Positions 1 to 64,000 of a stretch of 64,000 bases of DNA are shown piece after piece. Source of the stretch: Balanoglossus misakiensis (lineage: Eukaryota; Animalia; Hemichordata); contig CM082594.2 in assembly GCA_040954595.2 (NCBI GenBank), positions 5,813,319-5,877,318 on the forward strand. Direction: 5' to 3'. Position 1 is the first letter of the stretch. Each line of letters opens with the position of its first letter. The translations under genes were made by a program, and so were the position numbers. The notes under the pieces were generated by a model. The model was not told the DNA's origin. It saw nothing but the letters and a program-made list of their open reading frames with translations, and ran no database searches.

Positions 1-23
1 TAGGGTTTTTTCTTGTGTTTCAG

Positions 24-115
24 TTTTCCGAGCCGAAGACTCAAACACACACCGGCATCTGACTGAGTTTATCGGTCTGGATTTGGAGATGGCTTTCAAC
101 TATCACTACCACGAG
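24..115 (+). CDS. DARS1: Cytoplasmic aspartyl-tRNA synthetase, internal exon (class II motif 2); gene starts upstream of the window
   Basis: Acceptor tttcag at 18-23, donor GTAAG at 116. Translates (V)[30 protein letters not shown], the AspRS motif-2 signature. Confidence 0.96.
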
Positions 116-310
116 GTAAGAAACAGCGCTTATTATTAAGAAATATTTCACACATGCATCTCAATGTATTGCACACTTTTGATATAGTGGGCTCTTATAC
201 ACCAAGAATCTAAATTGTGTCTGCTTATGTGAGAGACAAGTATATAGTCAGGATTATAATGATAATCATGTACTTAAACACAGAGCCAACTTTTTTTTCA
301 TGCTTTGCAG

Positions 311-513
311 GTTATTGATGTCATCGGAGACATGTTTGTACAAATCTTCAGAGGCCTGCAAAAGAGATGCACCGAGGAGATTGGTGTTGTGGGCAAGCAG
401 TATCCGTCTGAGCCATTTAAATTCCTGGATCCGTCACTGAGGCTGGAATATCACGAAGGCATCCATATGCTGCAGGAAGCTGGGTTTGAGATCGGAGCTG
501 AAGATGATCTGAG
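311..513 (+). CDS. DARS1: Aspartyl-tRNA synthetase, internal exon
   Basis: ttgcag acceptor at 305-310, GTGAG donor at 514. VIDVIGDMFVQIFRGLQKR...QYPSEPFKFLDPSLRLEYHEGIHMLQEAG...EDDL(S). Phase 0 in, phase 2 out, matching the neighbouring exons. Confidence 0.95.
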
Positions 514-620
514 GTGAGAACCGAGCCAGTTCAAATTAAAATGGACATTTCTTCAGAAAATGGATATTTCTTTCTTTGCTGTAGGGAATGATAAATGTTG
601 GTTTAAATATTCCCTTTCAG

Positions 621-744
621 TACCCCGGCCGAGAAGTTGCTTGGCAAGTTGGTGAAGGCCAAGTACGACACTGATTTCTTCATTCTGGACAAGTATCCAC
701 TGGACGTGAGACCATTCTACACAATGCCTGATCCGTCAAACTCA
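621..744 (+). CDS. DARS1: Aspartyl-tRNA synthetase, internal exon
   Basis: tttcag acceptor at 615-620, GTGAGT donor at 745. (S)[41 protein letters not shown]. Confidence 0.96.
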
Positions 745-922
745 GTGAGTGAGCAGTCTTTGTTTTTGAAACGGTTATTCTTGTCAACTTGGAAAAAGCA
801 GATATAATTGCTTTATTTGAAGGGTTGCTGTTTTTATGTCTGAACAAACTAGATTTGGATTGAATTACTCAGGTAGGCATCAATGATGAAGGGCTAAATG
901 GGGATATTTTTTGTTTCTGTAG

Positions 923-1034
923 AAATTGTCCAATTCGTATGATATGTTCATGCGCGGTGAAGAGATCCTGTCGGGAGCTCAGCGAATCCACGATCCAGAG
1001 TTGTTGACAGAGAGAGCCAAGACGCATGGTGTCG
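923..1034 (+). CDS. DARS1: Aspartyl-tRNA synthetase, internal exon
   Basis: ctgtag acceptor at 917-922, GTAAGT donor at 1035. [37 protein letters not shown]. Confidence 0.96.
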
Positions 1035-1145
1035 GTAAGTGGAGCTGATTGTGAACATAATCTCAGGTGAAACTGTCAGAAGCAGAAAGAGAATGAAACT
1101 GCCTCAGTGCGATGTAGGATCTTGCTCTGCTGTGAATGTCATATC

Positions 1146-1430
1146 TGTGCTGGAGGGATCAAGTGGCAAATTGCATGGTGCTAGGGGATCAAATGGCATA
1201 TCACAATGCGCTTGGGGGATCAATTAACATGTAACATGGTGCTAGGGGATCAACTAACATATCACATGGTGCTAGGGGATCAGGTGGCATATCACAATGT
1301 GCTAGGGGATCAAGTAACATTTCACGTGGTGCTAGGGGATCAGGTGGCATATCACAGGGTGCTAGGGGATCAGTTAACAAATCACAAGGTGCTAGGGGTT
1401 TCATTTGAAAATAACTTGGTGCCAAGGGTT
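1146..1430. repeat. 30-bp minisatellite in the last DARS1 intron, about 9-10 diverged copies
   Basis: Unit approximately GGTGCTAGGGGATCARRTRRCATATCACAT; 'gctaggggat' recurs every 30 nt from about 1180 to 1400. Confidence 0.92.
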
Positions 1431-1983
1431 GCAACATATGTTTGTGCACATTTACATGTTTTATTTTACTGACTTAAGAGTGAACAAGTAACTGGTGTGG
1501 TTTGCAACATGCTATGCAAAACCGTGAAAGTTAACTGCTCTAGTGCAAGCAATTACCAACTAATACCACAAATTCAGCAAGTTTCGGGATGCGCTTTTTG
1601 CACAGTCACATTTGAGATTGCAGTGTATTAAGTCGCTCCTGCATTTACTCGCTTGAGCTGGCTGCGACATTTGATCGGCACTCTCTCACGGAACTGAGGT
1701 TCTGGGTTCAATTCTTTTGGGTGAGCCACCTGCAGTCATTTAACTGTAGGTTAGAGTGGAACCCACTAAAAATTAAATGTAAACTGGCTTAGTTAACATG
1801 TATGCCGGACGTTTCGAATCAGAGACAGAAAACAGAGGAAGAGGTAATGGAAAATAAGAGGTAGGTTAGAAAAACGAGAAAGAAAGAAAAAAGTGGTATA
1901 ATTTCAAATTTTTTTGAATTAACATGCCGTACATTCTGCAGACATCATCATATAATTCCTTGTTGTTTTTTTGCCCCCAATAG

Positions 1984-2147
1984 GTCTGGAATCTATCAAG
2001 CCGTACATCGACTCCTTCCGGTATGGGGCACCTCCTCATGCCGGCGGTGGAATTGGACTGGAAAGAGTGACCATGCTCTTCCTGGGACTGGATAACATCC
2101 GGAAAACCTCGCTATTCCCACGCGATCCAAAGAGACTCACTCCTTGA
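1984..2147 (+). CDS. DARS1: Aspartyl-tRNA synthetase, terminal coding exon (class II motif 3)
   Basis: Pyrimidine tract plus TAG acceptor at 1981-1983. (G)[53 protein letters not shown], with TGA at 2145-2147. This is the typical eukaryotic cytosolic AspRS C-terminus. Confidence 0.97.
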
Positions 2148-2319
2148 GCGTATCGTAGCTTTTTGCTGAATAGAAGGCAGGAATGGCTTGAAATTTTCAA
2201 ATACTGTCAGCCATCAAGTTAACAAACTTTCTTTGAGCTCTGTCTCTGTTGTCGGTGATTTCATGTATTTAAACTTCTATTCATGGTCTTATTTTAACAT
2301 GTGACCGTGACTGTTTGAA

Positions 2320-2325
2320 AATAAA
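2320..2325 (+). terminator. Candidate polyadenylation signal of DARS1 (alternative AATAAA at 2639-2644)
   Basis: AATAAA hexamer about 170 nt after the stop codon; a second one lies about 490 nt after it. Confidence 0.45.
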
Positions 2326-2712
2326 GTTTTACAAGAATAGTATGTCATGAAAACTGATGATGAGGATGTGATTAAATGATTAAAATGAAATAAATTCAGT
2401 ATTTCAAAATCCGTCTGCTTGTTCTTGTCACTGTGTGAGCTGATAGCTGTAGACCAATCTTTATTTCTGTAAGGATAAGAGAATAACATTATTGTTTCGC
2501 AGTACCTTGACATCTCAAATGAATTTCAGTGTGTGGGAGAGGAATCCTTGGCACCAACTTTTTATAAACTAGCACGCTTGTGGCCACCTCTGTACCCTGG
2601 GATAGTCGAAATGTCTAAGTACTTGTACGTGGTACCTCAATAAACAGAGGCTCAGTTGAGTTGTGACAAGAAGGGATTAAGCATGTGAGCAAAACAACAG
2701 AAAGAAAACTAA

Positions 2713-2947
2713 GGGACCGTTCAGTTTTTACGGGTGGGGGGGGGGGTCACTTAAATTTTGAAGTCCGAAAGGGTCATCGTTTTTTTAAAATGTTTAGGGG
2801 CGGGGGGGGGGGGGGGGGGGGGGTCACTTACTTTTGCCACAAGACTTTTGCTTTTGAGTCGACAAAATTGGAGTTTAGCGCTCTTTATTTTACAAAATTT
2901 TCTAATGTGGGAGGGGGACACCCCAGCCGTAAATGCTGAACGGTCCC
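2713..2947. mobile_element. PIF/Harbinger (Tourist-like) MITE, 235 bp
   Basis: TIRs GGGACCGTTCAGtttttacgggtgggg / ccccagccgtaaatgCTGAACGGTCCC (about 27 bp, 3 mismatches), flanked by TAA on both sides (2710-2712, 2948-2950). Internal poly-G runs. Confidence 0.85.
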
Positions 2948-3280
2948 TAATATAGGCAAAACATTGTCTGTAGAAGTGAACTACTTTGTCCCTTTAAAAT
3001 AAGGCAACCAGTTGTCTCTTCCTGTCCACACAGGTGCAAATCAGACCGTTAATATCGAGCGCCATTATACATTCATCCTTACAGTTGAGAGTTTCCAAGC
3101 CACATGATCTGGAAATTGCAGATGGATAATCTTGCGAAACAAGTGATGAATATTTGGTCTGCCCGCTGTCGCTCCAGAGAGTCGCTGACCCTCTCGAGAG
3201 TCGATCGGTCAAAGTGTTTCCACGGAGATGGAACAGAACTGACTCAGTGCATGGTATGTTTAATTTGTACGTTGTATGTA

Positions 3281-3454
3281 CTGTAAAACACTTTATTTTC
3301 GCGAGTTAAAATTTTCGCAATATCGAGAGAGGCCACTGTTAAGCGTTCTCTTATTTCATTCACTGCATCGTTATCTTCAAAAACAATTTACGCTATTTTG
3401 GCGCTCGCATATATGGCGAAAATTAAATGCTCGCGAAAATAAAGTGTTTTACAG
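3281..3454. mobile_element. Tc1/mariner-type MITE (TA target duplication), copy 1
   Basis: Perfect 25-bp TIR CTGTAAAACACTTTATTTTCGCGAG ... CTCGCGAAAATAAAGTGTTTTACAG, with TA at 3279-3280 and 3455-3456. Confidence 0.88.
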
Positions 3455-3636
3455 TAAGTTTATGTCATGATCGATGGGAGGTCGCTGGTATGAGGCTACA
3501 GATCGCCGAGTACTTCTGACGAATTAATGCTAGTCCTTCAAAAGTGCTCCATGCATACTTAAATATTTTGAAGTGCCCAAGGAGTTGTATTTTTAAGTCC
3601 TCCTTGCTGCGGTCCAAGTATTCACCAGCCCCTCCC

Positions 3637-3767
3637 TGACGTCATCAGTTATAAGGCCCCTTCCCCCCCCCCCCCCCCCCCAATCTCCCGCCCCAGAAGA
3701 TTTCGCGAACGCTGAGTGAAGACTGGCCTACTTCAAATGTCTAGAAGAACTTAGAGAATACGGAAAG
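3637..3767 (+). promoter_or_regulatory. Candidate promoter and short non-coding leader exon for the receptor exon at 5138
   Basis: Perfect CRE TGACGTCA at 3637-3644, TATAA at 3650-3654, GC-box CCCGCCCC at 3687-3694, and a consensus donor AAG|GTGAGT at 3767/3768. A possible acceptor tttccag ends at 5059, upstream of the ATG at 5138. Confidence 0.4.
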
Positions 3768-3785
3768 GTGAGTGTATAGTATTGT

Positions 3786-3926
3786 CAGTGTTTTTGTTAA
3801 GGGCGGTACCTAGGTAAAATCTACGGGAGTTCCCCAGTCATTTTACCAGGGCTCCCTTGGTTGTAGGAATGTTACCGGGGTTCCCAAATTCATTACCTAT
3901 GTTCCTCAACCTTAGCAAAAACACTG
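3786..3926. mobile_element. MITE with CAGTG termini and a 5-bp target duplication (hAT5-like)
   Basis: 17-bp TIR CAGTGTTTTTGtTAAGG / CCTTAgCAAAAACACTG (1 mismatch). Direct repeat ATTGT at 3781-3785 and 3927-3931. Confidence 0.8.
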
Positions 3927-3944
3927 ATTGTCCAGATCTAGAGA

Positions 3945-4135
3945 CTGTAAAACACTTTATTTTCGCGAGTTAAATTTTTCGCGATATCGAGAGAGGCCAC
4001 TGTTAGCGTTCTCTTATTTCATTCACTGCATCGTTATCCTCAAAAACAATATACACGACTTTTTATATTCACGCTATTTTGGCTCATGCGTATTTCGCGA
4101 AAATTAATTGCTCCCGAAAATAAAGTGTTTGACAG
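3945..4135. mobile_element. Tc1/mariner-type MITE, copy 2 (same family and orientation as 3281-3454)
   Basis: Same TIRs (2 mismatches in the right TIR) and same interior (gagagaggccactgtt...ctcttatttcattcactgcatcgttatc), with about 19 extra internal nt. TA on the right; the left TA appears mutated to GA. Confidence 0.87.
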
Positions 4136-5137
4136 TATATCTGTGTACAGTCATTGGGTGGCCATTTGTTATACCCGAGATGTTACTTTCACTTTAAACG
4201 CGCGTTTGTAATGTAACAAAATCGATGAACGACACATTGTGAATACTGTAACACACTGTACGTGCATACTGTAACATAGCTTAACCATACTGTTTGAACT
4301 AAAAATCATGAATATAAGCTGTAAAGGCGTAGCTACTAAGACCTTAAACTGAATACCACTCTTCGCGTATCTCTTAGTTCAGTGGAAAAATCCACCGGGG
4401 CCCACCGGCGAAAAAGTTGACTACTCCCTGACAGGAAGCAACACACATGATAAATTCACTACAGAGTCGTTTGTTGGGATGTTCAACATTGAATCTCAAC
4501 AAAAGTAATTCGTAAAGACATCACGTGTAGCTGTTATTAAAAGGGGATATGAGGGGTCAATTGAATGACACGCATTCTGGTTTGCCCGGTAGCATAGTAT
4601 TCAAACACGTAATTTTCTTGGAAAAAATTCTTGTCTTTGTCTACGGTAGTCTTTTCCGCAAGAGTGATTGATAGCTATATTTATTCAAAAGCAATATTGG
4701 ATGTTATTGCATGTGATGATTTGAAATCTCCGTGGTGACGGAATCTTAAGACGTGGATCATCATGCTAACTTGGCGAGGAGAAATGAGTATTTATTCACT
4801 GCGGGTTTGCTGTTGAGTATTTCTGCTGTCCTGTGTGCCATAGTGCCATTTCTCGGTTGATGTGTTCCATGCGAACACTGGTGTACGATTTAGGATAGTT
4901 TTGCTAACCTTTGGAAGTTGTGAGTTTGGGCTTTGCGGTAACCGGTGAGGCTTGGCTTTAAGTCTGGTTAACAAAAAGGCAGTAGATTCCGTGCAGATTT
5001 CGTTAATTAACAGTCATCCACAATCCACGATTTTAGAAAAAAAGTTCTCAAATTTCCAGACCTAGAGCTGTCTTAGAAGTTTGCAAACATTCGTTGTACA
5101 TTTACCTTAAACTTAAGTGGGGTTTCACCAATTTGTT

Positions 5138-5939
5138 ATGGAGGCAGTGAAAATGATCGCGGAGCTTCTCTGCTTTGGGTTGCTTTTGTGTCTTGTGCCA
5201 TCTACCTTTCCGGGCTTCTCGGCCAAAACTGCAGCTGGGGATGTTGTTGTGCCAGAGTTTGCCATCGCTGTTCTGGCAGATTTCGCCGAGAACAGGTGGA
5301 ACGCTGACCACCGACTGAACGGCGGCGGCGAATTAGCCGACCGACCCGTCGAGCGCGAAGGTGGTAGCCCGGCCACTGAGATCGACGATCTGGACAGGAT
5401 CGAGTCGGCGTTGCAACTGCCGACCTTGATGTCCAGTCTGGAGTTGGCGCTGGAGGCCGTCGACCGCAGCTTTTCCCCGTCGTTCGCCCTGAAACCGCTG
5501 GTCAACGACACGCAGTGTAACATCTACACAGCCGGCGGGCTGGCCGCGGACCTGCACTTCTTCGGACAGGTGACCGCCTTCTACATCCCCACCTGCCACG
5601 AGACCCCGGGCCACATCTCCCACCTCGTCGGCTACTGGAACCACCCCACCTTCAGCAGCATCTTCTCCGCGGAGACCACACACCGCACGGACTCCTTCAT
5701 CAACTTGGCCAGCTTCGAGAAGCTGGCCGCCGCCGCAGACACCTTCATTTTGCGCTTCGACTGGCAAAAGATAGGAATCCTGCGATGGAATGGGGCGTAT
5801 GTCGCCCTGTCCGACTGCCTCAATGACGTGCACGAGTCACACAACGGCACTGCCAGTAAGCTTAGCATCCTCGAGTCGCACGAACACGAAAACCCATTGG
5901 AAGATTCCCAATTCTTCCAGTTCCTTACATTCCACAGAG
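5138..5939 (+). CDS. First coding exon A of a natriuretic-peptide-receptor / membrane guanylyl cyclase-like protein (signal peptide plus N-terminal part of an ANF_receptor ectodomain), divergent
   Basis: ATG at 5138 (or 5153). Hydrophobic signal peptide LLCFGLLLCLVPSTFPG. Family pattern IAVL...LELALEAV...VNDTQC...AFYIPTC...HLVGYWNHP...FILRFDWQKIGIL. Strong GC3 bias. Donor AG|GTAAGC at 5939/5940, phase 1. Confidence 0.8.
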
Positions 5940-8803
5940 GTAAGCTCATTTACTCTGCTTCCCTCTGGCTGCGATTTATAAAACAAAACACATTACCGAA
6001 GTAATGTCAAACAAAAATTTAGGGAAACGGTGACCATCTCAGTTTTCCCTGCTGCGTCGTTTCGAAAAACACCGACCCACCCCCAGTAATTGCTGCCTAG
6101 TCCCTTTATTTCATTGTGAATTTCTCTCCTTGCGCCTCCCCTGCCGGAGAGCGCCCTCTCTTGTCACCGATTGTCACTTCTCTTCACAGGGAAGTCACGT
6201 ACCTCACTGTATATGATCACAACTGATGGTGTAGTTTCAACCTCGGTATTATTCCACTTTTCTCAAATGGTCTTATCCCCATCATTCTTTAGTGTATCTC
6301 CGTCTTGTTTCGGAAGATTGTACATGTATGGGTCAAAACCCACTCTCTTTATGGAGAATTTCATCGATGCTACGAGTCTATTAATTTTGTGTGTGTGAGG
6401 TTTTACAGTGCGTTTCAAGGACACCAACAAAACCTTTGCTTCGACGAACATTATCCCATTTACGTTACATTTAGGTTTTATGACAGTGGCAGTGGTTTTG
6501 GCTCATAGAGCAGCGAGACGTGCTTATGTTTCGTAGACAGATTTATAGAAATGGTGAATCATATAGAATAAGATGGATCCTGGTTGACTAATGTCTTGGA
6601 AGTCCGAAATGGTTTCATCATTTCTTTATTACCTTTGTCGGATTTTCTTTACAAAGTTATCCATTTTAGGGGTTCTTTATCATCTGGGTTTAGCCAAGCT
6701 TTGCGAGAAAGATGCGCGTTTATGGAGAGTAATGATGGTTTATGAGCAGTGAGGGCGTACTGACAGTAAAAACATTAGCGAAGATCTCCAATTCCTCATC
6801 TTAAGAAACAAATTCGCCTCTGGCCATAACAGTCCTATATTTAGTAATGGAACTGAACTTAATATAGTGAAATTCTAAGGAAAGGGATTAATAAAATATC
6901 AGTATGGGCAGATTTCTATAATGAAAAGAAATAATGCAGTCAATTTAGTGATTAAACAACACTGAGTACGGTATAAGTAACGGTTAGTGTGTTGTGTGAC
7001 AGCGCGTACGTGGACTATCTAGGCCTGGAAATATGACTGTTTTTCCTCTCAGTACTTCAGATTGAATATGGACGCACGTACTGCAAAATGCACACTTTTC
7101 ATCCCAGCTTCTTGGCGCTGAAAAAAAAAATTCGATACATATTGGTGTTATTAATATATCGCTGAATTGATTGATCATATTTACTTTCCAAATTCCGGTT
7201 AATGATATATATTCGGAAGCAAGCAATCAGCAATTTAAGTGGGCAGTCCGGTCTGTATCGAAGATGAATTGCAAACCTGCTGTTATATTGAGTCTGGTCA
7301 AAAATACAGTTTACAACAACTGTGTGAGTGATGTGTGAGACCAAGGTTATTACCCATCACAAGCCGACTATAACATTCATGTTGGTATCCAAATGACAGT
7401 TTAAAAATTCATACCTAAATCTTTCATGTGCAGTGTCGTATAGTCTGGATTATAACCAAGTAGGTAATTTCATGGATTTTCCTTCGAAATGGTTGCAGTT
7501 CATAGATGTTGCTTCGCTACTTTTATATTGTTTCACATGACTTCAGAATGAATTTTTCATGATCATACTCTGAGTCGTTCCCGACGACCGACCGACCTGC
7601 AAGTGTCTAGCGCGCAGCCACAACCGCAGGACAAGTGTCGGGAGTCATTTAATAGGTTCATTTAGAATTCCCATCCCAGGACAATAATCGAGTGCCAATC
7701 GAAATAAGCTTAAATGAGCCGTAACTACCCAATCTTTACAGCAGTAGCGCATGGTCGGTGCGAGTGTCTTTCGGGTATTAGGCCTAAATGTACAAAGTCG
7801 CCATATTGTGGCCATGTTCATAATCTCGGTGGATTTTCTGATTGTCTTCACGACTCTTGATCTGTTTTCAAACATGGTTTCCATCAGAGACAGTAGAGAT
7901 AATGTCTAAGCTTCCACCAACTGCTCGACGTAAGGTTATCCTTTTTCACTAAGACAGTGTGTCTTATGGTCCGACTGACTCAAATGTACAATCATATAAT
8001 AATGTATTTCTTGAAACGCCGACATTCTTTGAGTGAATATATTGTTTAATATATAGGCATTATAAATAGCAAAACAGCGCCAGCTTTTGAGCAAAATCCC
8101 CCCAGACTATCCCCTTCATTTCAATTCACAATCAGTACATTGCAAGATGTTTCCAGTGCGTCTGATGACAGAACAGTCATATCATCCAACCGAATTATTC
8201 CTCGTTCTTCTCCCATTAGAGAAATCGGTGCTTGTTTTTTAAAAGTTCATATGTTCCATCTCCTGGTGGGGAGTTGTCCCATCTGACCGCAGGTCACATA
8301 ATAGCGTTATTTCTTGAACCATCGTGCACCTTGCATTTCATTACATGTACATATCTCCTGTAAGTGGAAACATTTTGAGCTATGATATAAATATCATTGG
8401 TTGTAGATTTGTCAAAAGACATTTTTATCTTGGCTATGTTCTGTTTTAACCTGAATACTATTAATCTGCTCTATCGTATGCAATTTATTAGAATTGTAGA
8501 AAATAGGTCTATCGTCGTTTCGTTGTTTCGCCGTGTCGCTGTTTCATGTTTCGCCCATTCATTGTGTGAAGCCATCAATTACTGGGGTGTATTAATGATC
8601 GGATTAGGAGGCAATGAGCTGTTATATAAATTCACCCGTCTGCTGCAACAGCGGCGTCGACTTTGCAGGGCGTAAATTTGCGTTGATTTATTCATTAAAT
8701 TAGACCTTATTATCGTGCAAGGATGCACGTTTGTTGAAGGGCACTGTACTCGGCGATACAAAGCAAGGAGATCGTGGTTCGAATTTTGATCTGACACCAC
8801 ACA

Positions 8804-9016
8804 CATACATACATACATACATACATACATACATACATACATACATACATACATACATACATACATACATACATACATACATACATACATACAAACATAC
8901 GTACATACATACATACATGCATACATACATACATACATACATACATACATACATACATACATACATACATACATACATACATACATACATACATACATAC
9001 ATACATACATACATAC
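8804..9016. repeat. (CATA)n microsatellite, about 53 units
   Basis: Direct inspection; three interrupted units. Confidence 0.98.
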
Positions 9017-11015
9017 GACGGATAAAACGAGTATCAGATGTCAGCAAATTATCAAAGTTGACAAGCTCTGCTTATATGTGCATGCTTCCTATTTCAACCC
9101 CTTTACAGACAGAGTGTCTGTTTACCACTAGAAATGCTTTGACATCCGATGCACCATCGGTCTCCACAGTCACGATCGCCAGGGCTGCAACCTCGCCACC
9201 CAATTCCAGCAGAAAGTAATTTGACATCTCACGCTTCCTGGCAACGAATACAAAACAGGGGAGGTGCCATTAGAGAGAGATCCGATGTGCGTGAAGTTGG
9301 CATTAAGCAAGAATGATGATCGCCGTTAAATAAACAAGAATAATTGACTGCGTTCGGGTGCTGTAATTGCCTCTCTTCGCGAATAAAGCCCGGAGTGAGC
9401 ATGACGAAATGAAATTAACACACGGCTAGCGAGTTCAGGAGATTGTCTCTTTTTCATCAAAGCGGAAAAACTCTGTAGTTCGAAGGGTTTATTTTGAGGG
9501 GGCTGGTTGGCCAGCCATGTACATTTTCATAGTTGATCAGAAGAGTGCTGAATATTTGACCTATGACCTTTGAAATATGGATAACGCTGATTGTAATTAT
9601 GTTGCATTGAAGGTTACACAAAATGTATACAATTTTCAGGTTTATAAAAATAGAGAAAGGACATTGGATGTAGCTGGCGACAATTAGGCTTATGTTCACC
9701 ATGTGTTACAATATAAATACATTTTATTTTTTCATTTACATGCAGTGATAACTGTTATCACAGCAGAGGATTTCGCGCTCTATTAGCGCTCGCTATTATG
9801 TAGACGGCTTCGATGAGTTGGCTCGTGTTGTGTCTAGAATGTATGCACAGTTTGGAATGCCGTATTCTGATTTCATGTCTTCCAAAGCGCGGCGCCACAA
9901 CCTTATAGATTTTCCATCAAAAATCAATGTATCAAGTTCGGATGCCACATATTCCTCCAAAAATAAACAGTTCACTCGCTTAGCGATTTAGTGATAAACC
10001 GAAAAAAAAAACATTATTTAGGGTTAACCCCCCCCCCCCTCCCCCACACACACACACACATTTCAGAATCATAATCTCTCTACCACAGTGACAGTTGTAG
10101 CATAGCATTTCACCCACGATTCCGTACAAGCAAAGCTCCATGATTTATCATTGTTATCGAATACAATCAAACGTAGGTCTAAGATTAATTTCCTTTGGGA
10201 AACAAACATACAATAGGCAAGGAAGCTCCGCATTGAAGCCATGTTTTTGCGGATCTTGATATTTATGTCGTCCGTGCCACAAAAAATCATCAGTTGACAC
10301 ACGAAAGGAATGGTCCTTTTACAGAGCAGAGTATTTCTTGCAAACTATTCTGCAGCACTTTTGCATAAATCACTTGACTAACCTGCGCTTTTCTTTCTGG
10401 CAAACATGTGCATCCGATATCATGCCCTGCGTGTGCATGCAGCGTGAATGGCATATACATGTAGATTGGTTTTGCTATGCAATCCCATAAGGTTGACCGC
10501 AGAGCGGGATAGCTCTTCTATTCCAGGCAGTATGACTGCATAAGTCCCAGCCGGATATGGGCAGAGCATTTTCACAATTTCCATCTGCACTTTATGTTGA
10601 GTGACTGATGTCATTTTGGAGCAGGTTTCTTAAAAGCACATGGCCTTTCCTCTCAGCCTGATATCGCCGGCGGAGCTCAAAAACCAGTTTTTGCGAGGTT
10701 TGCATGAACCAGATTTGGTTGACCGGCTACGTTTAATGACAATTATTGTTTGCATGTATATCATGCGATTGTGTCGTCCACTTTGGATCCTGTCGTGTAA
10801 TTTTCTGCATGGCTCCCTGAAATGTCATTTTCCGCATGACGTGAAGTCTTTAAATGTTCACTTCAGCTCAAACGATCTTCCAACGTTGACCAACCTTTGA
10901 GTAGCGGGTGATACGGTGTGGGTTAACCCGTACATGCTGTCAAAATGTACTCTAAAGAAACCTTGAAGATTCAAATATCCAAATGTAAGGTTTTTTCTTG
11001 TGTTGTGTGAGCTGT

Positions 11016-11081
<66 letters not shown>
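11016..11081. repeat. (ATC)n microsatellite, about 22 units
   Basis: Direct inspection. Confidence 0.98.
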
Positions 11082-11082
<1 letters not shown>

Positions 11083-11906
11083 CTGGCAAAACAACTATTA
11101 TTGACACGAATTTCACCAGTAGCTTCAAATCGGCGACTGGATAAGCTATAAAACTAAAAAAAGCCGAAACAGCGATCATGGGAAATGAAAGAAAAAGAAA
11201 ATGATGGACAAATCCTCTATAAAGTTACTACCTAAAAGAGGCTTGAAGTGCACTTAGGAAACGCTATACCCGGATTACAGCCGCTATAAAGGCCAATCTG
11301 CTTTTATATGTTCGTCGGTGCACCCTTCGTACCTTTTAATGTTGACAGGCGACTCACGACGCGGATGTTTTTGATGATAGCGATGGCAGAGGTCTAACAA
11401 TGATGCATTAGCACAGATCCCGCGCCGAGGAAGTGCTTAAGGCAATTTATATCATCGCCAGCGACGCCAGAATTAAAAGTAACGCGGCAATATAACAGGC
11501 TTTTGTTAGCATGGAAATGTTTGACCCATAATTTATTGCAGATTTAACCTAGCCTTCAATTATTCAAATGGGGCACACCGTAAAACGGCCTGTTTTTGAT
11601 GCAGTGTTGTCGTTCGCACAAAGAACTCGTTATCAATACATAAAGACGAAAATTTTGGCAGCCGATGATTGTAATCCGAAGATTTATAGAGTTGTCTTTT
11701 TTCAGAAATCGCAAGGTGCGAATATATAGAAATCTGATATCAAATTCCATTTTTCGGATCAAAGATTGATTTATCCCCGAAAATTTTCCCTTATTAATAT
11801 TCATAAAGATACAGTGAAATTTAGTCGTGTAATGGAATTATATTAATTATTAGTGAAAGGATGCGCGTGCAGCTAGAAGGACACAATCTGAATTGTTACA
11901 CGTTAA

Positions 11907-12077
11907 AGGTATACTGTCACCTCTCTATATATATCCAAAAGGGCATGTCTAAGTGTTCCACTGACTTTGTGGTGGCGCACTTTTTTCGTGGATGCCACGA
12001 ACTGAAAATCTGTGGTTGGCTATATTTAAATTTTCCATGGCAACAGTGGTTAAATTTGCATAGGTGGCCGTGTACCT
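11907..12077. mobile_element. Kolobok-type MITE (TTAA target duplication, AGG termini)
   Basis: TTAA|AGGTATACTGTCACCT ... AGGTGGCCGTGTACCT|TTAA. Homologous to 41872-42056 in the opposite orientation. Confidence 0.8.
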
Positions 12078-14002
12078 TTAAGCAGGCGAAATTCTGCAGA
12101 GGGGCATGCATACTGGTCGAATGGCAGATTTATTGAAATTCTTCGGTCGAAGCAGTACAGGGAGCTGCACGGCAATTTCTGTGGGTCATCTTTCCCACCC
12201 ATCAAATTATACGTTTGCAGTGCCAACAAGTTGCTTATCTGTCACCTCGGGATGACAACGACACGCCCTGTTGGGAATGTGACCTGAAGTCCTGAATAAA
12301 ATTCATGCTGATGTCACCACCATCTTGCCAAATAAATCACCGACACACCATTACCTCGGAATGACACGCTCCTTTTATGATCGATGTGTTTTTAGAGAGA
12401 GACTTTACGACGCTCTATAAAATTACGAAAAAGCGCCCACGAAACACTTTCGCTTCAGAACAATGTGTTATGATTTATTTAGGCGGAAATTGTGTGTTTT
12501 CATGTTAAATGCAGACAGGCCCACACCTTCTGTCAAAACACTCGCCAAGAGCCAAGTAGAAGCAGAACAAACGATTGAAATTTAAAAGGAGACCCGATAA
12601 AACCCCTTTCTCACGCTCCCTTAGTAAAACAAGTTACAGCCCATGATTAAGGTACGCACATTGCGGCAGACGTTAATCGCAGATGGTGCAAGTGATCCAA
12701 TTAACAAAGCTGACAACAGTAATAGTTTGTTGTTTAATCTGAGAATTGTGATTGAACAGATTCATACGAGGCCTGGACACGCGATTGGCAATACGACGTG
12801 AACGGACTATTTCCGAGCGAAAAGCTGTGAAAATAAAACACACACTTGTTCCGATATCACCCACGATGAAACTGCGGTCGCGATGACACGTTTCTAAAAC
12901 GTGCGCCGTGAATGTTTAAAAAGCCTGGCGATTTTGACATATCACTGTTTACTTGTGCCATGAGCGATGTTCCTTTTACGATAAGATAGAATGCGTGGCT
13001 CTGCTGATACCTAAATCATTGCATTTTGAAAACTGAACAGCCCGTGATTATATTAAAATCTACTTAATTTACGACCTGCAATATGTTAACATGAAACGTG
13101 TTAGTGATCTCTGGAATTAACCCCTTATTGAACAGGATGTCATATTATTCAAATCTGAACAGTTTCCTTGTGAAGTCCTTGATGATTACACATTTTACAT
13201 TAGTTGGACTAAAATACTGTTTTGCTCATTAAGAGATTGTATGTTTGTTCATGTATGAGAAAATCAGGAAATTGGATTATACGGATAATTTTCACATATT
13301 CGTTCAAATAAATACCATATGTTTGGTTGCACTTCAAAATATGGCAGCGAATATAAAACACATGTACCACAGAAATCAGTGGTATTGCGTGTGGGCTCGG
13401 TGACAGCGACACAAAAGCAGTATTGAAACATATACATGTACATGTATACCATTCTGTATAAGACACTTGTAGGCTTAGAATATGCAGTGCTCATCATTTG
13501 AGTGACAAATATGCCACATTTGGACACGACATCTCTAAGTCTTGTTTTTTTTTGGAAGTCAGTGCACATGCAATACGCTGGCGTATGAACCACGCATCAT
13601 ATAGAATAAGTGTGCTTGCCTCCAGGGAGGGGTTTAGGATGTCTACTGAAGAACCTGAGAAAGGTTCCCCTTTAATTCATTTCTCTTACACTAGACAGTC
13701 CGATGCCCGAGGCGCGTGTTAAATTGCGCTAAGATTTCACTGGAATCCAGACGGAATTAGGTGAAATAATAGACGGAGACTCGCTCTGATATGATTAAAA
13801 CAGCATCTCTCGCACTGGTTTGTAAAATTGGCCAGAACAAGCAATGTGATAAGTCTCGGTGTTTAGTCTCCTTCAGCCCAGAGGGGGAGATATGTCGTAA
13901 TGCATAATGGATGTGGTCGTAAAAAGAATACATATATAGAAGGACGGGCAGGCAGGTAGAGATAAGCAAAGAAAACAAATTCACAAAGGCACGCATTCAA
14001 TC

Positions 14003-14125
14003 ATCTCTTATTTATACATGACCATATACGGTTAAAAGGGCGTGTCCAAGTCTTCGAATGATCACGTGATTGGCTATGTCTGATCTTTCCATGATAGCTG
14101 TGACTAAATTTGCATAGGTGACCGC
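14003..14125. mobile_element. Degenerate, internally deleted copy of the Kolobok-type MITE family
   Basis: Shares ccatatacggttaaaagggcgtgtccaag...gattggctat...tttccatgatagctgtgactaaatttgcataggtgacc with 11907-12077. Confidence 0.6.
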
Positions 14126-15595
14126 ATTATCATGGTATAAAAGTGTTACCGTGAGACAAACCAATAAGCGTACAGATATAGGAACCTGACGTTCACTGGC
14201 GCAGGTAAAAGACCCCTAAGATGGAAAGTGGACGACTTTTCGTTGCTTATCAAGTATTCCACACTGCATCTTAAGAGTGATTGCGTCATGCTGACACTTT
14301 GTAAACAATCCGTGACGGTTTACAGTTAACGCGAAAAAAAGTATAACAATTGTCCGACGGCCATTCGCAGAAAACACGCGCGAAGCAGAGGGGGATACCC
14401 ATCGCTCGAGGCTTAACAAAAGAAGGAAAATCAGATTCCAATGGCACAGCCTCCGCTGAAATATTTACAAATTGAAACTTATTTGATTGTTGAACACGGC
14501 GTCGTGTAAAATAGCGATTCACGCCTTCACCAATTGCTATTCTTTGCGATTTCGCATGTGACAAAACAATTCGTCAACCTCACACCCCGAAACGACAGGT
14601 GGTGTGATTTTTTTCATATCGGCGATTCCCGCCACGTCCGAAGTCTGAAACAGAAACGTGAAATTCACGCTTGTGAAACAGCTCATACAGCGTTTCCAGT
14701 GTCTGTCTCTATCTACAGCATCTCAAATCGCTCGCGGGGTAGTTCTTCGTCCAATACGACTTGTCGTTGTGTGTCGGGAAGGCGAATTGAATTAAATTGT
14801 GCACATTTGAGTTAAGTGGCGAGCAGTCCTTGAGTACGTTGTTTGCCTTGACAATTATGATCACCGTTTAATTCAACCGAGATCCCAGTATAGTGTCACT
14901 GTCACTCGAGAGAACGCTATTCTGAAATCTCACCGCTCCTTACCTTCAAAGGAAGAGGAAACTGATAGAAATTGGTTCCATATACATTGGCTTCTTGAAA
15001 AGAAGCGTTCTACTTTGATTAAAGCGTAGCCGCAGCAATCATAGTATAATGCAATTGGAGAATGAAATTAGATGGCATCATCATGTTATAGATCTTGACA
15101 TAAAAGCGCGGAAGTCGTTTGAATTTATTCCATACTGAATATCGTAATTGAAACGCACACAATTCTCTTCTTTCCGTTTTCCTTCGTACATATCCATAAA
15201 AATCGCTTAGTTTAGATTATACCTTGAAGATATACAATGTAGGTCTTTATGCAAATTTAGCCTCAGGTAACGTGGAACGTTGAGGTTCAGCCAATCACAT
15301 ATTTTTGCTCATTTGAATATTTGTCACGGGTTTGAGTTCATAACACGGACGACGCGCATGAAATCGACAAAAACAAATTATGGTAGTAAGGTATCACTTT
15401 TTGTCATAAATATTTTAGCTCTAAAGTTCCAAAAATAGATTACTGGTGATTCACTTGAGTGATAACTTAGATGAGGATTAGTAAGATGTCAACTCAAAAT
15501 AACCTTGCCTGAAGCGACGAAAAGTATCTTTCTTATTCAATGTCAGATTTTTCAGATGAAGTCTTGATCTCTCGGACTGCACTCTCTGTTTGTGT

Positions 15596-15597
<2 letters not shown>

Positions 15598-15642
<45 letters not shown>

Positions 15643-15799
15643 CGTGCGTACTGATTGACTGACTATGATTGTACATGTATGTATGTATGTATGTATGTAT
15701 GTATGTATGTATGTATGTATGTATGTATGTATGTATGTATGTATGTATGTATGTATGTATGTACATGTATGTGTATGTATATGTGTGTGCGTATGTATG
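15598..15799. repeat. Compound (GT)n plus (TATG)n microsatellite
   Basis: (GT)n at 15598-15638 and (ATGT)n at about 15675-15799. Confidence 0.97.
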
Positions 15800-16939
15800 A
15801 ATGCTATCCACCTGTAACTATGTCATAACCTACTTTTTAATGGCAAAACTCTGCCGATGTCAGAAAGATCTCTTTGCCGCGGGTCCTTTGTAATACGTTC
15901 CCAGCAACCGATCCTAAAGAGAAGTTAATTAAAAACACATTGCAGAAGTCGGGGAAATGGTTTCACCAGAGGAGTATGTTTAACATTTTCAAAGCGTCGA
16001 TTATCGAGAATCAACCCCTGCGTTTTACTTGTCGCATTTCAAATTATATTTTAAATTGCCTTTTTGCAGAGTTTTTCATCTCTGTGGCGCGTATCAATCT
16101 AGCGCGTGGCGTTATTTGGTGCAATCATCGGTGAAAGATGAATGTTAAAGTGCCGTGAACGCTCGATTATTGTTATTTCTCTCTTTCTGATAGTGGTACT
16201 CATGATTCGACCCACACTGTGTAAACCACTCGCCCATTTCCTCACTACCCCATATTTGAGATGTCTGCTACAATAATACGTAGCATGTTTCATATTCGTG
16301 CGGAGAAACGTGAAGGTGACTGCCATAAACGAAATAATGACGTCATTTCGAATCAATCTTATCTTACCACACTGCTATTTTCAGCTGTTTTGATAAACGA
16401 CATTCTATAACTGTAAACACTTTGTGACTAACAATTTCACTGGGATTGTAAATACGATGCGTAGTTATCTGTTTAGGTATTGGTTTCCAGTAACTAACAA
16501 TCCACGTTACACGTAAAGAAGAAATCAACGCGGGTCATTTACTAAACCTGTTTCAGAGTGACTCACAGGAGCCAATTAAAGTGATCAACACTAAACATAC
16601 GCCAAGAAAACAACCCGACCTTTATCATGCTTAGTTGAGGGAAAATGATTGATTTTAATACACTTTGATATACTACTCGTCATTGAAATGAAATATTGTT
16701 GACGTTATTACCATGACCTTGGACGTCGTTTGAAGGTCAGGTTATGAGGAAGAAACAGCTAATACAGTTTGAAGAGGAGAATTTAATTAGAAAGATGCCT
16801 TATCCTGGTGAGAGGCTTGTCTTCTCGAAGTTTCAGTGCGGCGGGTGGTGATATTTTTTTCACCAAATGAGAGTCCATTCAATTTGTATAGCGCGTGGAT
16901 TTTGGCGTATAAACCATGCTGATTTTGAAATTATGGGTA

Positions 16940-17110
16940 TAAGGTATAACTTATGTATACTATAGCCAAATCTACTATGAAAAGTTGAGATCCAACAAAT
17001 CACGGATTTTCGTTCTGCTGGCCACGCGAAAAAAGAGCGTTGCTACATCGTCATTAGTTGACATGGGCAAGATCTTTTAACCATATATGGGCATATGTAA
17101 ATTAGAGTCA
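16940..17110. mobile_element. Degenerate copy of the Kolobok-type MITE family
   Basis: gagatccaacaaatcacggatttt...ggccacgcgaaaaaagagcg...ttttaaccatatatgggcatatgtaaattagag aligns with the interior of 41872-42056. Confidence 0.6.
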
Positions 17111-20100
17111 GAGCGCAGGTGTTGAAATCACTTTCTCGTTTTAATTTCATGTTCAGTTTTCATCTCCAGGTGTTAGAAAAATGGAGCTTCTTTGCTTCTT
17201 CCTGTTTTGAGTTAGTATGGCGGTCTTCGACCCAGATTATTTGGTTGGACATAGGGGTTTCCTTTGGTGGTAGAGACTTCGATATACAACGATTCATATT
17301 TCAACGCATGATCGGCGACTGAGTACTGTGGAGGCAAACAGATTCGCTTCCAGGCAACAGACTATAGTTCAAAGTGAGTGAAATTGAAATATACGTGGGA
17401 TGTCTCCCAGAAACTGACAAATAGAGTCTAGAGTGATGTCTCCCATACTGTATTACGTCTGATCGGAATGTCAAGCTGTTGCCATGGACACAGGCAATCA
17501 TATATGACAAATCCGTTTTAATAAGTAACACATAAGAAGTGGTTAGGCTCATCTTAAAATCCCAAGTAAGTAAGTATCTATAAGAGTAAGCTGACTGTGC
17601 TATCATTCTCTCAATATGACTATGAGACTTAACTATAATAAGCATATAAGAGGAAAAGAAATTGGCGTAGGCCTATATAAGGCAGTCGAAAACGTCATGA
17701 GCTTACAAAGTGTGACAGATATACGCTCGTTGAAAAGTGATATGCCTGGTCAATCGTGAAGGATTTTTTTTCTATTTTATGTAGACAAAAAATGTGACAA
17801 ACGAGCGGATGGCTTATGTCTGGCTTACACTGACTCGAAAAAGTACATAAGCACCTTTTTCTTTTTCTCTCTTAAAGTCCGTTGAACTTTACCAACTTTA
17901 AAACCACATCAATTATATACGCTTTGCGTTAACGCAAATTACATATACGTGTATTGCCTGAAATGTATTTAATACGCATCATAATAACCTTGCGTGAATG
18001 TAGTCAGGCGTGAAACAGCTACGGCTGAAGCCGCGGACGCACCTTTTGTCATCATTTGATGGTCTTGATGAATGCAAGTATAGTGCCATGCTTAAATCAG
18101 ATCGCGGAAGACTTTACATGGCAGTTTATTACCCTGAATGTAAAATCCGTTTTGACGGAAAGCGAATATTTGTGAATATTTCATCACCATAGTCGGTATA
18201 CAGTGTAACCGTAGTACCCAAATAATGCCCTGATCGATATATCGAAGTTTGTAACGATTTCGCCCAATGGTGTCATTATGACATCACACAGCAAGTCCAT
18301 TTCATTATATAACATCACCAGCACTGCAGTTCAATGGTAACATTTGTTATTCGTCATAATGCAGGTGGATTCACATGATTGTTAATTTGCCCTGTAGGGT
18401 TTTATGGAACAGTCAAGTTGATTTGTGTTCTTTTGGGTCTAGTTTTCGAATTTATGTAGGCCACTGTATAATTCAATACTCCATTTAATTCTGTACCTCT
18501 TTGGTTATGCGTATCTAATTTCACACGTGCAAATTTACCCCTTGGCATACGTGTGCCCGTATACCCATAACAGCAAACCGTTAAACATGCTATACCGTAT
18601 ATAGTTGTAACATAAAAACGCCTCACGCGCTAGGGAAACAGGAAAAATGTAAATAACCGTGTAAATGTGTCAGTTTAAACAACGTTCTGTAATGAAAGTA
18701 GAGAGGTAATGGCTTTATAGCCAGATCATCACAGCAAGCATGGTTATCGCAAATGGTCCGATGAACGCATCATTCGCTCCTTCTTACATGTGTGCGAACA
18801 ATGCAAACATGGCATGCACGGATTTTGCCTTATGGCGAAAATCTTGTCAATGGGAGTCTGACATGCGGTTGATGCTGGTCTTTGAATTCTGGTTTGCCAG
18901 TGCAGCAACCTACTGAGGCGCCGTGCACCAGAAACGGCCATTAGGGAAGAACCATCGATTTCCTGGAAAGAATGGTGAGGCAAAAAATCGGGCAAATGAT
19001 AAGAAACGCGTTTCCAATTGCTCTTTATTGACCAGGAAGGAGATAATGAACATCATTTTGCGTTGTACGCATAAAATTACGATTTAATTTCGAATCTTGG
19101 TTGGTTTTGGGGTTTCTCTTGTGATGGAAGAATGGAACCTCAGGGTAATAAGGTTTCTCGATACCCACACAATTAAGCAGTGCACACAATTGAACACTAT
19201 TTGTAAGCTAACCATGCAGACCCGTGGTTGACTTTGTGACGTCATTCAGCAACTCTGTAAAAGAACGGGAACTAAACACAGATTTTGTATTTTAAATACC
19301 AAAAACGATATGTTTTATCCCTCATGACCTGTCCTTCTTAGGCACAGTCATATTTCCTTTCGATGTATATGTGTATGCAAGAGATATCGATTCTGAGGCA
19401 GAACAGAACACATTCAACGGTCTCTCCTCACAAAGCTACATGTATGCCATCGTTGATAAGCGATGAATAAACTAGTCCAAATTATATATCAGCTTACTTA
19501 CTAATGTAACATTGCCGTGGGACAGGCGTCTTGTGTGGATTGTGATATGCACACAGACCTCGACGCCTGGAATGAAATAAGACTCTAGAACGTTTACTTA
19601 GCGCATGAATAATGCATTCCTATTCGTGTTTTAATGCGTATTTGTTTGAACTGCTTTTTGTTATAATCCTGAGTCGAGCCTTTCCATGACCATGTCTGTA
19701 GATAATGTGTATTCTCAGAAACTGGGGATATATGACCTCGACCGTGAATTCAGCTCGTTGTATAAATCTTCCAAGCGACCATGTGACAGTCACGTGCACC
19801 CTGGACAAAAAAATACCTCTGGAGGAGTGACACGTTTACTGCATTTTTGAGTTCAAAGGATTCCAATAGATATAAACGTCACACCAACGGAATACAATTA
19901 AATAAGCCGCATCAGCTTACATTGTGTATTAATCCATCTGTCAAATTGTGGCATCTGCGGTGACCCCGAAGAAAACAAAGATTTTCATCTCTATAAACCT
20001 CTCGCAACGATTCGACATCCGCAGAGAAATACTGATCGCAAAGCACGGTTTTACTGCCCGCCTGGGCATTTCAAATCTAACGACTGCCCTGTCGTGATTT

Positions 20101-22342
20101 CAGCTTTATATAGATATAACAATATTATTTGGAATGCGTATGCCCTATGGAATAAATGCGGATTACACCGTCCGAGTGAAATATAGACAAGTTCCACTCA
20201 ATCTGTTTCCATCTGTAATAATTTGCAACAGCCACACTGCTGGTATCGCCGCTCCCCATCGTCCCGTAGGCGAATGCAACTTTAGGGCCTGTATTGATGT
20301 GATAAGAATGAACACTGTAATTACGGGTAAGCGCCTCCCACACTGAAATGCATGAACGGCCGATTTTTATAGCCTGGTAGACTCTTCTTAATTTACCAAC
20401 GAAAAAAAAACGTCATTGGCCTTTAACAGGTTCGAAGATATTCGCATGCATTGCACCCAGAAAGTTAAGAACCTCAATGTTTTCACATAATTTGATCGAA
20501 AATTATGTACCGTTCGTTTTTTTTAAATTCCCCAAAGAAAATCGTATATCAAAGTACTTTGTATAAATTACCAATATTTGCAATTTGTAATTCATTAACC
20601 CTGTGACAACACCCTGACTTAAGAGAATCACTGAATGTACGTTCTTATTAAGAGATACTGGCATACTTCTTCTCCGTTTGAAAATAGTTCCATGAAGCTT
20701 AAATTTGGATACGATTGACAGGTTTAAATGACTAATTTTTCTGACAACCTGCCCAGGAGATTACCAGTAGACAAAACGTAATGAAAAGGCCACCCAAAAA
20801 CGTACGTTTCAATTATCATGTAGATTTTGGATTTTCTCATCGCTGCACCCATATCGACTCAAAAATGCAGGTTGGCCTTTTCAATTACTACCGCGCTTCC
20901 AATTAGATGCATCCCCAGGGAAATGTTGCCAAATATAGCTTTTCAGGAAAGGTCGACATGTTTTGGGCTTTATTTTCCTGTTATTTTCACATTTGTCCCT
21001 CCCAGGAAAGGTTATAACCTACAGTGTCTGGCTCGCTGAAATTGTATCATGCCGCCATATTGCACGTAGGAACAATATGCAAATTAGTGAAGGCAGTAAA
21101 TTATTCACATTCATCCAGCCAATCAGTAGATGACCATTTTTGGCTTTTTCTGGATTTACTTTATCTACCGCTTCTGTGAGACGCGTCTTAAAAAAATCCA
21201 TACATTTAACTGAAACCGATTAAATTCTTTTAAACCACTCGATAACCCCTTGCATTTTCTAATTTATGTGGTGTAAATGCCACGTTGTATTTTGCAATTG
21301 GAATCTAGTTCCCTTGCGTCCTATTTCTCTTCTTGAAGGACAACACAGATCGTAAAACAAGGTGAAAATACAGCCTTTTGAGCCTGACGATTCAATGTGA
21401 GATATGACTTGGGATTTCTTTGTTAGCGTGCCTCTGAGAAATATAAGTTGGAATGTCATTATTTCAAGTAATTTTGCTTATTAAAAGAAGTGTTGGCATG
21501 AACTTGTAAAGAACCTACCACCAGCAACGTCAAAAGATTGCGATATTCTTTCCCGAAATTCTGATGCGTTCCAGAAAGAATCTCCCCCATATCGGAGCTT
21601 CTTCTCAACAAGAATCCCAGCTTAAGCGTACAGATTGGCCAGGATTGTGTCGGAGATTTTGAAATGATTGCATTGGGATATGGAATCCATTCCATGAAAT
21701 TGTAGGCAAATTGAAGTCATAGCTCCCTATAAAGAAATAATTGCAGAGAGAAATCGCTAATACCCTATTTCATAGGATACATTCATACTTATCCGAATGA
21801 ATCACCAAGTTGTAAGGAAGCTTATATTTATCTGATCTTACAAAAGGAGAAAGACGACATATTTATTGATTTATTTGGGGGGCTTGTGTTGTGTCAACTA
21901 ATGAGGACAATATAACTGCAGTCGCGCACTCTAGTGTGAGCAAACTTTCACACCCAACCCCTCATAATATTTTATAACTTTTCGAAGTATATATTTGCAT
22001 ATCAGTCGAGAAATTATTAATGACAATAGCTACGCTGTTGAATAAGAATGAATTTGTAACCAGATGATGTCGTGCATGCATTCTGATTATGTGTTAGCGT
22101 CCTTGTATATATATAACTGCATATTGGACGTTTCTGCAACGCGTTGTCAATAGGAACGCTGTGTATAGCAGGCGTGTCGTGTTTCAACGTGCAAACACCA
22201 TCGATCACTGCACAAAAAAATATTTTATGCTATGTATCGTATTTACAGACTTCTTATCTGTTCGTCAATATATGTAGATGTTACTCGGGCAATTTCAAAA
22301 AGTCAAGTGCCACCAGTATCGATACTCATGGTAAACAACCAA

Positions 22343-22436
22343 TTATGCAAATTTAGCCACAGCTACCATGGAAAGGTGACGTCTTTTAACCATATATGGG
22401 AGTATGTAAATTAGAGGTGATGGTATCCTTTTTAAC
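22343..22436. mobile_element. Internally deleted copy of the Kolobok-type MITE family
   Basis: atgcaaatttagccacagctaccatgg joined to ttttaaccatatatgggagtatgtaaattagaggtgatggtatcctttttaa. Confidence 0.6.
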
Positions 22437-25400
22437 TCGCCAGTCACGAAAGTGATTTGCCCAGACGCCAGAAGTTATTTTGTAGTGTACATATACGTAA
22501 TTGACTAATACTTGGGGGGACAAAACTGCATCAAGTTAGACAATATTGATCAGAAATATCGACCACTTTCTGTCGTTCATTATATCTGCCAGTTCGTGTG
22601 TGTGTCACCTGTGCGATGGGCATTTGCATCAGACAGTTGAATATGCATAATGGATGGAAGACTTAATACGTAATAAAGTGCCATAGAATCCCCTTGATTA
22701 CGTAAACAGAAACCACCTCCGCACGGTTTACTGCCACTTAATCACATTTGCGAAGAATCACTATAAGACCCGGTGCCAGTGGACGTGTGCGTGTTGACAA
22801 GTTGTGGTTGTTTGAGGTGAGAATGACTCATTCTGGCGTGTGTTGATGATTTGTTTACACCATGTACGCCTATCATGGCCAGAAATGCTGGGAATCTGAA
22901 AGGTGTGTATAGACGCAAATTAGTGCCGCGGATTAATTAATTAGGCCACCCTCTCGCGAGGGCCAATAAACCATCATTAACGACCAGAGTATAGTCTTTC
23001 ATAACAATAAGAGGTGTCAACATAAAATATAAATCAACTTAATTTATTAATATCGGTCTTTCCTCTGGGGGCACGACTACGCATAGTTTACTAGACATGT
23101 ATACAAAACGGTGACGTAATATATGATTTTTCGCTCATTGCGAGATCTCGCGAGACTTAGTCAATTACCGTAGCAACGAGTTAGTAGCCATGTGATACAA
23201 TCAAGCTTTGTATAAAACTAGAAGAGGGGCAGAGTTTAACAAAAATGTAATGTTAGTGCTGTTTAACACGTTGGACCAGGTGTTGTTTGTCTTGTGCCAC
23301 ATGAGAATGTTCTTCCATATAAACTGCCAAGCCACGCGGGATCTCGCTGGGTCTCATGGAGTTAAGAAAATGGTCTATTGTTGTATTCTGTGGTGTGCAT
23401 GTATATTTATTGCCTAGCGAGCTGTTGCAAGTGTACCTTATAGTCAGTCCTTTTGTTTAAGAGTGCGTCGAATTTGTTAACCTTTGATGATAAGCAGAGC
23501 ATGGTCTCCTCACATAAATCATTTTACTCGCTTTGTATCACCTCACCACAAGTTTCAGTAATTTTCTTTTCTAATTAATAATCCTACGCGACAAGAATAG
23601 CATGGCAGCATTGGGTAATTAATTACCCTAAATAATCTACGACCCTTGACCCATCTACCAAGTACACCACCAACGCATTGTCTTCTAATCAATGTCACGA
23701 TGACATTATTATCATTTACTTGTCAATGAACTGTTTTTATTGCCAAATACTTTCCGTCCACGGCAGTAGACTGGTACCACGGACCCCCATTGCGCTTTCG
23801 TGGAAGGCTGACCCCATTTAGCCAGATATGATAAATAGCATCGTTGCTGAAAAAAAATGATATCCTGTATTACTGGGAAATGTTTTTCTATTCAAGAGTA
23901 GAATATCTCAGCAATTTCATGTAATTTATTTTTATTTCTCTGCCTGATACCTCTGGGAAATCAGAGAGTTCTGTTTTGACATTTTACCCAATTGATTTTT
24001 GTATTGGTTGTTACGGCAACCGTCTGTGTGACTAAATAAACCTACATTTATTTTACTTTTTGTATTGGGAGATACACTCACTGTAGTTAATATATGTAGA
24101 TGTTGCAGCGGACACAGTTTGTAAATGTCCATGAAATCCTCCAATATATTAGGATAAGTTAGAAAAATGTACGCTCTGTGTGTTTTGTGAAAACGGTGAT
24201 CGTCAGAAAAACTCGGAGCAAATTCCAGTTTAATCAATAAACCAAGACAACTAGTTGGTAGTCTAGACATTTATCACGAAAATCCCCTACTGGCAGGGAG
24301 ACATGCACGAACCAGTTCATCTCTCGGCATTCTCGTCACCAAAACGACACTTGATATGTACGTAGGTTTCGCTACTTATTCGATCAGAACCCATTTTCCA
24401 ATGAACTTTTCATTTAGTCATGAGAGAGTCTGTCTCTCTGTCTAGCAGTCTGGCGTCCGTATTCCTTCCATCCGTTCATCATTGTCCTGCCCGCTAGTTA
24501 GCTAGCTATAGCTTGTCAGCCAGATGACTGGTGAAACATTTTAGGTTTCACTTGTGAAATATTTTAATCGTGCCTTTCTCGCCAAAACGTATCTGTCAAA
24601 GATAACCACTCAAGTTCTGTTAATTAAACCGATTTCCACACCCCTGCCTTCATGTTTATATGAGTAGATCCATATTCCGGTAATATATAATATTGTGTTA
24701 ACACAGTGAGGACTACCTTATGGCTGAAATAGGGCCATATGTCTATTTCTTGCCAGCATCAATAAAGTGTTTGAATTCGAGACTAAAGCAAATTTACACG
24801 TCGACAAACCATTTCGGCGTCCACGTACCGTCTTACCCGTGTTGCTCCATCATTCTTAATAAGTTGAATCAACAGTACCCCGAACTGTTAGATAAAAAGG
24901 TCGAGTACCCCATTTATCTATCGCTAATAACCGTGTGTTAATGGTAATGCAATGACTATATAACACGACATGTTAACGCAATTGCTTCTCCGGGGGAGTG
25001 TAATTAACCAAAATAATACTTTCTGCCAAACCCTGGGCACAATGTGTGTTCATCGCTCATAGTGACGGAATCAATCAGCCGTATTAATATGCGTTACTCG
25101 AATTAATGAAAATCCCAATGAGGTCGTTGCATATCCATCACAAAATAATAATAAGATAATTACGGAATGTTTGTTTTTTTTTAGCAGAAAATGTGATTAA
25201 CTTGAGCTCGTTATAGGGTGTACTTTGGAATAAAATTAAACAAGCTTCATTTTGGTCGTATCATTATGTTTTGATGAACTATAAAGGCACTGAGATATTC
25301 TTAGGCGGAATTGGGTGTAAACAAATTACACAAGAGCGTCAGTGACCTGGAAAGCGGACAGGACTTCAAATTAGATTCAGTATACACCATCGGTGTCATG

Positions 25401-28400
25401 CCATAAACGCCAGTAGAGTACATGCAGTAGCCGTTTATAGATATGATAGAACTGTTGCAAGAATTATTTGCAGATGGTGAGAACCAATTGACATAATGTC
25501 CAGAAGGTCTGGCCTGTACTGCCTATGACTATGAGTGAACGATACAACGTTTCTCTTTAACCTCATATTCTTGCGATGCATGCAAAGTTACCAGTTTATT
25601 AATTTGCAAGGGTAGTGGTGTTGTAGTCTGTTAGCCAATCACTCATTTCCACTTGGGTGGCCGTGTGGAAATGGTGCGCCACCGCACAGGCATTAGAAGA
25701 CTCAGATACGCACAATTTGACTATATATGGACACTGTCGTGATTGTGTCAGTGGTTATATTAGATTAAGCGACGAATGTTTAATCACATAGATTTTAGCC
25801 GTCAGCAAAACAACCCCAAGAAATATAGCGATTTCAGTTTATTGGCATGTATTCAATTGCGAGTGCCTTTACATGTGACCAACTTAATATGTCAAGGTGG
25901 TGCTTTAAAATAGTTACTCATATATGTAGCGGGTATTAGCTTTATTACTGGTAGGCGTCCAAACACTGTCGTCAACCATGACACTCCCTTCAGTCAAACG
26001 ATAGTTTGGTGCCACCGGGCATGAATAAATAAACATCCAGGTTTTTTTCTCGCAATTCTTGATTAAAAAAATAAATATTGGCAGCATCAACCCGACTAGT
26101 GTTGTTGTACCGCGCATCAATCTTCCTAATCAAACCTGTAATTGTGTACGGGGGAAATTGGCTTAAATGGTGATATGGAAACCGCTAGTGCTTAGTCAGG
26201 GAACTGTGAGGGGGAACCATGGAAATTGACCTCGCTACATCGCAACGGATATTTGCGCCATTCACCCGCAGTCTACCTGGTGCGTGATAAACATACAATC
26301 CCGTACGAGGCATGAGGTTTATAACGCGGCAACTTCTCTGTATTTTTGACGTTTAAAGCTCCAGTAACTCTACATTTTGGCCGTTGTTTCAGTATTTTCT
26401 CCCATGTATCAATTCCGGACTTGAATTCAATTTTCAACAATTAAAAGGCCTATTACTACGACGAAAAACCAAATACTGAGCAATTATTTATGATTCACAG
26501 AGTAGAACAAGAAACCACAGTCTGTGTACGTGTGGTGATTGATGCATAAAGCCAACGCCAATCAGCGTCTCTTAACCATATAAGGCCGAGAAGCGTGTTA
26601 TGGGTGGTCGTGCGCCATGTTCATTAAACACCATCCGCTGCCCATGTTAACAGAAGTGCTTCCGAGGGTTGCAACAGTTTGGTTTCAGCGCACTGAGGGT
26701 TTACGCAAACTGATCACGAAGACAGGAAGCGCAAAGACGGATTTCTCAGCCGCAGCTATATGTAGGAAACCTTTTCTTTGTACATGCTAAAGGCTACTCA
26801 CGGTACTACAGGAATATTATGAAACACACCTTGTTAATACTAATGGTCCCGCATTAATGCTAGGAATCTCCCCAGGGCAGAGAGGGCGGTTTTATGCTCG
26901 GCCATTAAGTTCTGAAGGCGTGAAAGTTTGTCGTCTCCTGCGTTTCCATTGGAGACTCTGGCGTCAGTTTTGGTGCCCTTGACTGACAACTCAGCGGATG
27001 CAGAGACATTGTGACGTCACCGGATTCAGCTTAAAGGGACAGTAACCGTAAAGTTATATATTTGTCAGAAGTTTCATTCGTTTACAACTTCTTTTCCTTC
27101 AGCTGCTTCTGGTCCACTTTCATAAGTCGGTTTATTAATAGAACAGTCCTATTAGATGAATTGTACTACTTCGTTTCCTGCACTTTGTGCTATTCCAAGT
27201 CCGATTTTTTGCATAACACATTTCCTTCACTAAAGTTATTCCCTTCCTAGTTACAAACCATTCGGTTTACCAGTTAACTGTATAGTTTCTTTGTTTTAAA
27301 CTGTAAGAACACACGCACACAAAATACTGACCGGTTTTACGAGCTTATTTAACTGTGTGTTCTATGTAGCAATGTCACGACTACAGGCGTATTTGAAAAG
27401 CCGCACACTGAGAATTTCAATATCCTTCTGCGTCCTTGCAGGCACTCAAAACGAGAATTTTACACTTGACTTGTACACAGGAAAAAAATTCTGAAGGAGT
27501 AATTGCTAGTCACGGCCACCGATCTGTAATACATCGTCATTTTCGATAGACCTGAACGCTACACGGTGTAATTTGTTTTCAAATTATCGTCCGTCTAACA
27601 CTACTCGATGGATTGCTCGAAATAAAAAGTTCGGGTCTATTGGCCCAAACTCAAGCTGACGCACTCCCCTCTGCGGAATAAGCGCACACATTCCGCTTAA
27701 TTGTACCTCGCGGGTGTATTTCAGCATGGAGCCCATTCGCCTGCTCGCCATGCGGCGTACCGCGGTCATTCCGCCGCCACGCGAGTATAAAACTAACAAC
27801 CAATTTAGGTTAACTGCCTTCGGAGAGAGAGACGCGTCCCAATTTATGCGGACTGCATCGTGTGTAGCCCTGATTTGGAGCTTGTCCGATTAGCCGCGAG
27901 AGCTTGATGACCGGCAGATTGTATTATAATGGTGATAAAACGTGAATCTGATACTGGATCGTGTGTCACACTAACCGTTACACGCCAGCTTATTTTCAGA
28001 GTATACAGTATAGTGAATTTCAAGGTGGGCAAATACCTCTTACCGTGCCTGGCGTCGCATGGGTTCTGGCAGGGCATGTTGATTTTTTTAAAGGCTGCCC
28101 ATCTGCAGCGATGTCGCCACGCAAACACGCGGGAGTATTCATTCAGACGCCAAAGAAGCTTGCTGATAGATAATTTTTAATACACCAGCGGTACACTTAA
28201 AACTTCTTCATCATCCGAAAATGGATAGTTGCATAGAAGATACATGTACTAGTATTATAACCAATCATCTAAAACCACAACGTACAGAAAAGATACCCAC
28301 CGCACCTGAATGACGCAACACAGGGCCTTGCAATTTCTTGGAGAATCAATATCAATGTTTATTGGTGGAAACTTTCGAACAACATCTGGGATCTGCCATG

Positions 28401-31339
28401 CCACATTTACACCAAAGCCCGACGGCCTTCGAAAGTTGCTACCACCAATCACAGGCACTCTTTCAACCATGCATTTACGAAAACAAATTACTTTCATGAA
28501 AACACCTGCGACCCCACCTCAATTACCACATAAGTAGCGCCTATACCACCTGTGCTACCGAACTACATGTATGTGCTTTGGATCAGTCTGAGAACCCACA
28601 GTTGTCTGATGATCGCTGTACATGTACATGTACATGTAGGTCCGCTAATGTTGGCCTTGGACCCGAGTCTTCTGAGTTTGGATTCTCTGCCAGATTACAG
28701 GCCACCTGCAATTCTTACCGTCCTTGACAGCACCTTGACTTTCACTGACAATGTACCTGTTTTGTAACCCCATCTCCCGAATTCAATGCGGATGCTCTCT
28801 CAACTGCGGCTGGTTTTCTGATCTCAGCCATCCTTGACATCAATGGCGGACAACAGAATATCACAAAACAATAATAACAAATTAATATATGTGACATTGA
28901 GAGAATATTATCGCCAAAAACGGCAAAAATCACTGCTGTTTGTTCCTGTAACTTGTATATGGTTCATTGCTGCACCCTTTGCTAACATCTTCCCGACCAA
29001 CTCATCATTGTAATTCAAAGCGACGCAGGTGCCGGCTTAAGTGAGCGTATGTATGATTTTAATTAATTCCAAGATGAGGGACACAAAAGTCTGAGATTTA
29101 TTGACACTGTCCTAGAAGCTTTCACAAATCGAATGTGAATAGTTTTTTTCAGGCGAATAAAAATATCGAGTTACGGAGGGCTGTTCATGTTGGGATTACG
29201 GGTTTGAATCATGGGCATTAAACAAATTCTAATTGACAGCCTGGAATAAAAGGAAACCAAAAAAGTAATGGAAAAGTTATAATGTACCATTCATGTGTAT
29301 ATTTTTATTCTATCGGATTTCAGATCTGCTAAACTTATTCTGATTATCTGCCGCCAATTTGAAAGTACCAAGCGCGGTCAGAGTGCAAATCAAAATTCCG
29401 TTTTGACAAAATAATCATTAAGCGATATTTGTAGTTGATAATTGGAAAAAATACAAACCGCTCATGTACAGATTTTGGCGTAATCATTTACAACATGTTC
29501 ACCGAAGGCAGTCCTAGACTGTCTGTGCGTATGACGGTTTGCCTAGAGCATCTTTCAAATCTGTCGTGGTCTGTGTGAATAGAGATGTCAGATATTTAGT
29601 CTTACTGTACCCTGTCACGGGTTTATCTGGGTATCTGTTGCCATCACGTTTTTTATCCTAACCGTCTCTGCGCCATATTTATGCAAATTGCTAGTAAAAC
29701 AGTGTATGGCTTGCGCTCAATCCAGTTTCAGTTCTCAGAGATCTGTCTATTGACGACGTAATCGCAACTTTTAAAGCTGATATAGCAGCAAGAAATTGAA
29801 ATACTGCATTGTCTTTCTTATGTACCTTCACACTCCGTGTGAGGCCGATTTCTAATTTTGGTGGCAAAAAGTCGTGTCCGTATAGCATGTGTGCTGTGAT
29901 TAAGTTATAAACATTTTGCATATGAAATCACGTTGGCCTTCAGTAACGCGAGCCGAGCGTCTTACGTAAAATGCTACTTTCGTTTTGATGATTTCCTGGA
30001 CGAGAATGCAATTATCTTTATTACGTAGCCTTCTTCTCATCGGTTTTCTACGCAATACAGATGCACATTTAACAGTCACATGCATTGTGGGTTAAACAGT
30101 TGCTTTAGTCATCCACCGTCGAAAGCAGGTAATTCGTCGAAAATCACGTTTCGGCACCCCTGGGACCAGGCTCCTTGTCTATCAAAAGGCGAGCTCGAGG
30201 AAAATTGATTATGCATATTTTCTAAATAAGAATTGGGATGATCTAAGCGTAAAGTGCTGAGTATATAGCGTTTTGAGTTGTGTTAAAAGCAGACATTTTT
30301 CACGGCGATGGGTACAGTGAATGCATGCGCCGACCTCGCTGATTTAGAATTGTTTTAGCGCATCGATGTTGATGCCCTTTCGCAAGCAGGCAAAGACAAA
30401 GTCAAACACAAAAAGCGCAGAGATTTTCCGTAGAGTTATTATAAAAAAGCAGTTTTTATCCTTGGCAAACTGACAATGATCCTCGGTAATCCTGCTAAAC
30501 TGTCGTTTCAACTATGATGAACGTGATGCCATCACGCGTGACGTCAAATTGGCATCGGATGTACGTGTTAAAATTAATCTGGCAGGCTCTTTCGTATAGT
30601 AGTACATGTAGCAGCATGAAGGTGAAACGCTCAGGCTTGTTGGCACAGCTTGTATGTCGCTCCCAGTCAGGAGAGCGCTTCAAGGCAAAACACCGCTTGC
30701 TAATTAGTGATGGATTCAAGATAATACAGAGGCAACCATAGAATGTCATTGACCGGCTTAAATATGAACATATACTGAACTACACCTTGAAGGACATACG
30801 GGTTTCTCTTGGTGAAGGAACTGTCAGAGATATTTGTTCTTCAAAAGTGTGTCTTGAAAGGGTTAGTCTTTTCGGTGGCACGTTAGAGTGATGTAACTGC
30901 ATTTTGAGGTCATTGAAATAATATTTCTCGTGATAAACACGCTTTATTTTCAGTGTGACTATTTCAGGGTTGTGGCTGGGTTAGAACCGTTTAGGGAGTA
31001 CCCTCACAATGTATTGTAATACTTAGAACACGTGAGTGTGTGCCGTGCATAATGCGAGCTTCCCCTTTTACGCATTAGCATAAATTACCCAGCTCGCCAG
31101 ACCATCGCGGTGTGCAATTTATCTCCGTTAAACCATATACGCCTACACGCATGTTGACGTTATCATTAGCCTGCGCACACCGCGACAGCCGTTTGCTCGA
31201 GACTCATCGTTTTGCTGCAGTCGATAATGGCCTTCGCATAACTGTGGAAAGTTGCCACGGGGAAACGGCATTATTAACCCGGCACCGTTTATTTGTTTCC
31301 CGTCTGCTGGTGATGCAGCGAGCGGCGTTGCGTTGGATT

Positions 31340-31346
31340 TATATAA
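31340..31346 (+). promoter_or_regulatory. Candidate TATA box of receptor exon B, within a CpG-rich upstream region
   Basis: TATATAA about 190 nt upstream of the ATG at 31532. CpG-rich from about 31050 to 32210, with palindromes CCGACGTCGG (31398-31407) and TGACGCGTCA (31430-31439). Confidence 0.45.
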
Positions 31347-31531
31347 GCGCCGTCAACCGTCTACTGCGTCAAGTCGCCCGCTATTGGAGTGGTGTAGCCG
31401 ACGTCGGAAGGATTGGGCTCGTTTGAAGTTGACGCGTCATCTCTGGAAATTGCGTAACGAAGCCCCCGTCGGCCCCGGTTGGTATAACTACGTACACCAG
31501 GCTACAGTTCGGATCATACACATACAGCACG

Positions 31532-32213
31532 ATGGTGTCGTTGTTACACTGTGTGTTTTCTACAGTGGTGTTGCTCACTCTGCAAGTCAGGGTTTCTGGT
31601 CGCGACTTCAAACTGCTCGTTCTGTTGGACACGGCGAAAGAGGACGTCCCGTCGCTGTACAACCTGGAGCAGGTGATGCCGGCCGTGGAGATCGCCACCA
31701 AGAAGATCAACAACGACCCGAACCTCCTGCCCGACGACCGCATCCAGCTGATGCTCAACGTCACGGCCTGCGGCGAGTTCCTCTACGCCAGCATCCTGCT
31801 GACCGACGCCTGGATGAGCTGGGAGCCGGACGGCCTGATCGGGCCGGCGTGCTGGGCGCCCATGCAGATCTCCGGCGTCCTCTTCGGCCACTGGAACCTG
31901 CCCATCGTGTCCGGGGCGGCGCCCGACGGCCACCTCAGCAACCGGACCCTCTACCCGACCCTGGTGCGGACGTTCGCCCCGCACGCCAAGCTGGCCGACG
32001 CCTGCCTCTCCTTCCTCGAGTACTTCGGGGTCGGGCTGCTCGGCATGCTGTACAACAAGGACGAGATGAGCTACATCGTCGCCTACGCCCTGTACAACGG
32101 CCTGGTGAAAAACCCAAACATCACCTACAAGGAAAATTCCCTGAAAGCGTACGAGAGTCGCGACATGGTGAAAATGGACAACACGCTCGAGGACATGTCT
32201 ATGCTGGCTCGCA
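31532..32213 (+). CDS. First coding exon B of a natriuretic-peptide-receptor / membrane guanylyl cyclase-like protein (signal peptide plus N-terminal part of an ANF_receptor ectodomain)
   Basis: Signal peptide MVSLLHCVFSTVVLLTLQVRVSG. Canonical motifs MPAVEIATKKINNDPNLLP...TAC...LIGPAC...GHWNLPIVSG...LSNRTLYPTLVRTF...FLEYFG. Strong GC3 bias. Donor A|GTAAGT at 32213/32214, phase 1 (…LAR-I). Confidence 0.9.
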
Positions 32214-32857
32214 GTAAGTTGACCCAAAATAGATTCTCCCCCCTCCCTTCCTTCCTCTACCTTAAACATCCCCTGAAGTAAAAAGGGTAAATCCCATACA
32301 CTGTCTTCATTCGACAATGCAATATTCCACGCGTGCTTTACTTAATCATGTTTGAAACCGCAGATGTTTTTAACCGAATCACGTCATATGGAGGTCATCT
32401 CTGCCAAATTCATTAAAATCTCTTTCGGAATTATCGCGATACGTAGATTTACACTTATGAAGATGCAGGAAACAGTATTAATAGAATTTCTGACTCAAGG
32501 GTTGTAACAACTCGTACCGGAATCTGCCAATTGCGGCTGCATTAATGTCAAAAGTGTCAGCGTAGATCTGTATACCATTATACGCTGGTTGGTCCTTTGC
32601 AATTCTCTAGAAAATTGCACCCGTAGGGATTTAGTCAGGGCGAAGAAAAAGCAATCAAGATGGAGCCTCGGCGCAAGAAACCACAATCTTCTGTGGGATT
32701 TGTCTCAGATGTGCATCATTCGCATTCACAATTTTGATCGATGATAATGTTTGGTAGACCGTCTCTACTTTCTTCGACCAAAGTACAAAACACCGACTCG
32801 AGCACGGCGTGCATGTGCGACGGGCCCTGGTTATAAACGCACCATTCTGAGTCTTAA

Positions 32858-32942
32858 CCCTTTCGCCACCATGGTTCAGTCCAAACCTGTTGTTTTCTAT
32901 GTTAAGGTTGGACCTCTATACCGGAAAATGGGGGTGAAAGGG
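32858..32942. mobile_element. piggyBac-type MITE, 85 bp
   Basis: TTAA|CCCTTTCGCCACCAT ... ATGGGGGTGAAAGGG|TTAA (15-bp TIR, 2 mismatches, CCC/GGG termini, TTAA duplication). Confidence 0.85.
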
Positions 32943-35900
32943 TTAAAGGTGACATGGACTCTGCCTCGTGGCTGATGTTTTCACCTGTGTATCAACTGCT
33001 TGAATTAAATTGTCAACTCTCAATGATACTCACCCTGTTCACATAAGGGTTGTATTGTTTAGATAAGGGTGATGCACAAAACACCACAGTTGGTGCCTCG
33101 AACATACTAACGACTGATATGCTCTCTAGAATGTGATATGTGTCACCACATCGAATGTAACGGTTTTCACACTGTTAATTTCGTTGTATGCAAAGCGTTT
33201 TGTGAATAGGCTTTTCGTTTCTTTGAAAACTAGACAAGTACTGTGTTTTGTCACGAGTTACCCACTGTCGATAAACCGGTTAAGGAATAAATAGCATTAG
33301 GAGAGAAGTATTGAAACTTCAATTTGAATCACAGTGTTTGATTTTCCTTGAACCTACATCCAAGTGTCCATTCACACGAATTGTGAATCAATTAAACATT
33401 CTGTAAGCCACATGTGGCTGTATGATTTGTTATTGACGCGTATGTCATTACTGTCGCCATATCTATCGACGCCCTTAGCAAAGACGTTCAACATTTATCG
33501 CAAACAGTCGAGAATCTCATAGCATCACCGAGATCCTTTAAACACCTGCAATAAGAAACAGTGTCAGCTATTCTGTCAAGTTATTGCGACAGTTTCGGTT
33601 TAATCGGGTACATGATATATCGAAAATAAACCCAGCATATTAACGTTAATGCATGTTTATGACAACTCAGTTGTCTGAAATCTTTAAATTCAATTCCATG
33701 ACAGGTTTCTCCTGAACAGCAAAACAACCCTTGGCAGTAGCGAGGGCATTATATAATCAACTTTGACTTCGTGTTCTGATTTTCAAATGTGAAGGGAGTT
33801 ATCGTTCATTTGTGTCGCCAATGTTTACTTTAGTTCTGCCAGACAGGAACGTTAACTGTCGTCGTTTCAGTTGAAGACGACATCCGGAATAGGTTTCCCT
33901 TATAAAGAAAAACCTCGACGTCGTAACGTTGGACTTTTCTGCAGAAAGGTGAAAACGTAAACATTTCTGAAAACGGATCCGGAAAAGGCGGATGCGTTTT
34001 TTTTTCTGTGTATAGGCTAAGTTGTCGCATATCCGGCTAGCGTCGTCTGTTACTCGTACTCCCAAGTGTGATGCAAAATCACTCGCCCAGTGACCATGAA
34101 ATTGCAATGGCAACAGTTGCCATGGCAGCGCGTTCATTAAGTAATACGTAAGAGATCATAACACAGCTGTTGAATACTCCGTCCGATAAATATCTTCCAG
34201 CCAGCTTTGCAAAACCCGAAATGTTCATACAAAAACGCCCACTCTTGAGAAACCAAACAAATTATTCAGTTTCATGCAAATAGTCAACATTTACCCTTTT
34301 AAACCAATAACCAATAACCGCCTCCATACCTAGTTAGAATGTATCATGATGAGTTAAAGAGACAATAATCTAAAGTTGCCTTCAGCAAAATACAACAAAA
34401 AACTTTAAGGCTTGGATTTCCGAGGCACATAAGCTTGCTACCTTAAGCGTGCTGTCTGGAAATATACTAGCACATCACACACGTTAATGGCAACATTCTC
34501 GCGCGATGGACTTGCCTATAAATATCACACCAGCGACCGTGATTCATCCTAATGAAAGTGTCATGTCCAATCGCAATTTGATGACTCCAAGCACGAACTT
34601 TGGCATTTGTGTATGTCACCGTCAAAAGTGCATTTATCCACTGAATTTTATTTTAGATGGCAACCACACTCCGACTGTAGCCGAGAGATATAGACTGCAA
34701 CGATCGTTGATGGATGTGTGACCTCCCCACGGATATTCAATGTAATGGCTTAATGTATGTTATTACAGACTGATAAACAAGGTTTTCATCCTTTTGGCCA
34801 AATATGCTAAACTCTTAACCTCGTGCACCAAATGAGATAAATGCGACACACCCTACAGTAAAACTTGTATCATATATCGCAGTATTTTAATAGAAGAACT
34901 TTATTGGTAACAACGAAGTCGTGTCCTGTGCGCGTAGTGCACATAAATGTATACACACCTATCCGTTTCGACTCATGTGAACGGCTGTGGCAAATGATTT
35001 GCATATGAAAGCCTACACGCCATATGCAGTAGACTATTTTGACATTTATCATATATTAATATAGCTTGACATTTGACACTTGCTGTATTCCCCTGAGAAC
35101 CCGGCTGACATTTTCGAAGACACTTTTTCTCCTTGAAGTGCGCGTGTAAAGATGTGTGACTAGTTTGATCGTGTGACAGATAGAAAAAAATAGTGATGCG
35201 ATTTCATAGGTTGAATAGTTCTGTATGGTTCAGCAGCCATATGTCCGAGTGTGTAGCACACGGTACAAAAACGCATAGTGTGCGAGACACCCCCTGGACT
35301 AACAGACAATACGGCGACCCACGATTCTGATTGAAGGTTATTGTCGTTACCACTTCTAATCCGTAACTGTTTTGTCCCACATCTATTGTGTACGTCAATC
35401 TCATGCATGGGAAGACGAAGACGAATGCCTGTTTTGAAATGAGCCGCGCCAAGTCATGCGTGGGACTGAACAGAAGTGACGTATCCGCGGTGTTGGCCAA
35501 TTCGACGCTTCCTGTTTTACCTGTAGCTCGACGAGGCCACGCGGAATTACTAAGAAACCGGGTCGAACACAGGCCGCTCGAGTATAGCGTTTTAATTAAT
35601 TCAGTGTCTATTTTTGTTTGGGGGGGGGACTCACAAACATGCACAGATGTTGGTAATGATGGATATACACGTAATCGATGTTTACTTTACATGCAGTGAT
35701 AGGTCAAGCACGTAACCCGTTTGTGAAATACGCGCTGCAGTGAGTATAATCCTGTCCATGTCCCGAGATCCGTTCCCAATTAAAACCAGTATAGGGATGT
35801 TAAAGGTGAAACAGTCAAGGATAAAATTGTTGTCATACACAAAAAAGCTGGTACTGTTCGAGAAAGTTCCTGTCCCTTCGGTTAGCTGAGTCACACGCCA

Positions 35901-38522
35901 ATGAAAATTTGCATTTTGTTGTGTAAAGACCATTGATGAACACCAATGCTGGTTTGTCTATAAGGACCAGACAAGAAATTCAACGACACCTGTAATGGTG
36001 CCCCGAGGTAGATGGTGCAAAGTAACGTCTACCAGTTTTATATCATACCCTAGAGGCATACAAGATCCCGTGTGTTACGTGGCTACAACAGAGAGAAGAC
36101 TTGCCACTTTCTAAAGCAATGTTCTACACGCATTCGTCACTTCCTTACAGTAATATAATTCTACACAGTGTTTTTAACCGACGGCAAAACTGCACAACTG
36201 TGAATTTATACTCTGCATAGTGATCAAGACCTGACAGGAGACGACAAGACTCCAAACAGTCGACCGAATTCAGAAAGGTGTTTTTCTTGGGTCGCTCCTA
36301 CTGTTTAGCACAAAATGGCGTGCGGTGGTAATGAATATGCTAATGAAGTGATTCTTGTTTTGGACATGCAACGATGGTGGTTGTTTGTTGTTGTACATGT
36401 ATGTTGTTTTGGTGTCTAGCGAGAAATGTTAATAACTTCGGTTTCTGTTTTGATACACAATTTGTCAAAGGAATGCCCGCGTACTATTCAAGGCAATTTC
36501 ATCCATACCATTAAATGTGTACAATCTGTAAAGTCAGCAGTACTGCCATTTGGGCATGAATTTTGAGGGTCCTGACCAAATGAAAATAGTAATGATATTA
36601 ATATCTAATCCATTTGCGGATATACTGTTCTCTGACCTCCCGCGCTGCTTAATGTAATAATGAAATCGAAAGTCATGGATTAAACAGGTCAGAGTCTGTG
36701 TTTTTACTTTCTTTACAAATCATTGAATAAAGATTGTCGCCCAATTAAGTAAGTGCAGTGATCATAACATTTTGTGAGGTTTTTACACCTGCTTTCTTTT
36801 GGTTCAGTCGAGTTGGTGACATTTGACGGTCTTTTACTGCACGTATATTCTGGTATCTTAATAAATAGTTGTTGTCAAACCTATCCATATTCTAAAGTTC
36901 ATAGGTCAAATGTACAATATTTACACGGCCAGTTGCAAAGGCAAACAGTCACAAAAAGATACATCACAGATAATCAATAAACACACAGAACAAAGACAAG
37001 TCCGTGAAAGAAATTAAAGGCAAAAAGACCAGGAAGTGGTGTAAGGTGTTTCGAAAATAGTAAGCAAACCCTGCCCCCAAATGTGGTAGCCGCCATATGT
37101 CAATCTCTAAGTAAAAATAGGAAACAGTCACGCAATAATGGCGTTTCAAAGAACATTCAAAAGAACACGAATACTTAAAGATTCAGCAAACGTTTCAGTA
37201 AAAGAAAGACATTTGATAATTAATCAGATATATGTGTAGTCTAGCCGTTATTGTACACACAAGTGGTCTGTGTATAGGCATCGCACCTCGTCTGTATAAT
37301 TAATGTCCCCTTCTGACTATAAATCAATAATGGATTAACAACCAAAATGAAAGAATTTCATTTTGTTGATATTATTAATTCATCACTTGCATCCTCATCA
37401 CTCCCTTGGACATCACTTATCATCTGCACTGAGCTGGTTTTGTCAGCTATGAGATGAAACTTTTCCAAAATCAAATTAATGAATGTGAGTATCCTTTTTT
37501 CAGTGTCTCGAGCCTCGTGTCTCTTGGGTGCCATGACTGCAAAAACATTCCTGGTGAGGACGTAATTTATCATTATATTTGGGCACGTTTAACAGCAAAC
37601 ACTTTCCGCATACATTGTACTTATTTCTAGGGATTAAAAGGGTGTGGTAGTTTAAAGCCCCAATAGCTGACACTTTGAGCATAGATTAATCGATCAAGTA
37701 AACTGACCTTCTCCTTAACCTTATCCTTAGTCGGCAGATGACACCACTTTGAATTTGTGGAGATTCTAACAACCATGATGGTTGTGTATTCTTGCAATGG
37801 GTGGCTGTATTAACATGTGCCGCACCCGTTTACTACATAACCTGTTCATATTTAAATGTACAGTCTCAAACAGAATGTGATAATATGTTTGTATAATATG
37901 TTTAATACAATTATGGCGTTATGTTCGGCATCTAGACACACTGCTTTTTGGAGGTTCAGGTCACCTTAACTTAACGGTCCCACATGCAGCTTGTATTAGA
38001 ATGGTCTGCCTGGCCATGTCAAAGCATCGATACCTAGCTCCTCGGGTCGTTGTGCTAGGCAAGATGAAGTCAGCTGAATAAAGTCCCAGTTGCGATTTGC
38101 CCATCGATGACTGGCTTTCCCGCGCGTTAACATCTAATGGTCGGCTTCAGGCATTCGAACTGTATCCGTGCAATTAATATTTTCGCCTATTTAAAGTATC
38201 ATCCAGTGAAACTTTCTTCAATTATATAATTCTGGCGAATGTTGATATCGCTCACAGACATCTGTGTCGGGGCAAATGGTTTCCCAGACAGGTGCGTCTC
38301 TGACACAGAATGGGAGCCCCGTACTATTTTTATCCAACCCATACATTAGACATAGATCCTCCAGGGACAAACGTTGCTTCAAAGACAAACCGCTGGCGTT
38401 GTTTTTTTTCTGTTATTTTTTTAAGCAAAATGACTGTGAATGAACATGCACAAAATCAAGGCAACATACTATAGGCACACAGAACTTCAGGTGGATTTTT
38501 AGGGATGCCCACATTTTCAAGC

Positions 38523-38582
38523 TAGTGTAGTGTAGTGTAGTATAGTGTAGTGTAGTGTAGTGTAGTGTAGTGTAGTGTAGTG
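38523..38582. repeat. (TAGTG)n pentanucleotide microsatellite, about 12 units
   Basis: Direct inspection. Confidence 0.96.
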
Positions 38583-41500
38583 CAGTACGTTACCTATAGC
38601 AGTGTCATTGGGATACCCATTTTAGCATGTTTGAGTGAAAACACAAGATGTACGTGTAGAAATTCGTTTCTTGTTGCATTCGTGTTCGATGACCATGCAC
38701 TACGATGGGTAATCATGACTCCATACTTCCAATGAAATTTTCCACGAATTCAAATCCTACACACATACGTCGTGTAGTTTCGCGACTTGGTCCCAAGGTA
38801 GCGAGTACGCGCTGTGGACGTAATTATGAAGCATAGTCGCATGTTGCCATGGCAATTTTCCAAACAAGGGATGGCGTGTTGACCCTGAAAAGTGTGAACG
38901 CCATCGATCGACTGATTGGGCGTGGTAATTGGCCGCTTTCAAGTCGATACTCGATCCAAGTGTGGTACTTCGCACTGTCCCAAGAGAAAGAAGTCGCGCC
39001 TGTTACGAAAGACCCAATTCAGCGCTTTGTTTCCGTGTGCCATCAGGCCGGACACCGATTTCACTGCCAAGTTCACTAACGTGCCAATGTCCTTTTCATT
39101 TTATTCTGTAAAACCTGAAATAGCAAATCTGTCTTTGTTAAACCTACCCGATTCGTCTCTGACACACGGATACTGACTACAGGTAAAACGGAAACAGAGT
39201 TAGGGATAAACAGTCAGGATATGAGGTGGACGTGCAAAGAATATGCATTTTACATGTACAGCCCCGTAGCTTCGCGATGGGTGCTGCAAGCTTTGCCACA
39301 AATTAAGCGTCCATTATCGCCATCCACAATGCAACGCGAAATAGACACCGTGCCCAAAAGGCACCGCTGTAGGCTCTCGGCGAGGGGTAAGTGCCGAAGT
39401 CGGTTTTCATCGCCTTGGACACAATGCAGACGAGAGTCGGGGGGCCATGTTTCGAAGCACGGGTATGAATCGGAGACACGATTACCACCCGGACCGGGTG
39501 TGTGTCAACTTCTCGCTCGCTCCATTAAGCGCCGAAGCCGGCGTCTATAGCAGCGCAGAAACCACTGAACACCCCGACAGACAATGTGTGATGCCGGCGG
39601 AGAATATTAACAAGTCAATTGCAAAGTGCAGCTATTACCGTATATTCGCGGCACTCAATGAGAATCGTGATTACAGATTTTGTTCAAATAGAAGTAATTC
39701 CCGGCGCGTGACCCCTATAAAAGAAGCTGAACTCTGAACAAAGTCGACAAAGTACGGTGTCGTCAGGTGATTTCCTTGGCTTAGGTTCAAAGAGGTGAAA
39801 AGTGGAGTTTATATACAGGGAAAGAGACGCCACATTTTCCAGTGCCAAAACTTTTCAGCCCGTTTGACTCCAAATCGTAATGTGTTTTGCCCACATCAAG
39901 GTATGTTGCGACATCCTCAGCTGTGTTCACGTCACCGACATCGCATCACTGCACGACACGCAAAACGTCTTCCCATTTCCTTCGCATCCGGACACACACA
40001 ACTGTCGCCGACGGCAATCACGAGCAAATCAACCAAATATCCGCCCGGGTGCAAATAGAAAAAAAAAACTACAGTGAATGAGGTCACGTGGTAATTGGCT
40101 TTAAATTGTACACAAGGTATACGTAAACATCCAAATATAAGAAGCTTTTGATATCATGGACTAATGAGAGATAGAGACCTACATAAATAATATACAGATA
40201 ACTAGTTAATTATTCATATTTGAGAACTATGAAATAATGAAAGCCGTATAAAATGAAATCCAATAATTTAAATGCAAACGTCACTTGTGCAACATTTCCT
40301 GCAAATAATAGCGTCCTTGTGAGCCCTTGAGATGTCTCACTGACATCCTGAAGTTCATTATCGATTGAAAGTAGCGGCGACGTTAAGGAGCAAATCTGAT
40401 TTGTGTTACAGTTCATTTAAGTCACTTTCCTCAAGATGGTGTTTTGTGTTTGGAATATACCAGGGTATGACACGTGACGTGACCAGATTCTCAGTGGTGT
40501 TTAGGGCCCAGTTTATCAGATATGTTTACTGTCTTGCCCGTATGGTGCGCGTTTTATAATGAATTATGTTGGTCTGATAACTCAGATAAAGCTGATTGAT
40601 AGTTGTCGCCGTGACGGGAACTGAGGTCAAAGCTTAGATGTTCAGAAACTGCCTATTTTGCAGACGTTCCTTTAAAGTCGCACCATGCACACCAAGCCCC
40701 GCGCATGCTCTGTTTCAAAACACCCGCCACGGTTCGATGGCTCGGACAAACAAGTTAATTTTTAATGTTACCGGGGATCACTTCGCGAGGCGATTTCTCG
40801 GCAAACAAGCGCAGTGTGGGTATAATCGTAGTCAAAAGTTGTCGAGCATGCGTCGGCCATTTTTCATACGCCACAGGGGAACGAGGCTTAGACGAACAGA
40901 CGCGCATAACATGATGAAGGTCAGGTATTCACGTGACAAGATGATGACCACGTGCGCGCATGGACAAGTCACACCTTGATCACAATTGCAGTTAGCACAT
41001 ACGTAATCGTTTAAAACCATCGGTGTTATCACTTTCTAATTAGGAACAGCAAAAACACCAGCATGACAACCGAAGAAAAATGATATTAAGAATTAAGTCC
41101 CGATTGTCTAATATGCACCTCGGGGATAATTAAGTTTTTCATATGAATAATAGTCCTCTAAATCCTTCAGTTCTTTTCTAAAGTGTGTGAGGAGCTTTTG
41201 AAAACAAAAAATGGTGAGTTAACCATGTTTTTTCATGAAAATCGCTACTTTATAATTTTTCTCCGTCATAGAGTTCACGAGGGATTAGTGGCCATTTAAA
41301 AATTGAGACAATTCAAAATGTTCCATAGTAGCCCCCTAATTTTATTCTCACCTTTAAAGGAAAATTATCTGTATTTGCTTTGAGCGAAATATAAGGAAAT
41401 ATTTATGACGGATTTTAGAGGTACATTCACACTTGTGTGTGCAGCAAATCTTGACAAAAGACTTACTCTTTGAAAACAGGTCGGTGATCAGTACAATATT

Positions 41501-41871
41501 CGCCTTCGGTGGTTTAAGACACAGTCTGAGAGCGTATCGTATTATACTATAGTTGTCGTCTTCAATTATTAAATGGTTGTGCGCGGTGGATTATGAGTGT
41601 ATTCCACTTGAAAGTCATATCATTGGGCGAACATGTAAACTAAGCCTTGTATACGTTTTTGTGATGATCCCGATTCCGTATTCAACATCAATCACTCTGT
41701 TTTTTTACATCGAGTAACAACTGGTACATGATGTAACTGTTTTAGTGTAAACACGCTGGCTGCGTTTCATACGCACGTTGCCGTGAGTGATCAGCGTCTT
41801 TCCGAGTGAAAGGATCGTCACGTGACCTCTACATCTACAGCGTTTCAGTGCAAATTGCACGGGGTGGTTAA

Positions 41872-42056
41872 AGGTATACTGTCACCTATGGAAATTTAGC
41901 TACAGTTGCCATAGCAGACTGAGATCTGGCCAATCACAGATGTTCTAGTGGTGGGCACGAGTGAAAAAAGAACGCCACCGTATGTTCTTTAGAACACTCA
42001 GATACGCCGTTTTTGCCATATATGAACATATGTAAATTGAAAGTGACCGTGTACCT
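41872..42056. mobile_element. Kolobok-type MITE, full-length copy
   Basis: TTAA|AGGTATACTGTCACCT ... AAGTGACCGTGTACCT|TTAA. Inverted relative to 11907-12077. Confidence 0.82.
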
Positions 42057-45000
42057 TTAATACTCACAAATTTAAGTAATGCTGTTACTGCCTGAATATA
42101 TTTTATTGATACCGTGCTAGAAATGATTTTTGTGACCTGTGTGTACGGTTAACAGTGTATACTTGATGTATGGAGTCGGCAGATTGTCTCCATGCCTAAC
42201 ATTGCCAAATCGTCAAATCATAAAGTTAGCGCAGTCACGCGCCAAATGGTTACATCCTCCATCACGCTGGCGGAATTCAAAGCACGCGTCCGTTGCCAAT
42301 TTTCCCTGAAAATGAGAGTCTAATACAGGTGAGGCTATCAGGACCATTATCTGATCGAACGGCGTTCTTTCAACCTCTCCGCTTTCAATATTTGCCATAA
42401 CGACTCAGAAATCCGTTTTTAATTACGTCTCTAGGAATCGGGATTTTGTTTTGTAATTGAAATTGTTTTCTGCGGGGACCGTGGCATGTTTTTTTGTTCG
42501 CTAGTTGGTCGTATCGCTGACATCTTGATCTGTTCCACGAGCACGGGATACTTGGTTACGATAAAAAAACACTCGGCACGAATTCGTCGCTGTTTGCTAT
42601 TTATTAAACGTCGACTTGTAGTAAAATGCAATTTACTTTATGACCGACTTTAACTGACGAGGCAACTCATTTACCGTGTCAAATTGCAATTAATATACAC
42701 TCCACTAAACGCCACCACAGTTCAGTTGGTTTTCAGTTTTATGGGGAAAACCAATAACTCCACCTGCTTGCTGTTCTGCTGCCTGTGCTTACTGAAAGCA
42801 TCAATAAATAGGCGATGACACCGATAACCTCCGTAAAAGTGAACTAAACGAGACGGTGATGAGAAAATATCGCGACTTTGAGTTCAGCCACTCAATATTC
42901 CCAGCAATATTCTAGACCCAGTAAACGCGCGCGCAATAATGTATAGGCCCGCACTTTATCAGCGCATAAACTGGCGATCCGTGCGTAATCCCACGGATAA
43001 TTTCCCAATAAGCCCGTGCAACTATAAATAAAAAACGGAAGACCTCGTTGCTGTCGGGACTCAACCCAGGGGAGGGAATTTCTTCGTTTACACAAGCTAT
43101 TCGATCGACCGAACTCGCGCACCTAATGTGATTTGCTTCAATCCCGAATGCTGCGATCTGAATGCAAAAATCATCATCGTGCCATTTCAAAGGACTCTGT
43201 TGATACGAGAACATTGTTGGAATAGCGAATTTCATGCTCCATTTTTTTCAGTAATATAGTTGTGCCGCGATCTTCAATGGCTGCCACGCTTTGCATATGA
43301 TTACATGAATTCCACATTCATCTCCACTTAAAGCTATCACCATGACGATGATGAACTCTCATTTGTCATTTTTTGTACATTAAGAAAAAATGGCAATAGA
43401 GGAAGCGAATGTCATCACAGTATTACTGATGACTCTCAGAGCCATAGTTCGAAAATGCGTCTCATTTTTTCTAACGCAGTTCGTTGAAAATGTGAACGAT
43501 CAAAAGATTTACAGCAAACCCTTGAAGGGTGACAACTGCATAAAAATGTGATCGCTTTGAATACGTGGGTGACATGCACCGGCCAAATACAAGGCAGTTC
43601 AGAAACAGGATTGTTATCAGCTATTTCAGGAAACAATCGTGTATTATAGAAATCTACTTTAGGAGTACTGGTGTACGTGTGAGGTCAATATTTTGCGTTC
43701 TTGCGCAATTTTTGATGCGATTCCAGTACCCCTGGAAGAGGTTAAAAGAATTATCAGAAAAAAAGAGTCAGATCTTTCTTCCCATGCTCATACATCTTAT
43801 TCTTGCACACCGTCATCTTTCCCTTGTTAAACAGCGAAAAAAAGATTGTGACGGTTGACCTTTTGCTGAAGTAAAAAGGCCCGAGAACTCGACCAACCAC
43901 CTGGACTTAATACTTACACGTCCATTTGCACGAGGCAATATATCGACCCACACGAAATAAACGCAACGTTTCCCCTGTAGTTATCATTACAGTGCGTAGT
44001 TAAGTGATTTCCAGCAAGGCGAGGTCACGTGAGTAAAATCGACCAGCAACACGCTCCCGGACAATTTAGAAGTGGCAGCAACTGGTTGTGGCCAAGATCT
44101 AAAGTTCCATTTAGGTCTCGATCGTTACTTTGAATTAGTGAAAGTTAACCGACCCGTGGAAAAAACACGCTAGCGATGGGTTTCCTATTTTTAATCATAG
44201 GACCAAAAGAGACCCACAATTTAATCTTCTACACGAGACGCCCTGTCTTCGTAATTGCTCGCGACACACTGATTGTACACGCATAAGCTCCTTCCCTCGC
44301 ACACACGAGTCCCGCCGGCGGTCAAAAGATCACTTTAAACAACTTTAAAGATCAGGAGATTGCCTGTAATTATCTCCCACTTTCCAGACAGGTAATCTCA
44401 CTTCATTAACCTTTGAAATTCAGCAGTGCCCCCTTCTCTCTCTCTCGAAGATTGAAAAAAAAACTCCGCTTTGTAAACACGAGGTATCTATGCGAACATC
44501 CTCTAATGTAGTAATATACGTTCTTTTGAGTTTTCTTGCCCCTTGGTTATGAAGCTGGTGACCCCTGACCCCAAAGGGATCGTACTGCCTTCAGAACTCC
44601 GAAAGTAAGATGATTTGCCACATTGACAAACTGCGCTTTCTCAAATCTCTAACTAACCCCATCACCGCTTATCTTCGGGGAAATGTAGAATTAAAGCGAC
44701 AGTGACATTCCACCGTGTATATACACAGTAATGTTTGTTCAGGTAAATAGAATCTTTCATCACAAGAGTGCTGAGGCTATTTGGCATTCTGTATTGGCCA
44801 CATCACAACAGATAAACTAGACGATAACGAAGGTATTTTACGATAAAGTTTAGAGGTTCTTTTCTGCTTGCCTCATAACGGCACTAAAGGGTATCCCGTA
44901 TCAAGCGATACCCAAAGCCAACCAGAGTCTGTCTGTCTGTCTGGCTGGCTGGCTGGCTGCCCGCCTCATTGTCTCTCTCCCCCTCTTGGCAGCATGTTGT

Positions 45001-48000
45001 GATTCCATGACCATAACCGTCTATGTCATTGGCATCGCGTTTGAAATCCCATCCGTGTTAGTGCGTATGTACCAAGATCGCAATCTCCATATCGCCACCG
45101 TAATCAACACCGGTATGCACTCAACGTGATGCCAGCTCCGTAAATCCAAATAGAATCATTTTACGCAACCTGCGTTTCCAAATGTCGACACGCGTTTTCG
45201 TCACAGATTATCGTAAAATCCTATCTCCGCGTGAGACGCGGATGATACTGGTAGCTGCCAATTACGTGCGCGTTACACGTGAAGCTACAAATCGACACCG
45301 GCCGCCTCGAAGAACACACGTATGCATTTCAAAAGAGATTTGGGGGTAGTTTCATTTATTGCGATTGCCTTTGTGGCTCTCCCTGCTGTCCGACGCATTT
45401 GGCCTGTTCTCCATTTGCACAGTGCAACTGCACCTGCGGTGGACAGGTCCATTTATCTGACAAGATGTCGTTCTGCCCCCGAGAAAATACTAATAATCAA
45501 GCAAAGTGACGCGTCTCACTCGGCACGCGTTCGTAATACATGGACATATCATAAAGAAAAAAAATCACATACGCCAAAATATCGACATTATACCAGGCAC
45601 AATTGTAGCTTAATACAGCAGAACCGACACAATTGGCAATGCATAGACAGGTACCCTAGGTGAGCTTTTGATGGAGAAAAATGAAAACTTTTCAAAGCAT
45701 GTTATAGACACTTTAAACTGAAAGTCATGCGTCGATATCAACTCAGAGAAATAGAAACCAAACAAAAGTACACGTTATACACAAAGATAACCCACGTGTA
45801 CACGTGTGCAAACACAAAGCAAACGAACACTGATAATATTGCGCTGCCGAGAAAGTCAGAGAGAAACGGTAACTTCAATGTTTGTACTAATTCTTGAATA
45901 CTCATTGACACAATGTCTTTTTTATCAATCAGAGCGAGAAGGTCGCTGCCTCGTGACAGTTAAGCGTTGGTCGCAAATGAAAAAATAATTACTTTTTTGT
46001 CGAAGACTCAAAAGAATTGTCGCCTTGATGCATGCATGAAAATCAAAATCTGTTTCTACGGTCTCGGTCAATGACATCCACTCTTTTGTAAAATTGCTAG
46101 TCAGGTACGGTGGCCTTGATTGGGCAAAATTATTAGGCCAGCTTAAATTTACGGTGCTACATACATGTATATATGTTTGAATTGAGAAAGGCTACTGTAC
46201 TGGTATAGCCGATGTTGATCTTACATTGTATATACTCATATTTCTACACTTCGGGAAATTATATTTTTGGTTTCTTTTTACGAAATGTGTTGGTTTTGAT
46301 GAATGTGTCAGCAGCACAAGCGAACTGTGATCTCCGCCGAGTTTAGCCACGTATACACGAGAGTTCGCCAAAATTGCCAAATCCATTTATGCAATCATCG
46401 TTTCACGTATTGCTCTGGGTATTACTCCATGAAATCGCTTGATGCAGCGACCCTGCTTTGTCGACTGTAATTTTCGTAATCGAGTTTCGATATAAATGCG
46501 AAAATAGCGCTGCCATGCCGCAGTAAGGCTTCGGGGAAGCCACAAAAGTAAGAATTGCGCGAAAGCCATGGAGCATTTCAAAGCGAATGTGTCGCGTTCT
46601 CACACGGACTGGAAATTGGGGCTCTCGAACAATATCAGACGCATGCGTGTCTGAGATCTTGAAGCCACTCCTGTCAATATGTGCGATGTACCTTGGATCC
46701 TAATTTCGAATCTCAAAGGAAATGCAACCGAACGCCTATTTAGTAGGGATTTCGTTTGATCAATGACCAAATATAAGCTGCACTGAGACCACACTGTGAT
46801 GAGCATGTCACTTGTCTGTGGGGAATAACACACGCCTGGCCCCTGTAAGTGTTTGTAATCTATGTCGCCTTAAAATATAAAGTCATTCAGATAAAGGATG
46901 TGAATAGGCAAATTGCGGTGCAAAGTGTAAACTAGCTCGTCAGATCTAAGTATGGAGAAAATAGCTCGTCGAGTCGCTAAGTATCGTCTCCACAAACGAG
47001 TCGTAGCCTTGCTTTGAAAGATTGATTCAAGTCCGGTAATAAGTATAACGTTCTTTGAATTGCGTATTGACACAACTTGGTTTACTTTGAGTTCGCAGAT
47101 GGCGGAGAGAAATACTCTTACGTGATTTGTTTTTAGCTGCCTGTGTATTTTTAGAAATTAAATTTAGACTATGAACCGTGCGACTTCAGAGTCTACTCTT
47201 TTTAGAACTTGAAGTGTTACTTGATCACGTGTTTTTAGTCGTCATCGGTCGTGAATGTTTACTTTTCTGGTGTCCGGGTGTCTTAGTGAATACCAAACCG
47301 TGCATTTCCAACTTGATGTAACTGTTATCTGATGATGTTAGCTAAAAATACAAATGTATCGTGATCTGCAGATATCTTAGGGTTTTCTGAAGAGTGCCTC
47401 TCGCGGAAAAAACAATCTCAAGAGCTCTGCGTCTGCGAAAAAACTCTGCGGTGTGCCGGGAACACCGTGGTGAATATCCAAAGGAAACAGTTCGGTGAAT
47501 GCACGTGGAAGTGTGGCTGACGATCGTGCTCGGGTGAAAAACAAATTCACAGAATCACGTAACGGCTTTGTCGCAAGTAAACATAGCGAAGGAGGAATAA
47601 AGCTCATTCTCCGGGATGACGGAGGCATATCTCGAGTCTTTGAATCTCGCTTGGCAGCTTCGTGGATTAGGAAATGAAAACGCGGCATTGTGCACACAAT
47701 CGGTTGCCGTAATGCCTATTTACCAAACGTCTACGCGTTTGTCAAAAGCACGCCAGTATCTGATTTCGCACACAGTGATGGACACGACTTCGCCAGGAAA
47801 GATTTATTAAAGAAAAATATCGATTCCGTCACGTCATTCTTATGGGGGAAAGAATCTTCTCTTTCTGTGGGAGGGGGGGGGGGGTGGTGATGTATTGAAT
47901 TTACAGATCATTTGCTGCTGCACACATTCGACGGTTTTGAGTTTTGACGAGAAAGGCGCGATGAGGAAATCGAGCATGCGAACATTGAATTCCTGGTATA

Positions 48001-51000
48001 CTTAGTTACATGTTGTCCACGTTATGGACGGACCTCATTTCAAATCACTGCACTTTCAGTCGCTTCTTGGGGATAACAAGATTTTATTGAAGTTAATAAC
48101 CAACAATACACTCTTGACATCTGTAGTGACATTAGGAACTGATAAAATGAATGTTTCTTTTCTGTCTCTCGGTAGATTCTACTAAAACTTGAAAATCAGT
48201 ATTTCCAGGGATGCAATGTCTTAATTATCTGCAACTACGACTGTCGTAAAATGCCAGTTGGGGTCTTTCAACTGATTAACTTTATTACCTGTGCTCCCAT
48301 CAATGTAGAACATATCGTATAGCTGGATAACCTATCACTGGCATGCTTGGATGTTTTGACGTCTATCATGGTCTGTCTGTCTGTCTGTCGGACATCGTTC
48401 GTACATTTCTCCATCGGTCAGCTTTGGTATTTGGCTTAAATATAAAGAAAGAAGGGTTCTGTATGTGCCATTTCTGGTGTTTAAAAACTCAAATATACTG
48501 GTTGTTCCAACTATGACGGACGACCTTGCTAGCTGTTCATTCTTTTATACATGTTAAAATAACAATGGACCGTTGAAGTATGTTTTGTCTGTGTCCATGC
48601 CTTTTAATCTGCTTTGGTGTCAGAAAAAAGGCATGCATTTGAAAGGACATATTTGTGCCGTACATGTATGTCGCCTGCTGGTTGCCCAGAGCAACAAGTA
48701 ACTCTCGCGAGATCTCGTTCTCCGCGCAAGTTGAACTACATGTACTGGCGTTACTGATGTACACTTTGCAAATGCAATTTATTTATAAGTGGTCATTGAG
48801 ACACAGGTGTGTACGTTTCATTCGGTTGCAGTTGCTCTGTCGACATGACAATCACTGTCGTAAAAAGGTATAAGTGTCGTTTGACTGACCTGTGTAATAT
48901 TTGTTTATCTACCAGACGTGTGGTTTCCGTGAAATTATGCCAGTCTGCGAGTTGTCGTCGAGCACTTTTCAGTCTCGGCGATAAACGTGAGGGTCACGAA
49001 TCGGCAATTTCAGTATTTCAAACCATTCCTAGTGTCCACTGAAGCCCAGCACATATCCCCCTTGGGCTACGCCAGTTATTCGAGAAAACGATTCTCTCAG
49101 AAATCAAATTTTGACATCAGTGCCTTTCTCAATCTGCACAAGGTTATTTAATTTGCGTGTAAGCTGTCGTGCTCCAACCTTGACTGACTTGTTTTCCTTC
49201 ATTTTAGAGAAAACAAAGTATCTCATATGAGGGCAGGTGGAAGGTATCTTGGCCAGCTTTGTGTCTCTAGCCCATGTAGAAAACAACTCCATCAGTCATC
49301 GCTGTCTGTCTGTCTCCTTGTTCTTAACAAGATTGGAACAAATACGTGCTTCATAATTGTCCACAAGCAACGGAGCGCAATTATTCCCACCAGAATCCCT
49401 GTATATTTCCCTGGAAAGCACCAATCGTTCCAAATTCGGCACCTGTTTGTCGACGAGAAATTCGGCCATACTTTAAGTGTACACTTCTATTAGGAAATAC
49501 ATTTAACATTAGTGTCCCCTTTCAAGCTAAGAAGATTATTGCTTGAAAAAATAACTGAGTGCGCTGTTAATTAAATGTCGTATGTCTCATAATTTATCAA
49601 AAGTCCTTTTATAATGGATGTTCAAAACGTGTCAGCTGACGTGAAATTGGTGTCATCCCTTTGCCGTTATTTATGTTCGCGACACATGTGCTGTCAGGTC
49701 GCTTCCATCAGATCAATCTCTCAGGATTAATATTCCTGCGCAAAATAATTCACAGATATGAACGTTTATCGAGACTCGAAAGTCAGAGCAGCACTATATG
49801 CCTTCAGTTATACGAGGTGCTCGTACTGTTAGAAGCGTCCAGGGAGTTTGTGCTGTTTCCACAATTTTGATAATTTATGGCGGCCTTGTCACCGCAAAAA
49901 AGTATTTCCTATAGTGAAAGAGCGATGACTATAGCCAGTCGAATATTTACTATTGCTTCGTGAGGCCATGTTCCAGTTTCCTGCCCCAACGGGCGATAAT
50001 TTCCAATGCACAGAGAAGAGCAGGACTCAAATATTTGACTTCGAGGTAACATTGGAAAGCGGTGTGTCAAAGTTCCCCCTTCGCGCAGTCTCAGAGGATG
50101 CTTTCGAGTCGACTTAAAAGTCCGCCGGATCGCAACCTGTGGGGCGACATCACTAAATGTCAACCGTTCGTTGCTTTGATAAACCACGATTTCCTTTTTT
50201 TCCGTAAACTTCGAACAAAGTCACCGTGATGAGGGATGTGTGTCTGCCTATTAACCACGCCAGCGCTTCGGGCGCAAGTGAACTTAGCCATTAATCCCAA
50301 CATCATGAAACAATTACAGGGCCAGCGATGTGGCTCTGTGTGTACGTATTTTTTTAATATCGCCGTAGGATCAACATCGATGTTTGAACTCGGGTTATTA
50401 TGACAGCACTAAGGAAAAACATTTCCCCCCACCACACCGTCGCCAATATTCTGAATTATTAATGCGCTACGCACAAGAAGGTATCTGTGGTCTTATCTCG
50501 ATATAAAGCAGAAAGACACCAGTATGTAGAAATCTGATGAATTATTACACGACACTCATGCACATTTTAACATCACGTTTTTTTTTCTAATATGCCAATT
50601 TCGCACTGGCTTTGTAGATTGCATTATCCACGTCGAGACATGAAAACAGGTTTTATTCAATTCAGTCGTTACCCCCGGCTTTTTATATTGAGAAGTTGAA
50701 ATCACATGTCTGTGATGTGATTCTGATAGAAGCCACAAATCACGCACGCGCGATACACATTTCGCCGAAAACTCGATGGTAACAGGAACCTAGTTCGCTG
50801 AGAATGAATCGTACGCGTATTATTTTCTCGGTATTGTGGAGAGAGGTCAGCCTAGCAATCCGAAAGCTTTTTACGCAGAGCGAGGAATCTTGATCAAATC
50901 AGGCAAATATATAGATATGTTTCAGCAGCGTTATCACGCTTTATTTGTGATGTACTCTTCTTCCCATTCGGTTAAAGATGACGTATCATCCTCTATACCC

Positions 51001-54000
51001 GTCCTGCAATATACATTCCTGGATGAAATATTTCCACTCCGCCAAAATTCCATAAAAAGTCCATTATCGTTTGTCAACCTGGAAAACAGACGGAAAACGC
51101 AGACCTTACAATAATGGTACAACATTCGGCATCCATACGTTCGAACATAAAGTCAACGTCTGCTTCTGTGTGGACGGACTAATAAAGGTGTTACACGGAG
51201 TGGATTTAATTGAGAAAGTATAATGGCCCATTACAATGCATCCGATGTGTACCATTAAGTGTCGAACATAAAGTGTGAACGGGCACTCAGCGGATGACAC
51301 TTAGAGAGAGACAGCATTTACTGTCACTGTTTTGAATGCAGTGATGGTTCGCGAGTGACTTCGAGTATGAAATCAGTCGTTCATCCATCCGGCATTTTCG
51401 CGATTATACTCCCAAGGAGACATCCGATACATGCAGAGGCGGATGTACGCTCACATAGAGACTGCGTAACGAGTTACAGTACCAGCAATGAACTGTGAAG
51501 ACTGTATGTGTGTGCGTCTCTTTTTGTATGTCACGAACATGTACTTTCTTCAGTCGACTGTTATGATGCTCTATGCGATTTCCGTGTTGCGACGGAAAAT
51601 ATTTGGATGTTATGCCTTGGAAAACGTTGGGGATTAACCCAATTTTGATGAATAATAATCCTAGCACCGATCGGTCTGTTTGAAGGGAATATTAAGGTAT
51701 TCATACGGGTTCGTGTTTCTGTACAATAAAGGTAATGTCGCGCTTATAGGCCTACACAGCTGCGATGTCTCATGATATTATAATTTAGAGCATGGGAATT
51801 AAGTAGGGCGCACTACAAAAGGCAGTAAGATTAAACAAAATAGACCTAATAAATCTATTCAGTTCTGTGATGCCCCAATGTGTTGCGGAAAGACCTTATT
51901 ATTGTCATAGTATCATACATGTGATGTTTTACGACTCCATTTTACAAATGGCCGCCTGTACGAGCGTATTTGCATGTACGTCACTGGACGTCACCTGTAT
52001 TTTATTGCGCATGCGCGCAGTAGGAGAATCGTTTGAAGTAACACACCGCAAGAGTTAAGGACTTCTTTTGCATTGGTGTAAATTTCAAACGAGCGCAACA
52101 TCCCATAACGTAGATTACCATATGTATAATTAACAGTTTGTCATTAGAGATTTGAAATATTAACCGCGCGCATCGATAGATAATGGTTCAGTTTAGGGGC
52201 ATGGCGGAGATTGACTTCAGATTTTCAAGCTTCGCCTTCTTTCCAAGCTTCAATTTTCCCAGATTGCTAGGTGAGATCCCGTGGGCTTGTTCTTTGGTCG
52301 CTCATTTCCGAGAGCATTGTGGGAAGTTATGTCATACGACATGAGGGGATGTGTTGTGCTTGTGCGCATTGCGAAATGCCACAGCTTCCCCTCCCACGTC
52401 GACGAGGCGCCCCAAGCATGACAAGGAGGAGGGAAGACAAGAAAGCAGTGACTGGTTTCATGGAGGTCTCCTCCCTATCATTCTCCTAATCTCCAGGAAA
52501 TAGCATTTCAGGTGGAATGGGTTTCCCCTGATTAAGTGGCGTATAGCCGCGCGCTCTTCATGGACGTTGCATGTCATCAAGTTGTGGCCTCCATCCACAA
52601 TGCATTGGATACGGTCTGGCGGTCCTTTTCAGCGGTGCAATATCACACCGAATGAAAAATTGATACCGTTGGCTGATGAGTTTTGTAGATCTAGGCTATG
52701 TCGCAAGTGAAGTCTCATCCTTTGACGCCGAGACCTCCCTGTAAAACGACACATGCGTGTCTATATAGTCGCTCTCTCTTTTTTAGCGGTAGGCATATAA
52801 TAAAATACTTCATCTGTCGACAGCTGAGTGAGCCCAGATTCGAGTGTACATTCAACGCCCCCGTGTTAAGATTAGACGAGGAAGTTATGAAATCCTATAG
52901 ACATGAAGCTTTCCCCTTTACAAACAGAATAAATGTATATCAAATTATGCCAAAATGACACCGCTACAACATTTTACCCGTAGAAAAACAAACATTCCGC
53001 TCACGCCATGTTGTTCGATCTCTGTACATTTGCGTATTTAATAACGTTAATGCGACCCCAGGGTCGGACGTTTAAGACATCTTACCTGAATCTGTGCATT
53101 CGAAATTATAGTAAAATCAGAGAACGAGATGAAAATTGTTTAATGTTTCCTGGTGCCGACATATAAGTGCGTCCCCAGATTGAGATACGACGTATTAAAA
53201 CGCGGAGCTCATGTAGCCTCCAAATGATGTAAGAGATGTTATCGTTCTATTAAAGGGCACAAATGAGTGTTCTGTCTCTTTGATGTTGTCGATCTCTGTT
53301 GGTCGGAATTGCTGAAAATGAGCTTCATCTCCGTCTAATGCGAAACTGATACAGGGTTAATCGCGCGGTGATGATTCAGAGCAATTGCCATAAATACAAT
53401 CCACGACTCCATGATGGAATAACGCGGTTAAATACATTGCGAATATCAGGATTGTTACTGCAAAGTGGGCTCTGTATGGAGTTAATGGAAAACAACTTTT
53501 TGCAATAATAGTTTACCGCAACGACCCATACTGAATAAAAAGGATGTAAAACCTGTGTTATGTTAGGTACATATAGGGCGATTGATGTACAGCGGCACGA
53601 TAACATGCTGAAGGTTGGAAGTTATTGCTGGACTGGAATCCGAGAGCTTTAGCCGGCTAAATGTATTAAAATATAAAATACTATATTTGGAGCCGCATTA
53701 AAACTCCCCGATATGTATTTGGAATAATTGGACCAATCCCCTGAAATGATGGGCGTTAGTCGAAGCAAAACACACGTAGTTATGAGGTTTAGTCATGTCT
53801 AAGTGTAGTTGTAGTGGGTGATGAAACGGCGCGGCAGTACAGTATTTCACAGCACACGTTTAACTGTATATTTGTTCATCATAACGTATACATGTACAGC
53901 ATTAGTATATTGCATATTCTGGGAGCGACGGGAATTTCCGCTATCTAAGGAAATTAATGGGAAAGATAGGTGCGCACCAAGCGTGATGTACAACTTTAAT

Positions 54001-54210
54001 TCCACATCGATAATATCATTTCAGTGTTTCATACTGGAGGAAAGTAAAGGTCACTGAAAGGTCAGAGAAATGTCTTTAACAGCTGTTGACGTTCTCTTTG
54101 ATGTTGGGTATGAGATGTTACGAAGCAAACAGACAGACTAATAACGCGAAACACAAGGCCGACGCGATCTTTTCAGATATCGATTCTTTAAAATTGCGTT
54201 TAAGTGAATA

Positions 54211-54326
54211 TACATACATACATACATACATACATACATACATACATACATACATACATACATACATACATACATACATACATACATGCATGCATGCATG
54301 CATGCATGCATGCATGCATGCATGCA

Positions 54327-54360
<34 letters not shown>

Positions 54361-54499
54361 CATACTCCCAGAATATGCTATATACATACATACATACATA
54401 CATACATACATACATACATGTACATACATACATACATGTACATACATACATACATACATACATACATACATACATACATACATACATACATACATACAT
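54211..54499. repeat. (CATA)n microsatellite with a nested (CATG)n core
   Basis: Direct inspection; about 10 CATG units at 54285-54324. Confidence 0.98.
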
Positions 54500-57400
54500 T
54501 GCAGTTTAAGACACTGCTCTGTGTGTGCATTTAGTGGCAGTTTTGAAACGTGACATGTTGTACCGTGAGATTTTGGGCACTATAATTTTTTCTGAAAATC
54601 TGTCCCCGAGGCACGCATGTAAGCTTACTTCAAGGAACTCCAAAGAGTTATCCCTTTTCTATTTCAATTTCTGAAATGAGATGTGGTTGCCTTGACATTT
54701 TATTTTGCTTGCATTGAATAGTTTAGCTCTCTGACTAGCTTGACGTTATTTAACTTGACACGTGAAAGTAATACGAGGAGGATATATGGAAAGGATCCGC
54801 GATGCATTTAAAAGGGAAACATTGTCATGGGGATGATGATGAGAGATTCTACTTGAAGGCGAGTGTAATTGTGACATCGGATGAGCTAAGAAAGAAGAAT
54901 TGGTGTATTCAGTGTGTGTAGGCTTTGTTAAGATTCCTCCCTATCATCCAAAAAGACAGGCCATGGTATGATGGATGTTCCCTTGTGAGACACGCAGGGG
55001 GGGGGGGCCCTCAGCACCGATACTCACACACGTCCATGTGCATATAAACCAGCGACGGCAAATATATTCGGCAAGTGTTTCGTTTCGCCCGCCGCACCAT
55101 GTGCGCGCGCCGCCGCCTCCATCTCCCCGGGAATAAACACGCGACAAAAATGAATGCACGTTTTGGCCTTTGATCTCTATTAAAAACGGCTCGATCGATA
55201 TCACTGATCCTGCGGTTGACAAAAGACCCACTCGAGACGAGCGAATGTTTCTGTACCGCATATTGAAATAGAATAAACGATATCGGACGTAGAGTATGCG
55301 AGTTAAGACTGAACGCTCTTTAGAAGATTTTCAACGCTGGTATCATGAAACATTTACGAGAGTGTTTGGGTGTGGGCTAATGACTTCAAAGTAAGTCTGA
55401 TTGTCTCTCCGCGCTTTCTGAGGTATCGTAAGAAAATCACAGGAATATGGAATTTTGACCTGTATTTCCAAAATACGCTGACTGCATGTACTTTCAGTTT
55501 TACAATAGAAAATCTTTCAATCATACACTCATATAAATCCATGAATGGTGCATTCAATATATCTAAGCAAAAGTCAATATAGTTTATATTTGACATAATC
55601 GTTTCCTCAATGGTTACTATGCGTTCGTATGCAGGGGCACGAAGAACAACTTGCAGTAAGATGCCTTTTAACTCACTAAGTAACAGATAAACTTTTCCGG
55701 AAGTGAGGTTTAAAGAATGTACGTGATTTATACACAGAAACGTGACCAACGTTCAGGATGCCTGTTCCTCTTGAGTCAGACTGTGAAAACCGAGTAACGA
55801 GACATACCCGGCGATAAACTCGTCTGCTCCAGAAACTAAAACTCCAAAAACAACACATCCAAACTTTTAAAGTCACTGAATAAGCGCTAGTCTTCCAAAT
55901 GAATAGATGTCAAATCTAGGTTGGGAGGGCTGGGTGCCCGGGGAGCGAATGTTAAACGTGTTATACCCATATATGAGGAATATGTCATTACGAGGCAGCA
56001 GTCTTCCTTGCCCCGGGCGTATTGTCTCTATATAGACGTATTACTGGGGAAACTAAGGAGCAGACGTCGACCTCATTAGCCATCTCAATCGCCCCGGCAT
56101 GAACCAGGAAACGCGGAAAGCACTAAACTGGCTGATTGTTACCCCTGGTAACAGGAGAGGGGGGGCGTAATTGGGTTAGTCTTGGGGGAAGGCCCCGGAG
56201 TGAAATTGGCGTGATTTTGGTCGAGCGGAAACATGAAAGAGTTGAAGAAATATAGAATCTTCCGGAATCGGTGGAGTGGATTAAAGTTAGACGTATAGTA
56301 TGACCTTTTGCAGGCACGGCGGAGATGTTTGTCGGTGCGCCAAGGAAAGGGTGGGGGGGGGGGGTGCCAACGTTATACCGAGTGTCGGTGACATTGCTCG
56401 CTGTGGTTTCAATCAGTGCTGGAGATGCCATCGACCGATTGCCGGCTTCCGCTAATCACAACCACAGCACGTGAAACCCTCAGCAGGGGAATAAATGTCA
56501 CAAGTCTGATCATCTGACAAGATGAGAGCTTTACAAGAAGAAAAAAAAAGGGTGGGTGCGGTGCTGAAGAAATCGAACGCTAAGAGTGTGTGATGTTCTT
56601 ATCTCTATTGACGTTTATGTGCTTGTGAGTTGGCATCTTTTCTGGGCCGTGTCGGAATCAACCGAGACTTTTCTCGAGCTGTACTTGCATAAAAGCCACA
56701 CGTGCGTATATATTTCATACGCGTGATCGTCTACCACATAATGATCTCAGTACATTTCACAGTCGTAATTTTCAGAAGACTCGCAGAATCTTTAACTTTA
56801 ACACGTGAAACCTTCAAGCAACTTGAGGCTAGCGCCTATAGTCGCGTGCTATGTATGGTACATGTGCGCATAAAACCATCAAAAGACCTTTTCACGATGC
56901 AGCGATGTGAAAAGGCACAATGAATCCGTCGGCCGTGCCTTTGATCTCGTCCTTTGCTAATTCACTGAGAAAATGGCGCAAAGAAATGAAACACCAATAT
57001 ACTGATAGTTCTGAGAACGAGAACAGTGGTTGTTATGATTTCGCATGCCATTCAGAAAAACTGTCTTTACGACAACGAGTGGCACACACAAGTTTACTGA
57101 TTAAAAATTCCTCCTATTTGACGGCATTTAATAAAATAAATCAAATTAATTGAGAATGAAATCTTGTAACATAGTAAATAAGCAGTAGTTTGATTTATTC
57201 TATGACAGTAAACATCATTTTCTGGGAAATAGTTTTTATTGATTTTTAGCACACGATATGCAAACCTACGGTGGTATTCAAACTTACGCAATCCAAGAAA
57301 AATAGCATGGCCCTAACCTCTTGAACAATAAGTAGATCATAATGTATAGTAATTCGCGAAAAGATTGGTTTCATTCTTAATATATTAAACGTGTAGTCCA

Positions 57401-60400
57401 ACTTTGCACAAAAGAAATATTTACTCGTATTCTCTCAGAGATGATCTTGTCTAGAAATGCACATATTAAGTATTATATTAGCAGCAGTAAAAGTTCTTCG
57501 TTAAACCACTGTTCGAATGTACAGAAACTTTTCCTGTACTTCTTTCATTTGCTCAAAACTTTATGTTACGCTTACCTAGCACGTCACGCAGTATTACTTC
57601 TCTGTGATCACATGTTTTTTCATCACGCCTGCAATAGCACCGAAACATGTTATTATGGTTTATTGGTGTCGCTAGCTTAGGCACAGGTCAGGCGGAGTGA
57701 TTGAAACGTACACGAGCCTTCGGAAGTGTATTGTACGCAACGCTCTTGCAAAGTCCGCGTGTTTATTTGAGCGGAATGTCTGCGGGGGGAGAGAAAAATA
57801 GTATCCCTTATCACAGATGTCAAAATTCCTGTATTAAAAGATACATTCTGGAGAGCGTGGCTGAGCTTATTATTTCTTGCGTTACCCGGAGGGAAATAAT
57901 CCATTAGGGCTAACGAACGGCATGAAATTGACAACACCATAATAAAAAGGGAACCATATATTCAACCAAGTTGGGCAAGCATATGACTGTATCGCGTTAA
58001 TAGGGCGCGCGTCGTGAATGGGGCTTCTGTCCACGAAAACGCCAGCGCACTGTACAAGCGCAGTATGTATTACATGTATATGTGTGCTTCTGGTATGACG
58101 TCACCAGGGCATTGGATGGATCCGACATTCCCTCGTAAGAGAAATGCCTCTGAACTCCTAATTGGTTTCTGAAGTGGCCATTACGGACGGGGGAGAAAGT
58201 GGCGATGTGTGAAAGCAGATAAGCGAAGCCAGGAAGGACGGGGGGCTCATCGAGAGACATTTTTTGCTTCTTCAATAACGTACAAATTAGACCCCTAAGT
58301 AATTACCACTGCTTCGGTGTGGCGGGATGCGCTCGCATTATCCCGTGGCAAAGAGAAGTCTCCTTTGTGGAAGCCCTGTGAATGTGACTGTACGAAGATG
58401 TCGTGAACTGAGAGATCACGTCTCTGTATACCCATCAAAATTATCCGATGTATACGTATTCTCCAGAACGCGATATGACTCACTCCTATTCACCATGTCG
58501 TAGTTGATACGCTTCTTTAAGAAACCAGCACCCTTCATATATGTGGCATGCACCGCGTTAATTATGGTCCAATTTAACCAGGTTAATATTTAGACATGCC
58601 GCAATCAACGCGTGACGATTTGACGCCAGGCTGTGTACATTGTATTTTATTCTCATTCACCGACCTCAAGTAGACATAGATTTCCACCTTCATTTCGCAC
58701 ATTAAAAGGATTGGCGTGACATTCACCCCCTTAGCACAGCTATATAAATGACTACCCTGTGATATTCATCCGTTTGTCACAAACACGCCTAGAATTCACA
58801 AATCTCTATTCCGAGTATTCAGCAAATCTATTTTGAAAAAAAAATACACACGAAAAGTTTGAAGAGTGACTGAATCTACCCGGTACAGCACGTATTTATT
58901 TCACATTTCGTTTCATTTCATTTCAGAAGAAACGAATCAGTTTGTTCAAGGTATACGAATACGATACAGTGGCCTCCACCGCCGCTTTTGACAAATCTTA
59001 TTGTACAGTTATAAAAATTAGCCTAATCCGGACATTTTCAAAGAGCCTTAACGATCACAAGAGATCAAATCATCCCTGGGTCAAAACGACGTGTACCAGG
59101 AGGATGCTAATCCTATTGGACAGACAAAGGGAAGACACAAATACCATTGGTACGATCTGTCAGGCTGTATTCTTTGACATGACAGAGAATGTCTGAAACT
59201 GTAGCAATCCCAACGGGAAATTAATACGTTACGGCGGGAATTACTCGTCAGTTCAATGTTCCGTTGCAATATCAAAGGCACCGATGTAACGATAATGTTA
59301 TTCTCCTTACAGTGGTATTATCGTATGTGAAAAGATGCGGTTTTGTTGAATTGATTTATTGAAATGGATGGCCGTATGACAGAGCTTCGCGACCTCTATG
59401 TGCCGTACAGAAAGTTGTTTTCACTGGTGATGTGGTGTGGCTTTGTTTCGACGAGCGCAGTGAGAGAAAAGTAGTACCGTGCGGCAGAATACTCCACTCG
59501 TGTAAAATAAGTACTTGATTGCACAGATTGTGCGCGGATGTATATACTAGTACACGTAATGGACTTCTGTTATTAAGACAGCATGTTCCGTCAGATTTGA
59601 CGAAAATCAAAGTCGATTGTGGAGTAGTGATTTTGAGTAAAGTGACGCGGCAGTGATGACCCTGGACGAACTGACGAGACAATCCACCGCGACCAATCAG
59701 CGTCGAGTCTCGCAGTTGCGAATTCTAGAGAGCTCTGATGATGAAAGCGAGTAATTTTTGTAACTTTCTAAGTTTCAAAATATACCGACAGCTCTTATCT
59801 ATATAATATTGTATTATTCTGAGGAGCGATGATTGGGAAGGATAATATAATAACGCGCTCAAATGTTCAATGATCATATTCTGTTGCACTTGTACCCACC
59901 ACAAATGTCAGAGGGCCTCGGAAGAGTACTATCAGAGTTTGCAAATGCATTTGCTGTAACATTAATCTTGGAGATACAAAAACTTCAAGTATCTTCAGAT
60001 TGTACGTATTGATTGAAAGGTAGCCGCCATTAACAGCATCTCGGCCAAAGTGCCCCGCGCCGCACTTACAGGTGACTTTGCCATGTTCAATAAATTAGGC
60101 ATATTTAGCGACTTGTTAATGGCACTTGGGCAAGTTTATTTTCAGGAGACAATGATTATTTTCTCTTGAGTGGACAGTTCAAGTCGTGATTTCTGGTGGA
60201 GTGGTTTCCTGTCTGGGGTGACGCGTAGTGTTTTTCTGTTGATGGATAAACGAAGACTTTGGTTGGCAATTTTTTAAGCGTGCAGTCATAATTGCAGACT
60301 TGACGACCCGTGAAGTAAATCCCACAAAATACATACATGCGCTGATTTGTGGGTAATTTGACAGCTGTGTGCCACGCAAGTTCATTGTTTTCGTTCAAAA

Positions 60401-63400
60401 GGCAATTTGCTCTTGACGTGTTTAATACTGTACCCAAGAATGTCCATATTATTTTGTGTTAGTAGAAATGAAGGAACTGTGCCTGAGTAACGTATGTTAT
60501 GAAAGAGATGTCAATTCACTCTGTAAATTCATAAATATTTGATGTCTACTTGCCAGGGATCAGGTGTTTGAAAATGTTACATATTGTTTGTACCCGGGAA
60601 GTATGCTCTCCAGAAACTGACTCTTTCCCCAGGAACACTCTGTAAAATGCTGAACTACTGACCGTCTGATAATTTCATTCTTTCATCTGGCAATCACGTG
60701 GGGCGTCATGAAAAATAAATAACAATCAGTGTGTTCATCTCGCAGAGGGCATATTGCGGCCATCTTGAATTTCAGTAAATACATGTATTTGACTGGTGTA
60801 GACGGTTGCGTGAACATTGAGCCGTTTTACCAACAGAGTGTCAGACTTTTTTTCATTTCGAGTCGAATAATACGTTGGTGTGTTTAACAGCGAACACCGT
60901 CCGTTTTGTTAGTCACGTCCGGTTCAACCACCAATGGAAACAAACGTGCAATACACTTTATAGATGAAAGAAACACCAGAGATTGGGAAGTTGAGCAGGT
61001 CTACTTGCTTTTCTAATCACGTTTTCATTGCGAAAACTCGCAGAAGTGACACACTTTTCAATTATTTCTCGAGTACCCGGTTGCCGTTTTCGAAATAATT
61101 AGAGAGGAGATTTCTATCGTTTTCTGGCTACGACAGGAGGAAGATTAAACGATTGGCGCGATAAGTCGCTTCGCGCGCGCGAGCTTGCATGTGAGTTGAA
61201 GGTGGACGCACCTCACTTCAGACTTCAGAAGCCGCCGAGTCAGCTGTATTTGGATGTTCAGTACACAGCAAATGTAAATTTAAAGGTGGAATTTTTAACT
61301 CGGAGATTTTTAAAAGGTTGAGTGGCCGACTAGTGCAGAAACACGCTGTCAGGGAGTACTAAGGCAAGAAACTACCTAATGGTCTGTAGATCCTTGCGCC
61401 TCGGGGTAACATTTATTTCCAGAGTTTGGGACTTCAAGTCAGAGACTTAACTCAAAGCCCAAACATCTTTATACCGACTTAACTTCCTCATGTAGCTGCC
61501 AGGTCTGCCATGCAGGTTCAAGGGCACGTGCGACGGAAATTATAATTGACCTACAAAACAAAATATATTAAGTAAGTTGCATTTCTACCGAATTTGCCTT
61601 GCGGGTGGCGGCACGCACACGTTCAAATTAAAATTCGAATGGTCGAACAAGAGACGGGCAATCTAGTGTTCGCTTTCCCCCTAGTTACCGCCAGTGATTG
61701 AGCGACTACTCGTTGTAAATGCGGCGTGAGGGCTTTCTGAGGGTTCACCGTGGATTGAAACAAGGAATCCGATAAATGTGATACCTTTCCCGGAGAGGTA
61801 AAAGAATCCCGCCCGGCCGTATCCAGTTGCTTAATTAAGTTGTCTGGTTTCTTTACATCAGATATATCTATCACATCACAAACAGTGTGCGTCGAGGATC
61901 ATGACATCGTTATCAGCTTCATCCCTTCCCCGGTGCATCGAATGTATTTATAGCCATTGCGGTGACTGTACCTATAATACCCCTACCCTTTCCCCCTCAA
62001 AACTTTCAATTCTTGGTCGTCTTACAGTAAGAACTGACCCGTTCTTAAAATTAAAACATCAGTGTGGCAAATTCTAAGATTAATAGCGCGTGAAATATGA
62101 GTATAAATGGGCAATTTACTGGCGTAGTCAGCATGATGTGAATTTTTTTCAATTTCTGTGTAATTTGCGAATGATTTCTCTTTATTTCAACAACGCCGAC
62201 CTTTGACCTACCGCTTTAGATTCATCATGGCTAATGCCTGGTTTATTCAGTGTTGCATCATTAGTCCGGTAATCTTGGACCGCCATACGATATTTTATTG
62301 TGCTGCTTGTTGGGCTCAGTTAAATGTCACATAACGGGAGAATTCCTTGCGGTGGCGTATGTACATGTGTCCAGTGTAGACAACAGTTAATTCTCATGCA
62401 AAAGTCTAGAGACATCGGGAACGGAATTTCGACCCTTCATTCTATCCACTCAAGTGCAGTCTCAAGACTCGAATAGAGTCAGAGATGCTTTGAAAAGAAA
62501 GTAAAAAGCCGCAATTATGGTCTTAATCGTTCCATGCTCCAGACAATCAACAACATGTCTTTTCTGCCCAGGATTTATGCCTTGCTTGGCGGTCATGTGC
62601 GGTTTCAATCATGCGTTTTAGTAAATTCCGAAGGTAACTTTATTTTCCAATCTTGAAAATTTGGATGGTTGCCCCCGATGCTTCTTCCTGGCTTTAAGGA
62701 GAATCGTTTCCTCGCGTTTCCTGGAATTTTAAAGCCACGCCGCCAGACACAGCTTGTGTTGGAGCCGTCGGCGCTTCGAGCCATGCCACCGATCTTCTTC
62801 GGGGAACATACTCTTCTAGGCGGCGAGAGGAGATGATGAAGACAAGTTTTCTGATCAGACCACGCGTCGCCAAGTGGTACCATCGACACACACTTTTCAT
62901 GCATGGCAAACCTACTAAGAGCTACAGGTTCAGCTCAACCCCGTTTCATCAAACCCTTACCCACTCACTCGCTTGCACTCAGACCGCGCACGCTTGTGAG
63001 TAAACTATACACAGATAGCTTCTATCTCACCGTTGTTGCTTTTTTCGGTTTCTCGTCATCTGAAGATCTTATCGGATTCCGTGTCTGAAATAAAGACACC
63101 GATTGCGATCTGTGACAGTGGTATATTCATTACGTTATAGTTAGCATTGGTTCATTTTCAATTACGGGGAGTGTCATCCAGGTCTCAGGTCGATGTTTTC
63201 GTAAGGCTATTTTAGTCAAGATGGTTTGACTTTCACAGCATTCTGTTTGTATTAGGTGACTCACCAACTTGTCGAGATGGCTCACGGCGTAACATTATAA
63301 GTGATCCCTGTATGGTATTCCTTAACTCAGAGCGATCATACATCCCATAAAGACATCGATGGGTCATGAACACAAGACATAGAGAAGTTGTAATGTAGGG

Positions 63401-64000
63401 TTTGTTGGACGAAAAATGTTCGTTAGATTATTGCAAAAAATGATAGTGAAAGTTGTATATGCAAGAATCAGCATATTTTTGTGTGTCTTCTCCGGGTCCT
63501 TCAAAACATGTGGGCGTTGTATTATTGTGCATATTTCACCCAATTCACATGGCTCATATCAGCACAGATATTGGTTGTTTTCGGAGCAAAGCACGTACAC
63601 CCATGGCATTCAAAGTTATGAGAATACATCGATTTCAGTTCTGAGTAAAGTAATCCCAGTCATCGGTTAAAAGATAAGAAAGGGAGACAGTTGGACCCGT
63701 CAGAGGAATACTTCGGAGAAAGAGATAGATGCCAAATGGCACCCGAGCGATGAGTCTGACATCGATCCCCAGCATTTCTCCCCGGAACAGTTTTCCATCA
63801 CAAGAATATACTTAATACAGCTGTCACACCGCTGTGGACGATATGTGATATTTTTTTTTATTTAATCATATCAGCTTCATAATTACGATAAATGTCGTTG
63901 ATTTATGCCCGATTATTTTCACCGCTTGCGGGCACATCAAAAGACGCGGATAGTTCCAAATCGAAAGTAACGTTGTTAAATGCGTGCGTACGTAGAAGTT

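Follow-up and report, generated by a model that had tools for sequence, protein, structure and literature searches.

Two tandem first coding exons in the acorn worm Balanoglossus misakiensis suggest a variable-first-exon array in a natriuretic-peptide-type receptor guanylyl cyclase

A 64,000-nucleotide stretch of the Balanoglossus misakiensis genome (hereafter, the window) carries two exons that look like alternative beginnings of a natriuretic-peptide-type receptor guanylyl cyclase, and the question is whether both are spliced to one signalling body or belong to separate genes. The initial annotation had located them as exons A and B, each with its own ATG and a homologous phase-1 GTAAG donor, and their coordinates, frames, starts and donors were all reproduced (a slash marks the exon end):

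5138 to 5939, + strand: exon A, a first coding exon with a predicted signal peptide and the N-terminal part of the ANF_receptor (Venus-flytrap) domain.
5940 to 5945, + strand: donor of A, AG/GTAAGC; the + strand of the window has two AGGTAAG sites.
31532 to 32213, + strand: exon B, a first coding exon orthologous to the N-terminus of the Ptychodera flava (P. flava) "atrial natriuretic peptide receptor 1-like" isoforms X2/X6 and of Glandiceps X1.
32214 to 32219, + strand: donor of B, CA/GTAAGT.

Exon A opens with the ATG at 5138 and runs through 267 open codons and G5939 to GTAAGC at 5940, and exon B opens with the ATG at 31532 and runs through 227 codons and A32213 to GTAAGT at 32214. The last complete codon encodes Arg in both exons at a homologous junction, and the phase-1 donors predict a joined codon for Val after A and for Ile after B, the latter as in the ortholog of B. 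Open frames of these lengths are expected by chance at 3.5e-7 (A) and 3.3e-6 (B) per frame start at the local stop frequency, and third-position GC is 0.76 in A (0.87-0.98 in codons 91-180) and 0.90 in B, against about 0.40 in the surrounding DNA. Both exons match Pfam PF01094 above its cut-off of 25.4 bits (36.1 bits for A and 70.4 bits for B), in agreement with their assignment to the N-terminal part of the ANF_receptor domain, and the signal peptides predicted earlier coincide with hydrophobic N-terminal stretches, whose best 11-residue Kyte-Doolittle values are 3.13 (A) and 2.46 (B) compared with at most 1.66 further along the two exons. The conserved Cys pair of the membrane-distal lobe, which we take to be Cys60-Cys86 in NPR1 numbering, is present as Cys127/Cys153 in A, invariant in 15 of 15 alignment rows, and as Cys80/Cys107 in B; A is without the near-invariant Gly preceding the second Cys and contains a low-confidence insert of about 40 residues (residues ~50-92). 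A profile of 89 N-termini has exactly two matches in the window (E 2e-43 and 7e-12; the next is 0.085), and the two exons are 24% identical over 190 residues. These sequence features mark A and B as a tandem pair of paralogous first coding exons on one strand, both intact and both of the natriuretic-peptide-type receptor guanylyl cyclase kind.

No exon for the remaining part of such a receptor had been noticed between A and B, and searches confirmed this and extended it to the DNA downstream of B. The surroundings of the two exons are as follows:

311 to 2147, + strand: last exons of a presumed aspartyl-tRNA synthetase (PF00152; stop at 2145-2147), an unrelated gene.
5940 to 31531, + strand: gap between the exons, 25.6 kb without any receptor exon, a putative intron of A-type transcripts.
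32214 to 64000, + strand: region after B, 31.8 kb without a receptor exon.

By tblastn of the window with the full P. flava ortholog, B alone was recovered (E 4e-71; next E 3.0), and a profile of 128 receptor bodies matched nothing better than E 2.5 among 2891 six-frame fragments of the window, at a sensitivity that detected 17 of 18 held-out body pieces of 45 residues, 26 of 27 of 30 residues and 30 of 41 of 20 residues. Since the region after B is also free of body exons, the shared body must lie outside the window. The synthetase gene, tentatively assigned to Asp by its motifs, ends 3 kb upstream of A, so that the receptor part of the locus begins with A. Neither the N-terminal nor the body profile matches the GC-rich islands at 27.6, 39.3, 55.0, 56.3 and 62.7 kb, and the window contains no tRNA and no Rfam family. 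Long simple repeats are present between A and B.

Gene models of acorn worms, molluscs and starfish splice exons of this kind to one common signalling body. In P. flava, the receptor guanylyl cyclase isoforms X1-X6 (XP_070536699-704), which are automatic RefSeq gene models rather than a described system, combine three N-termini, 33-46% identical to each other, with one body that is identical from Arg232, and the N-termini switch at exactly the junction where A and B end. B shares its junction codon and phase with these isoforms, is 54% identical to residues 6-232 of X6, and is sister to the orthologous X2/X6 N-terminus in both trees, one of which is a quick tree (SH-aLRT 94; 96-98 with Glandiceps X1); this ortholog carries the membrane helix, kinase-homology and cyclase domains. 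The variable-first-exon reading offered by the initial annotation is strongly supported for B by this orthology and partly supported as a whole. Against its extension to A, the three N-terminal types of P. flava are all unlike A (at most 26% identity). Among invertebrate body groups with an identical body start, 19 of 58 have at least two N-terminal types, and exons sharing one body are 22-55% identical to each other. All 54 types have Ile (25) or Val (29) at the isoform junction, a signature of a phase-1 join with which the Ile and Val predicted for B and A agree. Two different N-terminal types also occur on 98% identical bodies in unannotated oyster proteins of 1078-1088 aa; these are encoded on contigs of 4.4-4.7 kb and by size must come from spliced transcripts. 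Metagenome contigs contained no relative of B (92 pattern matches, none confirmed).

The junction of A and B aligns to the boundary between Arg208 and Val209 of NPR1. The 18 named residues of the receptor that contact ANP or DNP are placed at positions 62-195 in the available part of the source (bioRxiv 10.1101/2020.07.09.196394), and all 18 fall within the swapped part. The earlier estimate that promoter choice would exchange about half of the ligand-binding domain therefore has to be revised, because the swapped part covers the whole predicted ligand pocket. Natriuretic peptides themselves are reported only in vertebrates, according to the accessible text of the source (PMC6878697). It had also been cautioned that two very divergent N-halves would have to fold with one C-half; this concern loses its force, since exons as different as those above share bodies and A can be modelled with the shared half. 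Modelled by itself, A gives a weak structure (pLDDT 52.9), whose best structural match is the ectodomain of NPR1 (Z 11.3, rmsd 2.4 over 109 residues); phmmer found no match of A in the PDB (best E 0.89). When A and the P. flava shared half are modelled together, A completes the domain with a score of 0.81, which may reflect likeness to solved NPR structures, against 0.00 for the best of three controls; the runs agree in at least 87% of contacts, and the pLDDT of the partner is at least 68. Among solved pairs, 51 of 78 reached the mark used for such models (39 of 65 in eukaryotes), as did 2 of 108 mismatched pairs (2 of 126 in eukaryotes).

A candidate promoter had been assigned to each exon, and the following elements can be proposed:

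3637 to 3767, + strand: candidate distal promoter and non-coding exon for A, with TGACGTCA at 3637 and TTATAAG at 3649.
31340 to 31531, + strand: candidate promoter and leader of B, GC-rich, with TATATAA at 31340 and no ATG before 31532.

TATA-like boxes are seen at 31340 and 3649 only; both promoters stay candidates, and no promoter word common to A and B rises above chance (294 of 300 and 123 of 300 random windows score as well). The candidate non-coding exon upstream of A would span ~3680-3767, with the donor AAG/GTGAGT at 3768 and a possible weak acceptor ahead of 5060, and may feed A, which we offer as a lead only.

We consider it likely that A and B belong to a variable-first-exon array, in which each is spliced from its own predicted promoter to one shared body. 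That B joins the shared body as a variable first exon is predicted with high confidence, and that A joins the same body seems on balance probable. A transcript starting at A or B would run on to the first downstream body acceptor, and intervening variable exons would be skipped because first exons have no strong acceptor. The variable exon would supply the first base of the junction codon, completing Val from A and Ile from B. It would also contribute the signal peptide, every mapped ligand-contact position and the disulfide of the Cys60-Cys86 type; both lobes of the fold would be completed by the shared exons, which would also encode the membrane helix, the kinase-homology domain and the cyclase. 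The receptors made by the gene would differ in their predicted ligand pockets and share one cGMP-producing body, and as the predicted pocket is on the variable exon, promoter choice would set which peptide raises cGMP in each cell.

None of 7992 candidates searched among longer proteins is closely related to A, and among 50% cluster representatives A has nine matches, with at most 29% identity across long stretches. The top representative match (E 1.4e-8), a repetitive protein aligned at residues 18-80 only, was rejected as compositional. For all nine exon-class profiles, A falls near or at the bottom of the non-members, and this classification is uninformative. It is also the longest branch of the tree set, with 2.1-3.0 changes per site. 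By its sequence, A is an old, fast-evolving exon without a close relative.

Quite improbably, A could instead open another receptor guanylyl cyclase gene in the same cluster, with a body further downstream and the gene of B nested in its first intron. This would agree with the trees, in both of which A lies outside the exon clade of B and in one of which it groups weakly with an echinoderm exon family (SH-aLRT 90), and with a Trp that A, as judged by eye, keeps in a strand from which it has been lost in B-type exons. At least four such receptor gene types exist in hemichordates, several apparently on one scaffold, so that another body for A is available in principle. Exons of one array are often just 22-35% identical, and distance alone is therefore no argument for a separate gene. 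Against a nested arrangement, transcripts of A would have to skip a complete receptor gene on the same strand, including its phase-compatible exon 2 and the gene end; moreover, in the AU test a position of A with the exons of the best-sampled neighbour gene is rejected (p 0.03) and one with the group of B is not (p 0.26). The same test rejects A as the sister of B (p 0.03) and does not reject three alternative homes (p 0.26, 0.30 and 0.35), so that A cannot be placed.

The lack of a detectable ortholog, the long branch, the lost conserved motifs and the 40-residue insert would also suit an orphan, that is, a relic first exon that is unspliced or one that gives a short secreted read-through fragment ending in the intron. 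Read-through of the donor of A adds 21 codons before the end in the intron, and many 190-250 aa read-through products of such exons are found in databases, although these are most simply explained as read-throughs by gene callers. We regard an orphan as unlikely: half a Venus-flytrap domain, lacking helices of both lobes, would probably not fold as a stand-alone product, and a long protein branch combined with a frame open over 267 codons, strong codon bias, a retained Cys pair, a signal-like segment and a consensus donor at the homologous codon and phase points to lasting selection on a spliced exon. It is very unlikely that A and B are two ordinary genes with single first exons and that an assembly or haplotype artefact removed the body of A, since, in spite of the simple repeats between the exons, the window contains no N, and the same layout is required by the orthologous gene models of three acorn worms and by those of many other animals. 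A more far-reaching form of the variable-first-exon array is doubtful in our estimate: a widespread ancient invertebrate system whose ligand-pocket exons at this locus would be A, B and probably two others further downstream, with mixed dimers whose asymmetric pockets would yield n(n+1)/2 specificities from n exons, and with A providing a fast-evolving pocket that recognises a peptide or chemical cue specific to the lineage. As one ligand is clamped between two ectodomains, cells expressing two exons would assemble mixed dimers on identical intracellular bodies.

Most invertebrate receptor guanylyl cyclases are orphans. If a swappable first exon carries the pocket as a whole, there are more receptors than gene counts indicate, ligand screens have to cover the first exons one by one, and many of the short "ANF_receptor fragment" database entries would be unjoined variable exons. 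The array would offer a natural experiment in which a single exon is swapped, of use in deorphanising such receptors, and, coming from a deuterostome near the chordate root, would bear on the origin of the vertebrate natriuretic-peptide pocket.

Exon 1 of vertebrate NPR genes probably ends at about the junction site of A and B, a boundary that a literature search did not confirm, and these genes are not known to have more than one N-terminus each. NPR1, NPR2 and NPR3 (GC-A, GC-B and the clearance receptor; PDB 9bcl, 8tg9, 1dp4, 1jdn) have the same ectodomain fold, and vertebrate NPRs have kinase-homology and cyclase domains in common with the P. flava ortholog of B. Tandem large first exons that join common constant exons in one frame are known from UGT1A, UGT2A, GCNT2 and the clustered protocadherins, where each variable exon encodes a signal sequence and the recognition domain; the available portion of the same paper describes the Ugt1, Gcnt2 and Ugt2a layouts as specific to vertebrates and contains no mention of guanylyl cyclases (PMC1885805). 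In contrast to the UGT1A/protocadherin type, the variable exon of the A/B array ends inside one folded domain of a hormone-type receptor, and A and B are far more divergent (24%), of unequal length and without a common promoter motif found. The array would extend the UGT1A/protocadherin principle to a hormone-type receptor, cut through a single folded domain. Our literature search found no paper on variable first exons in receptor guanylyl cyclases. Isoforms of the C. elegans receptor guanylyl cyclase gcy-28 are reported to differ in their extracellular N-termini in work by Tsunozaki in 2008. Isoforms c and d of this gene differ in expression and have isoform-named promoters, as described in the accessible parts of two papers (PMC9249223, PMC3842693).

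Two exons in the window, A and B, encode the N-terminal part of a natriuretic-peptide-type receptor guanylyl cyclase:

5138–5939, forward strand: exon A, open frame with ATG at 5138, 267 open codons plus one base, donor GTAAGC at 5940
31532–32213, forward strand: exon B, open frame with ATG at 31532, 227 codons plus one base, donor GTAAGT at 32214

Both match Pfam ANF_receptor above its curated cut-off and begin with a hydrophobic segment, and they are 24% identical to each other. Their third-position GC is 0.76 (A) and 0.90 (B), against 0.40 in the surrounding DNA and 0.57 in the neighbouring housekeeping gene. A profile of 89 homologous N-termini, searched in six frames, matches exactly A and B (next E 0.085). 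The two ANF_receptor first exons described in the initial annotation are real, as frames, donors, Pfam matches and this profile agree. The accompanying claim, that no exon of the receptor body (everything after the shared phase-1 donor, or junction) lies between them, was also borne out: the best match of a profile of 128 receptor bodies in the window has an E of only 2.5, and tblastn with the full-length Ptychodera flava ortholog likewise finds no body exon, including in the 31.8 kb downstream of B. In a sensitivity control that excluded the Saccoglossus rows, 26 of 27 pieces 30 residues long were recovered by the body profile, as were 17 of 18 with 45 residues and 30 of 41 with 20 residues; because of these rates, a set of about 20 body exons cannot be hidden in the window.

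Compared with longer proteins, B has a single match among 1831 candidates, isoform X6 of a P. flava NPR1-like gene (54% identity over 98% of B), which makes an acorn worm the likely source of the window. The post-junction part of X6, used as a query, retrieved three P. flava clusters at 100% identity, whose members are the models X1–X6 of this one gene. Three different N-termini (33%, 33% and 46% identical) occur in these models, all on a body that is the same from Arg232 onwards; B ends at that codon. Trees place B as the sister of the X6 exon, together with Glandiceps X1, and unite the two remaining P. flava exons with one from Saccoglossus; therefore, the exon duplications predate these species. 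Three further proteins, P0007, P0126 and P0008 (Glandiceps X2/X3 and a Saccoglossus model), start 5–12 residues before the junction and have different tails. Further variable exons, only partly modelled, are suggested for the Glandiceps and Saccoglossus genomes.

Exon A has no close relative among the longer proteins or the 50% cluster representatives, and in the ESM Atlas its assignment goes no further than PF01094 in general (0.94). It carries a 40-residue insert and does not have the near-invariant Gly that precedes the second Cys, and its branch is the longest in the tree. AU tests, made on a quick tree with this long branch, rejected A as the sister of B (p 0.030) and as a member of the main exon clade of the neighbouring gene (p 0.032); they did not reject a place in B's wider group (p 0.26), in an echinoderm family (0.30) or with a fourth acorn-worm gene (0.35). 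NPR1 has a Cys164–Cys213 bond; by eye, A resembles B-type exons in having no Cys at position 164, where most mollusc exons and most of those of the other gene have one. The structure model of A is weak (pLDDT 52.9), and its best match, the NPR1 ectodomain (Z 11.3, rmsd 2.4 over 109 residues), is tied with a bacterial binding protein (Z 10.6). When A was co-folded as a separate chain with the shared ectodomain half of P. flava, the score was 0.81 (best of three controls, 0.00). At least 87% of contacts agreed between runs, and the partner pLDDT was at least 68; the mark is reached by 51 of 78 solved pairs and 2 of 108 mismatched pairs. Because similarity to solved relatives tends to carry two halves of a single domain past this mark, and because the P. 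flava half stands in for one from the species itself, the co-folding shows that A is compatible with such a half, not which gene it serves.

The best reading of the locus is a variable-first-exon receptor gene, as had been proposed. For B the proposal stands, given its ortholog's three N-termini on one body, and B very probably belongs to such a gene. For A, without a close relative, the case is weaker, and that it shares B's body is fairly likely. The best argument here is positional: A has stayed intact under selection, ends in a strong donor and has no splice partner for 58 kb, and the phase-compatible exon 2 of B's gene is the expected first acceptor downstream. The same intactness speaks against A being an orphan or truncated exon, a reading with which its lack of relatives and its missing Gly would accord and which is unlikely. 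That A is the first exon of another gene, with B's gene nested, would suit a home in the echinoderm family or the fourth acorn-worm gene and conflicts with the expected acceptor; we consider it quite unlikely. An assembly artefact that removed a body belonging to A is very unlikely.

The spread of such genes was sampled from the best 120 of 595 matches to the post-junction part of X6, plus cluster members, of which 117 full-length proteins with an N-terminus of 150–320 residues were kept. They form 58 groups with identical body start, 19 of which contain at least two N-terminal types (<60% identity), a count that is not exhaustive and comes almost entirely from automatic gene models. Multi-type groups hold two to five types within one species, and one group with seven pools three Mytilus species. 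Acorn worms (three P. flava genes), a starfish, bivalves, gastropods and a nemertean are covered. Of the 54 N-terminal types in this sample, 25 have Ile and 29 have Val at the junction, as expected if the variable exon supplies the first base of the codon; the predicted residue is Val for A and Ile for B. Two unannotated oyster proteins (1078 and 1088 residues), probably from two species, have different N-terminal types on bodies 98% identical, and their contigs (4.4–4.7 kb) are too short to be genomic, thus giving independent though thin support for the swap. Mollusc and nemertean first exons form two supported clades (98 and 100), each with exons of the same genes; judged from these sequences, the array is likely to be older than the split of the two groups. 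An unnamed database protein of 388 aa, P0136, is built from two successive first-exon domains, seen as two PF01094 stretches, and is probably a gene model fusing neighbouring variable exons. Others of 186–274 aa (P0128, P0133, P0134, P0138–P0140, P0142–P0148), some named as NPR2- or NPR3-like genes, end a few residues past the junction Arg and are likely to be unjoined first exons read through their own donors.

The junction aligns between Arg208 and Val209 of mature NPR1. In the available part of a report on ANP receptor structures, a single peptide is held between two monomers, and the 18 receptor residues identified there as contacts are all at 62–195 (bioRxiv 10.1101/2020.07.09.196394). 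If invertebrate receptors bind in the same cleft, the variable exon would hold the whole ligand pocket, and the shared exons would supply the rest of both lobes together with the membrane helix, kinase-homology domain and cyclase.

A literature search covering mainly openly accessible papers did not turn up any report of variable first exons in receptor guanylyl cyclases, and neither splicing nor exons are mentioned in the accessible part of PMC1435932. Among described systems, the nearest are the vertebrate UGT1A, UGT2A, GCNT2 and protocadherin clusters, as described in PMC1885805, and C. elegans gcy-28. In its mode of action the proposed array would resemble UGT1A or the protocadherin clusters. 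Of the five features that define such clusters, the window shows three: paralogous first coding exons in tandem, homologous donors of equal phase, and no constant exons in between. Candidate promoters for the two exons are TATA-like boxes at 3649 and 31340, and A and B share no promoter motif above chance. The decisive feature, common splicing, is seen only in the gene models of B's P. flava ortholog. Isoforms of gcy-28 differ in their extracellular N-termini. They also differ in expression, according to excerpts of four papers (PMC9249223, PMC3842693, PMC5290486, PMC5225109).

Upstream of A lie the following features:

311–2147, forward strand: at least the last four exons of a class II aminoacyl-tRNA synthetase gene (PF00152, E 2.5e-14)
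3637–3775: candidate promoter and non-coding exon upstream of A, containing TGACGTCA and TTATAAG, followed by a consensus donor at 3768
5035–5066: weak candidate acceptor before 5060, upstream of A

The synthetase, which we take from its motifs to be aspartyl, has one more exon ending near 114. Its gene ends at 2147, upstream of A, so that A is the first element of the receptor locus, and the synthetase gene would be a useful synteny anchor for A in other genomes. Its last intron contains a 30-base minisatellite (8 copies, 1147–1430). The transcript of A may start with a non-coding exon that has a 5-codon upstream frame, which would make A its second exon. This candidate exon is flanked by two copies, 84% identical, of an element of about 190 bases with terminal inverted repeats (3280–3456 and 3944–4137), likely a MITE. 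GC-rich non-coding islands, some with TATA-like words, occur at 27631–27840, 39331–39600, 54991–55200, 56281–56490 and 62671–62880; within the long first intron they could represent enhancers, additional promoters or remnants of repeats. Long (ACAT)n, (ATC)n and (ATAC)n arrays are present at 8799, 11016, 15675 and 54210.
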